Positions 1 to 64,000 of a stretch of DNA of 64,000 nt are shown here, one piece after another. The notes under the pieces are model-generated. The model was not told the DNA's origin and did not search any database. It saw only the letters and a list, made by a program, of their open reading frames with translations. Every line of letters starts with the position of its first letter. The first letter of the stretch is position 1. The DNA lies in assembly GCA_963719495.1 (NCBI GenBank), contig CAVRCI010000011.1, positions 1 through 64,000 on the forward strand, written 5' to 3'. Made by a program: the position numbers and the translations under genes. This DNA comes from an uncultured Verrucomicrobiae bacterium. GTDB taxonomy: Bacteria; Verrucomicrobiota; Verrucomicrobiia; Chthoniobacterales; JAATET01.

Positions 1-2067
1 AAATGGGAAAAATGGTACGCAAAAAGCCAGAAGTTTCCTACTGCGATACCTTCTGGTGGCAATACTAATTTTCAAATAGTTATTTTTGACACACCGATTA
101 CTGGATTTGTTGGGACTGTGAATCTGACAGTTAAGGTTTCTTCGGTACAGTTAAGACAAGAACGTCGGTTACTGCTACGATTAAATATTCAAAGTAATAA
201 TCAACCCAATTCTTTAGACTTACAATTACCAGTCCAACAGTTTCATGTAGACGCAAGTAATCCTGTAGATATACCAGTAAATGTGAGTAATAATGGTCAA
301 CAATCTACAGAAGTAACGCTTTCATTTGTTATCGATGAGCGTTGGTTAATTAGCAATTCTCAACAGCACTTTTCTTTGTCAGCTGGTTGTCAAAAACAAG
401 TAATATTCCAATGTATTGCACCATCAGCAAACAAAGCACCGAGTAAAAACTATCCTTTTAAAGTAGAAGCTGTTGGTAGTAATAGTTATCCTAGCAACGT
501 TGAAGGTAATATTGAAATATCACCATTTGGTTTCGTCGAATTCGATATTCCCCATCCACAACAAACAATTCCAGCAAAACGTCAATGGTTAATTAATTGG
601 AAATCTGATACGGCACCTTTTGAATTAAACTTTAAAAATATCAGTAATTTAATTCAGCAAATCAATATTCAACTCCAGGGTAAAGATGCGAGTAAATGTA
701 GTTTCCAGCAAATTCCTGAGAATGCGAATCTTGATGTGGGAAAAACAAATCAAATTACTTTAGATATCAAAACAAAACGTCATTGGGTAGGAATCAGAAA
801 AAAACTACAGCTTGAAGCTAAAGCAGAATTATCCGAGCAGCGTTTGGGTAGTACTACAGAACCAGCAACAAAAAATTTAGAACTGAAAGTTTTACCAATT
901 ATACCTCTGTGGTTGCAGTTAACAGTTCTTGCTCTCATTGTTGGAATATTATCATTACCGAAACCAGATTCAGTAATGCATACACAAAGCGTTAACTCGG
1001 TTGACTTAAATGGCGTAGGAAATATAGCAATTAGTGGATTTAATGATTGTACGCTCAGACGTTGGGAAGTTCGCGATCGCAAATTAAAACCGGAAATCCT
1101 GACGACAGAAAACAACACTACAGCTTGTGGAAATAGTCATCAGAAAAAAGGTTTATTAAGTATTTTCGATATTGGTGCAAAAGTTGTACGCTTTATTCCG
1201 AAGGATAATAACATTGTTGCAGTTGGTTTAGATAAAGGATTAATTCAACTTAGGGATGTCAATTCCGGTAAAGTTATCACCGAATTAAGAGATTCAGAAG
1301 GAAATGACCAAATATTTGATTTAGAATTTACTCCCGATTCAGATTTCCTATTTAGTGGTCATGGTAGTGGTAAAGTATGGTTTTGGTCGATAAATCTCCT
1401 GATGCTGCAACCAGTGCGAGCGCCACAAAAAATTCTCAATCTGAGCGACAAATTAAAACGAATATTTGAAATTAAAGCCCTAAAGTTTATTCGTACTCCA
1501 ACTAATCGGGGAACTTTAGTTATTGCTGGTAACGATTCAACTTTTATTTTATTACCTTGGAATCCAAATGAGCTTGAGACAGAATTTCAACAGATATATA
1601 TACAACAAAAAAGCGGTGAATCAAATGATATTCGAGCATTAGCTGCTCTAACTTCTCAAAATATCTTAGCTACTGGCGATTCTGCTGGATATATTACTAC
1701 TTGGAATTTAGATGAATGTCTTAAGGAATTAAGCAATAATTTTACTCAAAAGCAGCAAATAAATCAATTAAATTGTTCCTTAATTAGCCGTTGGAAAGCT
1801 TCAGAAGTCGCTGGTGTAAATAGTTTGGGATTTAGTGAAAATGGGCGTTTATTAGTCAGCGGTGGTGGGGATGGAAGAGTTATGGTTTGGAAATTAGATG
1901 ATAAATATAAGCTCGACGAGACCGAGAAAGGTGAAAATATTTATGAAAATTCCAAAGCTATTAACAGTATTGATTTAGAAACAAATACTCAAGGTAATTT
2001 AATAGTATTAATTGGAGGTGAAGATAAACAAGTAAAAATACACCGCGTTATTATCAAGCCAAAATAA
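1..2067 (+). CDS. WD40-repeat protein with N-terminal Ig-like (COG1470-type) domains and one TM helix; 5'-partial, cyanobacterial-like
   Basis: Frame is open from base 1 (the track start at 118 is an internal GTG). Hydrophobic segment IIPLWLQLTVLALIVGILSL, then WD repeats (SGHGSGKVWFW, TGDSAGYITTW, SGGGDGRVMVW). HIP1 octamer GCGATCGC at 1073-1080. Confidence 0.8.
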   Translation, partial: KWEKWYAKSQKFPTAIPSGGNTNFQIVIFDTPITGFVGTVNLTVKVSSVQLRQERRLLLRLNIQSNNQPNSLDLQLPVQQFHVDASNPVDIPVNVSNNGQQSTEVTLSFVIDERWLISNSQQHFSLSAGCQKQVIFQCIAPSANKAPSKNYPFKVEAVGSNSYPSNVEGNIEISPFGFVEFDIPHPQQTIPAKRQWLINWKSDTAPFELNFKNISNLIQQINIQLQGKDASKCSFQQIPENANLDVGKTNQITLDIKTKRHWVGIRKKLQLEAKAELSEQRLGSTTEPATKNLELKVLPIIPLWLQLTVLALIVGILSLPKPDSVMHTQSVNSVDLNGVGNIAISGFNDCTLRRWEVRDRKLKPEILTTENNTTACGNSHQKKGLLSIFDIGAKVVRFIPKDNNIVAVGLDKGLIQLRDVNSGKVITELRDSEGNDQIFDLEFTPDSDFLFSGHGSGKVWFWSINLLMLQPVRAPQKILNLSDKLKRIFEIKALKFIRTPTNRGTLVIAGNDSTFILLPWNPNELETEFQQIYIQQKSGESNDIRALAALTSQNILATGDSAGYITTWNLDECLKELSNNFTQKQQINQLNCSLISRWKASEVAGVNSLGFSENGRLLVSGGGDGRVMVWKLDDKYKLDETEKGENIYENSKAINSIDLETNTQGNLIVLIGGEDKQVKIHRVIIKPK

Positions 2068-2125
2068 ATAATCAAGTCAGAATAATTCAATCCAAATAAA
2101 TCAAAAAAGAGTGAGTATTTAATAT

Positions 2126-4424
2126 ATGTATATTCCAAATCAAAACCCTTTAAGTATAAATATAAATCCTCCTGGACTTCAATCTGGGATGCCGGGTGAT
2201 ACCATAAAAATTACCGCACGTTGTAGTTACTAATAATGGAGAAAAAGATGCTGTAATTAATCTTTTCTTGAATATAGATGAAGAATTAACGCAATTAATC
2301 GGTTGGTCTAATTCTCCACGGGAGAGCATTAGTCTTAGTTCCAATCAAAGTAGTAATGAAATAACCTTTGAATTACCGATTCCTGTTCATGCTTCCCCTG
2401 GAACTTATGACTACACCTTAGTTATAGATGCACCAGAACATTATCCCCAGCATACTCCTATAAATTGCCCATCTCAAATAAAGATTTTATTTAAAGAACA
2501 AACCAAAATTGGTTTAAATGACCCGACTTTTTATTAAACCTAGTACAAATCCCAACAAACCACTGATTTTTAAACCAGGTGAACCCTTACAATTAGAAGT
2601 ACAGGTTAACAACAATTCCGACCGTGTAGACCGTTTTCGCTTGAATTGTCCGGATTTAGACGAAAACTGGTTTACCATAAATTACCCCAAAACGGGATTG
2701 GAAAGTTCGGGATTAACGGAAGTTAATGCATTAGAACTTAATAATAAATCCCAGTCCACAATTTTATTGCAGCTACATCCACCAATAGATGCACTTGAAG
2801 GAAACTACAATCCTGCAATTCGCTTACATTCGGAGAATCATCCAGATTTAGTTTTACTTGATTTAGTTTACACCCGAATTTCCCCAAATTATCGTTTAGA
2901 TATCGAATTAAAAACTATTTTAGGACAAGTTAGTTATCGTCCAGGTCAATATATATTATCAATTATTAATCAAGGTAATTTGATCCGAGAACTGATATTT
3001 CATGCTAAAAGTCGCGATGAAGATGAAATATGCAAATATAATTTTGACCCTACAGAAGTAAAATTATTACCATTAGGAGAAACAGAAGTTAATTTAAAAG
3101 TAAAACCTAGAGGTTGGTGGGAAAATACTTTCGGCTTGGTGGGGGAAGAACTATTAACTTTCAAGTTGACCTAGAAGACAAACAAAATTATCCCCTAGCA
3201 GATAGACAAAATCAAGCAACTTTAATCTGGAAATCTCGTCCAATATGGCAGTTTTTATTATTACTTTTATTGGCTTTAGGCTTCTTTGGAGTAATTGCAT
3301 TTGTTATTTGGCGATTATTAAATCCCGAACCTTTAAAAATTCAGAGATTTACTGCAAATAACTTAGAGATTATAGAAGGTGGTGAAGTACGTTTAAACTG
3401 GGAAATCAGCAACTATAAACAATTGCAAAAACTAGATTTAAATGTAAAAGAACCTGATATAGAAAAATATAATTATCTCAAAGATAAAGGGCTAGAATCA
3501 ATTTGTAATACAAATCAAAATACTTTAAAATGTACAAATATTAATATGGGTAAAAAAGGTATTATAGGAAAATATACCTTTGATTTGCAAGCACAGTACA
3601 GTAAAGGTGTCTTACCGTTTTCAAGAAAATATACTCAACAAGAGAAAGAATCAATAGAAGTTATAGTTAAAGAAAAGCCAATTGCAGAAGTTTTGAATTT
3701 TGGAGCTATTAATAAAAAGTATACTAAAGGTGAAAATATATTATTTAACTGGAAAATCCAAAATCCTACTCTACTCAAAACATTAGAAATATCCGGAAAA
3801 ACAGGAGATGGTAAAGTATTAAAACCAATCCAGTTTAGTCTCAAAGACATTGAAGGAAATTGCGAACAAGTTAAAAACGAACAGGCTTTAGAATGTAAAG
3901 GTATTCCCGTACTGCATCAAGAGTTGGGCACTTTTACTTATACACTAACTGCTTTCAGTAATGGGATTCAAAGAAATAGTTCTAAAGAAGCTGGAAATGC
4001 TGTAGAAGTATCACCTCAACAATTTAGTATTAAAACATTCACTATTAACGGCAGCAGGGGACCAAATATAGAAGTTGAAGAAGGAGAAACTATTAATTTG
4101 GTTTGGGATGTACGCGGAGACAGCAAAGAAATCAAAGTTAATATTATAGGTTTACAAAGTAATCTTCAAAAAAGTGGAAAAGGGTCATTTCCAATTTACA
4201 AAGATACTCAATATAAGCTAGAAGTAATTGATACAAATGGTAAATTAGAACCTGAATTTAAAGAAATTAACGTTAGAGTCAAACCAAAACCAAAACCTAC
4301 TCCTACAATTTTCATTCCAGCACCAGGTTCTACACCTAATAATTCAATAAATAATAATTCTACACCCGCAACTACTTCTAGAAGAGGTAGAAATACAGCA
4401 ATTCCATTTCCAAATATTGAATAA
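2126..4424 (+). pseudogene. Ig-like/COG1470-type bitopic membrane protein split by three frameshifts (probably one intact gene with sequencing indels)
   Basis: ATG at 2126. Coding-like frames hand over near 2205-2215, 2527 and 3120, at or beside homopolymer runs (ORFs 2268-2537, 2518-3174, 3114-4424). TM helix WQFLLLLLLALGFFGVIAFVIW and a Pro-rich tail. Confidence 0.65.
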
Positions 4425-4640
4425 GTGAATAAATTTATATCTGCTCGTAGTTGTAGATATCCAGCTAATAACCTGATGATTTCAATCGGGTTACTGATTG
4501 TAAAAAATATGCGAACCATTCCTGTATTGTCTATTAAGTTAATATGTCTTCTAAAACAGTAAATAGATTTTTGTGTTATTATCAATACCATATAAATACT
4601 AGTAAATACTTGTTACTATTAGAATTATTGCGAGCTAAAA

Positions 4641-5204
4641 ATGTATCGTTTATTATTGTTAAAACATTTAGGAATAGTAACATTACTATTCCCATTATTT
4701 TTTGTCATCCCAACCGATAAAAGCACGTCTACAACGGTCGCGGACAAATAGAGTGTATGGCTACAACAAAAGTAAAATCAAAAATATTCTTGCTCAAAAT
4801 AAAGCCACAACTACGCGCCAGAACGAACGGCATTAATTATTGGTAATGCTGAATATAAAGAAGTTGGCAGACTCAAAAATCCGATAAACGATGCGAATGA
4901 TATAGCAAAAAGTTTAAAAGATTTGGGGTTTGAGGTCACTTTGCTAACAGATGCATCATTACAGAAAATGGAACAAGCAATTGAAAACTATAATCGTCAA
5001 TTGCGCCAGGGGGGAGTGGGATTATTTTTCTTTTGCGGAGGATGGGGTACAAGCCGAAGGAGAAAATTATTTAGTCCCAGTTGAAGCAAAACTCGAACGG
5101 GGGCAAGATGTCCGTTATGAAGCATATCCCGTCGGAAAATTGCTTGGTGCAATTGAAGATGCCCGTAATAAAGCTAATATCATCATTTTAGATGCTTGTC
5201 GTAC
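4641..5204 (+). pseudogene. Caspase-like peptidase C14 (orthocaspase type), frameshifted and 3'-truncated at the AT/GC junction
   Basis: Manual translation gives RTALIIGNAEY..LKNPINDA..LGFEV..GVGLFF..GVQAEGENYLVP..NIIILDACR. The His-motif region (~5030-5045) is frameshifted or corrupted. Hydrophobic N-terminus from ATG 4641. Confidence 0.8.
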
Positions 5205-6305
5205 CTGCACGCGGAGCTTTTTCCCGACGTTTATCCCGAGAACGGTGGCGCGCCCTGGGACCGGGTCCCGACCTACGACGAGGTCGAGTTGGCCCGCCGC
5301 TACCGCGAGCTTCTCGCGGCGGAACGGAATCTCGCGGTGCTCACGAATGCCGCCGTGACTGCGGTCGAGCGTTCCGGGTCGCGCGTGGCGGCGGTGGAAT
5401 TGGCTGACGGGCGGCGCGTTCACGCGGCGGTCTTCGTGGACTCGACGGCCGACGGCAACCTCTCCGCGCTGGCTGGTGCGGAGACCGAGCTGGGGCGGGA
5501 GGTCGACGGGCAAATGCAGCCGGCGACGTTTACTTTCAAGGTCTCCGGCGTGGATCTCGACCGACTCGCCGATCCCGACATCGGTTCGTGGGCGGGCATT
5601 CGGTCCCTGCGCGCCGAGCTGTTGCCGCTTTACCTCGACCTCAAGCGGAGCGGCGGGACGACAAACCCGCGCGACAACGTGCTGTGCTTCCCGTATCCCA
5701 ACGGGCGGGCGCTGCTTTTCAATCAAACGCGCGTATTGGGGGCCGATCCGACGAACGCGGCTTCGATGGAGGCCGCGCTGGCCGAGGGTCGGCGGCAGGC
5801 GACCGAGTTCTTCGAATCGATCCGCCACCACCCCGCCTTTGCGAACGCGACGATGGACTTCGTCGCGACGCGGATGGGCGTGCGCGAAGGCCGCCGCGTG
5901 ATTGGCGATTACGTGCTCACGGCGGAGGATTGTCTGTCGGCCCGGAAATTTCCCGACATGGTCGCGGCCTGCGCCTACCACCTGGACATTCACGATCCGG
6001 CTGGAGCCGGGACGCGGATGGAACACATCGCGCCGCCGGGGTATTTTCACGTTCCTTACCGGAGCCTGCGAGCGCGGGGGTTCGACAATCTGCTCCTCGG
6101 GTCGCGCTGCATCAGCGGCAGCCACGAGGCGCACTCCGCTTATCGTGTGATGGCCCCGCTGAGCGCGATTGGTCAGGCGGCGGGCGTCGCGGCGGCGCTT
6201 GCGGCGACCCGGGCGGCGGGCGATTCCCGAGGAATCGAAGCCCGCGAAATCCGCGACGTGCTCCGGGAGCAGCGGCAATTCGTCGAGTCGGAGGCGGGCC
6301 GTTGA
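5196..6305 (+). CDS. FAD-dependent oxidoreductase (FAD_oxidored family), 5'-truncated
   Basis: Motifs FVDSTADGNL, GVREGRRVIG, VPYRSL, GSRCISGSHEAHSAYRVM. The N-terminal GxGxxG is missing because the gene starts at the junction. Confidence 0.85.
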   Translation: MSYLHAELFPDVYPENGGAPWDRVPTYDEVELARRYRELLAAERNLAVLTNAAVTAVERSGSRVAAVELADGRRVHAAVFVDSTADGNLSALAGAETELGREVDGQMQPATFTFKVSGVDLDRLADPDIGSWAGIRSLRAELLPLYLDLKRSGGTTNPRDNVLCFPYPNGRALLFNQTRVLGADPTNAASMEAALAEGRRQATEFFESIRHHPAFANATMDFVATRMGVREGRRVIGDYVLTAEDCLSARKFPDMVAACAYHLDIHDPAGAGTRMEHIAPPGYFHVPYRSLRARGFDNLLLGSRCISGSHEAHSAYRVMAPLSAIGQAAGVAAALAATRAAGDSRGIEAREIRDVLREQRQFVESEAGR

Positions 6306-7468
6306 GGCCGCCCGCCATCCTCGTCCGGTCCTCCTGGCAGACGCTCAACATCGGCGACATCGGGCATTCCCCGGGATTACTCGCCCTGCTCGAGCGCCAT
6401 CTGCCGGAGGCGAAGATCCGCCTGTGGCCGAGCGACGTGAGCCACGGGGTCGAGGCGACGCTCCGCCGCCGTTTTCCCGACGTGCCAATCGTGCAAACCG
6501 AGGCGGAAATCTCCGCCGCGCTCGCGGAATGCGACTTCCTGCTGCACGGCTCCGGTCCGTATCTGGTGGGGGAGGATGCGGTTGCGCGGTGGCGGGCGGA
6601 GACGGGAAAACCCTACGGCGTCTACGGGATCACGCTGCCATCCGTGCGGCTGACCGATCCCGTGAAGCAACTGCTGGACGCGGCGCGGTTCGTGTATTTC
6701 CGCGACACGGTGTCGCTGGAGTTAGCCCGCGAACGCGGCGTGGCGTGTCCGGTGATGGGATTCACGCCCGACGCGGCTTTCGCCGTGGATTTGGTGGACG
6801 ACGGCGAGGCGGAGCGTTTTCTCCGCGCGAACGAACTGGAGGATGGAAAATTTCTCTGCTGCATCGCCCGCTACCGGAATACGCCGCACTGGATGATCCC
6901 GGAGAAAAATCGTGGTCCCGATCTCGTGAAGGAAGCTCGCAACAACGCCCTCAAGGAGCAGGATCACGCGCCGCTCCGCGACGCGATCCGCGGAATCGTG
7001 CGGTCGACGAATCTGAAGATTCTGCTCTGCCCGGAGGATCGCACCCAGATGGAAGCCGCCCGCGAAATGCTCTACGAACCCCTGACCCCGGACGTGCGCG
7101 AGCGGGTCGTCTGGCGGGAGGACTACTGGCTCACGGACGAAGCCCTCTCGACCTACCGCCGGAGTGCGGGGATCTTCGGGAACGAAATGCACAGCCCGAT
7201 CATGGCCGTCGGACACGGGGTCCCCGCAATCGTCGCGCGCTGGGAGGAGCAGACCAGCAAGGGCTTCATGTGGCGGGACATCGGTCTGGGCGATTGGCTC
7301 TTCGACTTCGACCGGGCGGCGGACCGGGATCGCTTCGCCGCGTTCGTGATCGATTGGGCGCAAAATCTGCCGGCGGCCCGGGTCGCCACCGGCCACGCGC
7401 GGGACTTCGTCGCGGAACGCCACCGCGAGACGATGACCGGGCTGCGCCGCGAGGTTGGGTTGCCGTGA
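6302..7468 (+). CDS. Polysaccharide pyruvyl transferase family protein
   Basis: TTG at 6302 overlaps the upstream stop. Motifs SSWQTLNIGDIGH, HGSGP, FRDTVS, PDAAF, EMHSPI. Confidence 0.8.
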   Translation: MRPPAILVRSSWQTLNIGDIGHSPGLLALLERHLPEAKIRLWPSDVSHGVEATLRRRFPDVPIVQTEAEISAALAECDFLLHGSGPYLVGEDAVARWRAETGKPYGVYGITLPSVRLTDPVKQLLDAARFVYFRDTVSLELARERGVACPVMGFTPDAAFAVDLVDDGEAERFLRANELEDGKFLCCIARYRNTPHWMIPEKNRGPDLVKEARNNALKEQDHAPLRDAIRGIVRSTNLKILLCPEDRTQMEAAREMLYEPLTPDVRERVVWREDYWLTDEALSTYRRSAGIFGNEMHSPIMAVGHGVPAIVARWEEQTSKGFMWRDIGLGDWLFDFDRAADRDRFAAFVIDWAQNLPAARVATGHARDFVAERHRETMTGLRREVGLP

Positions 7469-7482
7469 GGACGGTTGCTGGC

Positions 7483-8580
7483 TCAGGCGGACTTGCGCTT
7501 GGATTTGGCGCGCGTCCGTTTTTTCTCGGGAGCGAACGTGTCGAGGTCGAGCCACCGACCTTTCACGAGCGCCATTCGGGGGTGGGAGGGGACGCCGGTT
7601 TCGCGCATGTGAAGCTGACCGACGACGAGATCCACGGCGGAGACGCCGACCTCTTCCGCCATCTGGTCGATCCCGGAAAACCACGTGTCGGAGGCGCGCA
7701 TCTTGTAACGGCCCGCGAGTTCCGGGGCGGCGCAGTCCAGGCGCACGTGCCCGACGTCGCCCGGCACCTCGAGGCCGATGCCGCTCAACCACTCGAGAAT
7801 CGGGCATTCGTTGGAGATGATCACCTGGGGCGCGTGGCGGGCAAACCAGGCGGCAAAGTCCTGCTCGCGGATCCGCGGCTTCTTCAAAAGCGGCACGCGG
7901 TGCTGTCGCGGCAGATTTTGCTGATCCGCGAGGAACGCTCCCGTCCAAGCGTGGGCGACGCGGGAGTCGGTGCCATCGGTCTCGACGAAGCCGATCCTCG
8001 TCACCCCACGCTCACGAATTTTTTGCAGGGCCAATTCGAAATTGTCGGCGTGGGCGCTTTCGACGCGGTGGATGTCGGGGTCCTCGAGCGAGTGCCCGAT
8101 CGCCGCGATGGAGAAGGCCGACCATTCGAAATCGATCGTCGTCATGCCGTCGGGGAGCGGCGCCACGATGGCGGCCTCGACCCCGCGCGCCTGCAGGATG
8201 GACACGGCGCGCTTTCCGGTCATCCCCTCGGCCCGCAACCAGAAGGGTTCCAGCAGGTAGCCGAGGCTTTCGGCCCGGCGTTGCGCGCCGTCGAAAATGC
8301 GGAGGTTTTTGCGATAAGGATGCCAGCCCTCCTCGGTCGGCCACGCAGTCAGCCACGCGATGGTCGCCCGGTAGGGAGTCGATTGGTTGCCGCGGACGTG
8401 GGCCATCAATTTCGACACGTCGGGATCGGGCGCGTAACCGAGTTCGCGCGCGATTATTTGCACCCGGTCGATGGTGCTCTGGGGCATCCGCGGATGATTG
8501 CGCAGCGCGAACGAGACCGCCGCTCGGGACAATTTGGCTCGCTCCGCGATATCGCGCAGAGTCACTCGACGTTTGTTCAT
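7483..8580 (-). CDS. LacI-family transcriptional regulator (paralog 1)
   Basis: N-terminal HTH VTLRDIAERAKLSRAAVSFALRN, followed by a periplasmic-binding-protein-like domain. Confidence 0.92.
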   Translation of the reverse strand: MNKRRVTLRDIAERAKLSRAAVSFALRNHPRMPQSTIDRVQIIARELGYAPDPDVSKLMAHVRGNQSTPYRATIAWLTAWPTEEGWHPYRKNLRIFDGAQRRAESLGYLLEPFWLRAEGMTGKRAVSILQARGVEAAIVAPLPDGMTTIDFEWSAFSIAAIGHSLEDPDIHRVESAHADNFELALQKIRERGVTRIGFVETDGTDSRVAHAWTGAFLADQQNLPRQHRVPLLKKPRIREQDFAAWFARHAPQVIISNECPILEWLSGIGLEVPGDVGHVRLDCAAPELAGRYKMRASDTWFSGIDQMAEEVGVSAVDLVVGQLHMRETGVPSHPRMALVKGRWLDLDTFAPEKKRTRAKSKRKSA

Positions 8581-8639
8581 GGGGCACCCGCACCCAACGC
8601 TCCGCCGGGAAATTTTTCAACCTCCAACCCGCCCGCTCG

Positions 8640-9752
8640 ATGATTTCGATTTCCCAATCCCCCCTTTTTCGAGCCCACGTTCATCCCGACACGGGCATCA
8701 CGAGCCACCTGCTCGACCAACGCGTCGCCCCGCAGCAGCAGACGTTCTATTACGTCAACGACGGCTCGTCCCGAGACCGGCGGTTCTTTTGGTTCTACTG
8801 CGCCTTCCCGCCGTCCGGCGACGCGAACGCGGGGCGCACGCTCGGGGTGATCGATTTCGTCGACGGCGACATCCGCCATTTTCCCGAGACTCAATTTTCC
8901 CACGCCTCACCGTGGGTCGACCCCCACACCGGCGAGGTCTTCTGGGGAACGGGGCGCGCGATCTGGAAACGCGGACCGCGCTCCAGTGACCGGGCCGAGA
9001 AGATCGGCGAAGTCCCGAAGGATCTCATCGGTTGGCGCGACGTCACCTGCACGGTCACGCACCTCTCGCGATCGGCGGACGGGCGGGAATTTTTCATCGA
9101 CCTGCGCACCCCGGCGAAGACCTACCTCGGCACGATGACCATTGCGACCGGGGCGTTCGATTGCTGGGCGGAACTCGACGGCACCTGGGACCACGCGCAG
9201 TTTCATCCGACCGATCCCGACCTCGTGCTTTTCTCGCAGGAAATCCACGTCGACCCGATCACCGGGCGGCGGATTTCGTGCGACGACCGCATGTGGACCC
9301 TGCGGCGCGGTGAAAGCCCGCGCCCCGTCCTGCCGACGCCGACCGTCTGCACGCACGAATGGTGGAGCGCCGACGGACGCGCGATCTACGCCATCGACGG
9401 CGACGGCACGTTCCGGGTCGATCTGGCGACCCGGCGGCGCGAACCCGTCTGGCCCGGCGCCACCTGGCACACGCACGCCAACTCCGACGACACGCTGCTC
9501 GTCGGGGACCGCCACGGGAAATTTTTTCGCGGCTGCGAATCGCGGGTGACGTTCAAAAATCTCCCCACCGGTCGCCAGATCGAGATCGCTCACAATCCCG
9601 AGCTGATCGGTGACGTCGGCTCGAAATATCACATCGACCCGCATCCCCGCTTCGTCCTCGGGGAAGAATTCGCCGCTTACACGACCACCGTGCGCGGTCA
9701 GCTCGACGTCGCGTTCACCGCCACCGCCGACCTGCTCGCCGCGACGGCTTAA
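8640..9752 (+). CDS. Oligogalacturonate lyase-like (PL22/Ogl-like) beta-propeller protein
   Basis: Motifs HAQFHPTDPDLVLFSQE, DRMW, THEWWSADG, HPRF resemble Ogl. Confidence 0.65.
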   Translation: MISISQSPLFRAHVHPDTGITSHLLDQRVAPQQQTFYYVNDGSSRDRRFFWFYCAFPPSGDANAGRTLGVIDFVDGDIRHFPETQFSHASPWVDPHTGEVFWGTGRAIWKRGPRSSDRAEKIGEVPKDLIGWRDVTCTVTHLSRSADGREFFIDLRTPAKTYLGTMTIATGAFDCWAELDGTWDHAQFHPTDPDLVLFSQEIHVDPITGRRISCDDRMWTLRRGESPRPVLPTPTVCTHEWWSADGRAIYAIDGDGTFRVDLATRRREPVWPGATWHTHANSDDTLLVGDRHGKFFRGCESRVTFKNLPTGRQIEIAHNPELIGDVGSKYHIDPHPRFVLGEEFAAYTTTVRGQLDVAFTATADLLAATA

Positions 9753-9761
9753 CGTAAAACC
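9746..9761. promoter_or_regulatory. Putative LacI-type operator, site 1 (GGCTTAACGTAAAACC)
   Basis: CG-centred imperfect palindrome upstream of the GH2 gene. TATCCT starts 40 bp after the central C. Confidence 0.65.
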
Positions 9762-9816
9762 CGCCTCGAATTGGGATCACTCGGTGTCCCGCTATCCTTT
9801 CCCACCCGCCACTCCC

Positions 9817-11490
9817 ATGACCATCAACAAGCCCTTCCCTCAGCATCAGCGCCGCGTCGTCCATTCCCTCGATGGGAGTTGGGACTTTTCCTTTCTCGGC
9901 GACGTCGATGGCGATTCCGTCGACCTGGGTTCCGTCGACTTCGCGGATCGAATGCTCGTCCCGGCGGCTTTCGACTCCCTGCCCCGGCTGATGGGACGGC
10001 GTGGCGTCGCCGTTTACCGCCGCTCCATTCCGACCACGCCTGGTCGCCGCCGCCTGCTTCACTTCGAGGCGGTCAGTCTCTGGTGCCGCGTCTTCGTCGA
10101 CGGCGTCGCGCTCACCGATCACGACTGCGGTTACACCGGATTCTGGTGCGACGCGGGTGCCAGCGAGCGGGAATCGACGGAGATCATCGTGGTCGTCGAC
10201 AACCGCTTCGATTGGCAACGGACGCCGCTCCACGAGCAATTCTTCGACTTCTACCAGTGGGGCGGGATCACGCGCTCCGCGTGGCTGCACGAGGTGCCCG
10301 AGACATACGTCCGCTCGGCCCACGTCCGCGTGGACGATTTCGTCGCCGGGATGATCACCGTCACGGTCCGGCTCTCCGCCGCGGCAGCCGAAGTGACGAC
10401 CTCGATCGATGGTGCGGCGTCGGGAGTCCACGCGGTGTCGGGTTCGGAATTCTCAATCGAGCTCAGCGTCCCCGACCCCCGCCCGTGGTCGCCGGACGCG
10501 CCGCACCTTCACACGCTCGCCATCCGCGTTGGCGAAGACGACCTCATCGTCCGCTTCGGCCTGCGCACGATCCGCACGTCGGGCCGGGAAATTCTCCTCA
10601 ACGACCAGCCGATCAAACTCCTCGGCTACAACCGCCACGAATTTCACCCCGACACCGGCTCGTCGGTTTCGCCCGCGCAGCATCTCATCGACCTTCATTT
10701 GCTCGAGGATCTGGGCTGCAATTTCGTTCGCGGCAGTCACTACCCGCAGGACCAGCGGTTTCTCGATCTGTGCGACGAACTCGGAATCCTCGTCTGGGAG
10801 GAGGGGCTCGGCTGGGGTCAGCGCGAGCGCCAACTCACCGACCCGCACTTCCGCCAGTCCCACCTTCGCATGCTCGACGAAATGGTCGACGCCAGCGTCA
10901 ACCACCCGTGCGTGATCATCTGGGGTTTCCTCAACGAAGCCGGCACCAACGAGGAATCCACCCGCCCGATCTTCGAGGAATCCGTCGCGCGGCTCCGCGA
11001 ACGTGACCCCGACCGCCTCGTCGCCTGCGCCAGCATGTTCCCGCTCGACGACCTCTTTTACGACCAGGTCGACATCATCAACCACAACCTCTACCCGGGC
11101 TGGTATGACACCGGCGAGCACCCCGATCCGCTCAGCCTCATCCTCCCGCGCGTCCACGAATGCCTCGCCCACATCGCGCAATTCGACAAACCCTACGTCA
11201 TCAGCGAGACCGGGGCCGAGGCACTGCCGGGTTGGCACGATCCGATGAATGGATTTTTCACCGAGGAATATCAGGCCGAATACCTGCGCGTCTTCTGCGA
11301 GGAAGCCGTGAGCAATCCCGCCATCGCCGGCTTGGCGATCTGGCACTTCTCCGACGCCCGCGTCGACCGCAACGAGCAGCTCATTCGCCGTCCGCGCGGT
11401 TACAACAACAAAGGAACGTTCGACGAATACCGCCGCCCGAAAGCCGCCTGCGCCGTGGTGCGGGAAGTTTTTCGGAGAAGCGTGGGTTAA
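9817..11490 (+). CDS. GH2 beta-glucuronidase-like glycoside hydrolase
   Basis: ATG at 9817. Motifs GYNRHE, RGSHYPQ, WGFLNE (acid/base), ISETGAEA (nucleophile), and NNKG (NxKG uronidase motif). Confidence 0.88.
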   Translation: MTINKPFPQHQRRVVHSLDGSWDFSFLGDVDGDSVDLGSVDFADRMLVPAAFDSLPRLMGRRGVAVYRRSIPTTPGRRRLLHFEAVSLWCRVFVDGVALTDHDCGYTGFWCDAGASERESTEIIVVVDNRFDWQRTPLHEQFFDFYQWGGITRSAWLHEVPETYVRSAHVRVDDFVAGMITVTVRLSAAAAEVTTSIDGAASGVHAVSGSEFSIELSVPDPRPWSPDAPHLHTLAIRVGEDDLIVRFGLRTIRTSGREILLNDQPIKLLGYNRHEFHPDTGSSVSPAQHLIDLHLLEDLGCNFVRGSHYPQDQRFLDLCDELGILVWEEGLGWGQRERQLTDPHFRQSHLRMLDEMVDASVNHPCVIIWGFLNEAGTNEESTRPIFEESVARLRERDPDRLVACASMFPLDDLFYDQVDIINHNLYPGWYDTGEHPDPLSLILPRVHECLAHIAQFDKPYVISETGAEALPGWHDPMNGFFTEEYQAEYLRVFCEEAVSNPAIAGLAIWHFSDARVDRNEQLIRRPRGYNNKGTFDEYRRPKAACAVVREVFRRSVG

Positions 11491-11499
11491 CGTATAACG
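11484..11499. promoter_or_regulatory. Putative LacI-type operator, site 2 (GGGTTAACGTATAACG)
   Basis: Same motif upstream of a PEP-CTERM gene. TACCTT starts 41 bp after the central C. Confidence 0.6.
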
Positions 11500-11607
11500 A
11501 GAACCAATTCGCGGGGGCGGGTGGGCTGGGTTACCTTCCGCTAAGTAAGAAACAGGCAGGACCATCGTCCCAGCCTCCCAACCCCTCGAGATCAACCCCA
11601 CAGCACC

Positions 11608-12291
11608 ATGAAAAACACCCTCACCGTCCTCTCCATTCTCGCCCTGAGCGCGCTCGCGGCCAGTCCCGCCAAAGCCGTCGTATTAGCCAACTACGACTTC
11701 ACGACCAACACTGCGTCTGGAGACAGCGAACCTTTGACCACCGCCTCCACGTTTGACGATTTCGGCTGGACGTCGGAATTCCGCACCGCTGACGGCACTC
11801 AATATCGAGCTGTGCAAGTGAGTCAGACTCCCAGCAGCTTTGACGAAAATGAGTATTTCACCTTCACCCTAACGATTCCCGCGTTGACCACCGTCGACCT
11901 CACGTCGCTGACCTTCGACGGAATCTTCGAAAACGGAGCCGTTGGCCCGGTGAACTATTTCGTCCGTTCCGACGCGGGCGGTGATGCCTTCGCCACCAAT
12001 CTGACCATTGCGGAGGGCAACGAAGTGACAATGAACGACACTCTGACCCCGAAGTCCGTGAGCCTCGCTGCCGCCAGCTTTCAAGGCCTGTCGACTCCGG
12101 TCGAATTCCGAATCTACTTCACCGACGGCTCAAACAACACCAGCACATCCCGCTTCTCCGGCGTCGACAACGTCGTCCTGAACGGCGACATCACCGCCGT
12201 CCCCGAACCCAGCAGCGTCGCGCTCCTGATCGGCGGAGGCTGCCTGCTCGTCCTCCTGCGCCGTCGGCAAACGAATCGCTCAGCGGCCTGA
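11608..12291 (+). CDS. PEP-CTERM sorting-domain surface protein
   Basis: Signal peptide; C-terminal VPEPSS, TM helix and RRRQ basic cluster. Confidence 0.93.
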   Translation: MKNTLTVLSILALSALAASPAKAVVLANYDFTTNTASGDSEPLTTASTFDDFGWTSEFRTADGTQYRAVQVSQTPSSFDENEYFTFTLTIPALTTVDLTSLTFDGIFENGAVGPVNYFVRSDAGGDAFATNLTIAEGNEVTMNDTLTPKSVSLAAASFQGLSTPVEFRIYFTDGSNNTSTSRFSGVDNVVLNGDITAVPEPSSVALLIGGGCLLVLLRRRQTNRSAA

Positions 12292-12333
12292 CATCACTTC
12301 ACCAGCAACGGATCGAAGAGAATCGATCACGCG

Positions 12334-12361
12334 AAAGCTTCGCCCTCGGGCGAAGCTTTTT
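12334..12361 (+). terminator. Intrinsic terminator
   Basis: Hairpin AAAGCTTCGCCC-TC-GGGCGAAGCTTT ending in a T run, after the PEP-CTERM gene. Confidence 0.75.
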
Positions 12362-12427
12362 GCTTTCGGCCCACGCGAGGGCGGCGCTCCCTCTCAACCT
12401 CGAGAATTCACCTGACATCGCCCGGAT

Positions 12428-12443
12428 CGGTTAACGTAAAACG
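12428..12443. promoter_or_regulatory. Putative LacI-type operator, site 3 (CGGTTAACGTAAAACG)
   Basis: Same motif upstream of the Verru_Chthon cassette. Confidence 0.65.
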
Positions 12444-12496
12444 TGAGCCCATTTGCAATGGTGCCGGAACCCGCTGAATTTGGCAAAATCCCCCCG

Positions 12497-13162
12497 ATGA
12501 AGCGTTTCTCCTCCTGCCTCCGCCCGCGCTCGGCCTCTCCGGCGTTCAGCCTCATCGAACTCCTCGTCGTGATGGCGGTGGTCGCGCTCCTGTTGGGAAT
12601 CGCGGGAATGGCGTTCAACAATTTCGGAAGATCAACTTCGCTCGCGGCGGCGGGAAACCGGGTCGCGGCCATTCTCGAACAGGCGCGGCAACACGCCCTC
12701 TCGCAGGGCGCGATGACGGTGGTGGCGATGTCGACGGATGCCACCAGCTCCAATCGAAACCAGGCCTTTGTCGTTCTGGCTGCCCGCCCGCGAAGCGACG
12801 GGGCGGCTCTGACCGCCGCCGATTGGAAGCAGGTTTCCAAATGGGAGATCCTTCCCGAGGGAATCACCGTCGATTCGGGTTCCAGCTTCACGGACTCCGG
12901 AACGAAGCTCGCTCCTTCGCTGCCCTCGCAATTGCCGGTGCGCGCCGGTGAACGGTCGAACTCCTTCCGCTACGTGATTTTCCAACCCAGCGGCGCCATC
13001 CTCGGCGGAGGGGCGGCGGCCCTTCGACTGGTGGAAGGGAGCTGGTCGAGCGGGGCCGCATCGCCCACCTACACGCGTCGAGGCTCCGACGGGACTCCCG
13101 GGAACTACTACAAACTCACCCTCATCGCCGCCACGGGGAGGTTGAAAGTTGATCGCCCGTGA
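12497..13162 (+). CDS. Prepilin-like protein, Verru_Chthon cassette protein D-like
   Basis: Prepilin motif AFSLIELLVVMAVVALL, FimT/GspH-like EQARQHALSQG, C-terminal TGR. ATG at 12497. Confidence 0.78.
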   Translation: MKRFSSCLRPRSASPAFSLIELLVVMAVVALLLGIAGMAFNNFGRSTSLAAAGNRVAAILEQARQHALSQGAMTVVAMSTDATSSNRNQAFVVLAARPRSDGAALTAADWKQVSKWEILPEGITVDSGSSFTDSGTKLAPSLPSQLPVRAGERSNSFRYVIFQPSGAILGGGAAALRLVEGSWSSGAASPTYTRRGSDGTPGNYYKLTLIAATGRLKVDRP

Positions 13163-13574
13163 TTCGATTCGACTCGCGAGCCGACGAGCCTTCAGCCTGA
13201 TCGAGGTCGTGCTCGCGCTCGGGATCACCACCGTGGCCATCATCGCGATCATCGGCCTGTTGTCGGTCTCGCTCCAGGGCAGCCGGGAGGCCTCCGAGGA
13301 CACGTCCTCCTCGGCGATCCTGAGCCAGGTCGTCGATGGATTGAGGGCGGAACCCTTCGACGACATGCGGACCTCGCTGGCGGGCGGCGGTCGCACTTTT
13401 ACCTTCAATCAAGAGGCCGCACCGGTCGCGCCGGGAGACTCGCCCGCCTACGTGTGTCTGGTCGAAGAGACTTCCACCAGCGGCACGCCGGTCAGCCTGC
13501 TGGCCATCAAGATCACGATCTCGACCGCTGCGGGCGAGAAGCGAACGAACCATGCAACGATCGCAAAATACTAA
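13149..13574 (+). CDS. Prepilin-like protein, Verru_Chthon cassette protein B-like
   Basis: Prepilin motif AFSLIEVVLALGI; short PilV-like protein overlapping both neighbours. Confidence 0.8.
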   Translation: MIARDSIRLASRRAFSLIEVVLALGITTVAIIAIIGLLSVSLQGSREASEDTSSSAILSQVVDGLRAEPFDDMRTSLAGGGRTFTFNQEAAPVAPGDSPAYVCLVEETSTSGTPVSLLAIKITISTAAGEKRTNHATIAKY

Positions 13575-14529
13575 CCGTCCCTGGCTTCGGCGCGGGTTCA
13601 CGGTGCTCGAGATCCTGGTTTCGATGGTGATTCTGTCGCTCCTCGTCGTGCTCCTGGCCTCGATGATGGGTCGGATCTCCGAGGCGTGGATGACCGGAGA
13701 AGGCCGCTCCCGAGCCAATCAAAGTGGGCGGGCTATCGCGGACGTGATGCGGACGGAACTCCAGGGGGCGCTGCTGCCCATCGAGGTGCCCATCGACGAC
13801 GACGACGATGACGATGCCGAAGAGATTGAAGAGATCGACAATCTCCAGTTCGTGGTGAACCCCTCGCTCCCAGCCGAGTATCAAAATCGTGATTCGATCT
13901 TTTGGCAGGCACCGGTCGCCACGGATAAAACCTTTGGTGACGTCGCCGAGCTCGGCTACTTCGTCGCGTGGGACGGTCTGCAACCTCAACTGCGAAGACT
14001 CTACGCCAGCCTCACGCAGACCTCGCCGTCGGGCGAAGTCACCGCGGACCCGAATTTCCGAATCTACAAAAATCCGACGGACTGGATCACCCGGGACATT
14101 CTCGAGGCGTCCAGTCCCGCGGATGAGCCGAACGATTACCGCGGACTCTTCGCGGAGAACGTCCTGGGGTTTTGGATTCGCTGCCTGGATCCGGAGGGGA
14201 ATCCGATCACGCAGGACGCGGACGGCACGGCCTTCGCGAATGGGTTCGATTCGCGACGGGGCTACCGCTACCGGGACGGGTCCGGCCAAATGATCACCAA
14301 AGTCGGATCCGCTCTTCCGGCCGTGATCGAAATCAGCCTCGCGCTGATCGATCCGCGATCCGCGCAACGCATCGATCCGGCGCTCAAAGCAAAAATCATT
14401 TCGGTCACCGCTCAGGCGGAGACGGCTTCGGAGTTCGTCGAAGACGCAATCGCCGACGCCGGTTTGGAAGCCATCCGCCCGGGCCTCCGGGCCTACACCA
14501 CCACAGTTTTCCTGAGGAATTCGCGATGA
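13552..14529 (+). CDS. Prepilin-like protein, Verru_Chthon cassette protein C-like
   Basis: Motifs GFTVLEILVSMVIL, IFWQAP, ELGYFV, LPAVIEISL; PilW/GspJ-like size. Confidence 0.8.
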   Translation: MQRSQNTNRPWLRRGFTVLEILVSMVILSLLVVLLASMMGRISEAWMTGEGRSRANQSGRAIADVMRTELQGALLPIEVPIDDDDDDDAEEIEEIDNLQFVVNPSLPAEYQNRDSIFWQAPVATDKTFGDVAELGYFVAWDGLQPQLRRLYASLTQTSPSGEVTADPNFRIYKNPTDWITRDILEASSPADEPNDYRGLFAENVLGFWIRCLDPEGNPITQDADGTAFANGFDSRRGYRYRDGSGQMITKVGSALPAVIEISLALIDPRSAQRIDPALKAKIISVTAQAETASEFVEDAIADAGLEAIRPGLRAYTTTVFLRNSR

Positions 14530-17369
14530 AAATCAAGAGCCACCCACTTCGCCGGACCCACGACGGATCGGCGCTGCTCATCACGCTGGCGGCGCTGGTG
14601 ATCCTGACCATCATCCTGGTCGGATTCTCCGAGAGCGTCCGTGTCGAGCGCGTTTCGGCCCGGAGTCATTTGGATGGCACGCAGGCCACGCTTCTGGCCC
14701 AGGCGGGGATCGACCAGGCCGTCTCGGCCATCCGCGAAACCACGGCGGATCCCGAGCGCAACTGGATCAGCCAGCCCGGTCGGCTGATCGCGGGCGCGGC
14801 GACCGGAGGCGGATCACCGGATGCGCGGAAGATTCTTCAGCAGGAGGTGCCGCTGTCCTCCGGGCTGGCGACGGCGACAACGGATCCAAATTTTCGACCG
14901 CCCGATCTCAACGCACTCACTTTCGAGACTCCCGCCTCCCACCTCATCACCGAGAGTCCGGATGCTACGGGCAACGTCGCGGCGCTCAGGGCCCAGTGGG
15001 TCTACGTTCGAAAAGACGGCACCCTCGACGACTCGGCGGCACCCAGCACGTCCAACACCGTCAACCCACTCGTCGGGCGCTACGCCTACTGGACCGATGA
15101 CGAGAGCGGCAAAGTCAACTACAACATCGCGTGGACGCGCGATGACGCCAACCCGAATTCCATCAGCCACCCGACCAAGGTCGGCCTGGCGGCGCTGCTC
15201 GCGCCGGACAACCTCGCGGTCGGCGAAGACATGGCGCGGGCCATTCACTTCTACGACGTGCCGGGGGCGCCGACGGCACCGAGCCTCGACCAGTATGGCC
15301 TCCTGAACCGAGTCGCCTTCGACACCCCGCTGAACGTCCGTCGCGTGGCGTTCGACAACGCCGTGCCGACCGGTTTTTTGGAGGCGCTGACCGCCCAGAA
15401 ATTCAATCTCACCCACTACGCCAACGATCCCGGGACGACCTTCTTCAACGACGACCGCTTCGTTCTGACGACCCGGGAAGACCTCGCTGGCAAGCGCGCC
15501 TTTCTGGACATTTTGAATGACTCCGAAGCGGACCCTGGGTTCCTGGACTCGCTCGATTTTGACAAATACAACGCGACGATCGAGACGCTGATCGAGTATC
15601 TCAAAGAAACGAACTGGCCGGTCGCCCCCGGAAAAAGCCTCAAAGAGAAATATTTCCCCGGAGACACCCAGGGCGACCTTCGCCTGGCCCAATTCGCGAT
15701 CAACATTATCGACTACGTCCGAAGTGCGGAATCGGAAAAGCCCTTCGTCGAACCCACTCGAGCCATCATCGAGAACGACACCGTCCAGATCAAGAAATCC
15801 AGTGGAACTGCGGAGACGTTCATCGGCCAGACCCGCAGATTGTTGATCACGGAGCAGGCGATGTGGCTTTCCGAGACGCCGGAAGCCTCCGGACCGAACA
15901 AGGACAGATACAAAGCCCGCTTCTACGTCGAAGTCTACCTCCCGGAAAACTACGGATTCGAGTCGATCAATCTTCTGGAGCCGGAGCCCGATAAACTTCT
16001 CTTCTGCTATTACGACGAAACGGCCCGGTCGGTCGACGCCAACGTGAAATACGCCGATTTCAAGGGCGAACGAACTTCCTCGAGAGAAAAGAGGTTCTTT
16101 CGGGTGCGCACCAGCAATATCGTCACGGGAGATCCCATTCTGCTCGCCGGCAACTACGCCGTGCTCAGTCACGTCTTTTACCGCGACACGCCCAGATCGG
16201 TAACGCCAAACGTCGGTTTGAAGACCATCCTCTTCATCGGGACCGATGGCGACAACGACGATCTGATCGACGGAAATTCCCCGCCCCGGATCGCGTTTGC
16301 ACCGAACATGGGGTCCACCAGAGGAGACCCCACGACCTATCTCGACTACCCCATCACCGCCAACATCCCGGACCCCGGAGACACCGGCATTCCCGCCATC
16401 CGTTCGTTTGAAACGAATGATCCCCGGCTCGAATACCTCATCGCGGACTGGGGAACGATCCGATCGACGAACACGCTCGGCAGCGTCAATGCTCGCTTCG
16501 CGGAAACGGTCGGCCAACTCTCCAGCACCACCTCTCCCCAGCAGGACACCGACGCCAATGGCAAAATCTCCGCGGCCAGTCTCCAGATGCCGGCTCCGAA
16601 GGGCAGCGCTGCGAACCCTACCGGTCAGGTCCAATCGCCCGGTGAACTCGGCTTGATCCACACCGGCGCCGACTACCGAACGAACGTCGCAAGCGTCCCG
16701 TGGCGAACGATTCGCCTACAGCCAAGCACGGCACCCGCCGGCTCCGAGGTCCCGGATTGGGCGTTCATGGATCTGTTCGCCGCGCCCGTGAAGACCCCGA
16801 CCGACGCGGAGGAACTTTACTCCCCCCACGGAAACTCGAGTGCTGGACGGATGAACGTCAACGCTCAGATCACGCCCTTTCCGATCACCCGGTCAGCTCC
16901 CCTGGCAGCCGTCTTCCGCGACGCGCGCACCGATTCCACCGACTCCACCAAAGTCGTGGACGCAGCCAAGGCCGAGCAACTCGCTCTGAACGTCGTGGAG
17001 CACCGACTATCGACCGGCGGAAGCGGGATTCCGGCGGGCAAGGAATACGGTTACGCCGGGGTCTTCGACTCGCCCGGCGAGATCGTGGAAATCGCCGGGA
17101 TCGCGGATGGCGGCGAGAAGAGCGAGCAACTCATCCGCGACGTCGCCAGCCTGCTCACGACGCGGGGCAACGTTTTTGGTGTCTATTCGATCGGCGAGAC
17201 CCTCAAGCAAACACCAGCCGGCGACCTGACCGTGACGGCCACCAAGCGGCTGCACGCCATCGTCGAGCGCTACGTCGACCCGAGCATCCCCGTGCCTGAC
17301 GACCCGAGCGTCACCGCTCCAGACAACGTCAGATTCCGCGACATCTATTACCAGGATCTCACGCCGTAG
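14526..17369 (+). CDS. Verru_Chthon cassette protein A-like large PilX-type protein
   Basis: ATG at 14526. Motifs GSALLITLAALVIL (PilX-type, no E5), GRYAYWTDDESGKVN, GRMNVN, LTTRGNVFGVY. Confidence 0.82.
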   Translation: MKIKSHPLRRTHDGSALLITLAALVILTIILVGFSESVRVERVSARSHLDGTQATLLAQAGIDQAVSAIRETTADPERNWISQPGRLIAGAATGGGSPDARKILQQEVPLSSGLATATTDPNFRPPDLNALTFETPASHLITESPDATGNVAALRAQWVYVRKDGTLDDSAAPSTSNTVNPLVGRYAYWTDDESGKVNYNIAWTRDDANPNSISHPTKVGLAALLAPDNLAVGEDMARAIHFYDVPGAPTAPSLDQYGLLNRVAFDTPLNVRRVAFDNAVPTGFLEALTAQKFNLTHYANDPGTTFFNDDRFVLTTREDLAGKRAFLDILNDSEADPGFLDSLDFDKYNATIETLIEYLKETNWPVAPGKSLKEKYFPGDTQGDLRLAQFAINIIDYVRSAESEKPFVEPTRAIIENDTVQIKKSSGTAETFIGQTRRLLITEQAMWLSETPEASGPNKDRYKARFYVEVYLPENYGFESINLLEPEPDKLLFCYYDETARSVDANVKYADFKGERTSSREKRFFRVRTSNIVTGDPILLAGNYAVLSHVFYRDTPRSVTPNVGLKTILFIGTDGDNDDLIDGNSPPRIAFAPNMGSTRGDPTTYLDYPITANIPDPGDTGIPAIRSFETNDPRLEYLIADWGTIRSTNTLGSVNARFAETVGQLSSTTSPQQDTDANGKISAASLQMPAPKGSAANPTGQVQSPGELGLIHTGADYRTNVASVPWRTIRLQPSTAPAGSEVPDWAFMDLFAAPVKTPTDAEELYSPHGNSSAGRMNVNAQITPFPITRSAPLAAVFRDARTDSTDSTKVVDAAKAEQLALNVVEHRLSTGGSGIPAGKEYGYAGVFDSPGEIVEIAGIADGGEKSEQLIRDVASLLTTRGNVFGVYSIGETLKQTPAGDLTVTATKRLHAIVERYVDPSIPVPDDPSVTAPDNVRFRDIYYQDLTP

Positions 17370-17394
17370 TTTCGACAGCTCGCCCTCCACAATC

Positions 17395-17410
17395 GGTTTA
17401 ACGTCAAACC
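17395..17410. promoter_or_regulatory. Putative LacI-type operator, site 4 (GGTTTAACGTCAAACC)
   Basis: Seven of eight positions pair; lies upstream of the GPH symporter and uxaE. Confidence 0.7.
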
Positions 17411-17469
17411 AGCCGGGGGTTCGGTCCGCCGAAAAGCTCCGTCATAGGTAATCTCAAACCCTTCGCTTC

Positions 17470-18900
17470 ATGAGTTCCTCCCCCCCCCGCATCCGCGCGG
17501 AAGACAAAGCCCCGCTCGGGCACAAGATCGCCTACGGCCTCGGTGGTATGACCGAGCAGTTGTCGAACGCCGTCACGAAAAACATGTTCGTGCCGGTCTA
17601 CAACATCGGCCTCGGCATCAGCCCCGCGCTCATCGGCACGGTGCTCATGGTTTACCAACTCTGGGACGCGCTCGCCGATCCCATCATGGGCAATCTCTCC
17701 GACAACACGCGCACGCGCTGGGGCCGTCGCCGCCCCTACATCGTCGTCGGCGGCATCCTCACCGGCCTCGTCATGCCACTGCTTTGGCAACCCTCACCCG
17801 AGTGGAGTCAAGCGGTGACCATCGCCTACATGGTCGGCGTCGGTCTACTCTTCTACACCTGCTTTACGGTCTGGGCGATGCCCTACTACAGCCTCGGCAT
17901 GGAAATGACGCCGAGCTACCACGAGCGCACGCGCATCGTGGCGTGGCGGACGGCCTTTTCCAAACTCGTCGGCCTGCTTGGCGGCTGGATGCTTGCGCTC
18001 GCCGCCCTCCCCGCCTTCGCCGATCCCGTCACCGGAGAACCCAACATCGCCAAAGGAATGAGCGTCATGGGCTGGGTCATGGGATTGATCATTCTCGCCG
18101 TCGCCGTCCTGCCCGGCGTCTTCGTGAAGGAGCGCTACTACGCGAAGGAAGCCAAGGATCAGCCGAAAATCCCACTCCTCAAAAGCATGCGCGAGACGCT
18201 CGCCTGCCGACCCTTCCAGCTTGTCCTCGGCATCGTCCTCTTCAACACCGTCGGCTCCACCCTGGTCGGTAGCCTCGGTCTTTACCTCAACATCTACTAC
18301 ATCAACCAAGGCGACATCGGCAGCGCCTCGATGATCCAAGGTTGGAAGTCCACCGCGACCTTCATCCCCGGTCTCCTCAGCGTTCCCTTCTGGGCGTGGG
18401 TCAGCGAAAAAATCGGTAAGACAAAAGCCCTCGCCCTCACGCTTTCGATGGGCTTCGTCGCGAATATCCTCATCTACTTCTGCTACACGCCCGAGCAGCC
18501 CTATCTCCAGATCCTTCCCCACGTCTTCCTCTCGGCCTTCGGCGTCGCCATGTGGATGCTCATCCCCTCCATGCAGGCCGACATCGTCGACTACGACGAA
18601 CTCCGCACCCACGAGCGCCGCGAGGGCAGCTTCTCCGCGATCTTCTCGTGGATCTTCAAATTGTCGGCCACGCTCACGACTGGCCTGGCCGGTTTCATCC
18701 TCGTCTGGACCGGATTCGACGTCGTGAAATACGGCAAGACCCAGCCGCCGGAGACGCTCGAGCGCATGCTCGAATGGTATGTCTTCCTGCCGATGGGTTT
18801 TTGGATTTGCGCACTGCTGCTCCTGCGCTTGTATCCTTTGAGTCCGGCTCGGATGGCGGAGATCCGCATTCAACTCGAGGCGCAACGGGGTAAGGTCTAG
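17470..18900 (+). CDS. MFS glycoside-pentoside-hexuronide (GPH):cation symporter
   Basis: Motifs WDALADPIMGNLSDNTRTRWGRRRPY, ADIVDYDE, RREG; about 12 TM segments. Confidence 0.92.
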   Translation: MSSSPPRIRAEDKAPLGHKIAYGLGGMTEQLSNAVTKNMFVPVYNIGLGISPALIGTVLMVYQLWDALADPIMGNLSDNTRTRWGRRRPYIVVGGILTGLVMPLLWQPSPEWSQAVTIAYMVGVGLLFYTCFTVWAMPYYSLGMEMTPSYHERTRIVAWRTAFSKLVGLLGGWMLALAALPAFADPVTGEPNIAKGMSVMGWVMGLIILAVAVLPGVFVKERYYAKEAKDQPKIPLLKSMRETLACRPFQLVLGIVLFNTVGSTLVGSLGLYLNIYYINQGDIGSASMIQGWKSTATFIPGLLSVPFWAWVSEKIGKTKALALTLSMGFVANILIYFCYTPEQPYLQILPHVFLSAFGVAMWMLIPSMQADIVDYDELRTHERREGSFSAIFSWIFKLSATLTTGLAGFILVWTGFDVVKYGKTQPPETLERMLEWYVFLPMGFWICALLLLRLYPLSPARMAEIRIQLEAQRGKV

Positions 18901-18933
18901 ATCCACGGCCGATCCACGGCCCATTCTTCCATC

Positions 18934-20178
18934 ATGAAAATCATTCAGAAATTTACGTTCGGCAGCGGCGATCGCTTCGGACACCAGGGCGAAGCGCAAC
19001 TCGCCGCCGTCCTCGAAGCCCGCGCCCGGGGCATCAACGTCTGCCCGACTTGGAATAAATCCAATCGCGAGCACACGATCATCGGCTCGAAGCCCAACGA
19101 CCTCCGGGCCGAAGCCGACGCCGCGGTCGCGGCGCTGGGTTACGACGGCGACTACTACGTCGACGCCGACCACATCGGCTTGGCAACCGTGGGGGGATTC
19201 TTGGCGGGAAGCGATTTTTTCACACTGGACGTCGCCGACTTCATCGGGAAACCAGCCGACGGAGCGGACATCGACGCATTTGTCGCCGCGCATCAGCACT
19301 TGATCGGCGACCTCGCGGTTCCGGGCATCGACGAGCCTTTGGCCATCAGCGACACCTCGATTCGCCAGGCCGCGGCGAAATTTTTGCTCGCTGCCCAGCA
19401 GGCTGGAGCGATTCACCGTCACATCGCCGAGACGAAGGCCGGGGATTTCGTCACGGAAGTCTCGGTCGACGAGACCGACACGCCGCAGAGCCCCGTCGAG
19501 TTGCTCCTCATCCTCGCGATGCTCGCCGAGCAGCGGGTGCCCGTGCAGACGATCGCGCCGAAGTTCACCGGCCGCTTCAACAAGGGCGTCGACTACGTCG
19601 GCGACCTCGCGCAGTTCGAGAAGGAATTCGATCAGGACCTCAGCGTGCTCGCCTACGCGGTCGCGGAGTTCGGCCTGCCGCCGACGCTTAAATTGAGCGT
19701 CCATTCCGGCAGCGATAAATTCTCGCTCTACCCGATCATCAACCGGCTCGTCCGCCAGCACGACGCCGGCCTCCACGTGAAAACGGCCGGCACGACGTGG
19801 CTCGAGGAAGTGATCGGCCTCGCCGAATCGGGCGGAGACGGCCTCGAGGTCGCGAAAAAAATCTACGCCGGCGCCCACGCGAAGTTCGACGAACTCACCG
19901 CGCCCTACGCGACGGTCATCGACATCGACCGGGCCCGGCTGCCCGCTCCGGAAGAGGTCGCGGCCTGGACCAGCGAGCAATTCGTGTCGGCCCTCCGCCA
20001 CGATCCGACCTGCGCCGCCTACAATCCCCACCTCCGCCAGCTCATCCACGTCGGATTCAAAGTCGCCGCCCAGCTCGGCACCGAGTTCACGGACGCCCTC
20101 GACGCGAACGCCGAAATCGTCCATCGCAACGTGAAGCAGAATTTCCTCGAGCGCCACATCGTGCCGATCTTCGGCTGA
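18934..20178 (+). CDS. uxaE: Tagaturonate/fructuronate epimerase family protein
   Basis: Motifs GDRF, DADHIG, EVSVDETD, KLSVHSGSDKFS, HVKTAGTTWLEE. Confidence 0.88.
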   Translation: MKIIQKFTFGSGDRFGHQGEAQLAAVLEARARGINVCPTWNKSNREHTIIGSKPNDLRAEADAAVAALGYDGDYYVDADHIGLATVGGFLAGSDFFTLDVADFIGKPADGADIDAFVAAHQHLIGDLAVPGIDEPLAISDTSIRQAAAKFLLAAQQAGAIHRHIAETKAGDFVTEVSVDETDTPQSPVELLLILAMLAEQRVPVQTIAPKFTGRFNKGVDYVGDLAQFEKEFDQDLSVLAYAVAEFGLPPTLKLSVHSGSDKFSLYPIINRLVRQHDAGLHVKTAGTTWLEEVIGLAESGGDGLEVAKKIYAGAHAKFDELTAPYATVIDIDRARLPAPEEVAAWTSEQFVSALRHDPTCAAYNPHLRQLIHVGFKVAAQLGTEFTDALDANAEIVHRNVKQNFLERHIVPIFG

Positions 20179-20246
20179 ACGGCGGGCCGCGCCCTCGAGC
20201 GAATCAGACGGTGAGTGCGCCGGCGGATTCCGGGACCTGAGCGTCC

Positions 20247-20262
20247 GACTCAACGTCAAGTC
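20247..20262. promoter_or_regulatory. Putative LacI-type operator, site 5 (GACTCAACGTCAAGTC)
   Basis: Variant motif upstream of the H-X9-DG prepilin gene. CAGGTT starts 41 bp after the central C. Confidence 0.6.
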
Positions 20263-20314
20263 AGCGAGCTTTTGAGAGGGCGCAAGTTTGGCGGCAGGTT
20301 GGGGGCACTTCCCC

Positions 20315-21034
20315 ATGAAAGTCCCCCATCCCGTCCGATCGCTGCAATCCGCGTTCACCCTCATTGAAATTCTCGCCGTCGTCGCGATCGTCGGCACGCT
20401 CGCCGCGCTGAGTTTTTCCATGCTGTCCGGGACCCGAGCTAAAGCCAATGACGTGGCCTGTTTATCGAACCTCAAACAGCTCGGGGTCGGCGTGCAACTC
20501 TACTTGGCGGACAACGAAAGATATCCCGCCGGAACGTTCAACGGCGGCCCCTACGTGCATTGGACGGATGCCGTGCAGCCCTACCTCGGGAAGGACAATG
20601 TCCGGCGCGCCAATGGTCTGACGAAAATCTTCGATTGTCCGGCGAAGACGGTTTCGACCGGCCAACCCGAAATGGCCTACTCGGCGAATCCCAACGTGAT
20701 GCGGGACCTGGCTCGGAGCAGCGCCGCGCAGCAAGTCCACATGATGCAAGTCCAACGCCCCTCATCGACCATCATCCTGGCGGACGCGTGCCAGCTCAAC
20801 GAGAAGGGCTACGTCAAACCCTTCATGTTCAGCCAGCCGGGTATCTACGACCGTTCCGAAGGCAACGCCGATCAGGCGGTGCCGGTCGGTGCCGACAAGG
20901 ACGGGATCAATTTTGCCGGCATTCGCTACCGCCACGCGAACGACACCGCGGCCAACTTCCTCTTCGCCGATGGTCACGCCCAAAGCATCAAAAAAGGCGA
21001 TCTCCTCTACAAACATCTCCAGATCGCTTACTAA
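20315..21034 (+). CDS. Prepilin-type N-terminal cleavage protein with H-X9-DG domain (DUF1559-like)
   Basis: Motifs AFTLIEILAVVAIV, CLSNLKQLG, and C-terminal RHANDTAANFLFADGH. Confidence 0.9.
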   Translation: MKVPHPVRSLQSAFTLIEILAVVAIVGTLAALSFSMLSGTRAKANDVACLSNLKQLGVGVQLYLADNERYPAGTFNGGPYVHWTDAVQPYLGKDNVRRANGLTKIFDCPAKTVSTGQPEMAYSANPNVMRDLARSSAAQQVHMMQVQRPSSTIILADACQLNEKGYVKPFMFSQPGIYDRSEGNADQAVPVGADKDGINFAGIRYRHANDTAANFLFADGHAQSIKKGDLLYKHLQIAY

Positions 21035-21065
21035 GCGGCTCTTCTTCATTCTCCGATCCCTGACC

Positions 21066-21581
21066 ATGAAAAAAACGACCATCCTCGCGCTCACCGCCCT
21101 CGCCGCATTTTCAATCTCCGCACCCACCGCGTTCTGCCAGTCATCGGAAGGTGCGATTTTCGTCGAGGCCGAGTCGACCGCCGATCAGACGGGAGCCAAA
21201 GTCCTCGAGGATGGCGGGGCCTTCGGCACCTCCTACACGATGCACCCGAAGGAATTCAATCCGGTGTTCAAAATGGCAACGCCGACCGGTGCGCCGGAAT
21301 ATACCGTGTGGATGCGCGCTCGCGGCGTCGCCCTGCAGCTCAAGGCCGCACCGGAGATCAACGGCAAGCAGAAGGAAGTGAAGTGGGTGTGGAAACCGGG
21401 CGACGACTGGACTTGGAAATCCTTCGGGCGCTATCCTGTCGAGCAGCTCGGTGCCGAAGTCGTGATCATTCGCGGCAAGGACCCCATCGAGATCGCGGGG
21501 CTGGACGCCATCATTTTCGCGCCCGACGCGGAGTTCGATCCGACCCTCGCGGGTGCGGCGGAGGAACTCGCCGAGCAGTGA
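21066..21581 (+). CDS. Secreted hypothetical protein (possible carbohydrate-binding beta-sandwich)
   Basis: Signal peptide from ATG 21066; motifs FVEAES, YTVWMRAR, WTW, LDAIIF. Confidence 0.6.
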   Translation: MKKTTILALTALAAFSISAPTAFCQSSEGAIFVEAESTADQTGAKVLEDGGAFGTSYTMHPKEFNPVFKMATPTGAPEYTVWMRARGVALQLKAAPEINGKQKEVKWVWKPGDDWTWKSFGRYPVEQLGAEVVIIRGKDPIEIAGLDAIIFAPDAEFDPTLAGAAEELAEQ

Positions 21582-21669
21582 CCTGTTCCCGATCCCATCT
21601 CGGGGTGGACCCCGCTCCGCCGCTGGTCCGATGGGATTCGGAGCCCGAGGCCACGTCAACCGCGGCCGA

Positions 21670-23082
21670 ATGAATCGTCTGAATCTCATCGAGTTCATCT
21701 GGCACGATCTCGGGGACTGGCTCGGGTGCTACGGACGCGCGGGCGTTCGCACGCCGCACCTCGACCGGCTGGCCGCAGAGGGCGCGATTTTCGAGCGACA
21801 TTTTTGCACCGCGCCCCAGTGTTCGCCGAGCCGGGCGAGCTTGATGACGGGGCAATACTCCGCTCAACACGGCATCCTTGGATTGACCCACCGCGGTTGG
21901 AAATACGCGGAGGGCGTCGACGATTTGCCGACCATTCTGCGCGGTCACGGCGTGCGCTCGATCCTCTGCGGTCTTCAGCACGAACGCCACGACGCGCGCG
22001 ACGCCTGGCCGCGGAAGGACGTCGAACGCACCGGCGAAATCACGTTTTCCTACGACGAACGCTGGACGCTCGAGACCAAATCCCACCTCGTCGCCGACGC
22101 GGCGGTCGAGCGGTTGGACGCCGACGCCGAACGCCTGCGGGCCTCGCCGTTCTTCCTCTCGGTGGGGTTCTCCGACGTGCACCGGCTCTACGCGAACGAC
22201 TACGACCCCGCGGTCGTCGATCAGCTGGAGGTCCCCGCCTACCTCCCGGACGATCTCGCCACCCGGAAGGATCTCGCGACGTTCTGTCACCGCATCGAGC
22301 GGGCGGACGCCGCGGTCGGACGCATCCTCGAAGCGCTGGAGCGCGCGGGACTCGCGGACAACAGTCTCATTTTTTTCACCACCGACCACGGCCCCGAGAT
22401 GCCCCGCGCCAAGGCGACGCTCTACGATCCCGGCCTCAAGTGCGCGCTGCTCATGCGTCTGCCGGGCACCATCCCCGCGGGCTCCCGCGTCGATTCGCTC
22501 ACGAGCCACCTCGACCTCGCCCCCACGATCCTGACCGCGCTCGACCTGCCCGTTCCGTCCGCGTGCCAGGGCGACTCGCTCTGGCAGCGAATCACGACCG
22601 GCGAGGGTGGCACGCGCGACGTCGTCTTCGCCCAGATGACCTACCACAGCGGCGAATACGATCCAATGCGCTGCATCCGCACGAATCGCTGGAAGTTGAT
22701 CCGCAACTTCCTGCCCGGCTGGCCCGTCCAGATCTCCGGCCCCTACGCGGCGCGCTTCGGCGCGGACTACGTCACCCGCCACTTCGCCCAACTCCGGCCG
22801 GAGATCGAACTCTTCGACCTGGAAGCCGATCCCGACGAACTCACCAACCTCGCGGGTCAGCCCGAGGTAGCCAGTGTCGAGGCGGACCTCACTCGGCGGC
22901 TGCGTGAATTCCTCGTCGCCACCGAAGACCCGATTCTCGACGGCCAGATCCCCCACGCCGCGCCGGAGCTCGCGGGCTGCGCCTGCCGTTGGGCGAAATT
23001 CCAACCCCGGCACCCGGAGCGCGAGAACTTCCAATTCGAACTCGTCGTCACGTCCGACTTCGGCGAGCAGCCGCTGCCATGA
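21670..23082 (+). CDS. Sulfatase (Cys-type, S1 family)
   Basis: Signature CSPSRASLMTG; also HDLG, TTDHG, ELFDLEADPDE. Confidence 0.93.
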   Translation: MNRLNLIEFIWHDLGDWLGCYGRAGVRTPHLDRLAAEGAIFERHFCTAPQCSPSRASLMTGQYSAQHGILGLTHRGWKYAEGVDDLPTILRGHGVRSILCGLQHERHDARDAWPRKDVERTGEITFSYDERWTLETKSHLVADAAVERLDADAERLRASPFFLSVGFSDVHRLYANDYDPAVVDQLEVPAYLPDDLATRKDLATFCHRIERADAAVGRILEALERAGLADNSLIFFTTDHGPEMPRAKATLYDPGLKCALLMRLPGTIPAGSRVDSLTSHLDLAPTILTALDLPVPSACQGDSLWQRITTGEGGTRDVVFAQMTYHSGEYDPMRCIRTNRWKLIRNFLPGWPVQISGPYAARFGADYVTRHFAQLRPEIELFDLEADPDELTNLAGQPEVASVEADLTRRLREFLVATEDPILDGQIPHAAPELAGCACRWAKFQPRHPERENFQFELVVTSDFGEQPLP

Positions 23083-25181
23083 GCGTCTCGCTCTCGGGCG
23101 GCTTTTCGCTCCTCTCCGAGTTTCGGCACCGCCCGATCCAGCTCGCCGTCGAGCGGTTGCGGCTCGACTGGCGGGCCGTCTTCTCGGCGCCGCTCGGGCG
23201 CGGCGAGGCGGTCGCCGCCGATCAGATCCGTCTCCGACCGTTCACGTCCGACCTCGCGGAGGAAAGCTTCCGCGTCGCGCGCGACCCAGCGACAAATTCT
23301 CTGGAAGTCTCGTCCGGCGGCATTCTCGGCTGCGTCTACGCCCTGCACGCAATCAGCGTGCGCCTCCTCGGCACCGACGCGTTCGACTTTTGGACCCAAT
23401 CCGTTCCCCAACTCCGCGCCCGGATCACGGTGACCCACGACCTCGAGCCAGCCGCCGCCACGACGCGTTGGCGCGGTTGGTTCATCAACGACGAGGATTG
23501 CCTGCTCGGATTGGACGACAGTCTGGTCATTCAGGAGGACGTCTGGCGCGGTCTCTTCGAATCGATCCTGCGCGCGGGATACAATCTCGTCATTCCCGGC
23601 ACGGGCATTTCGCCCGACGCCTTCCAGCTCGATCTCGCCACCGAATACGGACTCTGGATCGGGCAGCACCACGCCGAGCCGCTGGGCGCTGAGCTCTTCG
23701 GCAATGCCTTCCCCGGCCAGCCGATGCACTACCCCGAGTGCAAACCGCGGCTCTTCGGTCTCTACGAGGACGCGGTCCGGCACGCCGCCGGTCGCCGGGT
23801 CGTCTGGACCCTTGGGCTGCGCGGTCAGGGCGACAAGACCTTCGCCCACGAGGACGCGCGCTACGCGACCCCCGCCGCGCTCGGGGCGCTCATTTCCGAC
23901 GTCGCCCGCGAGCAACGCGCGCTCGTCGAGTCCCGTTGCGCCGGCCCCCAGCATTTCGCCTACTACCTCTACTCCGAGAGCATGGATCTCTACCGGGGCG
24001 GGCACCTTCAGCTCGATCCCGACGTCATTCTCATCTGGGCGGACAACGGCTTCGGCGGCCTGAGGCGGCGGCGCAACCTCGGCGAGGCGAACCCCGAGCT
24101 GCTCGCGCTCCCGACCCCGGCGGAAGCCGCCACGACCACCCACGGTCTCTACTACCACCTGAGTTTTTACGACGTTCAGGTCGCGGGAAAACTGACCCCG
24201 TGGGTGGCCCCCGCGATCATCGCGGATCAAATCCTCGAACTTCGCAGCCGCGCCCCCGTCGCCTTCGCGCTCGTCAACGTCAGCAACGTGAAACCCTTTC
24301 TCGCCCAGATCGAACTCTTCCGCCGCGTGCTCGCCGCAGACGCTGCGAGCGAAGATCCGACCGCCATCTGCCGAGCCGCGTCGGAAGACTGGTGGAAATC
24401 GCGCTGCCCCGACCACTCGGCGTCCCTCGTGGCGCTGGAGCAGGATTACTTCGAGGCCCACCCCGCCTTCGGACCATTTCCCGATTCCCGCATGGGCGAA
24501 ATGGCCGGCCACATTCTGTTACGCGCGCTGATCCGAGCGGCCCTCACCAACCGCGGTCTCCCCGTCCACCTGTCCTTCCTCGACGAGGCCCCCGGCGATC
24601 TTTCCATTCTTCTCGACGAACTTGCGAAGCGCGTCGAGCCGACCGTCCCCGCGTGGATCGCCATCCGCATGAAGGCACTCGAGATCGGCACCCAGCTCAC
24701 CGGCGAGGCCGCGACGTTTTTCCAACGCGACCTCCAAATGCACTGCCTCTTCAAGAGCGCGACGTTCGAGGGCTTCGCCGAAGCTCTTCGCGGTCTCCGT
24801 TCCTTTCTCGACGGAGATTTCGAGTCCGCGTTCGTCGTCCTGAACTCCGCGCTCGACCACGCCATCGCCGCTCGAGACGCGCTGACCGTCGGCGACGTCG
24901 GGAGGTGGGAAAACTTCCACCGCGGCGACTGGCTCACCAACGTCGACGAGACGATCCGGCATCTCTCGCTGGCGCGCGATACCGCCCGACTGCACGGCGA
25001 TCCCGCGTTTTCCTGGGATTCGTGGTCGAGCCGCGCCGCCCTCCCCGAGCCGAAGCACCTCGTCACCGTAACGGCGCGAACGTTTGACTCCCCGCAACTG
25101 GCCGACATGATGGTAGGAACCGCGGCGCGGAGTTCCCCAAATCCCCGCTTCCCTTTGGCCTCCGCCGAGACGACCGGGTAA
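23079..25181 (+). CDS. Glycoside hydrolase family 115-like (alpha-glucuronidase)
   Basis: Motifs RGWFINDE, HHAEPLG, WTLGLRGQGD, IWADNGFG, GLYYH. ATG overlaps the sulfatase stop. Confidence 0.78.
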   Translation: MSVSLSGGFSLLSEFRHRPIQLAVERLRLDWRAVFSAPLGRGEAVAADQIRLRPFTSDLAEESFRVARDPATNSLEVSSGGILGCVYALHAISVRLLGTDAFDFWTQSVPQLRARITVTHDLEPAAATTRWRGWFINDEDCLLGLDDSLVIQEDVWRGLFESILRAGYNLVIPGTGISPDAFQLDLATEYGLWIGQHHAEPLGAELFGNAFPGQPMHYPECKPRLFGLYEDAVRHAAGRRVVWTLGLRGQGDKTFAHEDARYATPAALGALISDVAREQRALVESRCAGPQHFAYYLYSESMDLYRGGHLQLDPDVILIWADNGFGGLRRRRNLGEANPELLALPTPAEAATTTHGLYYHLSFYDVQVAGKLTPWVAPAIIADQILELRSRAPVAFALVNVSNVKPFLAQIELFRRVLAADAASEDPTAICRAASEDWWKSRCPDHSASLVALEQDYFEAHPAFGPFPDSRMGEMAGHILLRALIRAALTNRGLPVHLSFLDEAPGDLSILLDELAKRVEPTVPAWIAIRMKALEIGTQLTGEAATFFQRDLQMHCLFKSATFEGFAEALRGLRSFLDGDFESAFVVLNSALDHAIAARDALTVGDVGRWENFHRGDWLTNVDETIRHLSLARDTARLHGDPAFSWDSWSSRAALPEPKHLVTVTARTFDSPQLADMMVGTAARSSPNPRFPLASAETTG

Positions 25182-25210
25182 CCGTCCCCCGGCCGAGCCC
25201 CCCCGCCCCC

Positions 25211-26314
25211 ATGAATTCTGGCCGCATCACCCTCCGCGACATCGCCGAACGTGCCGGACTGTCCCGAGCCGCGGTCTCCCTGGCGCTTCGGAACGACGCC
25301 TCGCTCCCGAAACGCACGATCGAGCGCGTGCGCCGGATCGCCGACGAACTCGGTTTCTCGCCCGACCCGAACGTCTCGAAACTGATGGCCCACCTCCGGC
25401 TCGACCGGTCCGCCGCCTACCAAGCGACCATCGCCTGGCTGACCGCCTGGCCCACGGAGGAAGGCTGGCACGTCTGGCTGCGGGAGAAGCGGCTCTTCGC
25501 CGGTGCCACCGCCCGGGCCGAGACGCTCGGCTACAAACTCGAGCCGTTCTGGCTCCGCGCCCCGAGAATGACGGCCCGCCGCGCGACCGCCATTCTCCAA
25601 TCCCGCGGCATCGAGACGGTTCTCGTCGCTCCCCTCCCCGACGGGACGACGACCCTCGATTTCGAGTGGGATCAGTTCTCGGTCGCGGCCGTCGGACATT
25701 CGCTGGTCGACCCCGACCTCCACCGCATCGAAAGCGCCCACGCCTACAACTTCACCGAAGCCCTGCGCCAGATCCGGTTCGGCGGGGTGCGCCGGATCGG
25801 GTTCATCGAAAGCCACGGCACCGATCTGCGCATGTCGCACGAGTGGACCGGCGCATTCCTCGTCGATCAATTGAGCGTGCCGGAAGCCGACCGCGTCCCG
25901 CTGCTCATGCAGGAGGAGATCGGGCGCGCCGATTTCCAGGAATGGTTCACGCGCCACGCTCCCGAAGTGATCATCGCAAACGAGTGCCCCGTCCTCCAGT
26001 GGCTGGGCGAGATGGGCCTCCAAGCCCCCCGCGACGTCGGGCACGTCCGGCTCGACTGCGGCGGACCCGAGTTGCTGGATCGCTACGAATGGGGGTTCTC
26101 CGGCACCTGGCCCTCCGGCATGGATCAACTCCCCGAAGAAATCGGTGCCACCGCCGTCGACACCGTCATCGCCCAACTCCACCTCCGCCAACGCGGCGTC
26201 CCCGCCAACCCCAAAACCACCCTCGTCAAAGGCCGCTGGCGGCAGCTACAGACCTTCACCGCATCGAAGGCGGGTGGAAAACGGAAGAAGCGGCGTCAAC
26301 TCAACGTCAAGTGA
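25211..26314 (+). CDS. LacI-family transcriptional regulator (paralog 2)
   Basis: HTH ITLRDIAERAGLSRAAVSLALRN; collinear and highly similar to 7483-8580. Confidence 0.92.
   Translation: MNSGRITLRDIAERAGLSRAAVSLALRNDASLPKRTIERVRRIADELGFSPDPNVSKLMAHLRLDRSAAYQATIAWLTAWPTEEGWHVWLREKRLFAGATARAETLGYKLEPFWLRAPRMTARRATAILQSRGIETVLVAPLPDGTTTLDFEWDQFSVAAVGHSLVDPDLHRIESAHAYNFTEALRQIRFGGVRRIGFIESHGTDLRMSHEWTGAFLVDQLSVPEADRVPLLMQEEIGRADFQEWFTRHAPEVIIANECPVLQWLGEMGLQAPRDVGHVRLDCGGPELLDRYEWGFSGTWPSGMDQLPEEIGATAVDTVIAQLHLRQRGVPANPKTTLVKGRWRQLQTFTASKAGGKRKKRRQLNVK
26298..26313. promoter_or_regulatory. Putative LacI-type operator, site 6 (AACTCAACGTCAAGTG)
   Basis: Variant motif within the lacI 3' end, upstream of a PEP-CTERM gene. 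TAAGTT starts 41 bp after the central C and ends 7 nt before the ATG. Confidence 0.6.
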
Positions 26315-26358
26315 CGGCTCGTTTTGAGATCGGCGAGTCGTTGACTAAGTTGAGGTTC

Positions 26359-27222
26359 ATGAAAACCAAAATCCCCTCTCTCCCCCTGTTCTCCTTGGCT
26401 GCCGCCGCGCTCGTCGCGATTCCCTCCGCTCGCAGCGCGGACGTGATCCAAGTGGCGAACAACGCGGAATGGAATCTGGCAACGACTTGGGACGATGGCG
26501 CCGCTCCCGTGGGCGGGAACGATTATTTCACGAGTAACGATCTTGGCGTCTCCGAGGAAACTCTCCGCGGACCATTCGGAGGGGCAACTTTCGAAGGCGG
26601 CTCCCTGACGATCGTGTCAGGAAGTCGACTACTCACCAAGGGGAGCGGAACCAGCACTTTCACGATTTCGAATCTCATTCTCGACGGGGGTAGGATTACC
26701 CACGGTGACGCAAACCCGCTGCACATCTTGGCAGGTGGACTCAATGTCGCGAGTTCTTCGGAGATTACCCTCTCGCGCGGCACCGGACAGACAAAGAGCT
26801 TTCAGATCGATTCGATTATGACTGGTGGTGGGAATTTGACACTAACTGGCGGTGGTCCGTTTGTCTTGAACGCCTCTGGCAGCTCTTATTCTGGCACGTT
26901 CCTCGGCGTCAGCAACGTCATTACGGACTTCAACCAAAGCTACGCCGCCTCTTCCCTTAATCTGGCGTCGGGTTCAATGCTTCAGCTCGACGGAGGCATC
27001 GATCTCACCTTTGCCAACGTCACCTTCGGAGCAACCACTCTCGCGCCGGGCACTTACACCTACGCCTTTCTGAATTCCACCTACGACGCCTTCCTCGTGG
27101 ACGGTGGCAGCGGCTCTCTCACGGTCGCCGCAGTCCCCGAGCCGACCACCACAGCACTGCTGATCGGAGCCGGACTTACCGGACTCATCTTGGTGCGTCG
27201 CCGCCGCGCCGCGCGAGCCTGA
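26359..27222 (+). CDS. PEP-CTERM sorting-domain surface protein
   Basis: ATG at 26359; signal peptide, beta-rich body, C-terminal VPEPTT, TM helix and RRRR. Confidence 0.93.
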   Translation: MKTKIPSLPLFSLAAAALVAIPSARSADVIQVANNAEWNLATTWDDGAAPVGGNDYFTSNDLGVSEETLRGPFGGATFEGGSLTIVSGSRLLTKGSGTSTFTISNLILDGGRITHGDANPLHILAGGLNVASSSEITLSRGTGQTKSFQIDSIMTGGGNLTLTGGGPFVLNASGSSYSGTFLGVSNVITDFNQSYAASSLNLASGSMLQLDGGIDLTFANVTFGATTLAPGTYTYAFLNSTYDAFLVDGGSGSLTVAAVPEPTTTALLIGAGLTGLILVRRRRAARA

Positions 27223-27262
27223 CATTCCAGACTCTCTAATTTTGGGGAAACGCAACCGCGTG

Positions 27263-27303
27263 TCGCCCGGTCGGGAGTCTTCCCGACCGGGCGATTTCCT
27301 TTC
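27263..27303 (+). terminator. Intrinsic terminator-like hairpin
   Basis: TCGCCCGGTCGGGA-GTCT-TCCCGACCGGGCGA followed by TTTCCTTT. Confidence 0.7.
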
Positions 27304-27320
27304 CAACCTTGGCCTGAACC

Positions 27321-31824
<4,504 letters not shown>

Positions 31825-31897
31825 ATCAGTCGCGGACCTCGGTCGATGGCAAAACGCCAATGGCACCAAATCATCTCCCGGAGGGTCCCAAGCCCCC

Positions 31898-31921
31898 GGT
31901 GGGCGAGGCTCCCGCCGAGCC
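31898..31921 (-). repeat. REP-like palindrome, family A
   Basis: Reverse-complement copy of GGCTCGnnnGGAGnCTCGCCCTCC; other copies at 38068-38091, 39399-39422 and 55708-55731, all intergenic. Confidence 0.7.
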
Positions 31922-32022
31922 GTGACCGCCTCCTCCACCTCCGCAAAGCCCAAGGCCCGACCTTGCCCCAGCGACGCCAAAACACTAATCCCTAACCGAC
32001 GGCCCACCCCGCCCGAATCCCA

Positions 32023-32256
32023 ATGTCCCAACCATCCGAAAACCCGCGCCCCGTGTTCGTTCAAGGTACTCCGATCGAGCTCTGCCAGTTTCTCAAGCTG
32101 GGAGGGTTGGCCCAAAGCGGCGGCGAGGCAAAATGGGTCATCAACGAGGGCCTGATTTCCGTCAACGGAGAGGTCGAGACCCAGAAGCGGAAGAAACTCC
32201 TCGGAGGAGACAAGGTCACCTTCCGCAACGAGACGCTGATCGTGGAGTGTCCGTGA
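32023..32256 (+). CDS. S4-domain RNA-binding protein (YbcJ/YaaA-like)
   Basis: IELCQFLK..SGGEAK..VNGEVETQKRKKL..GDKV. Confidence 0.88.
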   Translation: MSQPSENPRPVFVQGTPIELCQFLKLGGLAQSGGEAKWVINEGLISVNGEVETQKRKKLLGGDKVTFRNETLIVECP

Positions 32257-33557
32257 GCGACGACGAGTCGGATGATCGCGCGGCGGAGATTCCTTCCGCC
32301 GCCGCGACGTTTTCTTCACTCGGTCTCTCCGAACCTATCCTCCTCGCCGCCGAAGGCTGTGAATATTCCGAGCCGACGCCTATTCAGGCCGCCGCGATCC
32401 CCGCGATCCTAAGTGGTCGGGACGTTTGGGCTTCCGCGCGGACCGGATCCGGAAAAACCGCCGCCTTCGTCCTACCGCTGCTCCAGAATTTGGGAGAAAC
32501 TTCGCGACCGCCCGGCCGCTTCGTCAGCGCGCTCGTTTTGGTTCCCACTCGCGAGTTGGCAGCCCAGGTCTTCGACGTTCTCTGCGAAGCCAAGCGTCAT
32601 CTGCTCCATCGGCTGAGGACCCACCTGGTCCACGGTGGAGTCTCCATCAATCCCCAGATGATGGGCTTGGGAGGCGGGGCCGACGTCCTGGTCGCAACTC
32701 CCGGTCGACTCCTCGACCTGATCGATCACAACGCCCTTTCGCTTTCCGCAGTTTCGATCCTGATCCTCGACGAAGCCGATCGTCTCCTCGACGAGGGATT
32801 CAGCAAAGAGCTCGACCGCATCGTGAGTCTACTCCCGGCCACCCGGCAGAGTCTGCTTTTCTCGGCCACGTTCCCCGCCGCGGTGCAAAGTCTGGCGGCC
32901 AGCTTGCTCACCGATCCGGTCCGGATCGAGGTGACGATGGCGGCCGACCCCGACCCGCGGATTCATCAACGGGTGATCGAGGTCGACGTCCCGCGCCGGA
33001 CTCAGTTGCTCCGGCATCTGTTGGCGGAAAATCAATGGTCCGGCGTGCTCGTGTTTGTCGCCAGGAAGTATTCGACCGAACACGTCGCCGACAAACTGCG
33101 ACGCTTGAAGATCCGGGCCGAGGCCCTGCACGGCGGACTGAGCCAAGGGGCCCGCACCGAGGCCCTGGCCAACTTCAAGGCGGGCAAAATCCGGGTGCTC
33201 GTCGCCACGGACCTCGCCGCCCGCGGCCTCGACGTCGCCGGTCTCCCCGCCGTGGTGAATTACGATCTCCCGCGCTCCGCCGTCGACTACACCCACCGCA
33301 TCGGTCGCACCGGCCGGGCGGGCGAGGCTGGGACCGCGATCAGTTTCGTCAGCGCCAGCACCCAGGCCCATTTCCGGCTCATCGAGAAACGTAACCATCT
33401 CTGGCTGGAGCGAGAAGAAATCGAAGGCTTCGAGCCGACGGAAACCGAGGAGCCGCCCCCAAGCACCGGCGGAATCAAAGGTCGCCGCCCCAGCAGGAAA
33501 GACAAACTCCGGGCCGCACGGGCGAAAGCCGCCACGCATCCGGAGACCGCTCATTGA
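32253..33557 (+). CDS. rhlE: DEAD-box RNA helicase (RhlE-like)
   Basis: GTG at 32253. Motifs TGSGKT, PTRELA, GGVSINPQ, DEAD, SAT, ARGLD, HRIGRTGR. Confidence 0.85.
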   Translation: MSDDESDDRAAEIPSAAATFSSLGLSEPILLAAEGCEYSEPTPIQAAAIPAILSGRDVWASARTGSGKTAAFVLPLLQNLGETSRPPGRFVSALVLVPTRELAAQVFDVLCEAKRHLLHRLRTHLVHGGVSINPQMMGLGGGADVLVATPGRLLDLIDHNALSLSAVSILILDEADRLLDEGFSKELDRIVSLLPATRQSLLFSATFPAAVQSLAASLLTDPVRIEVTMAADPDPRIHQRVIEVDVPRRTQLLRHLLAENQWSGVLVFVARKYSTEHVADKLRRLKIRAEALHGGLSQGARTEALANFKAGKIRVLVATDLAARGLDVAGLPAVVNYDLPRSAVDYTHRIGRTGRAGEAGTAISFVSASTQAHFRLIEKRNHLWLEREEIEGFEPTETEEPPPSTGGIKGRRPSRKDKLRAARAKAATHPETAH

Positions 33558-33689
33558 ACCGCGAATGAAAGCGAAAGGACGCGATCAGGGAATTGTGAGT
33601 CGGTGATCCGGGTCGGGATGACGCCCTCCTCGCCAATCGCGCGGCGACCCCCCGTTTGACCTCTCACCATTCGTGTCCATTCGCGGTTC
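33556..33689. repeat. Miniature inverted-repeat element between convergent genes
   Basis: Perfect 12-bp inverted repeat GAACCGCGAATG (33556) / CATTCGCGGTTC (33678-33689), with sub-repeated CATTCG. Confidence 0.55.
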
Positions 33690-33738
33690 CACTTCCGCGA
33701 CGACTCCCTCGATGGCTTTGTCGCCGATTTGCGTTTCT

Positions 33739-35640
33739 TTATCCTGGTCGGGAAGAAGCGATTTCTTGCAGTTGCCGCCGTTGGGCCGCATTCGGCTTCC
33801 AACGAGTGCTGTGAATCAACCGCTGTACCAGGCCCTTCGCCGCGTAATGCAACGGGAGATTCTGTGCCGTGGCGCCGTCGCTGAGGCGTCGCAGTGCGGA
33901 GATCGACGGGCCAAGGTGGGCGACGTCGGCGTGGGCCTCCAGGACCGTGACCGCCGACACCACGACCTCGGGATCCGGGTCATCGAGGGCGGCGGTAACA
34001 ATCGGAAGGGCCGCAGGATCCCACCCGTCGAGCAGGACCTCGCTGAGGACGTCCGTGTAGCAGCGAGTGTGCTCCCGAGCCGCCAGCGTCCGCTGTAAAG
34101 CGGCAAGTCCAGCGGGTGGGTCGAAACGCAGCCAGAACGTGAGCGCATCCGCTTGAATCGAGCAGGCCCACTTTCCTTCCTTCGGTGCGTAGAAAGCGAC
34201 CACGTCCGGGAGGAGATCAGGGGTGCCGTATCGGGCGACCGCGGCCATCAATAAATCAAGATTCTTGGGGGACCGTTCCCGTAATTGAGCCCTGAAGTAA
34301 GCTTCCAGCTCAGGAACCGGTTCGGCGGCCAGCGTCAGAAGCGGGGCGTTGGCGATCTGAGAGACCGCTTTGGGAATGAGAAAACGGGGTGACCGACGTT
34401 GCAAATCATCGATGATGAGGGGTCGGGCTTCGTCGGGTTTGAGCTCGGCCAAGGCCGCGAGGGCGTCGGGATTATGGAAGGGGGGACCGACCATCTTCCG
34501 GACCAAAGGCAGGAATGCTTCACCGCCAAAACTTCGCCAACTTCTTAGCAGGGTCTCCCCTTGCTCGAGGGTCAGGTCGAGCTGGACCTTCACCAGTTCA
34601 GCACGGACTTGGGGGCGTTTGATCGGATCTTCGAAGAGGAGGGTCATCATCGTCTGATAGGAGTCCTCGCCTTTTCCCCCCGTAGCAGCCGTGGCCGCGG
34701 CGGTGATCTCCTCGGAAGCCGCTTGAAACGCGTCCCGAAATTTCCTTCCGAGGGCCTCCCGCTCTTCCCGCGACTCCGGGATCGGTTTGAACTCGAAAGC
34801 GGCGGTTTTAAGGGTGGCGTAGATCTGCGTCAGGCCAGGGTTGAACTTAATTTTTCCAGCGCGAAGGGCCGCGAGGATGTTCCGAGCCTCCGCCACCGGG
34901 TCCGGGGCGGCGTAGAGAGCCATCGTTGCGGAAAAAGAGTGTGGACCGGAGGCGATGAAGGGGAGCAGGGCAGCACGAGATTCGGGCAGGCCGAGATACC
35001 GCAACGTGGCGGCCCCTTCGTCGGCTTCCCTGCCGTCGCCGGGGAGTTGGGGGACGGCCTGGTCGATGATCCGTTGCGCCTCGGCAGGATTCAGCGCGGT
35101 GATCGTGACAAACACGGGATCGGACACGAGTGCGACGCGGTCATCCTGACCGTTGGGCCGTTCGAAGCGGTCCCCCTTTTGAACGCGATCGCTGTAGGCG
35201 CGCAGGGCGTAGGTCCCGGGCTTCTCGAAACGCAGCCATTGATTCGCCGGGAACGTGATTGCCCACTCGCTCAGGTCCTGATCGTTTCCGAGGCCCCCGC
35301 CGACGCCTCCCCTTTCGAAATACCACCGGAGCGGATCGGCGACGGGACGACCGGCGGCGTCGGAGGCGTGAATCGCGATGTTGGGGATCCGCCCCGACCG
35401 GTCGTAGGTGCCCGTCCACAAATGATACGGCTGCGTCGAATCGTTGCGGAAGGTCAGCGTGGTGTCGATGATCTCACCTTGGTGGTATCGTGTCTTGGGA
35501 ACGTCGATTATCAGCGAGAGTTTGTCCGGCTGAGCGGCGCGGATCTTTTCCCAATCGACAAATTCGGGAGTGACGAATTGCGAGCGGGCCGCCGCGGCTG
35601 CGAGCAGCACAAAGGCGATGCATGGAAGGGGACTGAGCAC
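33739..35640 (-). CDS. Secreted hypothetical protein, N-terminal beta-sandwich and HEAT-like helical C-terminus
   Basis: Long ORF. Likely start GTG 35640 before a signal peptide (track start 35769). HEAT-like segment ALDDPDPEVVVSAV. Confidence 0.6.
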   Translation of the reverse strand: MLSPLPCIAFVLLAAAAARSQFVTPEFVDWEKIRAAQPDKLSLIIDVPKTRYHQGEIIDTTLTFRNDSTQPYHLWTGTYDRSGRIPNIAIHASDAAGRPVADPLRWYFERGGVGGGLGNDQDLSEWAITFPANQWLRFEKPGTYALRAYSDRVQKGDRFERPNGQDDRVALVSDPVFVTITALNPAEAQRIIDQAVPQLPGDGREADEGAATLRYLGLPESRAALLPFIASGPHSFSATMALYAAPDPVAEARNILAALRAGKIKFNPGLTQIYATLKTAAFEFKPIPESREEREALGRKFRDAFQAASEEITAAATAATGGKGEDSYQTMMTLLFEDPIKRPQVRAELVKVQLDLTLEQGETLLRSWRSFGGEAFLPLVRKMVGPPFHNPDALAALAELKPDEARPLIIDDLQRRSPRFLIPKAVSQIANAPLLTLAAEPVPELEAYFRAQLRERSPKNLDLLMAAVARYGTPDLLPDVVAFYAPKEGKWACSIQADALTFWLRFDPPAGLAALQRTLAAREHTRCYTDVLSEVLLDGWDPAALPIVTAALDDPDPEVVVSAVTVLEAHADVAHLGPSISALRRLSDGATAQNLPLHYAAKGLVQRLIHSTRWKPNAAQRRQLQEIASSRPG

Positions 35641-35778
35641 AGCAATGATTTTGTATCGAATGAAAGCCACTTGGAAAAGTCCTCGGGACGGGGAAAGCAA
35701 TTGGTGAGCAATCGAGTCGTTGCAAGGCCCGACGAGGACGACGAGCCTCGGAAGGGTAAGGGCACTCATCCGGGCTTA

Positions 35779-37265
35779 TGTCGGGGCCTGTTCAAAAGTG
35801 AACGGAGACTGTTCAAAAGCGGAATGAGAGACTGTTCAAAAGTGGATTGGGGGTTTTGGGGCGTTGTATTGGGAGACGCGGGAAGCGCCTCGGAGGAGGC
35901 CGGAGCGTAGCGGAGGCTGACGGAGAGGCGCTTCCCGCGTGCGCGCCTGCTCCCCGGCCCCAGTGCCCCAAGGATACCAGCCGTTGGGGTGAAGCGTTTG
36001 TGGAACGCGCTGGCTTGCGCGCTCGCCTGGTCGATTATCCCGGATTGAAAAGAAGCAGATTACCCACCGTCTCCCGCCAGATTTTGTCCGTCGCACACTT
36101 GCAGGTTTCAATGCGGGACTTCTCGATGCCAGCAATGCCGCAAGCCAGTTAGGCATCGGCAAAACCAGGCTCTATGAACTCCGCACGGCCTACCTCGCAA
36201 ATCGTAATTCCTACGCCCCGGCTGCCAGCGGGGGCGCTCGTCGCGCCGACTGGCCGCCCGAAGTTGAACGCTTTCTCCAAGAGTTTCTGCCGCTTCAGAA
36301 CCCACCCAATTACCAGTTAGTCGCCGACGAACTTGAGCGACTCTGCGGATTCGTTCGGGCGCGCTCGGTCGTCGAGACCCACGTCAAAGCGCGCTACGCC
36401 CATCTGGTGCCCTCGCCGACCCGCAAGCCTCGCGTTTATCGGCGCTTCCGTCGCGCTCGCATCGGCGAACTTTGGCAGCACGACAGTTCGATCCACCAAT
36501 GGTGGCCCGCCGCCGCTAAACAGACTTTACTGCTCACCGTCGACGACCATTCGGGCCTGAATCTAGCAGGTCGCTTCGTGGAATCCGATACCACTTGGAA
36601 CCATTTCGGACATTTCCGCGAATCCTTCGAGACCTGGGGCCTGCCGCAGATCGTTTACACTGATGGCCTCAGCCTCTTCGGGCCAAGTTCCAGCGGCGAT
36701 CACTGCGATCCTAAGAGTGAATTCCAACGCGCCCTCCGCGGACTCGGCGTCGCTCACTTAGTGGCACCGACCCCACAAGCTAAGGGTAAGATCGAGCGCC
36801 GTTTCGGGACTTTCCAGAGACGGCTCGTCACACTACTCGCCCATGCCAGCGCCAAAACTTGGCCCCAGGCCGACGAAATTCTTCAGATGGAGATTGCCAG
36901 GCAGAACCGTACCGTCAATCGCTCCACCGGCAAGGTCCCGCTCCATCTGTGGGAAGCGCAGTCGCTTGGCGACAGCGGGCGCATGCGCCCCATCCCGCCT
37001 TCCGCGCTCCTAGACTTACACCTCTCAATCCGCTGCTCCCGCCGGGTGAACAATGACCACACCATCGACTTCGATGGCTCCAACTACGAGATCTCCAACA
37101 CCCAGCGCAAGAGCGTCACCATCGTCCACCATCCCGGAAGCCGTTTCTGGGTCGTCGAACACCCTCCCAAAACCGTCTGGCCCCCCATTCTAGGCCACTT
37201 CAGCCTCTAAAATCGCTGTTCGCTTTTGAACAGGCGAGAATTCCGCTTTTGAACAGTCGCCGACA
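35779..37265 (+). mobile_element. Insertion sequence, IS1202/ISNCY-like, 1487 bp, 16-bp target duplication
   Basis: Ends TGTCGG...CCGACA. Subterminal CTGTTCAAAAG three times on the left and twice inverted on the right. Direct repeat CACTCATCCGGGCTTA at 35763-35778 and 37266-37281. Confidence 0.88.
36044..37210 (+). CDS. DDE transposase (IS481/IS1202-like)
   Basis: Frame open 35993-37210. HTH-like AASQLGIGKTRLYELR, then WQHDSS, VDDHS, YTDG, PQAKGKIERRFGTFQRRL. Start uncertain (ATT 36044, or TTG 36045 with a 1-nt slip). Confidence 0.85.
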   Translation: MEKKQITHRLPPDFVRRTLAGFNAGLLDASNAASQLGIGKTRLYELRTAYLANRNSYAPAASGGARRADWPPEVERFLQEFLPLQNPPNYQLVADELERLCGFVRARSVVETHVKARYAHLVPSPTRKPRVYRRFRRARIGELWQHDSSIHQWWPAAAKQTLLLTVDDHSGLNLAGRFVESDTTWNHFGHFRESFETWGLPQIVYTDGLSLFGPSSSGDHCDPKSEFQRALRGLGVAHLVAPTPQAKGKIERRFGTFQRRLVTLLAHASAKTWPQADEILQMEIARQNRTVNRSTGKVPLHLWEAQSLGDSGRMRPIPPSALLDLHLSIRCSRRVNNDHTIDFDGSNYEISNTQRKSVTIVHHPGSRFWVVEHPPKTVWPPILGHFSL

Positions 37266-37392
37266 CACTCATCCGGGCTTATTGACTTCTCGGAGGAAGT
37301 GCGATTCACCGGGTGCGCGATTTTCTCGATCAGTCGCTGGATTCGGAAAATGTGTGATCACGAAATACCCCTTCCCTGGCCTCTCCCGGAAG

Positions 37393-37667
37393 GAACTGAA
37401 CTGGAGCGGCAAGCGAGTGGGAGGAGAGAAATTCTGAACCAATGCACGGACTGACCCCTCCTCCGGACTGACCCCTCCTCTGAACCAATGCACGGACTGA
37501 CCCCTCCTCCGGAAGAACTGAACTGGAGCGGCAAGCGAGCGGGAGGAGAGAAATTCTGAACCAATGCACGGACTGACCCCTCCTCCTGAACCAATGCACG
37601 GACTGACCCCTCCTCCGGACTGACCCCTCCTCAATGCACGGACTGACCCCTCCTCTGACCCCTCCTC
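37393..37667. repeat. Nested tandem repeat
   Basis: CTGACCCCTCCTC eight times, AATGCACGGA five times, and a ~70-bp block twice at 122-bp spacing. Confidence 0.85.
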
Positions 37668-37996
37668 TGATCATTAAAGAGAAGCTCGTCGGTCTCGCCG
37701 CCCCGACCGGTCGGAGCTTTACGGTCCGCATCGTTTGCCAGGAACTCGAGAGTTGGTTCAACGGCGACCCGGAGGCCGTCCATCGGGCATTCCCTGGGTG
37801 CCTCTTTTCGAGCCAAACAGCCAAATACCGGGATCCGGACCGACTCACGAACGCTGCCGATGAGCTCACGTCGCTCACCGGCAGCGCTTCGAAGGTGGAT
37901 CGCGCCGGGAAAATCGCCGCTCATTTGGAACCCGCAAGCAACGCTTCCCGGAGCTTTCACCACGCTTATGAAATCCTCGCGAGTCATCTGGGCTGA
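37668..37996 (+). pseudogene. C-terminal remnant of a DUF4276-like protein
   Basis: Motifs VRIVCQELESWFNGD, KYRDPDRL, SKV, NASRSF. The N-terminal half is replaced by the nested repeat. Confidence 0.6.
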
Positions 37997-38204
37997 GTCC
38001 TCGGAACGGAAGTTCGACTGGGTCGGCGCGCCGGTGGGCCGGACGGAGTCGGGGCTGTTTTGACGTGGGCTCGGAGGGAGCCTCGCCCTCCCGGGGGGCT
38101 AATTGACTGCTCTTGATTTCGCTGCTCGTCGATTCGAACGGGGGCGTGCAGGGTGCGGGTTGCTTGGCGGCGTGAGGCCGTGGGCGCAACTTTTCTTTTT
38201 TCTC

Positions 38205-39329
38205 ATGTCTGCTTTTTCCAAACTTGGCGTTCCGGCGGATCTGGTTCGTGGACTCGACGCGCTCGGGATTGCGGAGCCGACTTCGATTCAGAGTAGCGCG
38301 ATTCCGTTTCTCATTCGGGATGGCGGAGATTTGGTCGCTCAGGCGCAGACCGGGACCGGGAAGACGGCGGCTTTTGGGCTGCCGCTGCTGACGAAGATCG
38401 ATCCGGCCAATCCGAAGGTGCAGGCGCTCGTGCTCTCGCCGACTCGGGAGCTGGCGAAGCAGATCGGGAAGGCGTTGTTTCAATTCACGAAATTTTCGAA
38501 GGAGAAGATCTTCGTCGAGGTGACTGGGGGTGGGGACAAGATCGGGGAGCAGGTGGCGCGGTTGAAGCGCCCGACGCACGTCGTGGTGGCCACGCCGGGG
38601 CGGCTCTTCGATCTGTTGAAGGCGGGGGCTCTCAGGCTCGATGAGGTGCGGTACCTCGTGCTGGACGAGGCGGATGAGATGCTGAGCATGGGTTTTCGCG
38701 CGGAGATCCTCGAGGTCGCGAAGCTCACGGCGGCTTCCCGGCGGAGCACCTGGCTCTTCTCCGCGACGTTTCCGGAAAAAATTCAGCGCTTGATCGCGGA
38801 CTGCATCAAGGGCGAGCCCGAGCGAATCAAGGTCGAGCGGGCGGACGTGGTGAACCCGAATATCTCGCACCGCTACGTGATCTGTCCGCGCGAGGATAAG
38901 GACGCCTGGGTCGCGAATTTTCTGCGGGACCAGGGTGAGGAACGCGGGATGATTTTTTGCCGCACGCGGGCGGGGGCGATCAAGCTGGGCGACGAGTTGA
39001 AGAAGCACGGCGTCGCGGTCGACGTGTTGCAGGGCGATCTCAGCCAGAAGGATCGCGACAAGGTGATGCGGGCTTTCAAGAAGGAGCGGACGCGGTTTCT
39101 CATCGCGACCGACGTCGCGGCGCGCGGCATCGACGTGGAGGGGTTGTCGTTCGTGATCCACCGTCAGCTTCCGGAGCAGCGGCGGTATTACACGCACCGC
39201 GCCGGAAGGACGGCGCGCGCGGGGCGGACGGGTGTCTCCATTTGTTTGATCGAGCCCGAGGAAAAGCGCGCCATCGCGGAGCTCGAGCAAGAGCTGGGGC
39301 TGACCTTCGAGGCGTTGGACTGGGGATAG
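38205..39329 (+). CDS. DEAD-box RNA helicase (core domains only)
   Basis: ATG at 38205. Motifs AQTGTGKT, PTRELA, DEADEML, SAT, ARGID, HRAGRTAR. Confidence 0.93.
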   Translation: MSAFSKLGVPADLVRGLDALGIAEPTSIQSSAIPFLIRDGGDLVAQAQTGTGKTAAFGLPLLTKIDPANPKVQALVLSPTRELAKQIGKALFQFTKFSKEKIFVEVTGGGDKIGEQVARLKRPTHVVVATPGRLFDLLKAGALRLDEVRYLVLDEADEMLSMGFRAEILEVAKLTAASRRSTWLFSATFPEKIQRLIADCIKGEPERIKVERADVVNPNISHRYVICPREDKDAWVANFLRDQGEERGMIFCRTRAGAIKLGDELKKHGVAVDVLQGDLSQKDRDKVMRAFKKERTRFLIATDVAARGIDVEGLSFVIHRQLPEQRRYYTHRAGRTARAGRTGVSICLIEPEEKRAIAELEQELGLTFEALDWG

Positions 39330-39445
39330 GTTGGCCGTTCGGCTCGGGGCATTTGGGACGGGGGACCGGCCTGGAGGAGTCGGTTGCTTTCGGAAGTGGG
39401 CTCGCCGGGAGGCTCGCCCTCCGGGGTGGGTGGGTATGCCCGGGA

Positions 39446-40120
39446 TCAGCGGTCGTCGTAGGTGCCGATGGCTTCGAGGGTGTGGTTGGGGAGGACTCGG
39501 AAGACTTCCTTGCTGACGGGGTAGGCGGTCATGCCATGGTCGGCGAGGACGGAGTCGGCGATGTCGGCGAAGCGGCTGGCGAGGGCGGGGAAAACGTAGA
39601 TGCGGAAGCGATTGGGGATGGCGACGAGGAGGTCGGGGCCGAGGGTGGTCTCGAAGGTTTCGATGAAGTCATCGGCGAAGACGGTGGAGGCGACGAAGGG
39701 TTGGTCGGAATCGACGACGGCGAACTGGATGGTGCCGCGGTCGTCGCGGACGTAGCGGGGCTCGAGGGTGGCGAGGTCTTCGCTGGCGTTCTGGCGGGCG
39801 AGGGCGTCGATGCCTTCGCGGTTGGCTTCGTAGTCGGTGGGCTGGACGTAGGTGACGTCGTCGCCGTCGAGGAGGGCGGGGGTCACGAGGGTCTGGCCCG
39901 TGCCCGGGATCGGGATCTGCACGGGGGGGCGCATGAAGGCGGGCTCGACGAGGAAGTGGTAGCGGGGGGTGGGGGGGGGAGTTGCGTGAGTGGTGACTGG
40001 TGACTGGTGATTGGTGGGTGGGGGGGGCGGGGCCGCGGAGACATAGGAGAGGGCCGCGGTGAGAAAGATCGCGGTGGCGAGGGAGAGAATTTTGTTTTCT
40101 CGGGGGTGGGTGGTAGTCAT
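39446..40120 (-). CDS. Secreted hypothetical protein
   Basis: Signal-like N-terminus and Pro-rich linker containing heptamer repeats; divergent from ruvA. Confidence 0.6.
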   Translation of the reverse strand: MTTTHPRENKILSLATAIFLTAALSYVSAAPPPPPTNHQSPVTTHATPPPTPRYHFLVEPAFMRPPVQIPIPGTGQTLVTPALLDGDDVTYVQPTDYEANREGIDALARQNASEDLATLEPRYVRDDRGTIQFAVVDSDQPFVASTVFADDFIETFETTLGPDLLVAIPNRFRIYVFPALASRFADIADSVLADHGMTAYPVSKEVFRVLPNHTLEAIGTYDDR

Positions 40121-40130
40121 TGGGTCGACG

Positions 40131-40742
40131 ATGATTACTTTTTTGGACGGTGTTTTGGAGGAGGCTTTGCCGACGCAGATTTCGGTGAACGTGGGGGGAG
40201 TCGGTTACGAGGTTCTCATTCCGCTGTCGAGTTTCGACCGGTTGCCGAAGGTCGGCGGGGCGATCCGGGTGTTGACGCATCTGGTGGTGCGCGAGGATGC
40301 GCACATTCTGTTTGGCTTCATGAGCAAGGCCGAGCGGGATCTGTTCCGGCTGTTGACCGGGAACGTGACCGGGGTGGGGCCGAAGCTGGCGCTGGCGGTG
40401 CTGAGCGGTATGGGGGTGGAGGATTTCAAGACGATGGTGGTGGCTGGGGACGTCGCGGCGCTGGCCAGGGTCAAGGGTGTCGGGAAGAAGACGGCGGAGC
40501 GAATGGTGCTGGAGTTGAAGGACAAGCTGGGTGTGGTGGCGGAGTGGGAGGCTTCGAGCGCGAAGAACGCGCCGACTCCGCACGATACCGCGATCCACGA
40601 CGCGGCGCTGGCGCTCATTTCGCTGGGTTACAAGCAGGTGGACGCGCACAAGGCGATCAAGCGGGTGATCGAGATCGAGGGTGGCGAGGGGTCGGTGGAC
40701 TCGGAGGCGCTGGTGCGTCAGGCCTTGAAGTTGCTGCTGTGA
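40131..40742 (+). CDS. ruvA: Holliday junction branch migration protein RuvA
   Basis: MITFLDG, VGGVGYEV, HLVVRED, GVGPKLA, GVGKKTAERMVLELKDK, ALISLGY. Confidence 0.96.
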   Translation: MITFLDGVLEEALPTQISVNVGGVGYEVLIPLSSFDRLPKVGGAIRVLTHLVVREDAHILFGFMSKAERDLFRLLTGNVTGVGPKLALAVLSGMGVEDFKTMVVAGDVAALARVKGVGKKTAERMVLELKDKLGVVAEWEASSAKNAPTPHDTAIHDAALALISLGYKQVDAHKAIKRVIEIEGGEGSVDSEALVRQALKLLL

Positions 40743-42064
40743 GCGATCCGGCGGACGATCTGCGGCGGGTCGGGCGCGTGCGGGCGGCGTTGCCGGAGGC
40801 GGGGCTTTTTCACGAAAAGACGTGGCGGGTGTCGCCCCGGGCGTTCCGGATCTCCGCGGAATTTGCGGACGAGTTGGACAAGCTCGGGTATCGGCTGGCG
40901 AAGTTCGTGCGGGCGTGCAACGACCTGTATCGGCTGAGCGCGGACGGGCGGGAGCCGGGGTGGATCGCGGAGTTGCTGGATCGCGGGAAGCCGCCGGATT
41001 TGATCGAACTCGCGCGGGAGCGGGCGTTTTTGCAGGACATCCCGCGGGTGATTCGGCCGGACGTGATTCTCACCGAGGATGGCTACACGATCGCGGAGCT
41101 GGACAGCGTGCCGGGTGGGATCGGACTGACGGGATGGTTGGGCGGCGTTTATTCCGAGCTGGGCGAGGATGTGTTGGGCGGAGCGGATGGGATGGTCGAG
41201 GGGTTCGCTTCGATCGTTCCGGGTGGGGGTGACATCGTGGTGTCGGAGGAGGCGGCGACTTACCGACCGGAGATGGATTACATCGCCGCGCGGATGAATG
41301 AAAAATTTGAAATGGGAAATAAGAAATGGCGGGTGGTCGACGGGGGGGCGCGGGAGGATTGGGCGGAGCGGGTGTATCGGTTTTTCGAGCTGTTCGATTG
41401 GGCGAACGTGCCGGCGGCGGCGGGGTTGGCGGAGCGGGCTCGGGCGGGGTCGGTGAGCGTGACTCCGCCGTTCAAGCCGTGGATGGAGGAGAAGATCTGG
41501 TTCGCGCTGTTCTGGCTGAAGCCGCTGGAGGGTTATTGGCGGAAGGCGCTGGGGGCGCGGGCGATGAGCGAGCTGCGGCGGGTGATCCCGTATTCGTGGG
41601 TGATGAATCCGGAGCCGCTGCCGGTGCACGCGGTGTTGCCGGGGTTGGGGGTGAACTCGTGGGACGAGGTGGCGGATTTCAGTCAGAAGGAGCGGGAGTT
41701 GATTCTCAAGGTGAGTGGGTTCAGCGAGACGGCTTGGGGGTCGCGGGGCGTGGTCATGGCGCAGGATGTGCCGCAGGTCGAGTGGCGGGCGGCGGTGGAG
41801 GAGGCGCTGGGGCGCTATGGGGATCAGCCGCATTTGTTGCAGCGGTTTCACAAGGGGCGGTTGGTCGAGCAGCCGTGGTTCGACGAGTCGATCGGGGAGG
41901 TGGTGACGATGTCGGGGCGGGTGCGGCTCTGTCCGTATTACTTCCTCGGGGACGAGCGGGCGCGGGTGAAGTGCTCGGGGGCGCTGGCGACGATCTGCCC
42001 GGCGGACAAGAAGCTGCTGCACGGGATGACGGACGCGATTCTCGTGCCGACGGCGGTGGGTTGA
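40739..42064 (+). CDS. ATP-grasp-like protein (glutathionylspermidine synthase-like)
   Basis: GTG overlaps the ruvA stop. Motifs IRPDVIL..IAELDSVPGGIG, ILKVSGF..WGSRGV, RLCPYYF. Confidence 0.6.
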   Translation: MSDPADDLRRVGRVRAALPEAGLFHEKTWRVSPRAFRISAEFADELDKLGYRLAKFVRACNDLYRLSADGREPGWIAELLDRGKPPDLIELARERAFLQDIPRVIRPDVILTEDGYTIAELDSVPGGIGLTGWLGGVYSELGEDVLGGADGMVEGFASIVPGGGDIVVSEEAATYRPEMDYIAARMNEKFEMGNKKWRVVDGGAREDWAERVYRFFELFDWANVPAAAGLAERARAGSVSVTPPFKPWMEEKIWFALFWLKPLEGYWRKALGARAMSELRRVIPYSWVMNPEPLPVHAVLPGLGVNSWDEVADFSQKERELILKVSGFSETAWGSRGVVMAQDVPQVEWRAAVEEALGRYGDQPHLLQRFHKGRLVEQPWFDESIGEVVTMSGRVRLCPYYFLGDERARVKCSGALATICPADKKLLHGMTDAILVPTAVG

Positions 42065-42102
42065 GGATTGCTGGGGTGGCGCGGTTCGATCAAAGTCCCC
42101 GG

Positions 42103-42591
42103 GTGCGAATTCTTGGAATTTTGATGATGATGGCTCTCGCGGGATGCGCGAGCCGTGGGCCGGTCGGCGAGGCTTATCTGGAGCGGACGACTTATCAGAA
42201 GATTTACGTGAGTTCGTATTCGGGGGCTTCGAGCTCGCCGGACGCGGCGGCGGTGACGGCGCGGGGGACGCGTTATCAGAGTGGGTCGATCTCGAGCGCT
42301 TCGGCGGATTGGTCGCGCTGGCCGGTGGGAACGATCTTTCGCGTGCTGGCGACGGGGGATCTCTACGAGGTGGATGATTTCACGGAGAACGTCGTGGGGA
42401 GGAACGAGATGCTGCTCTACAAGCCGCTGCGTCCGAACGTGGCGAATTCACCCCGGCAATACGTGACGATCGAGATCATCACTTGGGGGAGCCCGCGGAA
42501 GAGTGCGGCGATCCTGCAGCAGAATCGGTCGAGCACGGCGAAGCGGATCCTGGCGGAGTTGGTGGGGCGGTATCCGGCTTCGGATCGGTAG
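42103..42591 (+). CDS. Lipoprotein with 3D-like domain
   Basis: Lipobox LAGC; SASADWSRWPVGT..YEVDD. Confidence 0.65.
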   Translation: MRILGILMMMALAGCASRGPVGEAYLERTTYQKIYVSSYSGASSSPDAAAVTARGTRYQSGSISSASADWSRWPVGTIFRVLATGDLYEVDDFTENVVGRNEMLLYKPLRPNVANSPRQYVTIEIITWGSPRKSAAILQQNRSSTAKRILAELVGRYPASDR

Positions 42592-42631
42592 GTTTGTTGG
42601 ACAGGATTGACGGGATTCTCAGGATTTTTTT

Positions 42632-43075
42632 CTAATAGTAGTAGCCTTCGGGGAGGTTGAAGGCGTTTTCCACGACCTGGATTTTTGGAGTGGGGTCGAG
42701 GAGGACTTCGACTACGTCGAAGCGGAAGGTGATGTCGGGGAGATCGAGGAGGCGGAGCCAGGCCATGGCTCCCTGGACGATGCGGCGGCGTTGTTTGCGG
42801 TCGACGGCGGCCAGGGGGCGGCCGAAATTTTCGGTGGCGCGGGTTTTTACTTCGGCGAAGACGAGGGTGTCGCCGTGGCGGCAGACCAGGTCGATTTCCC
42901 CGCCCCGTTTGCCCCGGAAGTTGCGGTAGAGGATTTTGTAGCCCTGGCGGCGGAGGTGCCGGGCGGCCAGGCGCTCGCCGAGGCGGCCTCGGACGAGGTG
43001 CGGGGCCTGGCTGGGCCTAGTGCGAAAGGTGCCCCACGGGGGCGAAACTGCGGCGATGAATCGCGCAAGGTCCAT
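42632..43075 (-). CDS. yraN: YraN (UPF0102) family endonuclease
   Basis: GRLGE..GYKILYRNFR..GEIDLV..VFAEVKTR..RFDVV. Start uncertain. Confidence 0.9.
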   Translation of the reverse strand: MDLARFIAAVSPPWGTFRTRPSQAPHLVRGRLGERLAARHLRRQGYKILYRNFRGKRGGEIDLVCRHGDTLVFAEVKTRATENFGRPLAAVDRKQRRRIVQGAMAWLRLLDLPDITFRFDVVEVLLDPTPKIQVVENAFNLPEGYYY

Positions 43076-43628
43076 GCTCGCGGAGGCTAGCGAGGTGGGC
43101 GGCGGTTGCATAGCCCTTGTGCTGCTCGAATCCGTAGACCGGGTAGTCGCGGGCGAAGGTGTCCATCAACCGATCGCGGGTGACTTTGGCGATGATGCTG
43201 GCGGCGGCGATGCTGCTGCTGATGGCGTCGCCGTGGACGATGGCGGTCTGCGGGATGGGAAAGGGTTCGACGCGGAGGCCGTCGATGAGGACGTGATGGG
43301 GCCGGAGCGAGAGGGCCTCGACGGCTTCGCGCATGGCGGCGTGGGTCGCGCCGAGGATGTTGAGCCGGTCGATGTCGCGGGGATCGCGGTGCGCGGTGGC
43401 CCAGGAGACGAGGGGATTCGAGACGAGGTGATCGTAGAGGCGGTTGCGGGCGAGCGCGGTGAGCTTCTTGGAGTCGTCGAGGCCCGAGACGTCGAATCCG
43501 AGGGGCAGAATGACGGCGGCGGCGACGACGGGTCCCGCCAAGGGGCCGCGGCCCGCTTCGTCAACGCCCGCGACCGGGGCGTGACCTTGGGCGATGAGGC
43601 GTTGTTCGGTCTCGAAAGTGCAGGGCAC
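43017..43628 (-). CDS. rnhB: Ribonuclease HII
   Basis: GVDEAGRGPLAGPV, DDSKKL, LIDG, SIAAASIIAKVTRD, HKGY, HRRSF. Confidence 0.96.
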   Translation of the reverse strand: MPCTFETEQRLIAQGHAPVAGVDEAGRGPLAGPVVAAAVILPLGFDVSGLDDSKKLTALARNRLYDHLVSNPLVSWATAHRDPRDIDRLNILGATHAAMREAVEALSLRPHHVLIDGLRVEPFPIPQTAIVHGDAISSSIAAASIIAKVTRDRLMDTFARDYPVYGFEQHKGYATAAHLASLREHGPCAIHRRSFAPVGHLSH

Positions 43629-43703
43629 GGTCGTTTACTGGGGAGGTAAATTGGTGGGGGCGCAGCGGTCGGGTGACCGCTGCCGGGAATCCGAGCGCCG
43701 CGG

Positions 43704-44057
43704 TTAGCGCTGAAAGGGCCGCTCTTTGACCGTGGTGGCGGACTTGCCGATCCGGTCGCGGAGGTAATTGAGCTTGGCGCGGCGGACGAGGCCACGGCGC
43801 TCGACTTCGATCCTGGCGACGCGGGGCGAGTGAACGGGAAACACGCGCTCGACGCCTTCGCCGTAGCTGATGCGGCGGACCGTGAAGGCGGCGTTGACGC
43901 CGGTGCCTTTGCGACCGATGACGATGCCGGCGAAGATCTGAATTCGCTCCTTGTCTCCCTCGACCACGCGGGTGTGGACTTTCACGGTATCGCCTACTGC
44001 GAATTTCGTGACGTCCGTCTTCATTTGTTCCTGTTCGATGCGATCAATGACGTTCAT
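43704..44057 (-). CDS. rplS: 50S ribosomal protein L19
   Basis: [31 protein letters not shown]. Confidence 0.97.
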
Positions 44058-44206
44058 GGCCGGTAAATTTGTGGGTTGGAGAGGTTGGCGAGATACCGGG
44101 GATATGCAAGCACGGAATTTTGCACGAAATTTGGACGCGGAATTTGATTTGCGCGAACGCTAGAAAGTTTTTCGCGCGATGACCGCCTTTTCGGACGGAG
44201 GGGGGT

Positions 44207-44674
44207 TCACTGGATGGGGGCGAGGAGGCGGGCGGCGCGGGCTTTGAGGCGGAAGAAGAAGTTGGCATCGGTCATGTTGGCGGCGGTGGCGGGTTTGCTG
44301 CGCTCGAAGTCGGCTTCAAGCATGGTCGCGACCTGGCTGGTGAAGTCGCGGTCGAAGACGGCGGCGGTGACTTCGAAGTTGAGCCGGAACGAGCGGTTGT
44401 CGAAATTGGCCGTGCCGACGGTGGCGAAGTCGTCGTCGACGAGCATGACCTTCTGGTGCGTGAATCCGTCGGTGTATCGCGGGACCTGAATGCCCTCGAG
44501 GTCGTCGACGAGGCGCTTGACCGTCGGGCTGATTGCCTTGCGCGTGTCCGGGCGGGCGACGAAGTAACCTTCGAAATCGCTGTGTCCAAAGATCCAGTAA
44601 ACCGGGAGCGCGAGGACGGGCATGGTATTGAGCGCGGCGGTAGTTGCGGGCGAAATCGGTGTCGAGGAGGCCAT
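44207..44674 (-). pseudogene. cls: Internally deleted cardiolipin synthase (single HKD motif)
   Basis: N-terminal TM segment (LALPVYWIFG) joined directly to the C-terminal PLD domain (HQKVMLVDD, VGTANFDNRSFRLNFE); only 155 aa. Confidence 0.75.
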
Positions 44675-44946
44675 GAGATCTTTGACCGCGAGGTGGGGGG
44701 CGTCGGGGTTGCCGCCGTCGGCGGGGAGGCGGGTGATGAAAGTTTTGTCGGCGAGGCGTTCGCGGCGTTCTTCGGGGGATGCCGCGCGGCCGGCGAGGAG
44801 CAGAACGAGGAAAATGGAGAGCGGTCGAATGAACGTAATGGCGGTGAACTCGGACGAATTTACGCGGGACGGGGGGATTGTCAGAACGATCCACCGCCGC
44901 GCCCGGGCTTGACGGCGGGGGCGGGGAGGAGCGAAGGGTCTGGGTC

Positions 44947-45519
44947 ATGAAACGAATTCTTTTCTCCCTCCTGGTCGCAATTGGTGTGACGCCGCTTTTC
45001 GCAGCGGATAACGTCGCCGACATGGAAGACATCAAAGTTGTAATGAAGACCTCGGCTGGCGACATCGATCTCACGCTGTTCGCGTCGAAGGCTCCCGTGA
45101 CGGTCGCGAATTTTCTCAATCTCGCCAAAAGCGGTTACTACGACGGGATCAAATTTCACCGCGTGATCGCGAATTTCATGATTCAGGGCGGCGATCCCGA
45201 CGGGACGGGCGCGGGTGGGCCCGGGTATTCGTTCGAGGATGAATTCGATCCGTCCCTCAAGCACGACAAGCCCGGCATCCTCTCGATGGCGAACCGCGGA
45301 CCGAAGACGAACGGGAGTCAGTTTTTCATCACCCACGTTCCGACGCCGCACCTCGACGGGAAGCACACCGTTTTCGGCGAAGTGACGTCCGGGCAGGACG
45401 TCGTGAACAAGGTGAAGCAGGGCGACACCATCGAGACCATCGAGATCAAGGATTCGACCGACGCGCTCTTCGAGGCGAAGGCGGACCGGATCGCCGAGTG
45501 GAATAAATCGCTCAAGTAA
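44947..45519 (+). CDS. Cyclophilin-type peptidyl-prolyl isomerase, exported
   Basis: ATG at 44947; signal peptide; [36 protein letters not shown]. Confidence 0.95.
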
Positions 45520-45557
45520 TCGTTTCGCTCAGATAGCGGGCGGCATCGAGAATCGGC

Positions 45558-45953
45558 GTGACCGCGGCTTATCTTTGGGTGGCCGCGGGTGGCGCGGTCG
45601 GCAGTGCGCTGCGCTTCGGGCTTTCCGAATGGATGGCGGCCCGCTTCGGCGGTGCTTTTCCCTGGGGAACGCTGGCGGTGAACGTCGCAGGGTCGTGCCT
45701 GATCGGAGTCTTCGCGGCTCTGGCGGCTCCGGATGGGGTGAGGTATCTGGCGGGGACTTCGGGGCGGGCGCTGCTGATGGTCGGCGTGTGCGGTGGGTTC
45801 ACGACCTTCTCGAGCTTCAGTCTGCAGACTTTGGCCCTGGCCCAGGAGGGGCATTGGGTCGCGGCGGCGGCGAATGTCCTGGGTTCGGTTGTCGCATGTT
45901 TGATTGCTGTGGTGGCGGGGTTCGCGGTGGGAGAGTGGGCGATTGCGCGCTGA
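45558..45953 (+). CDS. crcB: Fluoride channel FluC/CrcB
   Basis: GGAVGSALR, FPWGTLAVN, GVCGGFTTFSSF. Confidence 0.93.
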   Translation: MTAAYLWVAAGGAVGSALRFGLSEWMAARFGGAFPWGTLAVNVAGSCLIGVFAALAAPDGVRYLAGTSGRALLMVGVCGGFTTFSSFSLQTLALAQEGHWVAAAANVLGSVVACLIAVVAGFAVGEWAIAR

Positions 45954-46128
45954 CGCTGTTGGCTCGAGAATCATGACACGCCGCGGGCTTGGCCTGGGTC
46001 GATGGTGCGCCGAGGTTGTTTCCAACCTTTGCTGCCAACGACGGGGTTGGGGGATGGGGATGAAGCCCAGCTCGACGTGGGCTATGTGGGCGAATTGACA
46101 AATTTGCGAATGCTGTTCGGATTAGGGG

Positions 46129-46620
46129 ATGAAGAATCTGTTTCCGATCCTTGTTTTTCTCGCGACATTTGCGCTGACTGCTCCAGCGGAAGCCCGGGGT
46201 TTGTCGGATCTGGCGGGGAAGTATCCGACTGGGTTGCTGGTGATCTCGCAGGGTGAGAAGACGCGGCTCCTGGGGACGGTGGCGCTGACGGTGGGCTCGA
46301 ACGAGGCGGGGTCGCGGGGGCGCATCGTTTTCAAGGGGCGGATCGGGGAGGATGATTTCCGCACGAAGATCACGCTCAAGGGGCGGAAATTTGTCATGAC
46401 TTCGCTGCTGCCGGGAATCGACGGGTTTGGGCAACGCGTGTCGGGCAAGGCGAAGCTTCGGAAAGATGGCGTGACGCTGTCGGCGAAGCTGGCGGGGCAA
46501 GTGAGTGGCGAGGGGGATTGGGAAATTGGCTTCGACGCGTTTGGGCGGATTTTGACCATCGCTGGAAAGATTTCGCCAAACGGTGGTGACCCGATCTTTG
46601 TGAATTTCACGGCTGGTTAG
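46129..46620 (+). CDS. Secreted hypothetical protein
   Basis: Signal peptide ending AEA; beta-rich basic mature region. Confidence 0.6.
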   Translation: MKNLFPILVFLATFALTAPAEARGLSDLAGKYPTGLLVISQGEKTRLLGTVALTVGSNEAGSRGRIVFKGRIGEDDFRTKITLKGRKFVMTSLLPGIDGFGQRVSGKAKLRKDGVTLSAKLAGQVSGEGDWEIGFDAFGRILTIAGKISPNGGDPIFVNFTAG

Positions 46621-46677
46621 GTCGTAGGGATTGATTTTCCGCCGTTGGCTTCTAGCTTCGACGCAGGTTTTGCGACC

Positions 46678-46749
46678 GGGCAGTTAGCTCAGCGGTAGAG
46701 CGGCTCGTTTACACCGAGTTGGTCGGGGGTTCGATCCCCTCACTGCCCA
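46678..46749 (+). tRNA. tRNA-Val(TAC)
   Basis: Acceptor GGGCAGT/ACTGCCC, D-arm GCTC/GAGC, anticodon loop TTTACAC, T-loop TTCGATC. Followed by ACA rather than ACCA. Confidence 0.95.
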
Positions 46750-46802
46750 CATTTTTTTCCGAGGCCCGTCCGGTTTGACGGGGATGTTCGAATGGTGGGG
46801 TG

Positions 46803-47144
46803 ATGAATATTTTCAAAGTTGGCGCGATTGCGGGTCTTATCGTGGGTCTGGTCGGGTGTGAAACGATGTCGACGGGGTCGCTGCTGCAAAGTGGACTGGC
46901 GGCGGCGGTGCGGAGTTATGCCGGGCGCGACGTGTCGCCGAATCAGCCGCGCGGCGCGTATCGGCGGGATGACGGGTATCGGGACGATTACCGGAACTAC
47001 CGGGACGACGACCGGCGCTACGTGCGGGAGTCGACGGGGTCACAGCGGTTTGGGCCTTACCGGAACTCGCGCGGGCAGGATTATGTGATCGTGCGGAACT
47101 ACTACAGCGATGGGTCGTATGAGGACTCGCCGCAGTTGTATTGA
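46803..47144 (+). CDS. Small lipoprotein
   Basis: Lipobox LVGC; YRDD low-complexity repeats. Confidence 0.65.
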   Translation: MNIFKVGAIAGLIVGLVGCETMSTGSLLQSGLAAAVRSYAGRDVSPNQPRGAYRRDDGYRDDYRNYRDDDRRYVRESTGSQRFGPYRNSRGQDYVIVRNYYSDGSYEDSPQLY

Positions 47145-47187
47145 GAGATGCGAAATGCCGCCTAAGGCGGACGATTGGACCGTTCGG

Positions 47188-47231
47188 TGGCGGGGACGCC
47201 AGCGACAGCAGGCCGGGAGGCCTGCGCTCCC
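47188..47231 (+). repeat. REP-like double-hairpin, family B
   Basis: GGCGGG(G)ACGCC...GC-hairpin-GCGCTCCC; related copies at 57896-57942 and 62725-62771. Confidence 0.6.
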
Positions 47232-47286
47232 CTTGATCTGATTTGCGCTTTGCGCTGGTTGCGGGACGGGGCATCTTCTCCGGACT

Positions 47287-48591
47287 TTGAAGAAGCCGTT
47301 TCCTCTCTTTCTTGCGCTGCGCTACCTGAAGCCGAAGCGGACTTTTGTCTCGGTCATCACGCTGATCTCGATCGTCGGGGTGACGCTGGGGATCACCGTG
47401 CTCATTCTGGTGATCTCGGTGATGACGGGGTTCGAGCGGGAGCTTCAGCGGAAGGTGATCGGGTTCGATCCGCACGTGGAGGTGCGGCGGGGGCCGATCA
47501 TGGAGGATTGGAAGGGGATTTCGGAACGAATCCTGACGGTGCCGCAGGTGGATGCGGTGACGCCGTTCGTGCAGGGGCCGGCGCTGGTGCAATTTCGGGG
47601 TCGGCGGTTGGCGCCGATCGTCCGGGCGATCGACGTGGATTCGGAATCGCCGGCGAAAATAGCGGAAATGGAGAAGTTCATTCTCGAGGGTGGGGAGCTG
47701 GATCTGAATGGCGATTGTTGCGTGATCGGATCGGAGATTGCGCGACAATTGGGGTTGATGGTGGGGGATACTCTGACGTTTTTCTCACCGGAGAATTTGC
47801 AGGCGGCAGAGCAACGGCTGACCTCGCTCAAGAGCGGTGGCGGGGAGGCGAATCCTGAGGAGCTGGAGTCGGTGAAGCAGCTCATCATCCCGACGGATTT
47901 GACGGTGACCGGGATCTTCGAAAGCGGGCGGTACCTCTACGACAGCCAGTTCATTCTGCTGCCGCTTCACATCGGGCAGGAGCTCTACGGGCTGGACGGG
48001 AACGAGGTGCACGGGTTGGCGGTGACTTCGCTGGACGCGTATCAGGCCGAGGTGATCAAGCAGGAGATCATGAGCGGGGTGGGACCGATGTTCACCGCGC
48101 TGACGTGGGTGGATTTGAACAAGCAGCTGTTCGAGGCGATCGCGATGGAGCGGACGGTGATGTTTTTTCTGCTGATGTTCATCATTCTGGTCGCAGCGTT
48201 TGGGATCATGAACACGTTGATCACGGTGACGGTGCAGAAGACGCGGGAGATCGGGATCATCAAGGCGCTGGGTGCGAAGACACATCAGATCGTGGGGGTG
48301 TTTCTGGCTCAGGGGATGGTGGTGGGATTCTTCGGGACCTTGTGCGGGCTGGGTCTGGGGATGGCGTTGATTCAATGGCGGAACGAGGTGTCGCGGTGGT
48401 TGGCGACGGCGCTGGGGATCGAGATTTTCCCGGCTTCGGTTTACCAATTTCAGGAGATCCCGGCGGAGGTGATTCCTTCCGACGTGGCGATCATTTGCGT
48501 GAGCGCGTTCGTGATTTGTTCGTTGGCGGCGCTGGTTCCGGCTTACGCGGCGGCTCGGTTGGATCCGGTGAAGGCGCTGCGGTATGAGTGA
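47287..48591 (+). CDS. lolE: Lipoprotein-releasing ABC transporter permease (LolC/E family)
   Basis: LALRYL..SVMTGF..KTREIGIIKALGA..PAYAAARLDPVKALRYE. Confidence 0.9.
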   Translation: MKKPFPLFLALRYLKPKRTFVSVITLISIVGVTLGITVLILVISVMTGFERELQRKVIGFDPHVEVRRGPIMEDWKGISERILTVPQVDAVTPFVQGPALVQFRGRRLAPIVRAIDVDSESPAKIAEMEKFILEGGELDLNGDCCVIGSEIARQLGLMVGDTLTFFSPENLQAAEQRLTSLKSGGGEANPEELESVKQLIIPTDLTVTGIFESGRYLYDSQFILLPLHIGQELYGLDGNEVHGLAVTSLDAYQAEVIKQEIMSGVGPMFTALTWVDLNKQLFEAIAMERTVMFFLLMFIILVAAFGIMNTLITVTVQKTREIGIIKALGAKTHQIVGVFLAQGMVVGFFGTLCGLGLGMALIQWRNEVSRWLATALGIEIFPASVYQFQEIPAEVIPSDVAIICVSAFVICSLAALVPAYAAARLDPVKALRYE

Positions 48592-48638
48592 GGCTTTTTT
48601 GAACAGAAGGGAACGAAGGGAACGAAGAATGCAGTGCG

Positions 48639-48748
48639 TTTGAACAGAAGGTCGCAAAGGTCGCAAAGGGATGGAGGAAATCCGGAGGGGGTGACCTGAG
48701 CGCAGCTCAGGTCACCCCCTTTGCGATCTTTGCGACCTTCTGTTCAAA
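48639..48748. repeat. Nested inverted-repeat element between convergent genes
   Basis: 32-bp arms with one mismatch (48639-48670 / 48717-48748) around a perfect 16-bp hairpin (48686-48720). A degenerate extra arm lies at 48598-48627. Confidence 0.8.
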
Positions 48749-49779
48749 AGCATTTCATCCGCCGCTCGCGAGCAGCCTCGGGGGAGGGCGGTGGGGTCTC
48801 GGCCGATGAGTTCGAAATTTTCTCCGCGGCGAATGGCGAGGTCCTGGGTTTGGATCGCGCAGCAGCTTCCGAGGTTCGCGGCGTCGAAGAGGCGGAGGAC
48901 TCCGGTGACTCCGTCGGGGACTTCGGTGTTGGTTTCGGGGTCGATGACGAGGCCGCGGGCCCAGGTGGGGTGGGCGTGGGGTTGGCCGAGGCCGCGGGTG
49001 TAGAATTGGGAGGAGAGCTCGGTCATGCCGTATTCGTTGACGACCTGGTCGGCGGGGAGGCCGAGGTGGTGGGTGAATCGGGCGTAGAGGTCGGGTTTTT
49101 CGATCTGGCGGCTGGTGCCCTTGTAGCCGCCGGTTTCGACGGCGAGGGAGCCGGGCGGGAGGGTGAGTTGGCGGTCGCCGAGGTGATCGAACCAATCGAG
49201 GAAGGCGAGGGCGGTGCCGAAGAGGACGGTGGGTGAAGTGAGTGCTTCGCACTTTTGGGTTGGTGATCGGCTGGAGCCGGAGCGAAGCGGAGACCGCCGA
49301 AGGCAACCCGATGGCACTGGCTTGGGAATTGCTATCCCTTCGGTCAACCACGACGCCATCTGGCTGAGTGAGGAAAACGGAGCTTCGTCGGCGGTCGGGA
49401 TGAGTGAGATCACTTCCCGGACGGCGGAGAGCCCGGCTTCCTCCCAGCCACGGAGGGCGGCGCGTTGGTAGAGATGTAGAGATTTGAAATGATGTTTGCC
49501 GTAGTCTTCCCCCGTTGTTCCGCTCGTGCGGAAGGTGCGCGTCGTCTCGGAGGCGGGGTGCGCACGGACGGCGGTTTGTTTGAAGACGGACTGGGGAAGG
49601 GCGGGGATCGCCTGCCACGCCGTGGCGGTCGGGAAGGCGGCGCAGTAGCGGTCGTAGGCCGGGTTGGCGGCGCGCTGGAAGGAGTGGATCTCGAGGAGGA
49701 GGTCGCCGAAGGATTCGCGGGACTCGGCGTCGATGAAGCGGGCGATCCGGGTTTCGAGGGTGGCGTAGTCGGCGGGCAT
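48712..49779 (-). CDS. LuxE/PaaK-like acyl-protein synthetase family protein
   Basis: FRTSGTTG, ETGGYKG, NEYGMTELSSQ, IQTQDL, ELIGR, RGCS. Confidence 0.85.
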   Translation of the reverse strand: MPADYATLETRIARFIDAESRESFGDLLLEIHSFQRAANPAYDRYCAAFPTATAWQAIPALPQSVFKQTAVRAHPASETTRTFRTSGTTGEDYGKHHFKSLHLYQRAALRGWEEAGLSAVREVISLIPTADEAPFSSLSQMASWLTEGIAIPKPVPSGCLRRSPLRSGSSRSPTQKCEALTSPTVLFGTALAFLDWFDHLGDRQLTLPPGSLAVETGGYKGTSRQIEKPDLYARFTHHLGLPADQVVNEYGMTELSSQFYTRGLGQPHAHPTWARGLVIDPETNTEVPDGVTGVLRLFDAANLGSCCAIQTQDLAIRRGENFELIGRDPTALPRGCSRAADEMLLNRRSQRSQRG

Positions 49780-49826
49780 GGTGCGGGTTTCGAAATTGTC
49801 ACATCGGAGGGCGGGGTCAATCGGGT

Positions 49827-52634
49827 ATGATCCGCCGCGTGTCGATGCGTGTCTGTTTCGTGGGTCTGCGCCGGGTGGCTTTGGGCTCGCTCGTCGCGGG
49901 GTCGATGGTCGGGTCGTGGGCGCAGGGGATCGGGCAGGGGAAGACGGCTGACGAGCTCTACATGGGGGCGGTCGGGGCCTACAACAATGGGCAATACGAG
50001 GCGGCGGTGAGCGGTTTTCAGAAGTTCACAGCGGATTTCGGCTCTTCCGAGCAGGGCAAGGAGGCGATGGGGGCGATCCGGTATCCGCTGGCGATGAGTC
50101 TGCTGCATCTGCAGAAATTCGACCAGGCGATGGGGGCGATTCAGGATGCGCTGAAGGCCGAGCCCGGGCCGTCGCTGGATCAGCGGGAGGATCTGACGTT
50201 TTACCTCGGGGTGTGCCAGATGCAGGCGCAGGAGATCGACGCGGCGCGGGCGACGTTCGATGATTTCGTGCGCTCGTATCCGCGGTCGAAGCAGGTCGAG
50301 GAGGCGGCGCTGCTGGCGGGGACGTCGTGGCTGCTGGCGGGTAGGAACGCGGAGGCGGCGGGACATTTTGCGAAGGTGAAGGGTGCGATGAATCCGATCA
50401 ACCGAGGTCGGGCTTCGGTGCTGGAGCTGTATGCGCTGCTCGAGGCGGGGGAGCGGGAGCGGGCTCTGGAGTTGGTGGTGGCGGAATTCCCGAGGTTGGA
50501 TCAGATGCTGCAGATCGCGACGTTTCAGACGCTGTCGCTGCAGCTGGGGTCGGAGTTTTTGGAGGCCGAGGATTACCGCAAGGCGATCCAGTGCCTGCAG
50601 CGGGTGTGGAGCAGCGATCGGTTGATCAAGTATCAGCAGGCGCGGCTCGATGATCTCGAGGACGCGATGGCCGCGGCGGAGGCGCAGCCGAAGGGCGATC
50701 CCTACCGGAAATTTCAGCTCAAGCAGATGATCGCGAAGGTCCAGCGGGAGCTGGAGAATTTCGCGAAGATGACGAGTTTCGACGCGGCGTTGCGGTTGCG
50801 GCTCGCGACGGCGTTTCAGGCGATGGAGCGGTATCGCGAGTCGGCGTTGATCCTCGAAGAGATGCTCGTCGAGATGCCGCCTGACAAGGTCGTGGAGTCG
50901 GCGACGGCGAATCTCATTCAGTGCTGGTCGGCGATCGAGCGCTGGCCGAAGGCGGTGGAGGCGGCGGAGACGTTCGAGGAGAAATTCCCGAAGTCGGAGC
51001 AGATGCCGCTCGTACTTTATCTGAAAGGTATCGCGCTGCAGCGGGAGAACCGGCAGCCGGAGGCGATCGCGACGTTTGCGGCGATCTCGAAGAAATATCC
51101 GAAGTCGGATTTCGCGCCGCGCGCGGTGTTCATGGAAGGATTCAGTCGGCTGCTCGGCGAGGAGAACCTGGCGGCGGTCGCGACGTTCGACGAGTTCGCG
51201 ACGGCGTATCCGGAGCACGAATTGGCGGACCCGGCGGCTTACTGGCGGGGGATGGGATTTTCGCTTGAGAAGCAGTATCCGCAGGCGCGGGCGGCGATGG
51301 ACGCGTATCTGGCGAAATACCCGGTCGGGGCCTCGCGCGGGCTGGCCGTTTTCCGGAAAGGATATGACGCGCAGGCGATGCGGGATTTCGAAACGAGCAT
51401 CGCGGAGTTGCGGGCGTATCTGACGAAGTATCCGGGCCACGAATCGAACGCCGAGGCGCTGCTCCTGCTGGGCGACGCCTACATGAACGAGGGGCGGATG
51501 GATTACGGGATCGCGGCGTTCAAGCGGATCCCGCCGGAGGAGACGCGTTTCTTCGAGGAGGGCTGGTTCAAGGTCGGGAAGGCGCTGCGATTGCTCGAGG
51601 ACGTGGACGGGATGCGGGCGCACTTCGAACAATTTGCCGTCGAGTCTCCGCGGAGCCCGCGCGTGGCCGAGGCGATCTATTGGATCGGCTGGACGTATCG
51701 CCAGCAGGACGAGCCGGAGAAGGCGCGCGACGCGTATTGGACCGCGATCGAGGAGATGGGGAACGATCCGTCGATTCGCTCGGTCGACGAGCTCTTCCCG
51801 GCGCTAACGAAGCTGTATTCCGGTCCCGAGGAAGACGCGCAATACCTCGCCAAGCTGCGCGATATCCGCGAGGAGGCGGATGGGGCGAAGGAGGAGACTC
51901 TGGCGATGCGGGCGCTCTGGGCGCAGGCCCGTGCTCTCGTCGGCACCCAGCCCGAGATCGCTCAGGACACGATGCTCGAGGCGGCGAAGCGGGTGGACGT
52001 TTCGTCGACGAATCCGCTGTTGATGGCGGAGTTCGCGAGTGCGCTGGAGGCGGCGGAGCGGGACGACGAGGCCGAGCGGATGTGGCGGGATCTGGTGAAG
52101 TGGAATCCGCGCGCGCCGCAGAAGGACGCGGCCTTCGCGGCGCTCGGGGAGCTGGAATTGCGGCGGGGCAACGAGAAGGCGGCGCTGGGTTGGTTCGATC
52201 GGTTCGAGAGCGAGACGTTCGGCTCGGTGCGGCTCGGCGGCGTGTTGTTGGCGAAGGCGAAGCTGCTCGTGGCGCGGGGTGAATACGACGCGGCGCGGGG
52301 AGCGCTCGAGCGGTTGCTGGGGAACGAATACACGACCGGCCTCGAGAAGGCGGAGGCGCTCTACGGAATGGGCCAGACGCACATGGCGCAGAAGAAGCCC
52401 GAGTTGGCCGTCCCCTATTTTCAGCGGATCTACATCCTGCACGGGCGCTGGACCGAATGGGTCGCGAAGGCCTACGTGCGCAGCGGCGAGGCGTTCGAAC
52501 AGCTCGAGGACAAGGACGCGGCGCGCAAGACTTACGACGAGATGACGAAGCTCGAGCGGCTGAACGATCAGCCCGAGATGAAAGAGGCGCGGGAGCGGCT
52601 CGAGGCGCTGGGAGGGCCGGTGAAGGAGTCATGA
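49827..52634 (+). CDS. Large exported tetratricopeptide-repeat protein
   Basis: Signal-like N-terminus and many TPR/BamD-like repeats (F..YP.S..A..A); 935 aa. Confidence 0.88.
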   Translation: MIRRVSMRVCFVGLRRVALGSLVAGSMVGSWAQGIGQGKTADELYMGAVGAYNNGQYEAAVSGFQKFTADFGSSEQGKEAMGAIRYPLAMSLLHLQKFDQAMGAIQDALKAEPGPSLDQREDLTFYLGVCQMQAQEIDAARATFDDFVRSYPRSKQVEEAALLAGTSWLLAGRNAEAAGHFAKVKGAMNPINRGRASVLELYALLEAGERERALELVVAEFPRLDQMLQIATFQTLSLQLGSEFLEAEDYRKAIQCLQRVWSSDRLIKYQQARLDDLEDAMAAAEAQPKGDPYRKFQLKQMIAKVQRELENFAKMTSFDAALRLRLATAFQAMERYRESALILEEMLVEMPPDKVVESATANLIQCWSAIERWPKAVEAAETFEEKFPKSEQMPLVLYLKGIALQRENRQPEAIATFAAISKKYPKSDFAPRAVFMEGFSRLLGEENLAAVATFDEFATAYPEHELADPAAYWRGMGFSLEKQYPQARAAMDAYLAKYPVGASRGLAVFRKGYDAQAMRDFETSIAELRAYLTKYPGHESNAEALLLLGDAYMNEGRMDYGIAAFKRIPPEETRFFEEGWFKVGKALRLLEDVDGMRAHFEQFAVESPRSPRVAEAIYWIGWTYRQQDEPEKARDAYWTAIEEMGNDPSIRSVDELFPALTKLYSGPEEDAQYLAKLRDIREEADGAKEETLAMRALWAQARALVGTQPEIAQDTMLEAAKRVDVSSTNPLLMAEFASALEAAERDDEAERMWRDLVKWNPRAPQKDAAFAALGELELRRGNEKAALGWFDRFESETFGSVRLGGVLLAKAKLLVARGEYDAARGALERLLGNEYTTGLEKAEALYGMGQTHMAQKKPELAVPYFQRIYILHGRWTEWVAKAYVRSGEAFEQLEDKDAARKTYDEMTKLERLNDQPEMKEARERLEALGGPVKES

Positions 52635-53581
52635 GGCGGATCCTGATCGCAGTTTTTGTTTTCGGCTTGGGTGTGCTTCGCGCCCAGGAAGGCGCCGGGC
52701 TCGACACGTTGTTCATGAACGACGCGGGCGAGACGAAGCGGACGGCGCGGGTGCTTGGGGCCGACGAGAAATTTCTGAAGATCGAGACGAAGCTCGGCGC
52801 GGGCGCGACCGCGGTTGTGAGCGTGCCGCGGGCGGAGGTGCGGCGGATCGAATTCGCGCCCAATCCGGAGCTCGATGCGCTGCTTGGGAACGCCACCGCG
52901 AAGGAACTCGGGCAGGTCGCTCTCCTCTGGAATCGCTGGCAACCCTTCGTCGGCGTGCCGAAGTCGCCGGCTGGCCGCGTCGCCAACGTTTACGCCCGCC
53001 TCCTGCTCACGAGCGAAGATCCCGCCGCCGCCAAGCAAGCGCTCGCGATGCTCGCCGAGATCGAGCCTAAGCTCTGGGACGACAACGAGCGGTTCACGGC
53101 AAAACAGAACCGGCTGCGGGCGATGGTTGCGACGGGACAGGCCGCGGCGGCCATCGACGAGGCGAGGGAACTCGCGAGGGATTCGGAGGATCCGGCGGTT
53201 TTGATTGAGGCGAAGTTCATTCTGGCCGAGGCCGCGCACGAAAATCTCCGCAAGCTCATCGAGAATAATCCGCGCTGGGAGGAGGACGTGAACGTCCGAC
53301 CGGAACGGGCTCGGCTGATCAACGACGCGCTCGACTTTTACCTCTACCCCTACCTGTTTTACGGGTCCGAGACGGACGCCGCGGCCCGCGGACTCTGGGG
53401 TGCGACCGAGATCTATGAATTCATCGGCGATGGGCGAAACGCGCTCGAGTCCGCGAAAGACATCACCTCACTTTACCCCGGCAGCCGGTTCGCCACGCAG
53501 GCGGCGGAGGTCGTCGCGAAGGAATCAACCAACGCAAACGAACAATCCAATGATGAGTCCGAAACCCAAAAAGAAAGCTAG
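52631..53581 (+). CDS. Exported hypothetical protein with TPR-like helices
   Basis: ATG overlaps the upstream stop; signal peptide; helical C-terminus ending LYPGS. Confidence 0.7.
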   Translation: MRRILIAVFVFGLGVLRAQEGAGLDTLFMNDAGETKRTARVLGADEKFLKIETKLGAGATAVVSVPRAEVRRIEFAPNPELDALLGNATAKELGQVALLWNRWQPFVGVPKSPAGRVANVYARLLLTSEDPAAAKQALAMLAEIEPKLWDDNERFTAKQNRLRAMVATGQAAAAIDEARELARDSEDPAVLIEAKFILAEAAHENLRKLIENNPRWEEDVNVRPERARLINDALDFYLYPYLFYGSETDAAARGLWGATEIYEFIGDGRNALESAKDITSLYPGSRFATQAAEVVAKESTNANEQSNDESETQKES

Positions 53582-54398
53582 CCGCCTCCGGGCCGGCATC
53601 CTCGCCGCGCTGGCGGCCCTCGCGTTCGTCGCGGCCCCCGTGACGGTGCTCGCGCAGGACGCACAAAACGACCCCGCGGCGCCCGTCGCCGAAGCGGCGG
53701 TGAAGGACAAAACCCTGCTGGACATGTTCAACCAAGGCGGCTGGCTGATGTATCCGCTGCTCCTCTGTTCGATCGGCACGGCGGCGGTCGCGGTTTACTG
53801 CTTCATCCAGATCAACGGTAAAAAAATGATGCCACCGACGCAGGTCGAAGCCGTCGGGAAAAACATGGAGCAACGCGACGCGGCGAGTGCGTATTCGCTG
53901 TGCCACGGGAACCCGAACGCGTTCTCCAACACGATGTCGTCGGCGCTGCTCAAGGTAAATTTCGAGCGCGATCTGGCGAACAAAGCGTCGATGGAGCAAT
54001 CGGCCGCCGAGTCGCTGGCGAACGAGGAGACCAAGCTCATGCTCTGGGTGAACTACCTCAACGTCTTTGCGACCATCGGGCCGATGCTTGGGTTGCTGGG
54101 GACGGTGACGGGCATGATCCAGAGCTTCGACGCGCTGGCGGCGGGGAAGTCGGAGCCGGCCGATCTCGCGGGCGGTATCGGTGAGGCGATGTTGACGACG
54201 GCGGCCGGGTTGCTGGTCGGCATCCCGGCGATGTTCTTTTTCTTCTACTTCCGGAATTCGCTCACGATCATCGTGACGAACATCCAGCGGCGCGTGACGT
54301 TCATGATCGATCTGCTATCGGGTGAGCTGAAGCTCGAAGGCGCGGCGACGGATTACGAAGCGGTGCCGACGGGCGAGGGGGCACCGGAGGAAGTGTGA
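53550..54398 (+). CDS. exbB: MotA/TolQ/ExbB proton channel family protein
   Basis: GGWLMYPL, GPMLGLLGTVTGMI, GIGEAMLTTAAGL. Confidence 0.92.
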   Translation: MMSPKPKKKASRLRAGILAALAALAFVAAPVTVLAQDAQNDPAAPVAEAAVKDKTLLDMFNQGGWLMYPLLLCSIGTAAVAVYCFIQINGKKMMPPTQVEAVGKNMEQRDAASAYSLCHGNPNAFSNTMSSALLKVNFERDLANKASMEQSAAESLANEETKLMLWVNYLNVFATIGPMLGLLGTVTGMIQSFDALAAGKSEPADLAGGIGEAMLTTAAGLLVGIPAMFFFFYFRNSLTIIVTNIQRRVTFMIDLLSGELKLEGAATDYEAVPTGEGAPEEV

Positions 54399-54504
54399 TG
54401 AGCGAATGGTCGGGCCGGTGGTGAGATGAGAAGCCAGAGATGCTTCGCTTCGCTCAGCATGACAGGTGGGGGATTTTGGCAACGCCGAGAGAATTGAAAA
54501 CACG

Positions 54505-54918
54505 ATGAGATTGATCAAAAAAGCGGAGGAGGACGTTGGGTTTCAGTTGGCCCCAATGATTGATATGACCTTCCTTCTGCTCGTTTTCTTCATGGTCACC
54601 ACGAAGATTTCGAAGGAGCAGATCAAGGTGGAGATCAAGCTGCCGACGGCCAGCAACGGCGTGATCCCATCGGACCTCAGTAACCGCGACATCATCAGCA
54701 TCGACGGTCAGGGGAACTATTTTGTCGGCCAGAGTCCGGCGACGAAGGAAGAGTTGAAGGCGTATCTCACGAAGCGCTACGAGGCCAAGACCCCCGTCCC
54801 GCTGCGGCTCTACGTGCGCGCCGACAAGAAAACGCCCGGCAAGCAGGTGAAGGAACTCATGAAACTCGCCTCGGACGCCGGGGCGGTGAACGTGATCTTC
54901 GGGAGTTACCAACGATGA
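54505..54918 (+). CDS. exbD: ExbD/TolR family protein 1
   Basis: LAPMIDMTFLLLVFFMV (conserved Asp), RADK. Confidence 0.92.
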   Translation: MRLIKKAEEDVGFQLAPMIDMTFLLLVFFMVTTKISKEQIKVEIKLPTASNGVIPSDLSNRDIISIDGQGNYFVGQSPATKEELKAYLTKRYEAKTPVPLRLYVRADKKTPGKQVKELMKLASDAGAVNVIFGSYQR

Positions 54919-54962
54919 GCGCCGTGCATTGCGCCGCGGGGTGGGTCCCGGCCTTCGTTCCC

Positions 54963-55670
54963 TGTCATCTTGAACGAAGTGAAAGATCTCTGGCTTACAC
55001 TCGGGGTGCCGTCGGGTGGATGAGAAGCCAGAGATGCTTCGCTTCGCGCAGCATGACAGGTTTTTGGATGGGGGGCTGGCGCCCCGGGGCGCTTCGCGAT
55101 TCATGGGAGTTACCAGAGATCGAGGGTGTAAAGCGCGACGCGTCGCGGCTCGGGGCCCTCGTCCCCTGTCATCGTGAACGAAGTGAAAGATCTCTGGCGG
55201 ACACTCGGGACGGCGCCGTGCGGGTGAGAAGCCAGAGATGCTTCGCTTCGCTCAGCATGACAGGTTTTTGGATGGGAGGCTGGCGCCCCGGGGCGCTTCG
55301 CGATTCATGGGAGTTGCCAGCGATCGAGGGTGTAAAGCGCGTCGCGGCGGAGCTCGGAGCCCTCGGTTCCTGTCATCTTGAACGAAGTGAAAGATCTCTG
55401 GCTTACACTCGGGACAGCGTCGTGCGGGTGAGAAGCCAGAGATGCTTCGCTTCGCTCAGCATGACAGGTTTTTGGATGGGGGGCTGGCGCCCCGGGGCGC
55501 TTCGCGATTCATGGGAGTTGCCAGCGATCGAGGGTGTGAAGCGCGTCGCGGCGGAGCTCGGGGCCCTCGTTCCCTGTCATCTTGAACGAAGTGAAAGATC
55601 TCTGGCTTACACTCGGGGTGCCGTCGGGTGGATGAGAAGCCAGAGATGCTTCGCTTTGCTGCCAATGACA
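54963..55670. repeat. Tandem array of four 96-bp palindromes with a 204-bp period
   Basis: Hairpins TGTCAT..ATGACA at 54963-55058, 55167-55262, 55371-55466 and 55575-55670. An orphan right arm lies at 54425-54464. Confidence 0.92.
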
Positions 55671-55828
55671 TCGTCTTCTGTGGCTCGGAATCCAACGAGA
55701 AAGCCACGGCTCGGCAGGAGCCTCGCCCTCCGAATGCCAGTTTTTGGATGGCGGGCTGGTGCCCCTGCCAACTGGGCCGCGTCTTAACTCCCAACTTAAT
55801 TCTTAATTCTTAGAAACTTAAAACGCCG

Positions 55829-56281
55829 ATGCAGCTTCGCCGCCGAGACCTCCAGACCGTGGAGATGCAGATGGGCCCCATGATCGACATGGTGTTCCTC
55901 CTCCTCGTGTTCTTCATGGTCACGGCGAAACCGATCAAGCAGGAGAGCGACATCAACATCGGGCTGCCCGGGACGGTGGCGCAGGAGGAAAGCGTCGACA
56001 TCCCGGACGAGGCGCGGATCACCATTCAGGAGACGGGGCAGGTCGTTCTCAACGACCAGCCGCTGGACACACCGACGAGCACGCAGATGCCGGAGCTGCT
56101 CACGACGCTGCTACGGTTCAAGGAATCGGCGGACGCGAACAAGAGCGAGGCGCTGGTGACGATCGCGCCGGACGACGCCTCGGATCATCAGCGGATCGTC
56201 GACGTTCTCAATACTTGCGCGAAGGCGGAGATCACGGGCGTCACGTTCGCGGACGACACCGACAGCGGGGAGGAATTTTAA
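55829..56281 (+). CDS. exbD: ExbD/TolR family protein 2
   Basis: MGPMIDMVFLLLVFFMV (conserved Asp), IVDVLN. Confidence 0.92.
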   Translation: MQLRRRDLQTVEMQMGPMIDMVFLLLVFFMVTAKPIKQESDINIGLPGTVAQEESVDIPDEARITIQETGQVVLNDQPLDTPTSTQMPELLTTLLRFKESADANKSEALVTIAPDDASDHQRIVDVLNTCAKAEITGVTFADDTDSGEEF

Positions 56282-56282
56282 G

Positions 56283-57332
56283 ATGCCGGTCGATCTCCTG
56301 CTCGAAGACGCGAATCAGAAAAAGCGGGTCAAGAAGCTCGTGATCTCGATCGTGATTGGGGTCGTGCTGCTGCACATCGTCGCCGGGATCGTGGCGGGTG
56401 TGCTGGTCGTGGCGCGGTATTTGTTGCCGCCGCCGGCGACGTTCGAGGTGCAGCGCGACATCAAGCTGCCTGCCAAGGAGCGGGAGCATCGGATGAACAT
56501 GGATTCGTTCGACGCGATGACGCCGAAGCCGAGCTTCAACGACAAGATGCAGAGTCTGCAGCCGGCCAAGTTCTCGCTGCCGGATCTGCCGAAGATTCCG
56601 ATGGACCAGATGCTGCCGTTGGATCCGAGCAGCATCGTGTCGGATCAGGTCTCGAGCATCGTTGGGACGGCGGGGCTGGGCGGTGGTGGCGAGGGTTCGG
56701 GTGGACTCGGGGGCACGGGGTCGGGCGTGAGTTTCATGGGGATCCAGACGACGGCGAAGCGGATCCTGTTGCTCTACGACATCTCGACTACCGTGACGAA
56801 TTCCGTGCAGGAGGCCGGCATGTCGATGGAGGACATTCGGGAGGAGACCAAGAAGGTGCTCGATGGGCTGGGGATCAGCACGCGGTTCGGACTGGCGCAG
56901 TTCGCGCGGAACTACGCGTTTTTCCAACCGGAACTCGTCCCGGCGACGGACGACAACCGGGCGGCGGCGAAGGGCTGGCTCGACCAGTGGTTCACGACGA
57001 GCGGCTCGATGTCGCGGGGGACGCCGAATACGCGGACGGGGAGCCCGGGGTTCATCGAATTGATGAAGGCGGCCTTCGCGATGCAGCCGGACGTGATCTT
57101 CGTAATCTCGGACGGGGGTTTTTACGCCGGAAGCTCGGGTGGTGAGAACGGCTTCGGGGGGAAAATCGACTACGACGACATTGGCAAGGCGCTCGACGAG
57201 CTACAGAAAGCTTCACCCGAGCCGGTGCAGATCAACTTCATCGGTGTCGGGATGGATGGCGCCGACAAGTCGGGGATGCAGCGGTTGCGGGGACGGTATT
57301 TCGGCGGCGGGCGTTTCCGGGAGTTGCGCTAG
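56283..57332 (+). CDS. Membrane-anchored vWA-domain protein
   Basis: N-terminal TM helix, Pro-rich then Gly-rich linker, MIDAS-like DISTT and ISDG. Confidence 0.7.
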   Translation: MPVDLLLEDANQKKRVKKLVISIVIGVVLLHIVAGIVAGVLVVARYLLPPPATFEVQRDIKLPAKEREHRMNMDSFDAMTPKPSFNDKMQSLQPAKFSLPDLPKIPMDQMLPLDPSSIVSDQVSSIVGTAGLGGGGEGSGGLGGTGSGVSFMGIQTTAKRILLLYDISTTVTNSVQEAGMSMEDIREETKKVLDGLGISTRFGLAQFARNYAFFQPELVPATDDNRAAAKGWLDQWFTTSGSMSRGTPNTRTGSPGFIELMKAAFAMQPDVIFVISDGGFYAGSSGGENGFGGKIDYDDIGKALDELQKASPEPVQINFIGVGMDGADKSGMQRLRGRYFGGGRFRELR

Positions 57333-57358
57333 GTCTGAGAATTGCTTGTTATCGAACG

Positions 57359-57853
57359 ATGAGTGACGAGAACCCACCGACGCCGCCCGCCTTTCCGCCC
57401 ACACCGCCTTCGTCGCCGGAGCCGGGTGACCCGTCGCCCAAAAAGGGTCGGGTGATGGAGTTCTTCACGTCGCCGGTGATTCCTTATCCGGTCTCAACGC
57501 CGGCGGAAAAGTCGTGGGCGACGGGGTTGCACGCGAGTGGGTTCGCGGGATTCGTTTTCGTGATTCCGCTGGCGAACATCATCGCGCCGCTGGCGATCTG
57601 GCTGATCAAGCGACCCGAGAGCGCCTACTTGGACGCCGTGGGCAAGGAGGTGGTGAACTTTCAGATCAGCGCGCTGATCTACGCTTTCGTAACGGCGCTC
57701 ATTGCGACGCCGTTGACCTGCCTCTTTTTCATTCCGTGGTTGGTGCCGCTCGCCGTCTTCGTTGGATGGATTGTCTTCATGATCCAGGCGGTGATGAAGA
57801 CGACGGAGGGTGGGGATTTCCGGTATCCGGCGACGATTCGGTTCGTGAAGTAG
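57359..57853 (+). CDS. DUF4870 family membrane protein
   Basis: WATGLH, APLAIWLIK, GKEVVNFQIS, FRYPATIRF. Confidence 0.85.
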   Translation: MSDENPPTPPAFPPTPPSSPEPGDPSPKKGRVMEFFTSPVIPYPVSTPAEKSWATGLHASGFAGFVFVIPLANIIAPLAIWLIKRPESAYLDAVGKEVVNFQISALIYAFVTALIATPLTCLFFIPWLVPLAVFVGWIVFMIQAVMKTTEGGDFRYPATIRFVK

Positions 57854-57994
57854 CGAGCGCTTCGCGGTTCGGCTCGCTGGCGCATTGCCGAGGCTGATCC
57901 GGCGGGACGCCGGATCTCGCACGCCGGGAGGCGTGCGCTCCCCAACTCTCTCTGCTTGCGTGGCCGGATTTTGGAGCTATCTTCTTCTCCTATT

Positions 57995-58353
57995 GGGGGC
58001 GCATTGGTTTCGACTGATTGTTGGAAGCTTGGTCCGCATGCCGAGGATGATTCGTTGGCCTCGTAAAAAATCGAATCGAAATAAAATAAACGCAGATTAC
58101 GAAAATCTCGCTCTCGCGGCCTAAAGCGCCGTGACGTGTTCGACCCGACGCCTACTAGGGTTGGATACGTTGGCAGTAGGCTGGCTGGAAAGGGGTGTGA
58201 CCGCTCTTTTTGGTAAGATCGATTTCGTGGATACTGGAACTCGCGTGGTGTGTTGGCCCACAGCGCGGGTTTGAGATTGAGGACCAACTAAGCATGTAGA
58301 CGATCTCGCGGAAGGCGATGAGGACAGGGGTTCGAGTCCCCTCGCCTCCACCA
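57995..58353 (+). ncRNA. ssrA: tmRNA
   Basis: 5' GGGGGCG..TTCGAC and 3' GGTTCGAGTCCC..CGCCTCCACCA with a G3:U pair. Tag frame 58092-58124 encodes ADYENLALAA-stop. Confidence 0.96.
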
Positions 58354-58400
58354 ATTTTGACTCGCCGCCGGGGTGGGGGCGAGTGGTAGCGTCACGCGGC

Positions 58401-60059
58401 ATGGACGACGTATCAGATGCCGGAACGCCGGAGGCTGTAGGGGGAACCAGGGCGGTTCTCGGGGGGCAATCGGGTCGGGATTTTGCGGAGGAGGCTCTGC
58501 GCTGGATTCCGAAGATTCTGACCTTGCAGGACCGCAACCGGCACAGCCCGACCTACGGGTGCTTCGACCGGAATTACTGGCAATACAAGATCATCGATTT
58601 CCCGAGTGGGATGTCGCAGGAATTCGTGCTGCCACTCGCCTTGGCTTGGGACACGGAGATCGCGGGGAACGCGTTTTACCGGGAGGAGGCCGTGCGGGAG
58701 TGGGCGGAGGCCGGGATGGTCTTCGCGGCGCGGAGCGCGCACGCGGACGGGTCGTGCGACGATTATTTCCCGTTCGAGAAGGCGGGTGGGGCGGCGGCGT
58801 TTTCGTTGCTCGCGTGCGTTGAGGCCTACGCGCTGCTGGGCCTGGAGAACGCGGAGCTGCTGATTTTTTTCGAGCTTCGGGCCGATTGGATGGCGCATCA
58901 TCACGAGAGCGGGCAGCTGACGAATCACCAGGCGCTCATTGTGTTGTGCCTGGACCGGGTGGGGAAATTGGTAGGAACGACGAAGTGGGAGGCGGCGGCG
59001 GCGGATCGGCTCGGGCGGGTGCTTTCGTGGCAGAACGAGGAGGGTTGGTTTCAGGAATACGAGGGCTGCGATCCGGGCTATCACACGTTGACGATCTCGC
59101 TGCTGGCGCAAATCTACGAGGCGGCCCCGAGTTCGGAATTGCGCGAGGCGCTCGAGCGGGCGGTGCGGTTGGCGGCCGAGTTCGTGCATCCGGACGGGTC
59201 GTTCGCGGGGGAATACGGGAGCCGGAACACGTATAATTTTTTCCCGCACGGGTTCGAGGTCTTCGGGCGGCACTTTCCGGAGGCGCTGAACGTGAACGAT
59301 CGGTTTCTGGCCGGACTACGGGCGGGGCGGGCACCGTGCTACGCGGACGATCACATCGTGGGGCACCACACCTGGAATTACCTGCTGGCGGCCCGGGATT
59401 TCGTGACGGAGCGGCCGACGGTCGCGGATCGTCCGATGGGGCGGGTTCACCTGAAGAACGCCGGGATTCTGATCGACCGGCGGGCGGGGGCGGAGCTTTA
59501 CGTGGCTCTGAACAAGGGGGGTGTCTTCAAGTTTTTCCGGGACGGGAAGCTGGTTGCTTCGGACACGCAGGTTTCGTTGCTGGTGCGGGACGGAAAGCGG
59601 ATTCGGAACGCGGTGGCGCACCTGGTCTCGGAGTATCCGGCGGAGGTCGCGGACGACCAGATTCGGGTGAGCGGCGAGATGGGGTGGGCGAAATCGAAGG
59701 ACATGACGCCTCCGCGATTGATGGCGCTGCGGGTGATCATGCTGGGTGGTGGGCGGTTTTTTCCGGATCTGGTGCGCAAACTTCTGCAGCGGGTCTTGAT
59801 TACGGGAAAGAAGGCGGCTCCGTTTCGGTTCGAACGGGTTTTCGAGTGGGAAGGGCACGGTCTGCGGGTGGCGGACCGGATCGTCGGCGCGGATTGGTCG
59901 GCGGTGGAGCGGGCTGGGATCGGATGCGATCAGACTTCGATTTACGTGGTGATGAGCCGGACGTTTCAGGCCGGGCAGATGCTGCCGTGGACGGATCTCG
60001 CGACGGAGCTTGCCGTGGCGAAACGGAGTGGCGCGCTGACGCATGAGCGAACGATTTAG
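58401..60059 (+). CDS. Hypothetical protein, alpha/alpha-toroid (heparinase/prenyltransferase-like) with beta C-terminus
   Basis: Repeated Q/HxxDG-type turns (HADGS, QNEEGWF, HPDGSF); coding-like codon usage. Confidence 0.6.
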   Translation: MDDVSDAGTPEAVGGTRAVLGGQSGRDFAEEALRWIPKILTLQDRNRHSPTYGCFDRNYWQYKIIDFPSGMSQEFVLPLALAWDTEIAGNAFYREEAVREWAEAGMVFAARSAHADGSCDDYFPFEKAGGAAAFSLLACVEAYALLGLENAELLIFFELRADWMAHHHESGQLTNHQALIVLCLDRVGKLVGTTKWEAAAADRLGRVLSWQNEEGWFQEYEGCDPGYHTLTISLLAQIYEAAPSSELREALERAVRLAAEFVHPDGSFAGEYGSRNTYNFFPHGFEVFGRHFPEALNVNDRFLAGLRAGRAPCYADDHIVGHHTWNYLLAARDFVTERPTVADRPMGRVHLKNAGILIDRRAGAELYVALNKGGVFKFFRDGKLVASDTQVSLLVRDGKRIRNAVAHLVSEYPAEVADDQIRVSGEMGWAKSKDMTPPRLMALRVIMLGGGRFFPDLVRKLLQRVLITGKKAAPFRFERVFEWEGHGLRVADRIVGADWSAVERAGIGCDQTSIYVVMSRTFQAGQMLPWTDLATELAVAKRSGALTHERTI

Positions 60060-61608
60060 GGCGTTTCGGGCGCGGCATCCGGCGGTCGTGGAGGCGGCTT
60101 TGTGGGCGGTGCCGGCGATGGCGTTTGGTCTCGGCTTGCGGGTCCTGCTTTCCGTCCTGCAGCCGTATGCCTACTGGGGATCGGATTCGGATTCTTATTT
60201 CAGTTTCACTTACCGGCTGTTGGTCGACGGGGTCGGGTCGATTCCCGAGAAGCGGCGTTACGTTTACCCGCTGCTGTTGCTGCCGACCGGGGTTCTGCCG
60301 GGTGGGGCTTTGTGGTGGGTGGCGGTGGGGCAGCATTTGCTGGGGTTATTGACGATCTTGCCGTTTGCCTACGTGGTGCGGAAGGTGTTCGGGCGGTGGC
60401 GGTGGTGGGTCGTGCCGGTGACGCTGGTCTACGCGGGGACGCCGATGCTGGTGTGGTATGAGCACGAGCTGCTGGGGGAGGCGTTCTTTTTCGCGATGCT
60501 GGTTTGGGCTTTTGCCGGGTGGGCGGCCTGGGTGGGGCGGATCGAGCTGGGGGGGGCGGGCGGGCGCGGGGTGGTGGCTTGGTGGTTGTTTTTTGCGGCG
60601 TTGGCGTTGGCGGTGATGACGAAGCCGAGCGGGCGGTTTTTCTGGCCGGGGTTGGTGATTGGGTTGATTTACCTGCGGGCTTGGCGGTGGGTGCGGTGGC
60701 CGCAGTGGGTGGGGTTGGCGGCGCTGCTGGTGGTGTCGTGGACGATGGGCGAGGGAACGCAGGCGGCGCGGTTACTCTACACTTCGGCGTTTCCGCTCAC
60801 CCAGCTGGAGACGGCTTCGCACGCGGATCTCAAGGCCGAGGTCGCTCCGCTGGTGCGGGCGGCCCGGGAGCGGCTGAACATTTATTACGGCGAAGACGAC
60901 GCGGCGAAGCAGTTCCTGAGGGAGGATTATCGGACGAAGGCGTATCCGGCCTGGCGGGCGCTGCGGAAGGCGGGCGGGGACCGGGATTACGCGGCGATGC
61001 GGGATCTGGCGCTGGAGGGGATCTTCGCCGAGCCGCACCTGTTCGTTTACATCGCGTTGCAGCGGACGGTGGCGGCTCTGAATTGGTCGGTTTTCAAGGA
61101 GGAGCGGTTCGAGCCGGAGTATTTTCCGCGGAAGTTCGAGGGACGCTTCGAGGATTTGCTCGAGGAGCCGGCGAAGCTGCGGATGTTGTTTGGGCTGTCG
61201 GCTTCGGAGCCGCTGCCGACGTGGCCGGAGATGGAGGCGCGGCTGCGTTCGGGCGAGAACGCGACGCTGCAGGGTTGGCAGCGGGGAGTGGTGACCGCTT
61301 TCGTGGACGCGGGCACCTTCGTGCGGTCGCCGGAGGATGACGACGGGGGGCGGAGAAACTTGTCGGAAATGACACCGACGTGGCTGGGTTGGTGGTTGCT
61401 GATTGGGTCGGTGACGTCGCTGGTGGTGGCTCGGTATCGTGGGGTCGTGGGGGTGTGGCTGCTGATTGGTGGGGGCTACGCGGTGGCGGTGCACTTGGTG
61501 GGCAGTAGTAATCCGCGGTTCTTCGCGGCGGCCTGGCCGATGCTCTTTGTGGCGATGGTGGTGCCGTTGGATTGGCTCGCGGAGCGGTTTGCCGGGCGGT
61601 TGCGGTGA
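60043..61608 (+). CDS. Polytopic membrane protein (GT-C glycosyltransferase-like)
   Basis: DSDSY loop after TM1, ELLGE, KPSG, and C-terminal PRF; about 10 TM segments. Confidence 0.55.
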   Translation: MSERFRAFRARHPAVVEAALWAVPAMAFGLGLRVLLSVLQPYAYWGSDSDSYFSFTYRLLVDGVGSIPEKRRYVYPLLLLPTGVLPGGALWWVAVGQHLLGLLTILPFAYVVRKVFGRWRWWVVPVTLVYAGTPMLVWYEHELLGEAFFFAMLVWAFAGWAAWVGRIELGGAGGRGVVAWWLFFAALALAVMTKPSGRFFWPGLVIGLIYLRAWRWVRWPQWVGLAALLVVSWTMGEGTQAARLLYTSAFPLTQLETASHADLKAEVAPLVRAARERLNIYYGEDDAAKQFLREDYRTKAYPAWRALRKAGGDRDYAAMRDLALEGIFAEPHLFVYIALQRTVAALNWSVFKEERFEPEYFPRKFEGRFEDLLEEPAKLRMLFGLSASEPLPTWPEMEARLRSGENATLQGWQRGVVTAFVDAGTFVRSPEDDDGGRRNLSEMTPTWLGWWLLIGSVTSLVVARYRGVVGVWLLIGGGYAVAVHLVGSSNPRFFAAAWPMLFVAMVVPLDWLAERFAGRLR

Positions 61609-61621
61609 GGATGAAAATTTT

Positions 61622-62593
61622 ATGAAACGAGTGATTTCGATCGTGGTGAGTCTGGGGATTTTGGCCGCGCTGTATTCGCGGATCGATTTCTCGAAGGTGG
61701 TGCCGATTTTCACGAATGCTTCGGTGTTCTGGATGACGGTGAGTCTGGGGATGGTGATCCCGCTGACGATGCTGACGGCGGGGCGGCTGTGTCAGCTGAT
61801 GCCGCGGGAGCATCCGTTGCACTTTCTGGAGTCGATGCGGTTGATTCTGCTGGCGAGCGTTCTCAATCTGGTGCTGCCGTCGAAGATGGGGGACATGGCG
61901 AAGGCGGTGTTCATGGCCGATCGGGGGCACGTGAAGGGATCGTTGGCGTTTGCGCTGGTGGTGTTCGAGAAGGCGTGCGACCTGCTTTCGCTGCTCGTTT
62001 GGTGCGTGGTGGGGCTGCTGATGTATCCGCGGAAGGATGCGTTCTTCTGGGTGATGACGGCGGTGATCGTGGCGGGGTTTTGCGGGCTGGCTCTGTTGCT
62101 TGGGTCGACGGTTTTCGCGCGGTTTTTCTTCCGGTTGGCGGAGCGGTATGCGCCGGGGAAGATCGGGGCGAAATTCGCGACGCTGCACGAGTCGTGGGTG
62201 GAGATGCACGCGTATTTCTGGCGGGACAAGTGGGAGCTGACGAAGATCGCGGTGAATTCGCTGTTCATCTGGTTCCTGCACCTGGTGCAGATCTGGATGT
62301 TCACGTTGGCGTTGCGCGAGTCGGTGCCGTTTTTGTCGAATCTGGCGCTTTCGCCGCTGGCAATCCTGGCCGGGCTGCTGCCGCTGACGTTTGCGGGGGT
62401 GGGGACGCGGGATGCGGCGCTGGTGTTTCTGTACGCGCCTTACATATCGGCTCCCGCCGGGGCGGCGCTGGGGGTGATGTGCACTCTACGCTACGTGCTG
62501 CCGGCGATTCTGGGGTTGCCGTTCATCGGGAAAGCGGTGTCGGAGCTTGGCGGCTTGCAGCGGTTGCGGGGGGCGAAGGGGCGGGTTGCGTGA
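61622..62593 (+). CDS. Lysylphosphatidylglycerol-synthase TM/flippase-like (UPF0104) protein
   Basis: NLVLPSKMGDMAK, EKACD, PLTFAGVGTRD. Confidence 0.85.
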   Translation: MKRVISIVVSLGILAALYSRIDFSKVVPIFTNASVFWMTVSLGMVIPLTMLTAGRLCQLMPREHPLHFLESMRLILLASVLNLVLPSKMGDMAKAVFMADRGHVKGSLAFALVVFEKACDLLSLLVWCVVGLLMYPRKDAFFWVMTAVIVAGFCGLALLLGSTVFARFFFRLAERYAPGKIGAKFATLHESWVEMHAYFWRDKWELTKIAVNSLFIWFLHLVQIWMFTLALRESVPFLSNLALSPLAILAGLLPLTFAGVGTRDAALVFLYAPYISAPAGAALGVMCTLRYVLPAILGLPFIGKAVSELGGLQRLRGAKGRVA

Positions 62594-62624
62594 CTTGTGA
62601 CTTGTGAATGGTGACTTGTGAATT
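62590..62624. repeat. Heptamer tandem repeat GTGA(C/A)T(T/G) x5
   Basis: Seen directly; a related tract lies at 39986-40016. Confidence 0.75.
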
Positions 62625-62819
62625 GTTGCGAGAGGCTGGCGACGGGCGGGATTCTCTCACTGCTCGACTCCTCGACGCTCCTTGAGGTGTCTTCGGCTCT
62701 CTCGCTTTGCTCGATTTGCCGGGGGATGCGGCGGGACGCCGCATCTCGCACGCGGGGACGCGTGCGCTCCCCTTTTCGGCACCTGGAAGGTGCCGCTCCT
62801 TGAATTAATTTTGGAAACG

Positions 62820-62850
62820 AAAAAGGGCACCCGGTTTTGGGGCGCCCTTC
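62820..62850 (-). terminator. Intrinsic terminator after skp
   Basis: Minus strand reads AAGGGCGCCC-loop-GGGTGCCCTTTTT. Confidence 0.7.
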
Positions 62851-62867
62851 TTTGGTGATTTTTTTGA

Positions 62868-63458
62868 TTATTCGGCGCTGGCTTTCGGGGCGTCGGAGTT
62901 GAGCTTTTCGATGATCTCGGTCGAGAAGTCGGAGTCTTCGCGGCTGTAGACGACGACGGGGATCTGGCCGGCGCTGAGGCCCGACTTGTCGAGGACGAGG
63001 TCGTAGCCCTTTTCGGTGATGCCCGTGTTCACGACCTTCATGATGTCTTCGATGATGTCTTTGCGCATCCGGACGAATTGCTCCTGGAGCTGACGTTCGC
63101 GGGTGCCCTTGAAGTCGTTGACTTCGCGGTCGAGGGTGCGGGCTTCGGTGACCTTCGACTCGCGCGTTTTGAGCATTTCGTCCTTGGCGTCGGCGCTGAG
63201 CTCGGGGGCTTCGATCTTGGCGTTGAGCTTGTTGATTTCCTCCATGCTCGTCTTGAGGGTCTCGACGCGCTCGTCGAACTCCTTCTTCGCGGCTGCGCGC
63301 TGGTCGTTAAGCTTTTTCTCGGCGTCCTTGGTCTTGTAATACTCGGTGAACACGCGGTTCATATCGAGAATGCCGAGCTTGATTTCGGCGTGGGCGTGGG
63401 GCGCGATCACAGTCATTGCGATGGCGAGGGCGGCGATACGGATGGGGTTTTTCTTCAT
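62868..63458 (-). CDS. skp: OmpH/Skp periplasmic chaperone
   Basis: Signal peptide, KLGILDMNRVF, coiled coil, GYDLVLDKS; lies downstream of bamA. Confidence 0.92.
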   Translation of the reverse strand: MKKNPIRIAALAIAMTVIAPHAHAEIKLGILDMNRVFTEYYKTKDAEKKLNDQRAAAKKEFDERVETLKTSMEEINKLNAKIEAPELSADAKDEMLKTRESKVTEARTLDREVNDFKGTRERQLQEQFVRMRKDIIEDIMKVVNTGITEKGYDLVLDKSGLSAGQIPVVVYSREDSDFSTEIIEKLNSDAPKASAE

Positions 63459-63541
63459 ATAAGGGGTGTCTTAAAGCTGGGTTGGCGGGCGAGTTTTCTG
63501 GCCCGCGTGAACCTATTGAGACCCGCTGGGCGGGAATTCGT

Positions 63542-64000
63542 TCAAAATTGGTAGCCGACGTTGAAGTTAAATTTGCCGGTGCTGTCGTTGAATTCGTCGC
63601 TGTCGATCGGGATGCCGTAGTCGATGCGGACGGGGCCGATGGGGAGTTCCACGCGGAGGCCGAGGCCGATGTCGCTGTTGACGCCATCGGTCGAGAAGTC
63701 GGCGAAGTCGCTGTTCACGAAGCCGACATCGTAGAAGAGCGAGCCGCGGATGCGGGGGATGATCGGGAAGCTGAGCTCGACGGTGCCGTAGGCGAGCGTG
63801 CTGCCGCCGAGGGGGTTGCCCTGATCGTCCTTCGGACCCACATCGCGGAAGTCGAAGCCGCGGAGGTTATTCGCGCCACCGAGGTAGAGGCGGTCGAAGA
63901 GTGGGACGCCTTCGGGTCCGCTGGAGTCGCCGAAGCCATCGACGACGGCGACGGATCCCTTGAATTGAAGAATCATGTCGAAGGGCAGGGAGAAGAACTG
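63542..64000 (-). CDS. bamA: Outer membrane protein assembly factor BamA, C-terminal part (runs off the window)
   Basis: LGGANNLRGF, GLGLRVELPIGPVRIDYG, terminal FNVGYQF. Confidence 0.93.
   Translation of the reverse strand, partial: QFFSLPFDMILQFKGSVAVVDGFGDSSGPEGVPLFDRLYLGGANNLRGFDFRDVGPKDDQGNPLGGSTLAYGTVELSFPIIPRIRGSLFYDVGFVNSDFADFSTDGVNSDIGLGLRVELPIGPVRIDYGIPIDSDEFNDSTGKFNFNVGYQF

Follow-up and report, generated by a model that had tools for sequence, protein, structure and literature searches.

Pairs of the GalR/GalS type are paralogous LacI-family regulators with diverged operators. The two LacI regulators of the locus described here resemble such pairs, being neighbouring paralogues that are 61% identical and stand beside two related putative operators sharing AACGT; here the difference between the operators, at positions +/-6 and +/-7, tracks a single F/Y-versus-L change in the recognition helix. 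For the family at large, the available text of the RegPrecise survey (PMC4052901) reports even palindromes with a central CG for 1173 of 1303 LacI transcription factors (LacI-TFs), more than 75% of LacI-TF sites within 140-30 bp before a start codon, and autoregulation in 72% of LacI-TFs; the word Verrucomicrobia has no occurrence in PMC4052901. Judged by the same text, our locus follows the local LacI/GalR sugar regulons in its 16-bp even palindromes with a central CG, 50-120 nt before starts, in the position of a regulator gene in or beside a sugar-catabolic cluster, and in the full LacI fold predicted for the regulator. It departs from them in having pseudopilin and PEP-CTERM genes within the regulon and sites 9 nt upstream of the predicted -35 box, all facing the gene. 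The type of operator is ordinary, while the content of the regulon is unusual and conserved.

Like the SusC/SusD PULs of Bacteroidota, the locus clusters CAZymes, surface glycan-binding candidates and a sensor-regulator that are likely co-regulated. Unlike them, it carries a LacI-type regulator and not a hybrid two-component, SusR or ECF regulator, and the SusC-like TonB-dependent transporter of a Bacteroidota-type PUL was not found: the 98.6% complete genome gave no match to PF07715 or PF00593, while control genomes did. According to the available text on the Akkermansia mucin utilization locus (MUL), glycan uptake there requires pili and periplasmic-complex genes (PMC12418764), and by that description our locus may be likened to the MUL as a verrucomicrobial glycan-uptake process involving pili genes. 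LacI operator control is not described in that text, and the genes found here encode T2SS-like pseudopilins and PEP-CTERM proteins instead. The Type II secretion pseudopilus (GspG as major, GspH-I-J-K as minor pseudopilins) shares N-terminal methylation motifs with the proteins of our locus, whose Verru_Chthon cassette weakly matches GspH, a PilV/GspI-like protein and GspK, and whose DUF1559 protein weakly matches GspG. Unlike that system, cassette protein A has 947 aa, the genes lie behind predicted sugar-regulon operators, and they stand apart from any secretion ATPase or secretin in the window (the whole 64,000-nt stretch of DNA analysed). A search of titles and abstracts on Verru_Chthon, DUF1559, verrucomicrobial prepilins and PEP-CTERM/LacI returned no published description of this regulon.

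The initial annotation of this DNA had described one palindromic 16-mer recurring before six genes. All six copies were confirmed in position and letter on the + strand, each with a central CG and each at a gene boundary, but they form two classes rather than one, four being class A (GnTTAACGTnAAAC, starts 9746, 11484, 12428 and 17395) and two class B (ACTCAACGTCAAGT, starts 20247 and 26298). The palindromes are imperfect, with 4-7 of 8 pairs complementary (6, 4, 6, 7, 6 and 5 in sites 1-6); even length and a central CG are what a LacI-type operator has. In full form the patterns, with a hyphen at the dyad, are GTTTAAC-GTnAAAC for class A and ACTYAAC-GTCAAGT for class B; the difference is symmetric at the outer positions +/-6 and +/-7 (GT..AC vs AC..GT), and the core AACGT, likewise TYAACGT, is common to both. 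Only 4.4% of the region 7483-31824 is intergenic, and from 9752 to 26359 there is one site in every gap of at least 44 nt before + strand genes. Sites 1 and 2 overlap the stop codons of the genes upstream, and site 6 falls within the final 17 nt of LacI-2. The coordinates are collected in Table 1.

Table 1. Predicted operators, promoter boxes and genes of the locus (positions in the window).
Feature	Position	Strand	Details
LacI-1	7483..8580	-	365 aa; recognition helix SRAAVSFALRN
Unknown 370-aa protein	8640..9752	+	divergent from LacI-1; stop codon inside site 1
Site 1, class A, GGCTTAACGTAAAACC	9746..9761	+	kept in G001, G003, G004
Site 1, predicted promoter	9771-9776; 9793-9798		-35 TTGGGA; -10 TATCCT
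GH2 enzyme (GH2a), beta-glucuronidase-like	9817..11490	+	Pfam GH2 domains
Site 2, class A, GGGTTAACGTATAACG	11484..11499	+	weakest; PWM-A 19.5 bits
PEPa, PEP-CTERM surface protein	11608..12291	+	TIGR02595 25.2 bits, cut-off 16
Site 3, class A, CGGTTAACGTAAAACG	12428..12443	+	before Verru_Chthon cassette
Site 3, predicted promoter	12453-12458; 12475-12480		-35 TTGCAA; -10 TGAATT
Verru_Chthon cassette D-B-C-A	12497..17369	+	minor-pseudopilin-like, resembling GspH, PilV, GspK
Cassette D	12497..13162	+	
Cassette B	13149..13574	+	
Cassette C	13552..14529	+	
Cassette A	14526..17369	+	
Site 4, class A, GGTTTAACGTCAAACC	17395..17410	+	7 of 8 pairs
GPH-family sugar:cation symporter	17470..18900	+	PF13347 E 2.6e-80; TIGR00792
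UxaE tagaturonate epimerase	18934..20178	+	PF16257 E 1.8e-54
Site 5, class B, GACTCAACGTCAAGTC	20247..20262	+	
DUF1559 / GspG-like prepilin	20315..21034	+	PF07596 28.3 bits (cut-off 23.3); N_methyl; TIGR01710 weak
Small secreted protein, possibly CBM6/CBM35-like beta-sandwich	21066..21581	+	AF2 pLDDT 70.8
Sulfatase	21631..23082	+	PF00884 E 4e-41
GH115	23079..25181	+	PF15979 E 2.5e-44
LacI-2, paralogue of LacI-1	25211..26314	+	recognition helix SRAAVSLALRN
Site 6, class B, AACTCAACGTCAAGTG	26298..26313	+	
Site 6, predicted promoter	26324-26329; 26346-26351		-35 TTGAGA; -10 TAAGTT
PEPb, PEP-CTERM surface protein	26359..27222	+	TIGR02595 23.6 bits, cut-off 16
Terminator-like hairpin	27262..27295	+	after PEPb; 15-bp stem
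GFO/IDH/MocA oxidoreductase	27321..28721	+	
LacZ-type GH2	28819..31824	+	

Equal commonness of the motif in coding DNA throughout the genome, or its lack of conservation in orthologous loci, had been named at the outset as grounds against a regulatory reading. Across the 4.54-Mb genome the motif is confined to this locus, a paralogous locus on C6 and a copy on C10. The exact class A 12-mer TTAACGTNNAAC occurs eight times, four in the window and four in the C6 locus, and the exact class B 14-mer ACTCAACGTCAAGT three times, two in the window and one at the end of C10. Taken by itself, the loose core TNAACGTNNA shows no significant excess in the window (3.8 +/- 2.0 matches expected, 8 observed; 6 of 100 shuffles reach 8). 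With matrices trained solely on sites from other genomes (thresholds at least 19 bits for A and at least 21 bits for B), class A gave 9 matches in the genome against 0.4 expected and class B 4 against 0.1, the expected counts being means over ten third-order Markov genomes, and the window sites were the top matches. Two of the C6 sites sit within a 96.6% identical duplicate and are therefore not independent evidence.

Conservation was likewise borne out, as sites recur in G001, G003, G004, G005 and L030, a comparison base of four congeneric, related genomes with sites and one distant metagenome contig. Of the relaxed-pattern matches, 4 of 7 in G001, 6 of 9 in G003, 2 of 3 in G005 and 7 of 11 distinct positions in G004 lay directly before orthologous genes. 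The Verru_Chthon cassette was preceded by a site in all five genomes examined; other conserved targets were GH2a, GH115, the sulfatase, the GPH symporter, DUF1559 pseudopilins and PEP-CTERM genes. A counterpart of site 2, which lies 109 nt from its ATG, occupies the same place in G001 (GGTTTAACGTAAAACG), the orthologues of site 5 in G003 and G004 read GACTTAACGTCAAGTT, and the symporter is preceded by a site on C6, in G001 and in G004 as it is by site 4 here. Site 6 is kept in G003 (two copies) and G004 and has a hybrid form in L030. That contig (GC 52%, LacI 52% identical) holds 8 distinct matches in 21 kb, 6 of them before genes, namely a sulfatase-GH115-symporter unit, two PEP-CTERM genes, a GFO gene, a gene for a CBM protein and a vWA-like gene; the last was assigned by eye from a DASKT motif. 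L030 alone was close among the 80 metagenome loci surveyed, and the remaining 79 gave 49 motif rows in about 716 kb. Scanning of genome contigs for orthologues yielded four loci. Three of them belong to two large Verrucomicrobiae MAG contigs that the congeneric set already covered, and the fourth is on a 5.4-kb contig that has no site. In the window, the GFO/IDH/MocA and LacZ-type GH2 genes have no site of their own.

The two local LacI proteins noted at the outset were found again. HTH_LacI (PF00356) scored 38.6 bits in LacI-1 and 37.1 bits in LacI-2 against a cut-off of 27, and PF13377 was marginal (26.2 and 20.9 bits, cut-off 26.5). LacI-1 is predicted to adopt a full LacI fold with a hinge helix and a two-lobe effector domain: its AF2 model (pLDDT 90.3) has a helix at 53-66 after the HTH, and its top Foldseek matches were the full-length RbsR, CelR, LacI, PurR and CcpA (E 5e-18 to 1e-15). 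Within the recognition helix the two proteins differ at one residue, which is F or Y in all five sequences of the LacI-1 clade and L in all five of the LacI-2 clade. Both paralogues and both site classes occur in G000, G003 and G004, G001 has LacI-1 and class A only, and the congener G002 has neither the motif nor a LacI match at E<=1e-40. Class B was found solely where LacI-2 is present, and class A where LacI-1 is present. L030 and G005 have L at the helix residue, yet their half-sites are A-like or hybrid.

On this evidence, the six sites likely represent two operator classes belonging to the two neighbouring LacI regulators. LacI-1 would recognise class A and LacI-2 class B, a pairing predicted from co-occurrence and gene position, and the locus would consist of two linked sub-regulons that track the paralogues. 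The initial annotation had proposed that the LacI proteins co-regulate the surface and glycan genes; this is supported in silico, in the form of two paralogous sub-regulons rather than one. A sugar effector, probably one that contains uronate and is set free by the enzymes of the locus, may alter regulator binding, uronate oligosaccharides being our guess. One signal would then switch on three gene groups together: the beta-glucuronidase-like GH2, GH115, sulfatase, GPH symporter and UxaE; the minor-pseudopilin cassette with the GspG-like DUF1559 pseudopilin and its CBM35-like secreted partner; and the two PEP-CTERM surface proteins. LacI-2 is the final gene of the operon behind site 5, a class B site, so it would regulate itself. 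Inspection of the 59-nt gap upstream of LacI-1 found no site, a point against the reading given how common autoregulation is among LacI-TFs, and in L030 a site lies within the divergent gap between LacI and the sulfatase.

The six sites head six transcription units, and they lie within 140-30 bp before start codons, 45-59 nt from the start except for site 2, and 9 nt before a -35-like TTG box. Among 29 sites compared, TTG stood at offset 9-11 past the 16-mer in 24 (random genome positions, 3.7%), and TTG or TTC in all 29 (9.2%). The full -35/-10 pattern was found in 11 of the 29 against a background of 0.8%, the -10 box being clear in those 11 only. These boxes derive from the anchored comparison of sites and not from a sigma-70 consensus scan; the standard scan of 8500-28400 gave two promoter-like sites, not above shuffles and none at the operators. 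The alternative geometry, with the -35 inside the operator (TTAACG) and TGnnAT as -10, was rejected because its -10 would have no A at position 2; all four GH2a and all four genus-level PEPb promoters retain a TAnnnT box downstream of it. At site 6 the -10 box is only 7 nt before the ATG, and a leaderless mRNA is therefore predicted for PEPb. The sequencing runs listed as covering part of 9600-19500 were three DNA runs from one study and no RNA run.

In this geometry the operator centre falls at about -53, which is not the classical position of a repressor. RNA polymerase binds with its alpha-CTD in the region directly before the -35 box, and we lean somewhat towards repression through blocking of this region over activation, while sites upstream of, and not over, the predicted -35 box mean that repression is not assured. 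Activation from about -53 by the same LacI paralogues at the same sites is the less likely of the two. CcpA and Cra activate from sites upstream of -35, and an activator would suit an operator that ends at a fixed distance of about 9 nt before a TTG/TTC box in 29 of 29 cases, overlaps neither the predicted -35 nor the -10 and always faces the gene. Against it, local LacI regulators are mostly repressors, GalR offers a precedent for repression from an upstream operator at -60.5, and the promoter assignment is itself a prediction. According to the available text of PMC4052901, some LacI-TFs, FruR/Cra and PckR among them, are activators or have a dual role, but these are global regulators, whereas the regulon here is local.

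Either mode of action would leave the two-operator, two-regulator assignment in place. It is improbable, in our judgement, that a single factor, be it one LacI or an unlinked non-LacI protein, reads all the sites and that the difference between A and B is drift. Such a factor would fit the core TYAACGT in both classes, recognition helices that differ at a single residue, the class B sites of G003 and G004, which carry the class A core TTAACGT, and the A/B hybrid sites of L030, where only one LacI is intact. The restriction of class B to genomes with LacI-2 and the LacI-1-with-class-A state of G001 speak against it, as does the symmetry of the class difference at +/-6 and +/-7, which a dimer of changed specificity would be expected to show; moreover, no other regulator gene is conserved across the loci compared.

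We give very little weight to the view that the 16-mer is no regulator site but a promoter element, either UP-like or used by an alternative sigma factor. The fixed distance to the -35-like box, the constant orientation and an A-tract in the promoter-proximal half would agree with such an element, whereas dyad symmetry with an invariant central CG, restriction to one locus family and co-occurrence with LacI genes would not, and a general element would spread through the genome, where the matrices match nowhere else. That the motif arose by chance, or is a mobile repeat or an RNA leader element, is barely credible: it faces the gene and, of five leaders folded, the one at site 6 does better than its shuffles (z 0.20, 0.66, 0.27, -1.0 and, for site 6, -2.5), but the other four do not, there is no common fold, the 16-mer is not consistently paired, positions 3 and 14 are frequently mismatched, Rfam has no match in the region (only tmRNA and tRNA elsewhere in the window), site flanks are unrelated except for the promoter boxes, and the matrix counts against Markov genomes exclude chance. 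As for a mobile repeat, AACGTCAAG is common to the motif and the attC-like repeat of an integron on C2, yet those repeats reach at most 20 bits on the class B matrix, while class B sites have at least 21.8. GGCCTAACGTCAAGCT on C2 was considered as a third operator class and rejected, since it belongs to about 175 copies of a 60-nt repeat that adjoins an integron integrase and is attC-like.

One feature of the two predicted LacI operators is left unexplained by a symmetric dimer: the sites have a constant orientation towards the gene and are asymmetric, with A or C at position 11 in 27 of the 29 and T in the other two. Restriction-site avoidance as the cause of the missing T at position 11 was unconvincing; the under-representation of the hexamer AACGTT is moderate (501 against 781, ratio 0.64) and resembles that of many palindromes.

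Verru_Chthon cassettes, DUF1559 prepilin-like proteins and PEP-CTERM proteins belong to families that are widespread and expanded in PVC bacteria and have no assigned role. Through the conserved predicted operator, particular copies of them are tied to the catabolism of glucuronides and galactosides, which yields the testable hypothesis that these surface proteins may serve glycan capture or uptake and offers as handles the two regulators, the two 16-bp operators and a few candidate inducers. With no detectable TonB-dependent receptor, the route of oligosaccharides across the outer membrane is the question that the regulon addresses. Tentatively, the locus could represent a SusCD-independent type of PUL, in which each locus has its own capture and import set and is glycan-induced through a dedicated LacI paralogue, operator specificity having diverged by one helix residue after duplication; the set would comprise the Verru_Chthon pseudopilus tip, the DUF1559 pseudopilin with its CBM35-like partner, and the PEP-CTERM proteins. 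With its single-residue helix difference, the A/B operator pair offers a compact natural example of how specificity diverges once a regulator has been duplicated.

Regarding the individual genes, the models for cassette D, B, C and A are the best NCBIfam matches of four adjacent genes, but only B exceeds its curated cut-off (TIGR02598, 56.5 vs 51.4 bits); D (TIGR02596, 54.1 vs 70), C (TIGR02599, 61.6 vs 256.5) and A (TIGR02600, 286 vs 332.3) stay below theirs, and the cassette is a divergent one. Roughly seven further cassette-A-like genes were found, with other LacI paralogues beside them. The beta-glucuronidase-like GH2 scored 261 bits with NF007538, below the cut-off of 544, and the 370-aa protein divergent from LacI-1 had no Pfam or NCBIfam match. 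PEPa and PEPb have visible VPEP...RRR tails; as a lead only, the body of PEPb may be a PATR-like repeat, its Atlas neighbours carrying PATR or PEP-CTERM (score 0.94). The H-X9-DG motif ascribed to the DUF1559 prepilin reads H-X11-DG when counted on the sequence, and no H-X9-DG model is among the NCBIfam matches listed for it. Its small secreted neighbour had CBM35/CBM6 proteins as top Foldseek matches (E 1e-4 to 1e-2), a lead from a predicted structure and not a firm identity; in relatives, this domain forms the N-terminus of a GH39-like enzyme.

The six 16-mers that the initial annotation had proposed as one six-copy LacI operator were all found where it had placed them, with identical letters and on the + strand, and their CG-centred palindromic character was confirmed (central CG in 6/6; 4 to 7 of 8 pairs complementary). 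They did not form one motif, however, but fell into class A (GnTTAACGTnnAAC; sites 1 to 4, at 9746, 11484, 12428 and 17395) and class B (ACTCAACGTCAAGT; sites 5 and 6, at 20247 and 26298). The proposed position at gene boundaries also held: intergenic DNA makes up 4.4% of the mapped stretch, and every gap of at least 44 nt located 5' of + strand genes from 9752 to 26359 contains exactly one site. Elsewhere in the window, a tRNA gene (46678-46749, Rfam 68 bits) and a tmRNA gene (57995-58353, Rfam 173 bits) were identified.

Gene map of the locus (window coordinates)
Feature	Position	Strand
LacI-1	7483..8580	-
Unknown protein	8640..9752	
GH2, beta-glucuronidase-like, behind site 1	9817..11490	
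PEP-CTERM protein (PEPa) behind site 2	11608..12291	
Verru_Chthon cassette D-B-C-A behind site 3	12497..17369	
GPH symporter and tagaturonate epimerase (UxaE) behind site 4	17470..20178	
DUF1559 prepilin, small secreted protein, sulfatase, GH115 and LacI-2, behind site 5	20315..26314	
PEP-CTERM protein (PEPb) behind site 6, then a strong terminator-like hairpin	26359..27222	
GFO oxidoreductase and LacZ-type GH2	27321..31824	

The loose core TNAACGTNNA alone did not reach significance in the window (8 matches, 3.8 expected; 6 of 100 shuffles reached 8), unlike the full motifs, which are significant. A count over the entire 4.54-Mb genome gave 8 occurrences of TTAACGTNNAAC, split equally between the window and contig C6, and 3 of ACTCAACGTCAAGT, of which 2 are in the window and the third is at the end of contig C10. 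To avoid circularity, weight matrices were trained only on sites from other genomes, and this genome was then scanned. The class A matrix gave 9 matches at ≥19 bits (window 4, C6 4, and C13:670140, a probable false hit) and the class B matrix 4 at ≥21 bits (window 2, C10:115331 and C6:77747), against background means of 0.4 and 0.1, respectively, over ten third-order Markov genomes.

Both paralogous regulators contain an HTH_LacI domain, and the AF2 model of LacI-1 (pLDDT 90.3) matched full-length RbsR, CelR, LacI, PurR and CcpA. The recognition helix reads SRAAVS(F/Y)ALRN in 5/5 LacI-1-clade sequences and ...VSLAL(R/K)N in 5/5 LacI-2-clade sequences, with one residue separating the clades within it, and the two putative operator classes show symmetric differences at outer positions ±6 and ±7 (GT..AC vs AC..GT). 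As a lead, we take this residue to be equivalent to R22 of LacI, which contacts outer operator bases. Co-occurrence, together with the location of LacI-2 behind a class B site, makes it moderately probable that LacI-1 reads class A and LacI-2 class B. In the relative G005 and in L030, a distant metagenome contig, the helix residue is L, yet the half-sites are hybrid or A-like, which warns against a simple recognition code.

A search of 41 genomes with LacI-1 found no close orthologue outside the genus. Among the relatives, G001 has LacI-1 only (100% identity), G003 and G004 have LacI-1 at 77-78% and LacI-2 at 87-88% identity, and G005 has one LacI that is 46-50% identical to both; the same query found no LacI orthologue in the congener G002. 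In this small set of closely related genomes the sites are conserved at orthologous loci despite a gene order different from that of the window, with relaxed-pattern matches directly 5' of orthologous genes in G001 (4/7), G003 (6/9), G004 (7/11 distinct positions) and G005 (2/3); the other matches in these genomes lie in coding DNA or have no explanation. Class A precedes the Verru_Chthon cassette in 5/5 genomes, and its further targets are GH2a, the symporter, a DUF1559 paralogue, PEPa and, in G004, a CBM enzyme that is GH39-like by sequence resemblance to the G003 enzyme. Class B precedes the DUF1559-sulfatase-GH115-LacI-2 operon and PEPb-type genes. Its exact pattern occurs 3 times in G003 and twice in G004, always inside the locus, and pattern search found it absent from G001, G002 and G005. 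Class A matches lie inside the locus in all cases in G003 and G005, in 4/6 in G004 and in 3/4 in G001. In G003 and G005, whose sites differ slightly from the exact class A 12-mer, this 12-mer for that reason showed no excess over its reversed control. The gene for cassette protein A itself contains a motif-like G(T/A)GAACGTCAACGC (16849-16864, ~520 nt before the stop) that is kept in all five genomes (window, G001, G003, G004 and G005); coding constraint probably explains its conservation, with an internal site as a less likely alternative.

L030, which derives from a less closely related organism (LacI 52% identical, GC 52%), contains 8 distinct motif matches in 21 kb. Six are 5' of genes: sulfatase-GH115-symporter (divergent from the LacI gene), two PEP-CTERM paralogues, GFO, a CBM6/35 protein and a vWA-like gene assigned by eye from its DASKT motif. 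The other 79 metagenome loci, with LacI relatives 30-41% identical, gave 49 match rows in about 716 kb. At 17374-18936, L030 also encodes a LacI paralogue consisting of the effector domain only (236 aa, no HTH) next to an ImmA/IrrE-like peptidase gene; the paralogue is possibly a regulator gene that an insertion has disrupted.

Promoter architecture was examined in 29 sites from seven promoter families, excluding G004 8705, four L030 sites, the C10 site, C6 77747 and the C6 copy of site 1. TTG starts 9-11 nt past the 16-mer at 24/29 sites (3.7% at random genome positions) and TTG or TTC at 29/29 (9.2%), and the complete TTG/C-N15-18-T[AG]NNNT pattern is present at 11/29 against a background of 0.8%. 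The TAnnnT box is retained in 4/4 GH2a and 4/4 genus-level PEPb promoters with differing spacers, and the ATG lies 45-59 nt from the 16-mer at most sites. Box spacing and ATG distance therefore predict short leaders (none for PEPb) and an operator centre near -53 of the predicted promoters. All sites are oriented toward their gene. At position 11, 27/29 carry A or C and 2 carry T, which makes the half-site nearer the promoter consistently off-consensus; shared descent of promoter modules or an interaction with the alpha-CTD region of the polymerase are guesses at the origin of this asymmetry.

Repression is the expected default for a local LacI-family regulator and is our default for the sign of control. 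Activation also fits, as the operator lies upstream of the predicted -35; the activating LacI-family examples taken from PMC4052901 (FruR/Cra and PckR) are global regulators. That the 16-mer is instead an RNA element is unlikely, since it had no Rfam match, the folding of 4/5 leaders does not surpass that of shuffles, and the leaders have no fold in common. The unrelated flanks rule out a mobile repeat. By comparison with the LacI-TF operators in PMC4052901, the operator type is ordinary; the unusual aspects are the gene content of the predicted regulon and the conservation of that content, and a literature search found no description of this regulon.

The best NCBIfam matches of the cassette proteins were Verru_Chthon D, B, C and A, of which only B exceeded the curated cut-off, with weaker matches to GspH, PilV and GspK; the DUF1559 protein is GspG-like. 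For the small secreted protein encoded 3' of the DUF1559 gene, the model, of moderate quality (pLDDT 70.8), has CBM35/CBM6 modules as neighbours, some solved with uronic acids, and its domain forms the N-terminal part of a GH39-like enzyme in relatives. The genome contains about 8 cassette-A-like genes, and no Plug or TonB-dependent receptor barrel was detected in it (98.6% completeness). Together these features are compatible with a role of the putatively co-regulated surface genes in glycan capture or uptake. According to a review (PMC12418764), mucin uptake by Akkermansia requires MUL genes encoding pili.

Contig C6 (53.7-77.6 kb) contains a rearranged paralogue of window 5204-31814, with segments 96.6% (window 5204-12292 vs C6 66716-59637), 85% (symporter/UxaE genes), 78% and 68% (prepilin gene) identical. 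Two C6 sites are mere copies of window sites, as their segment is 96.6% identical, while those at 59513 and 74715, 5' of symporter/UxaE and prepilin, are independent because blastn leaves their DNA unaligned. In the C6 LacI-1 copy (99.4% identical), the reading frame is shifted twice, after codon 42 and near nt 693, by insertions of one base each, which indicates either a pseudogene or an error in the assembly; C6 class A sites would then depend on the window LacI-1. The boundaries of window 5204-12292 recur in the C6 copy and in G001 (94.2%, with a LacI-1 protein 99.7-100% identical), both with diverged flanks; possibly, this LacI-1/GH2/PEP-CTERM block is mobilised or recombined as one unit. 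A third copy of the class B site plus the start of the DUF1559 gene lies at C10:115331-115591 (vs window 20248-20507, 98.8% identical). Its homology starts with the operator, and the end of the contig falls within the DUF1559 gene, suggesting a collapsed or unresolved assembly repeat.

An operator look-alike on contig C2 was rejected, its copies being attC-like repeats of a large integron. The region C2:27415-177349 carries about 175 copies of a repeat of some 60 nt, spaced 400-1800 bp apart and almost all in + orientation; the repeat starts with an RYYYAAC-like core (e.g. AGCCGAACGTCAAGCT then cagccaccctgagcggg...), and the series of copies stops 2 kb before an integron integrase gene (C2:176417-177349; TIGR02249 425.6 bits, cut-off 265). 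The arrangement resembles a very large chromosomal array of integron cassettes in a Verrucomicrobium, and a few more copies occur at C7 38-41 kb and C4:229425. TACGTA is the most avoided palindromic hexamer in the genome (46 observed vs 125 expected), which may point to a restriction system.
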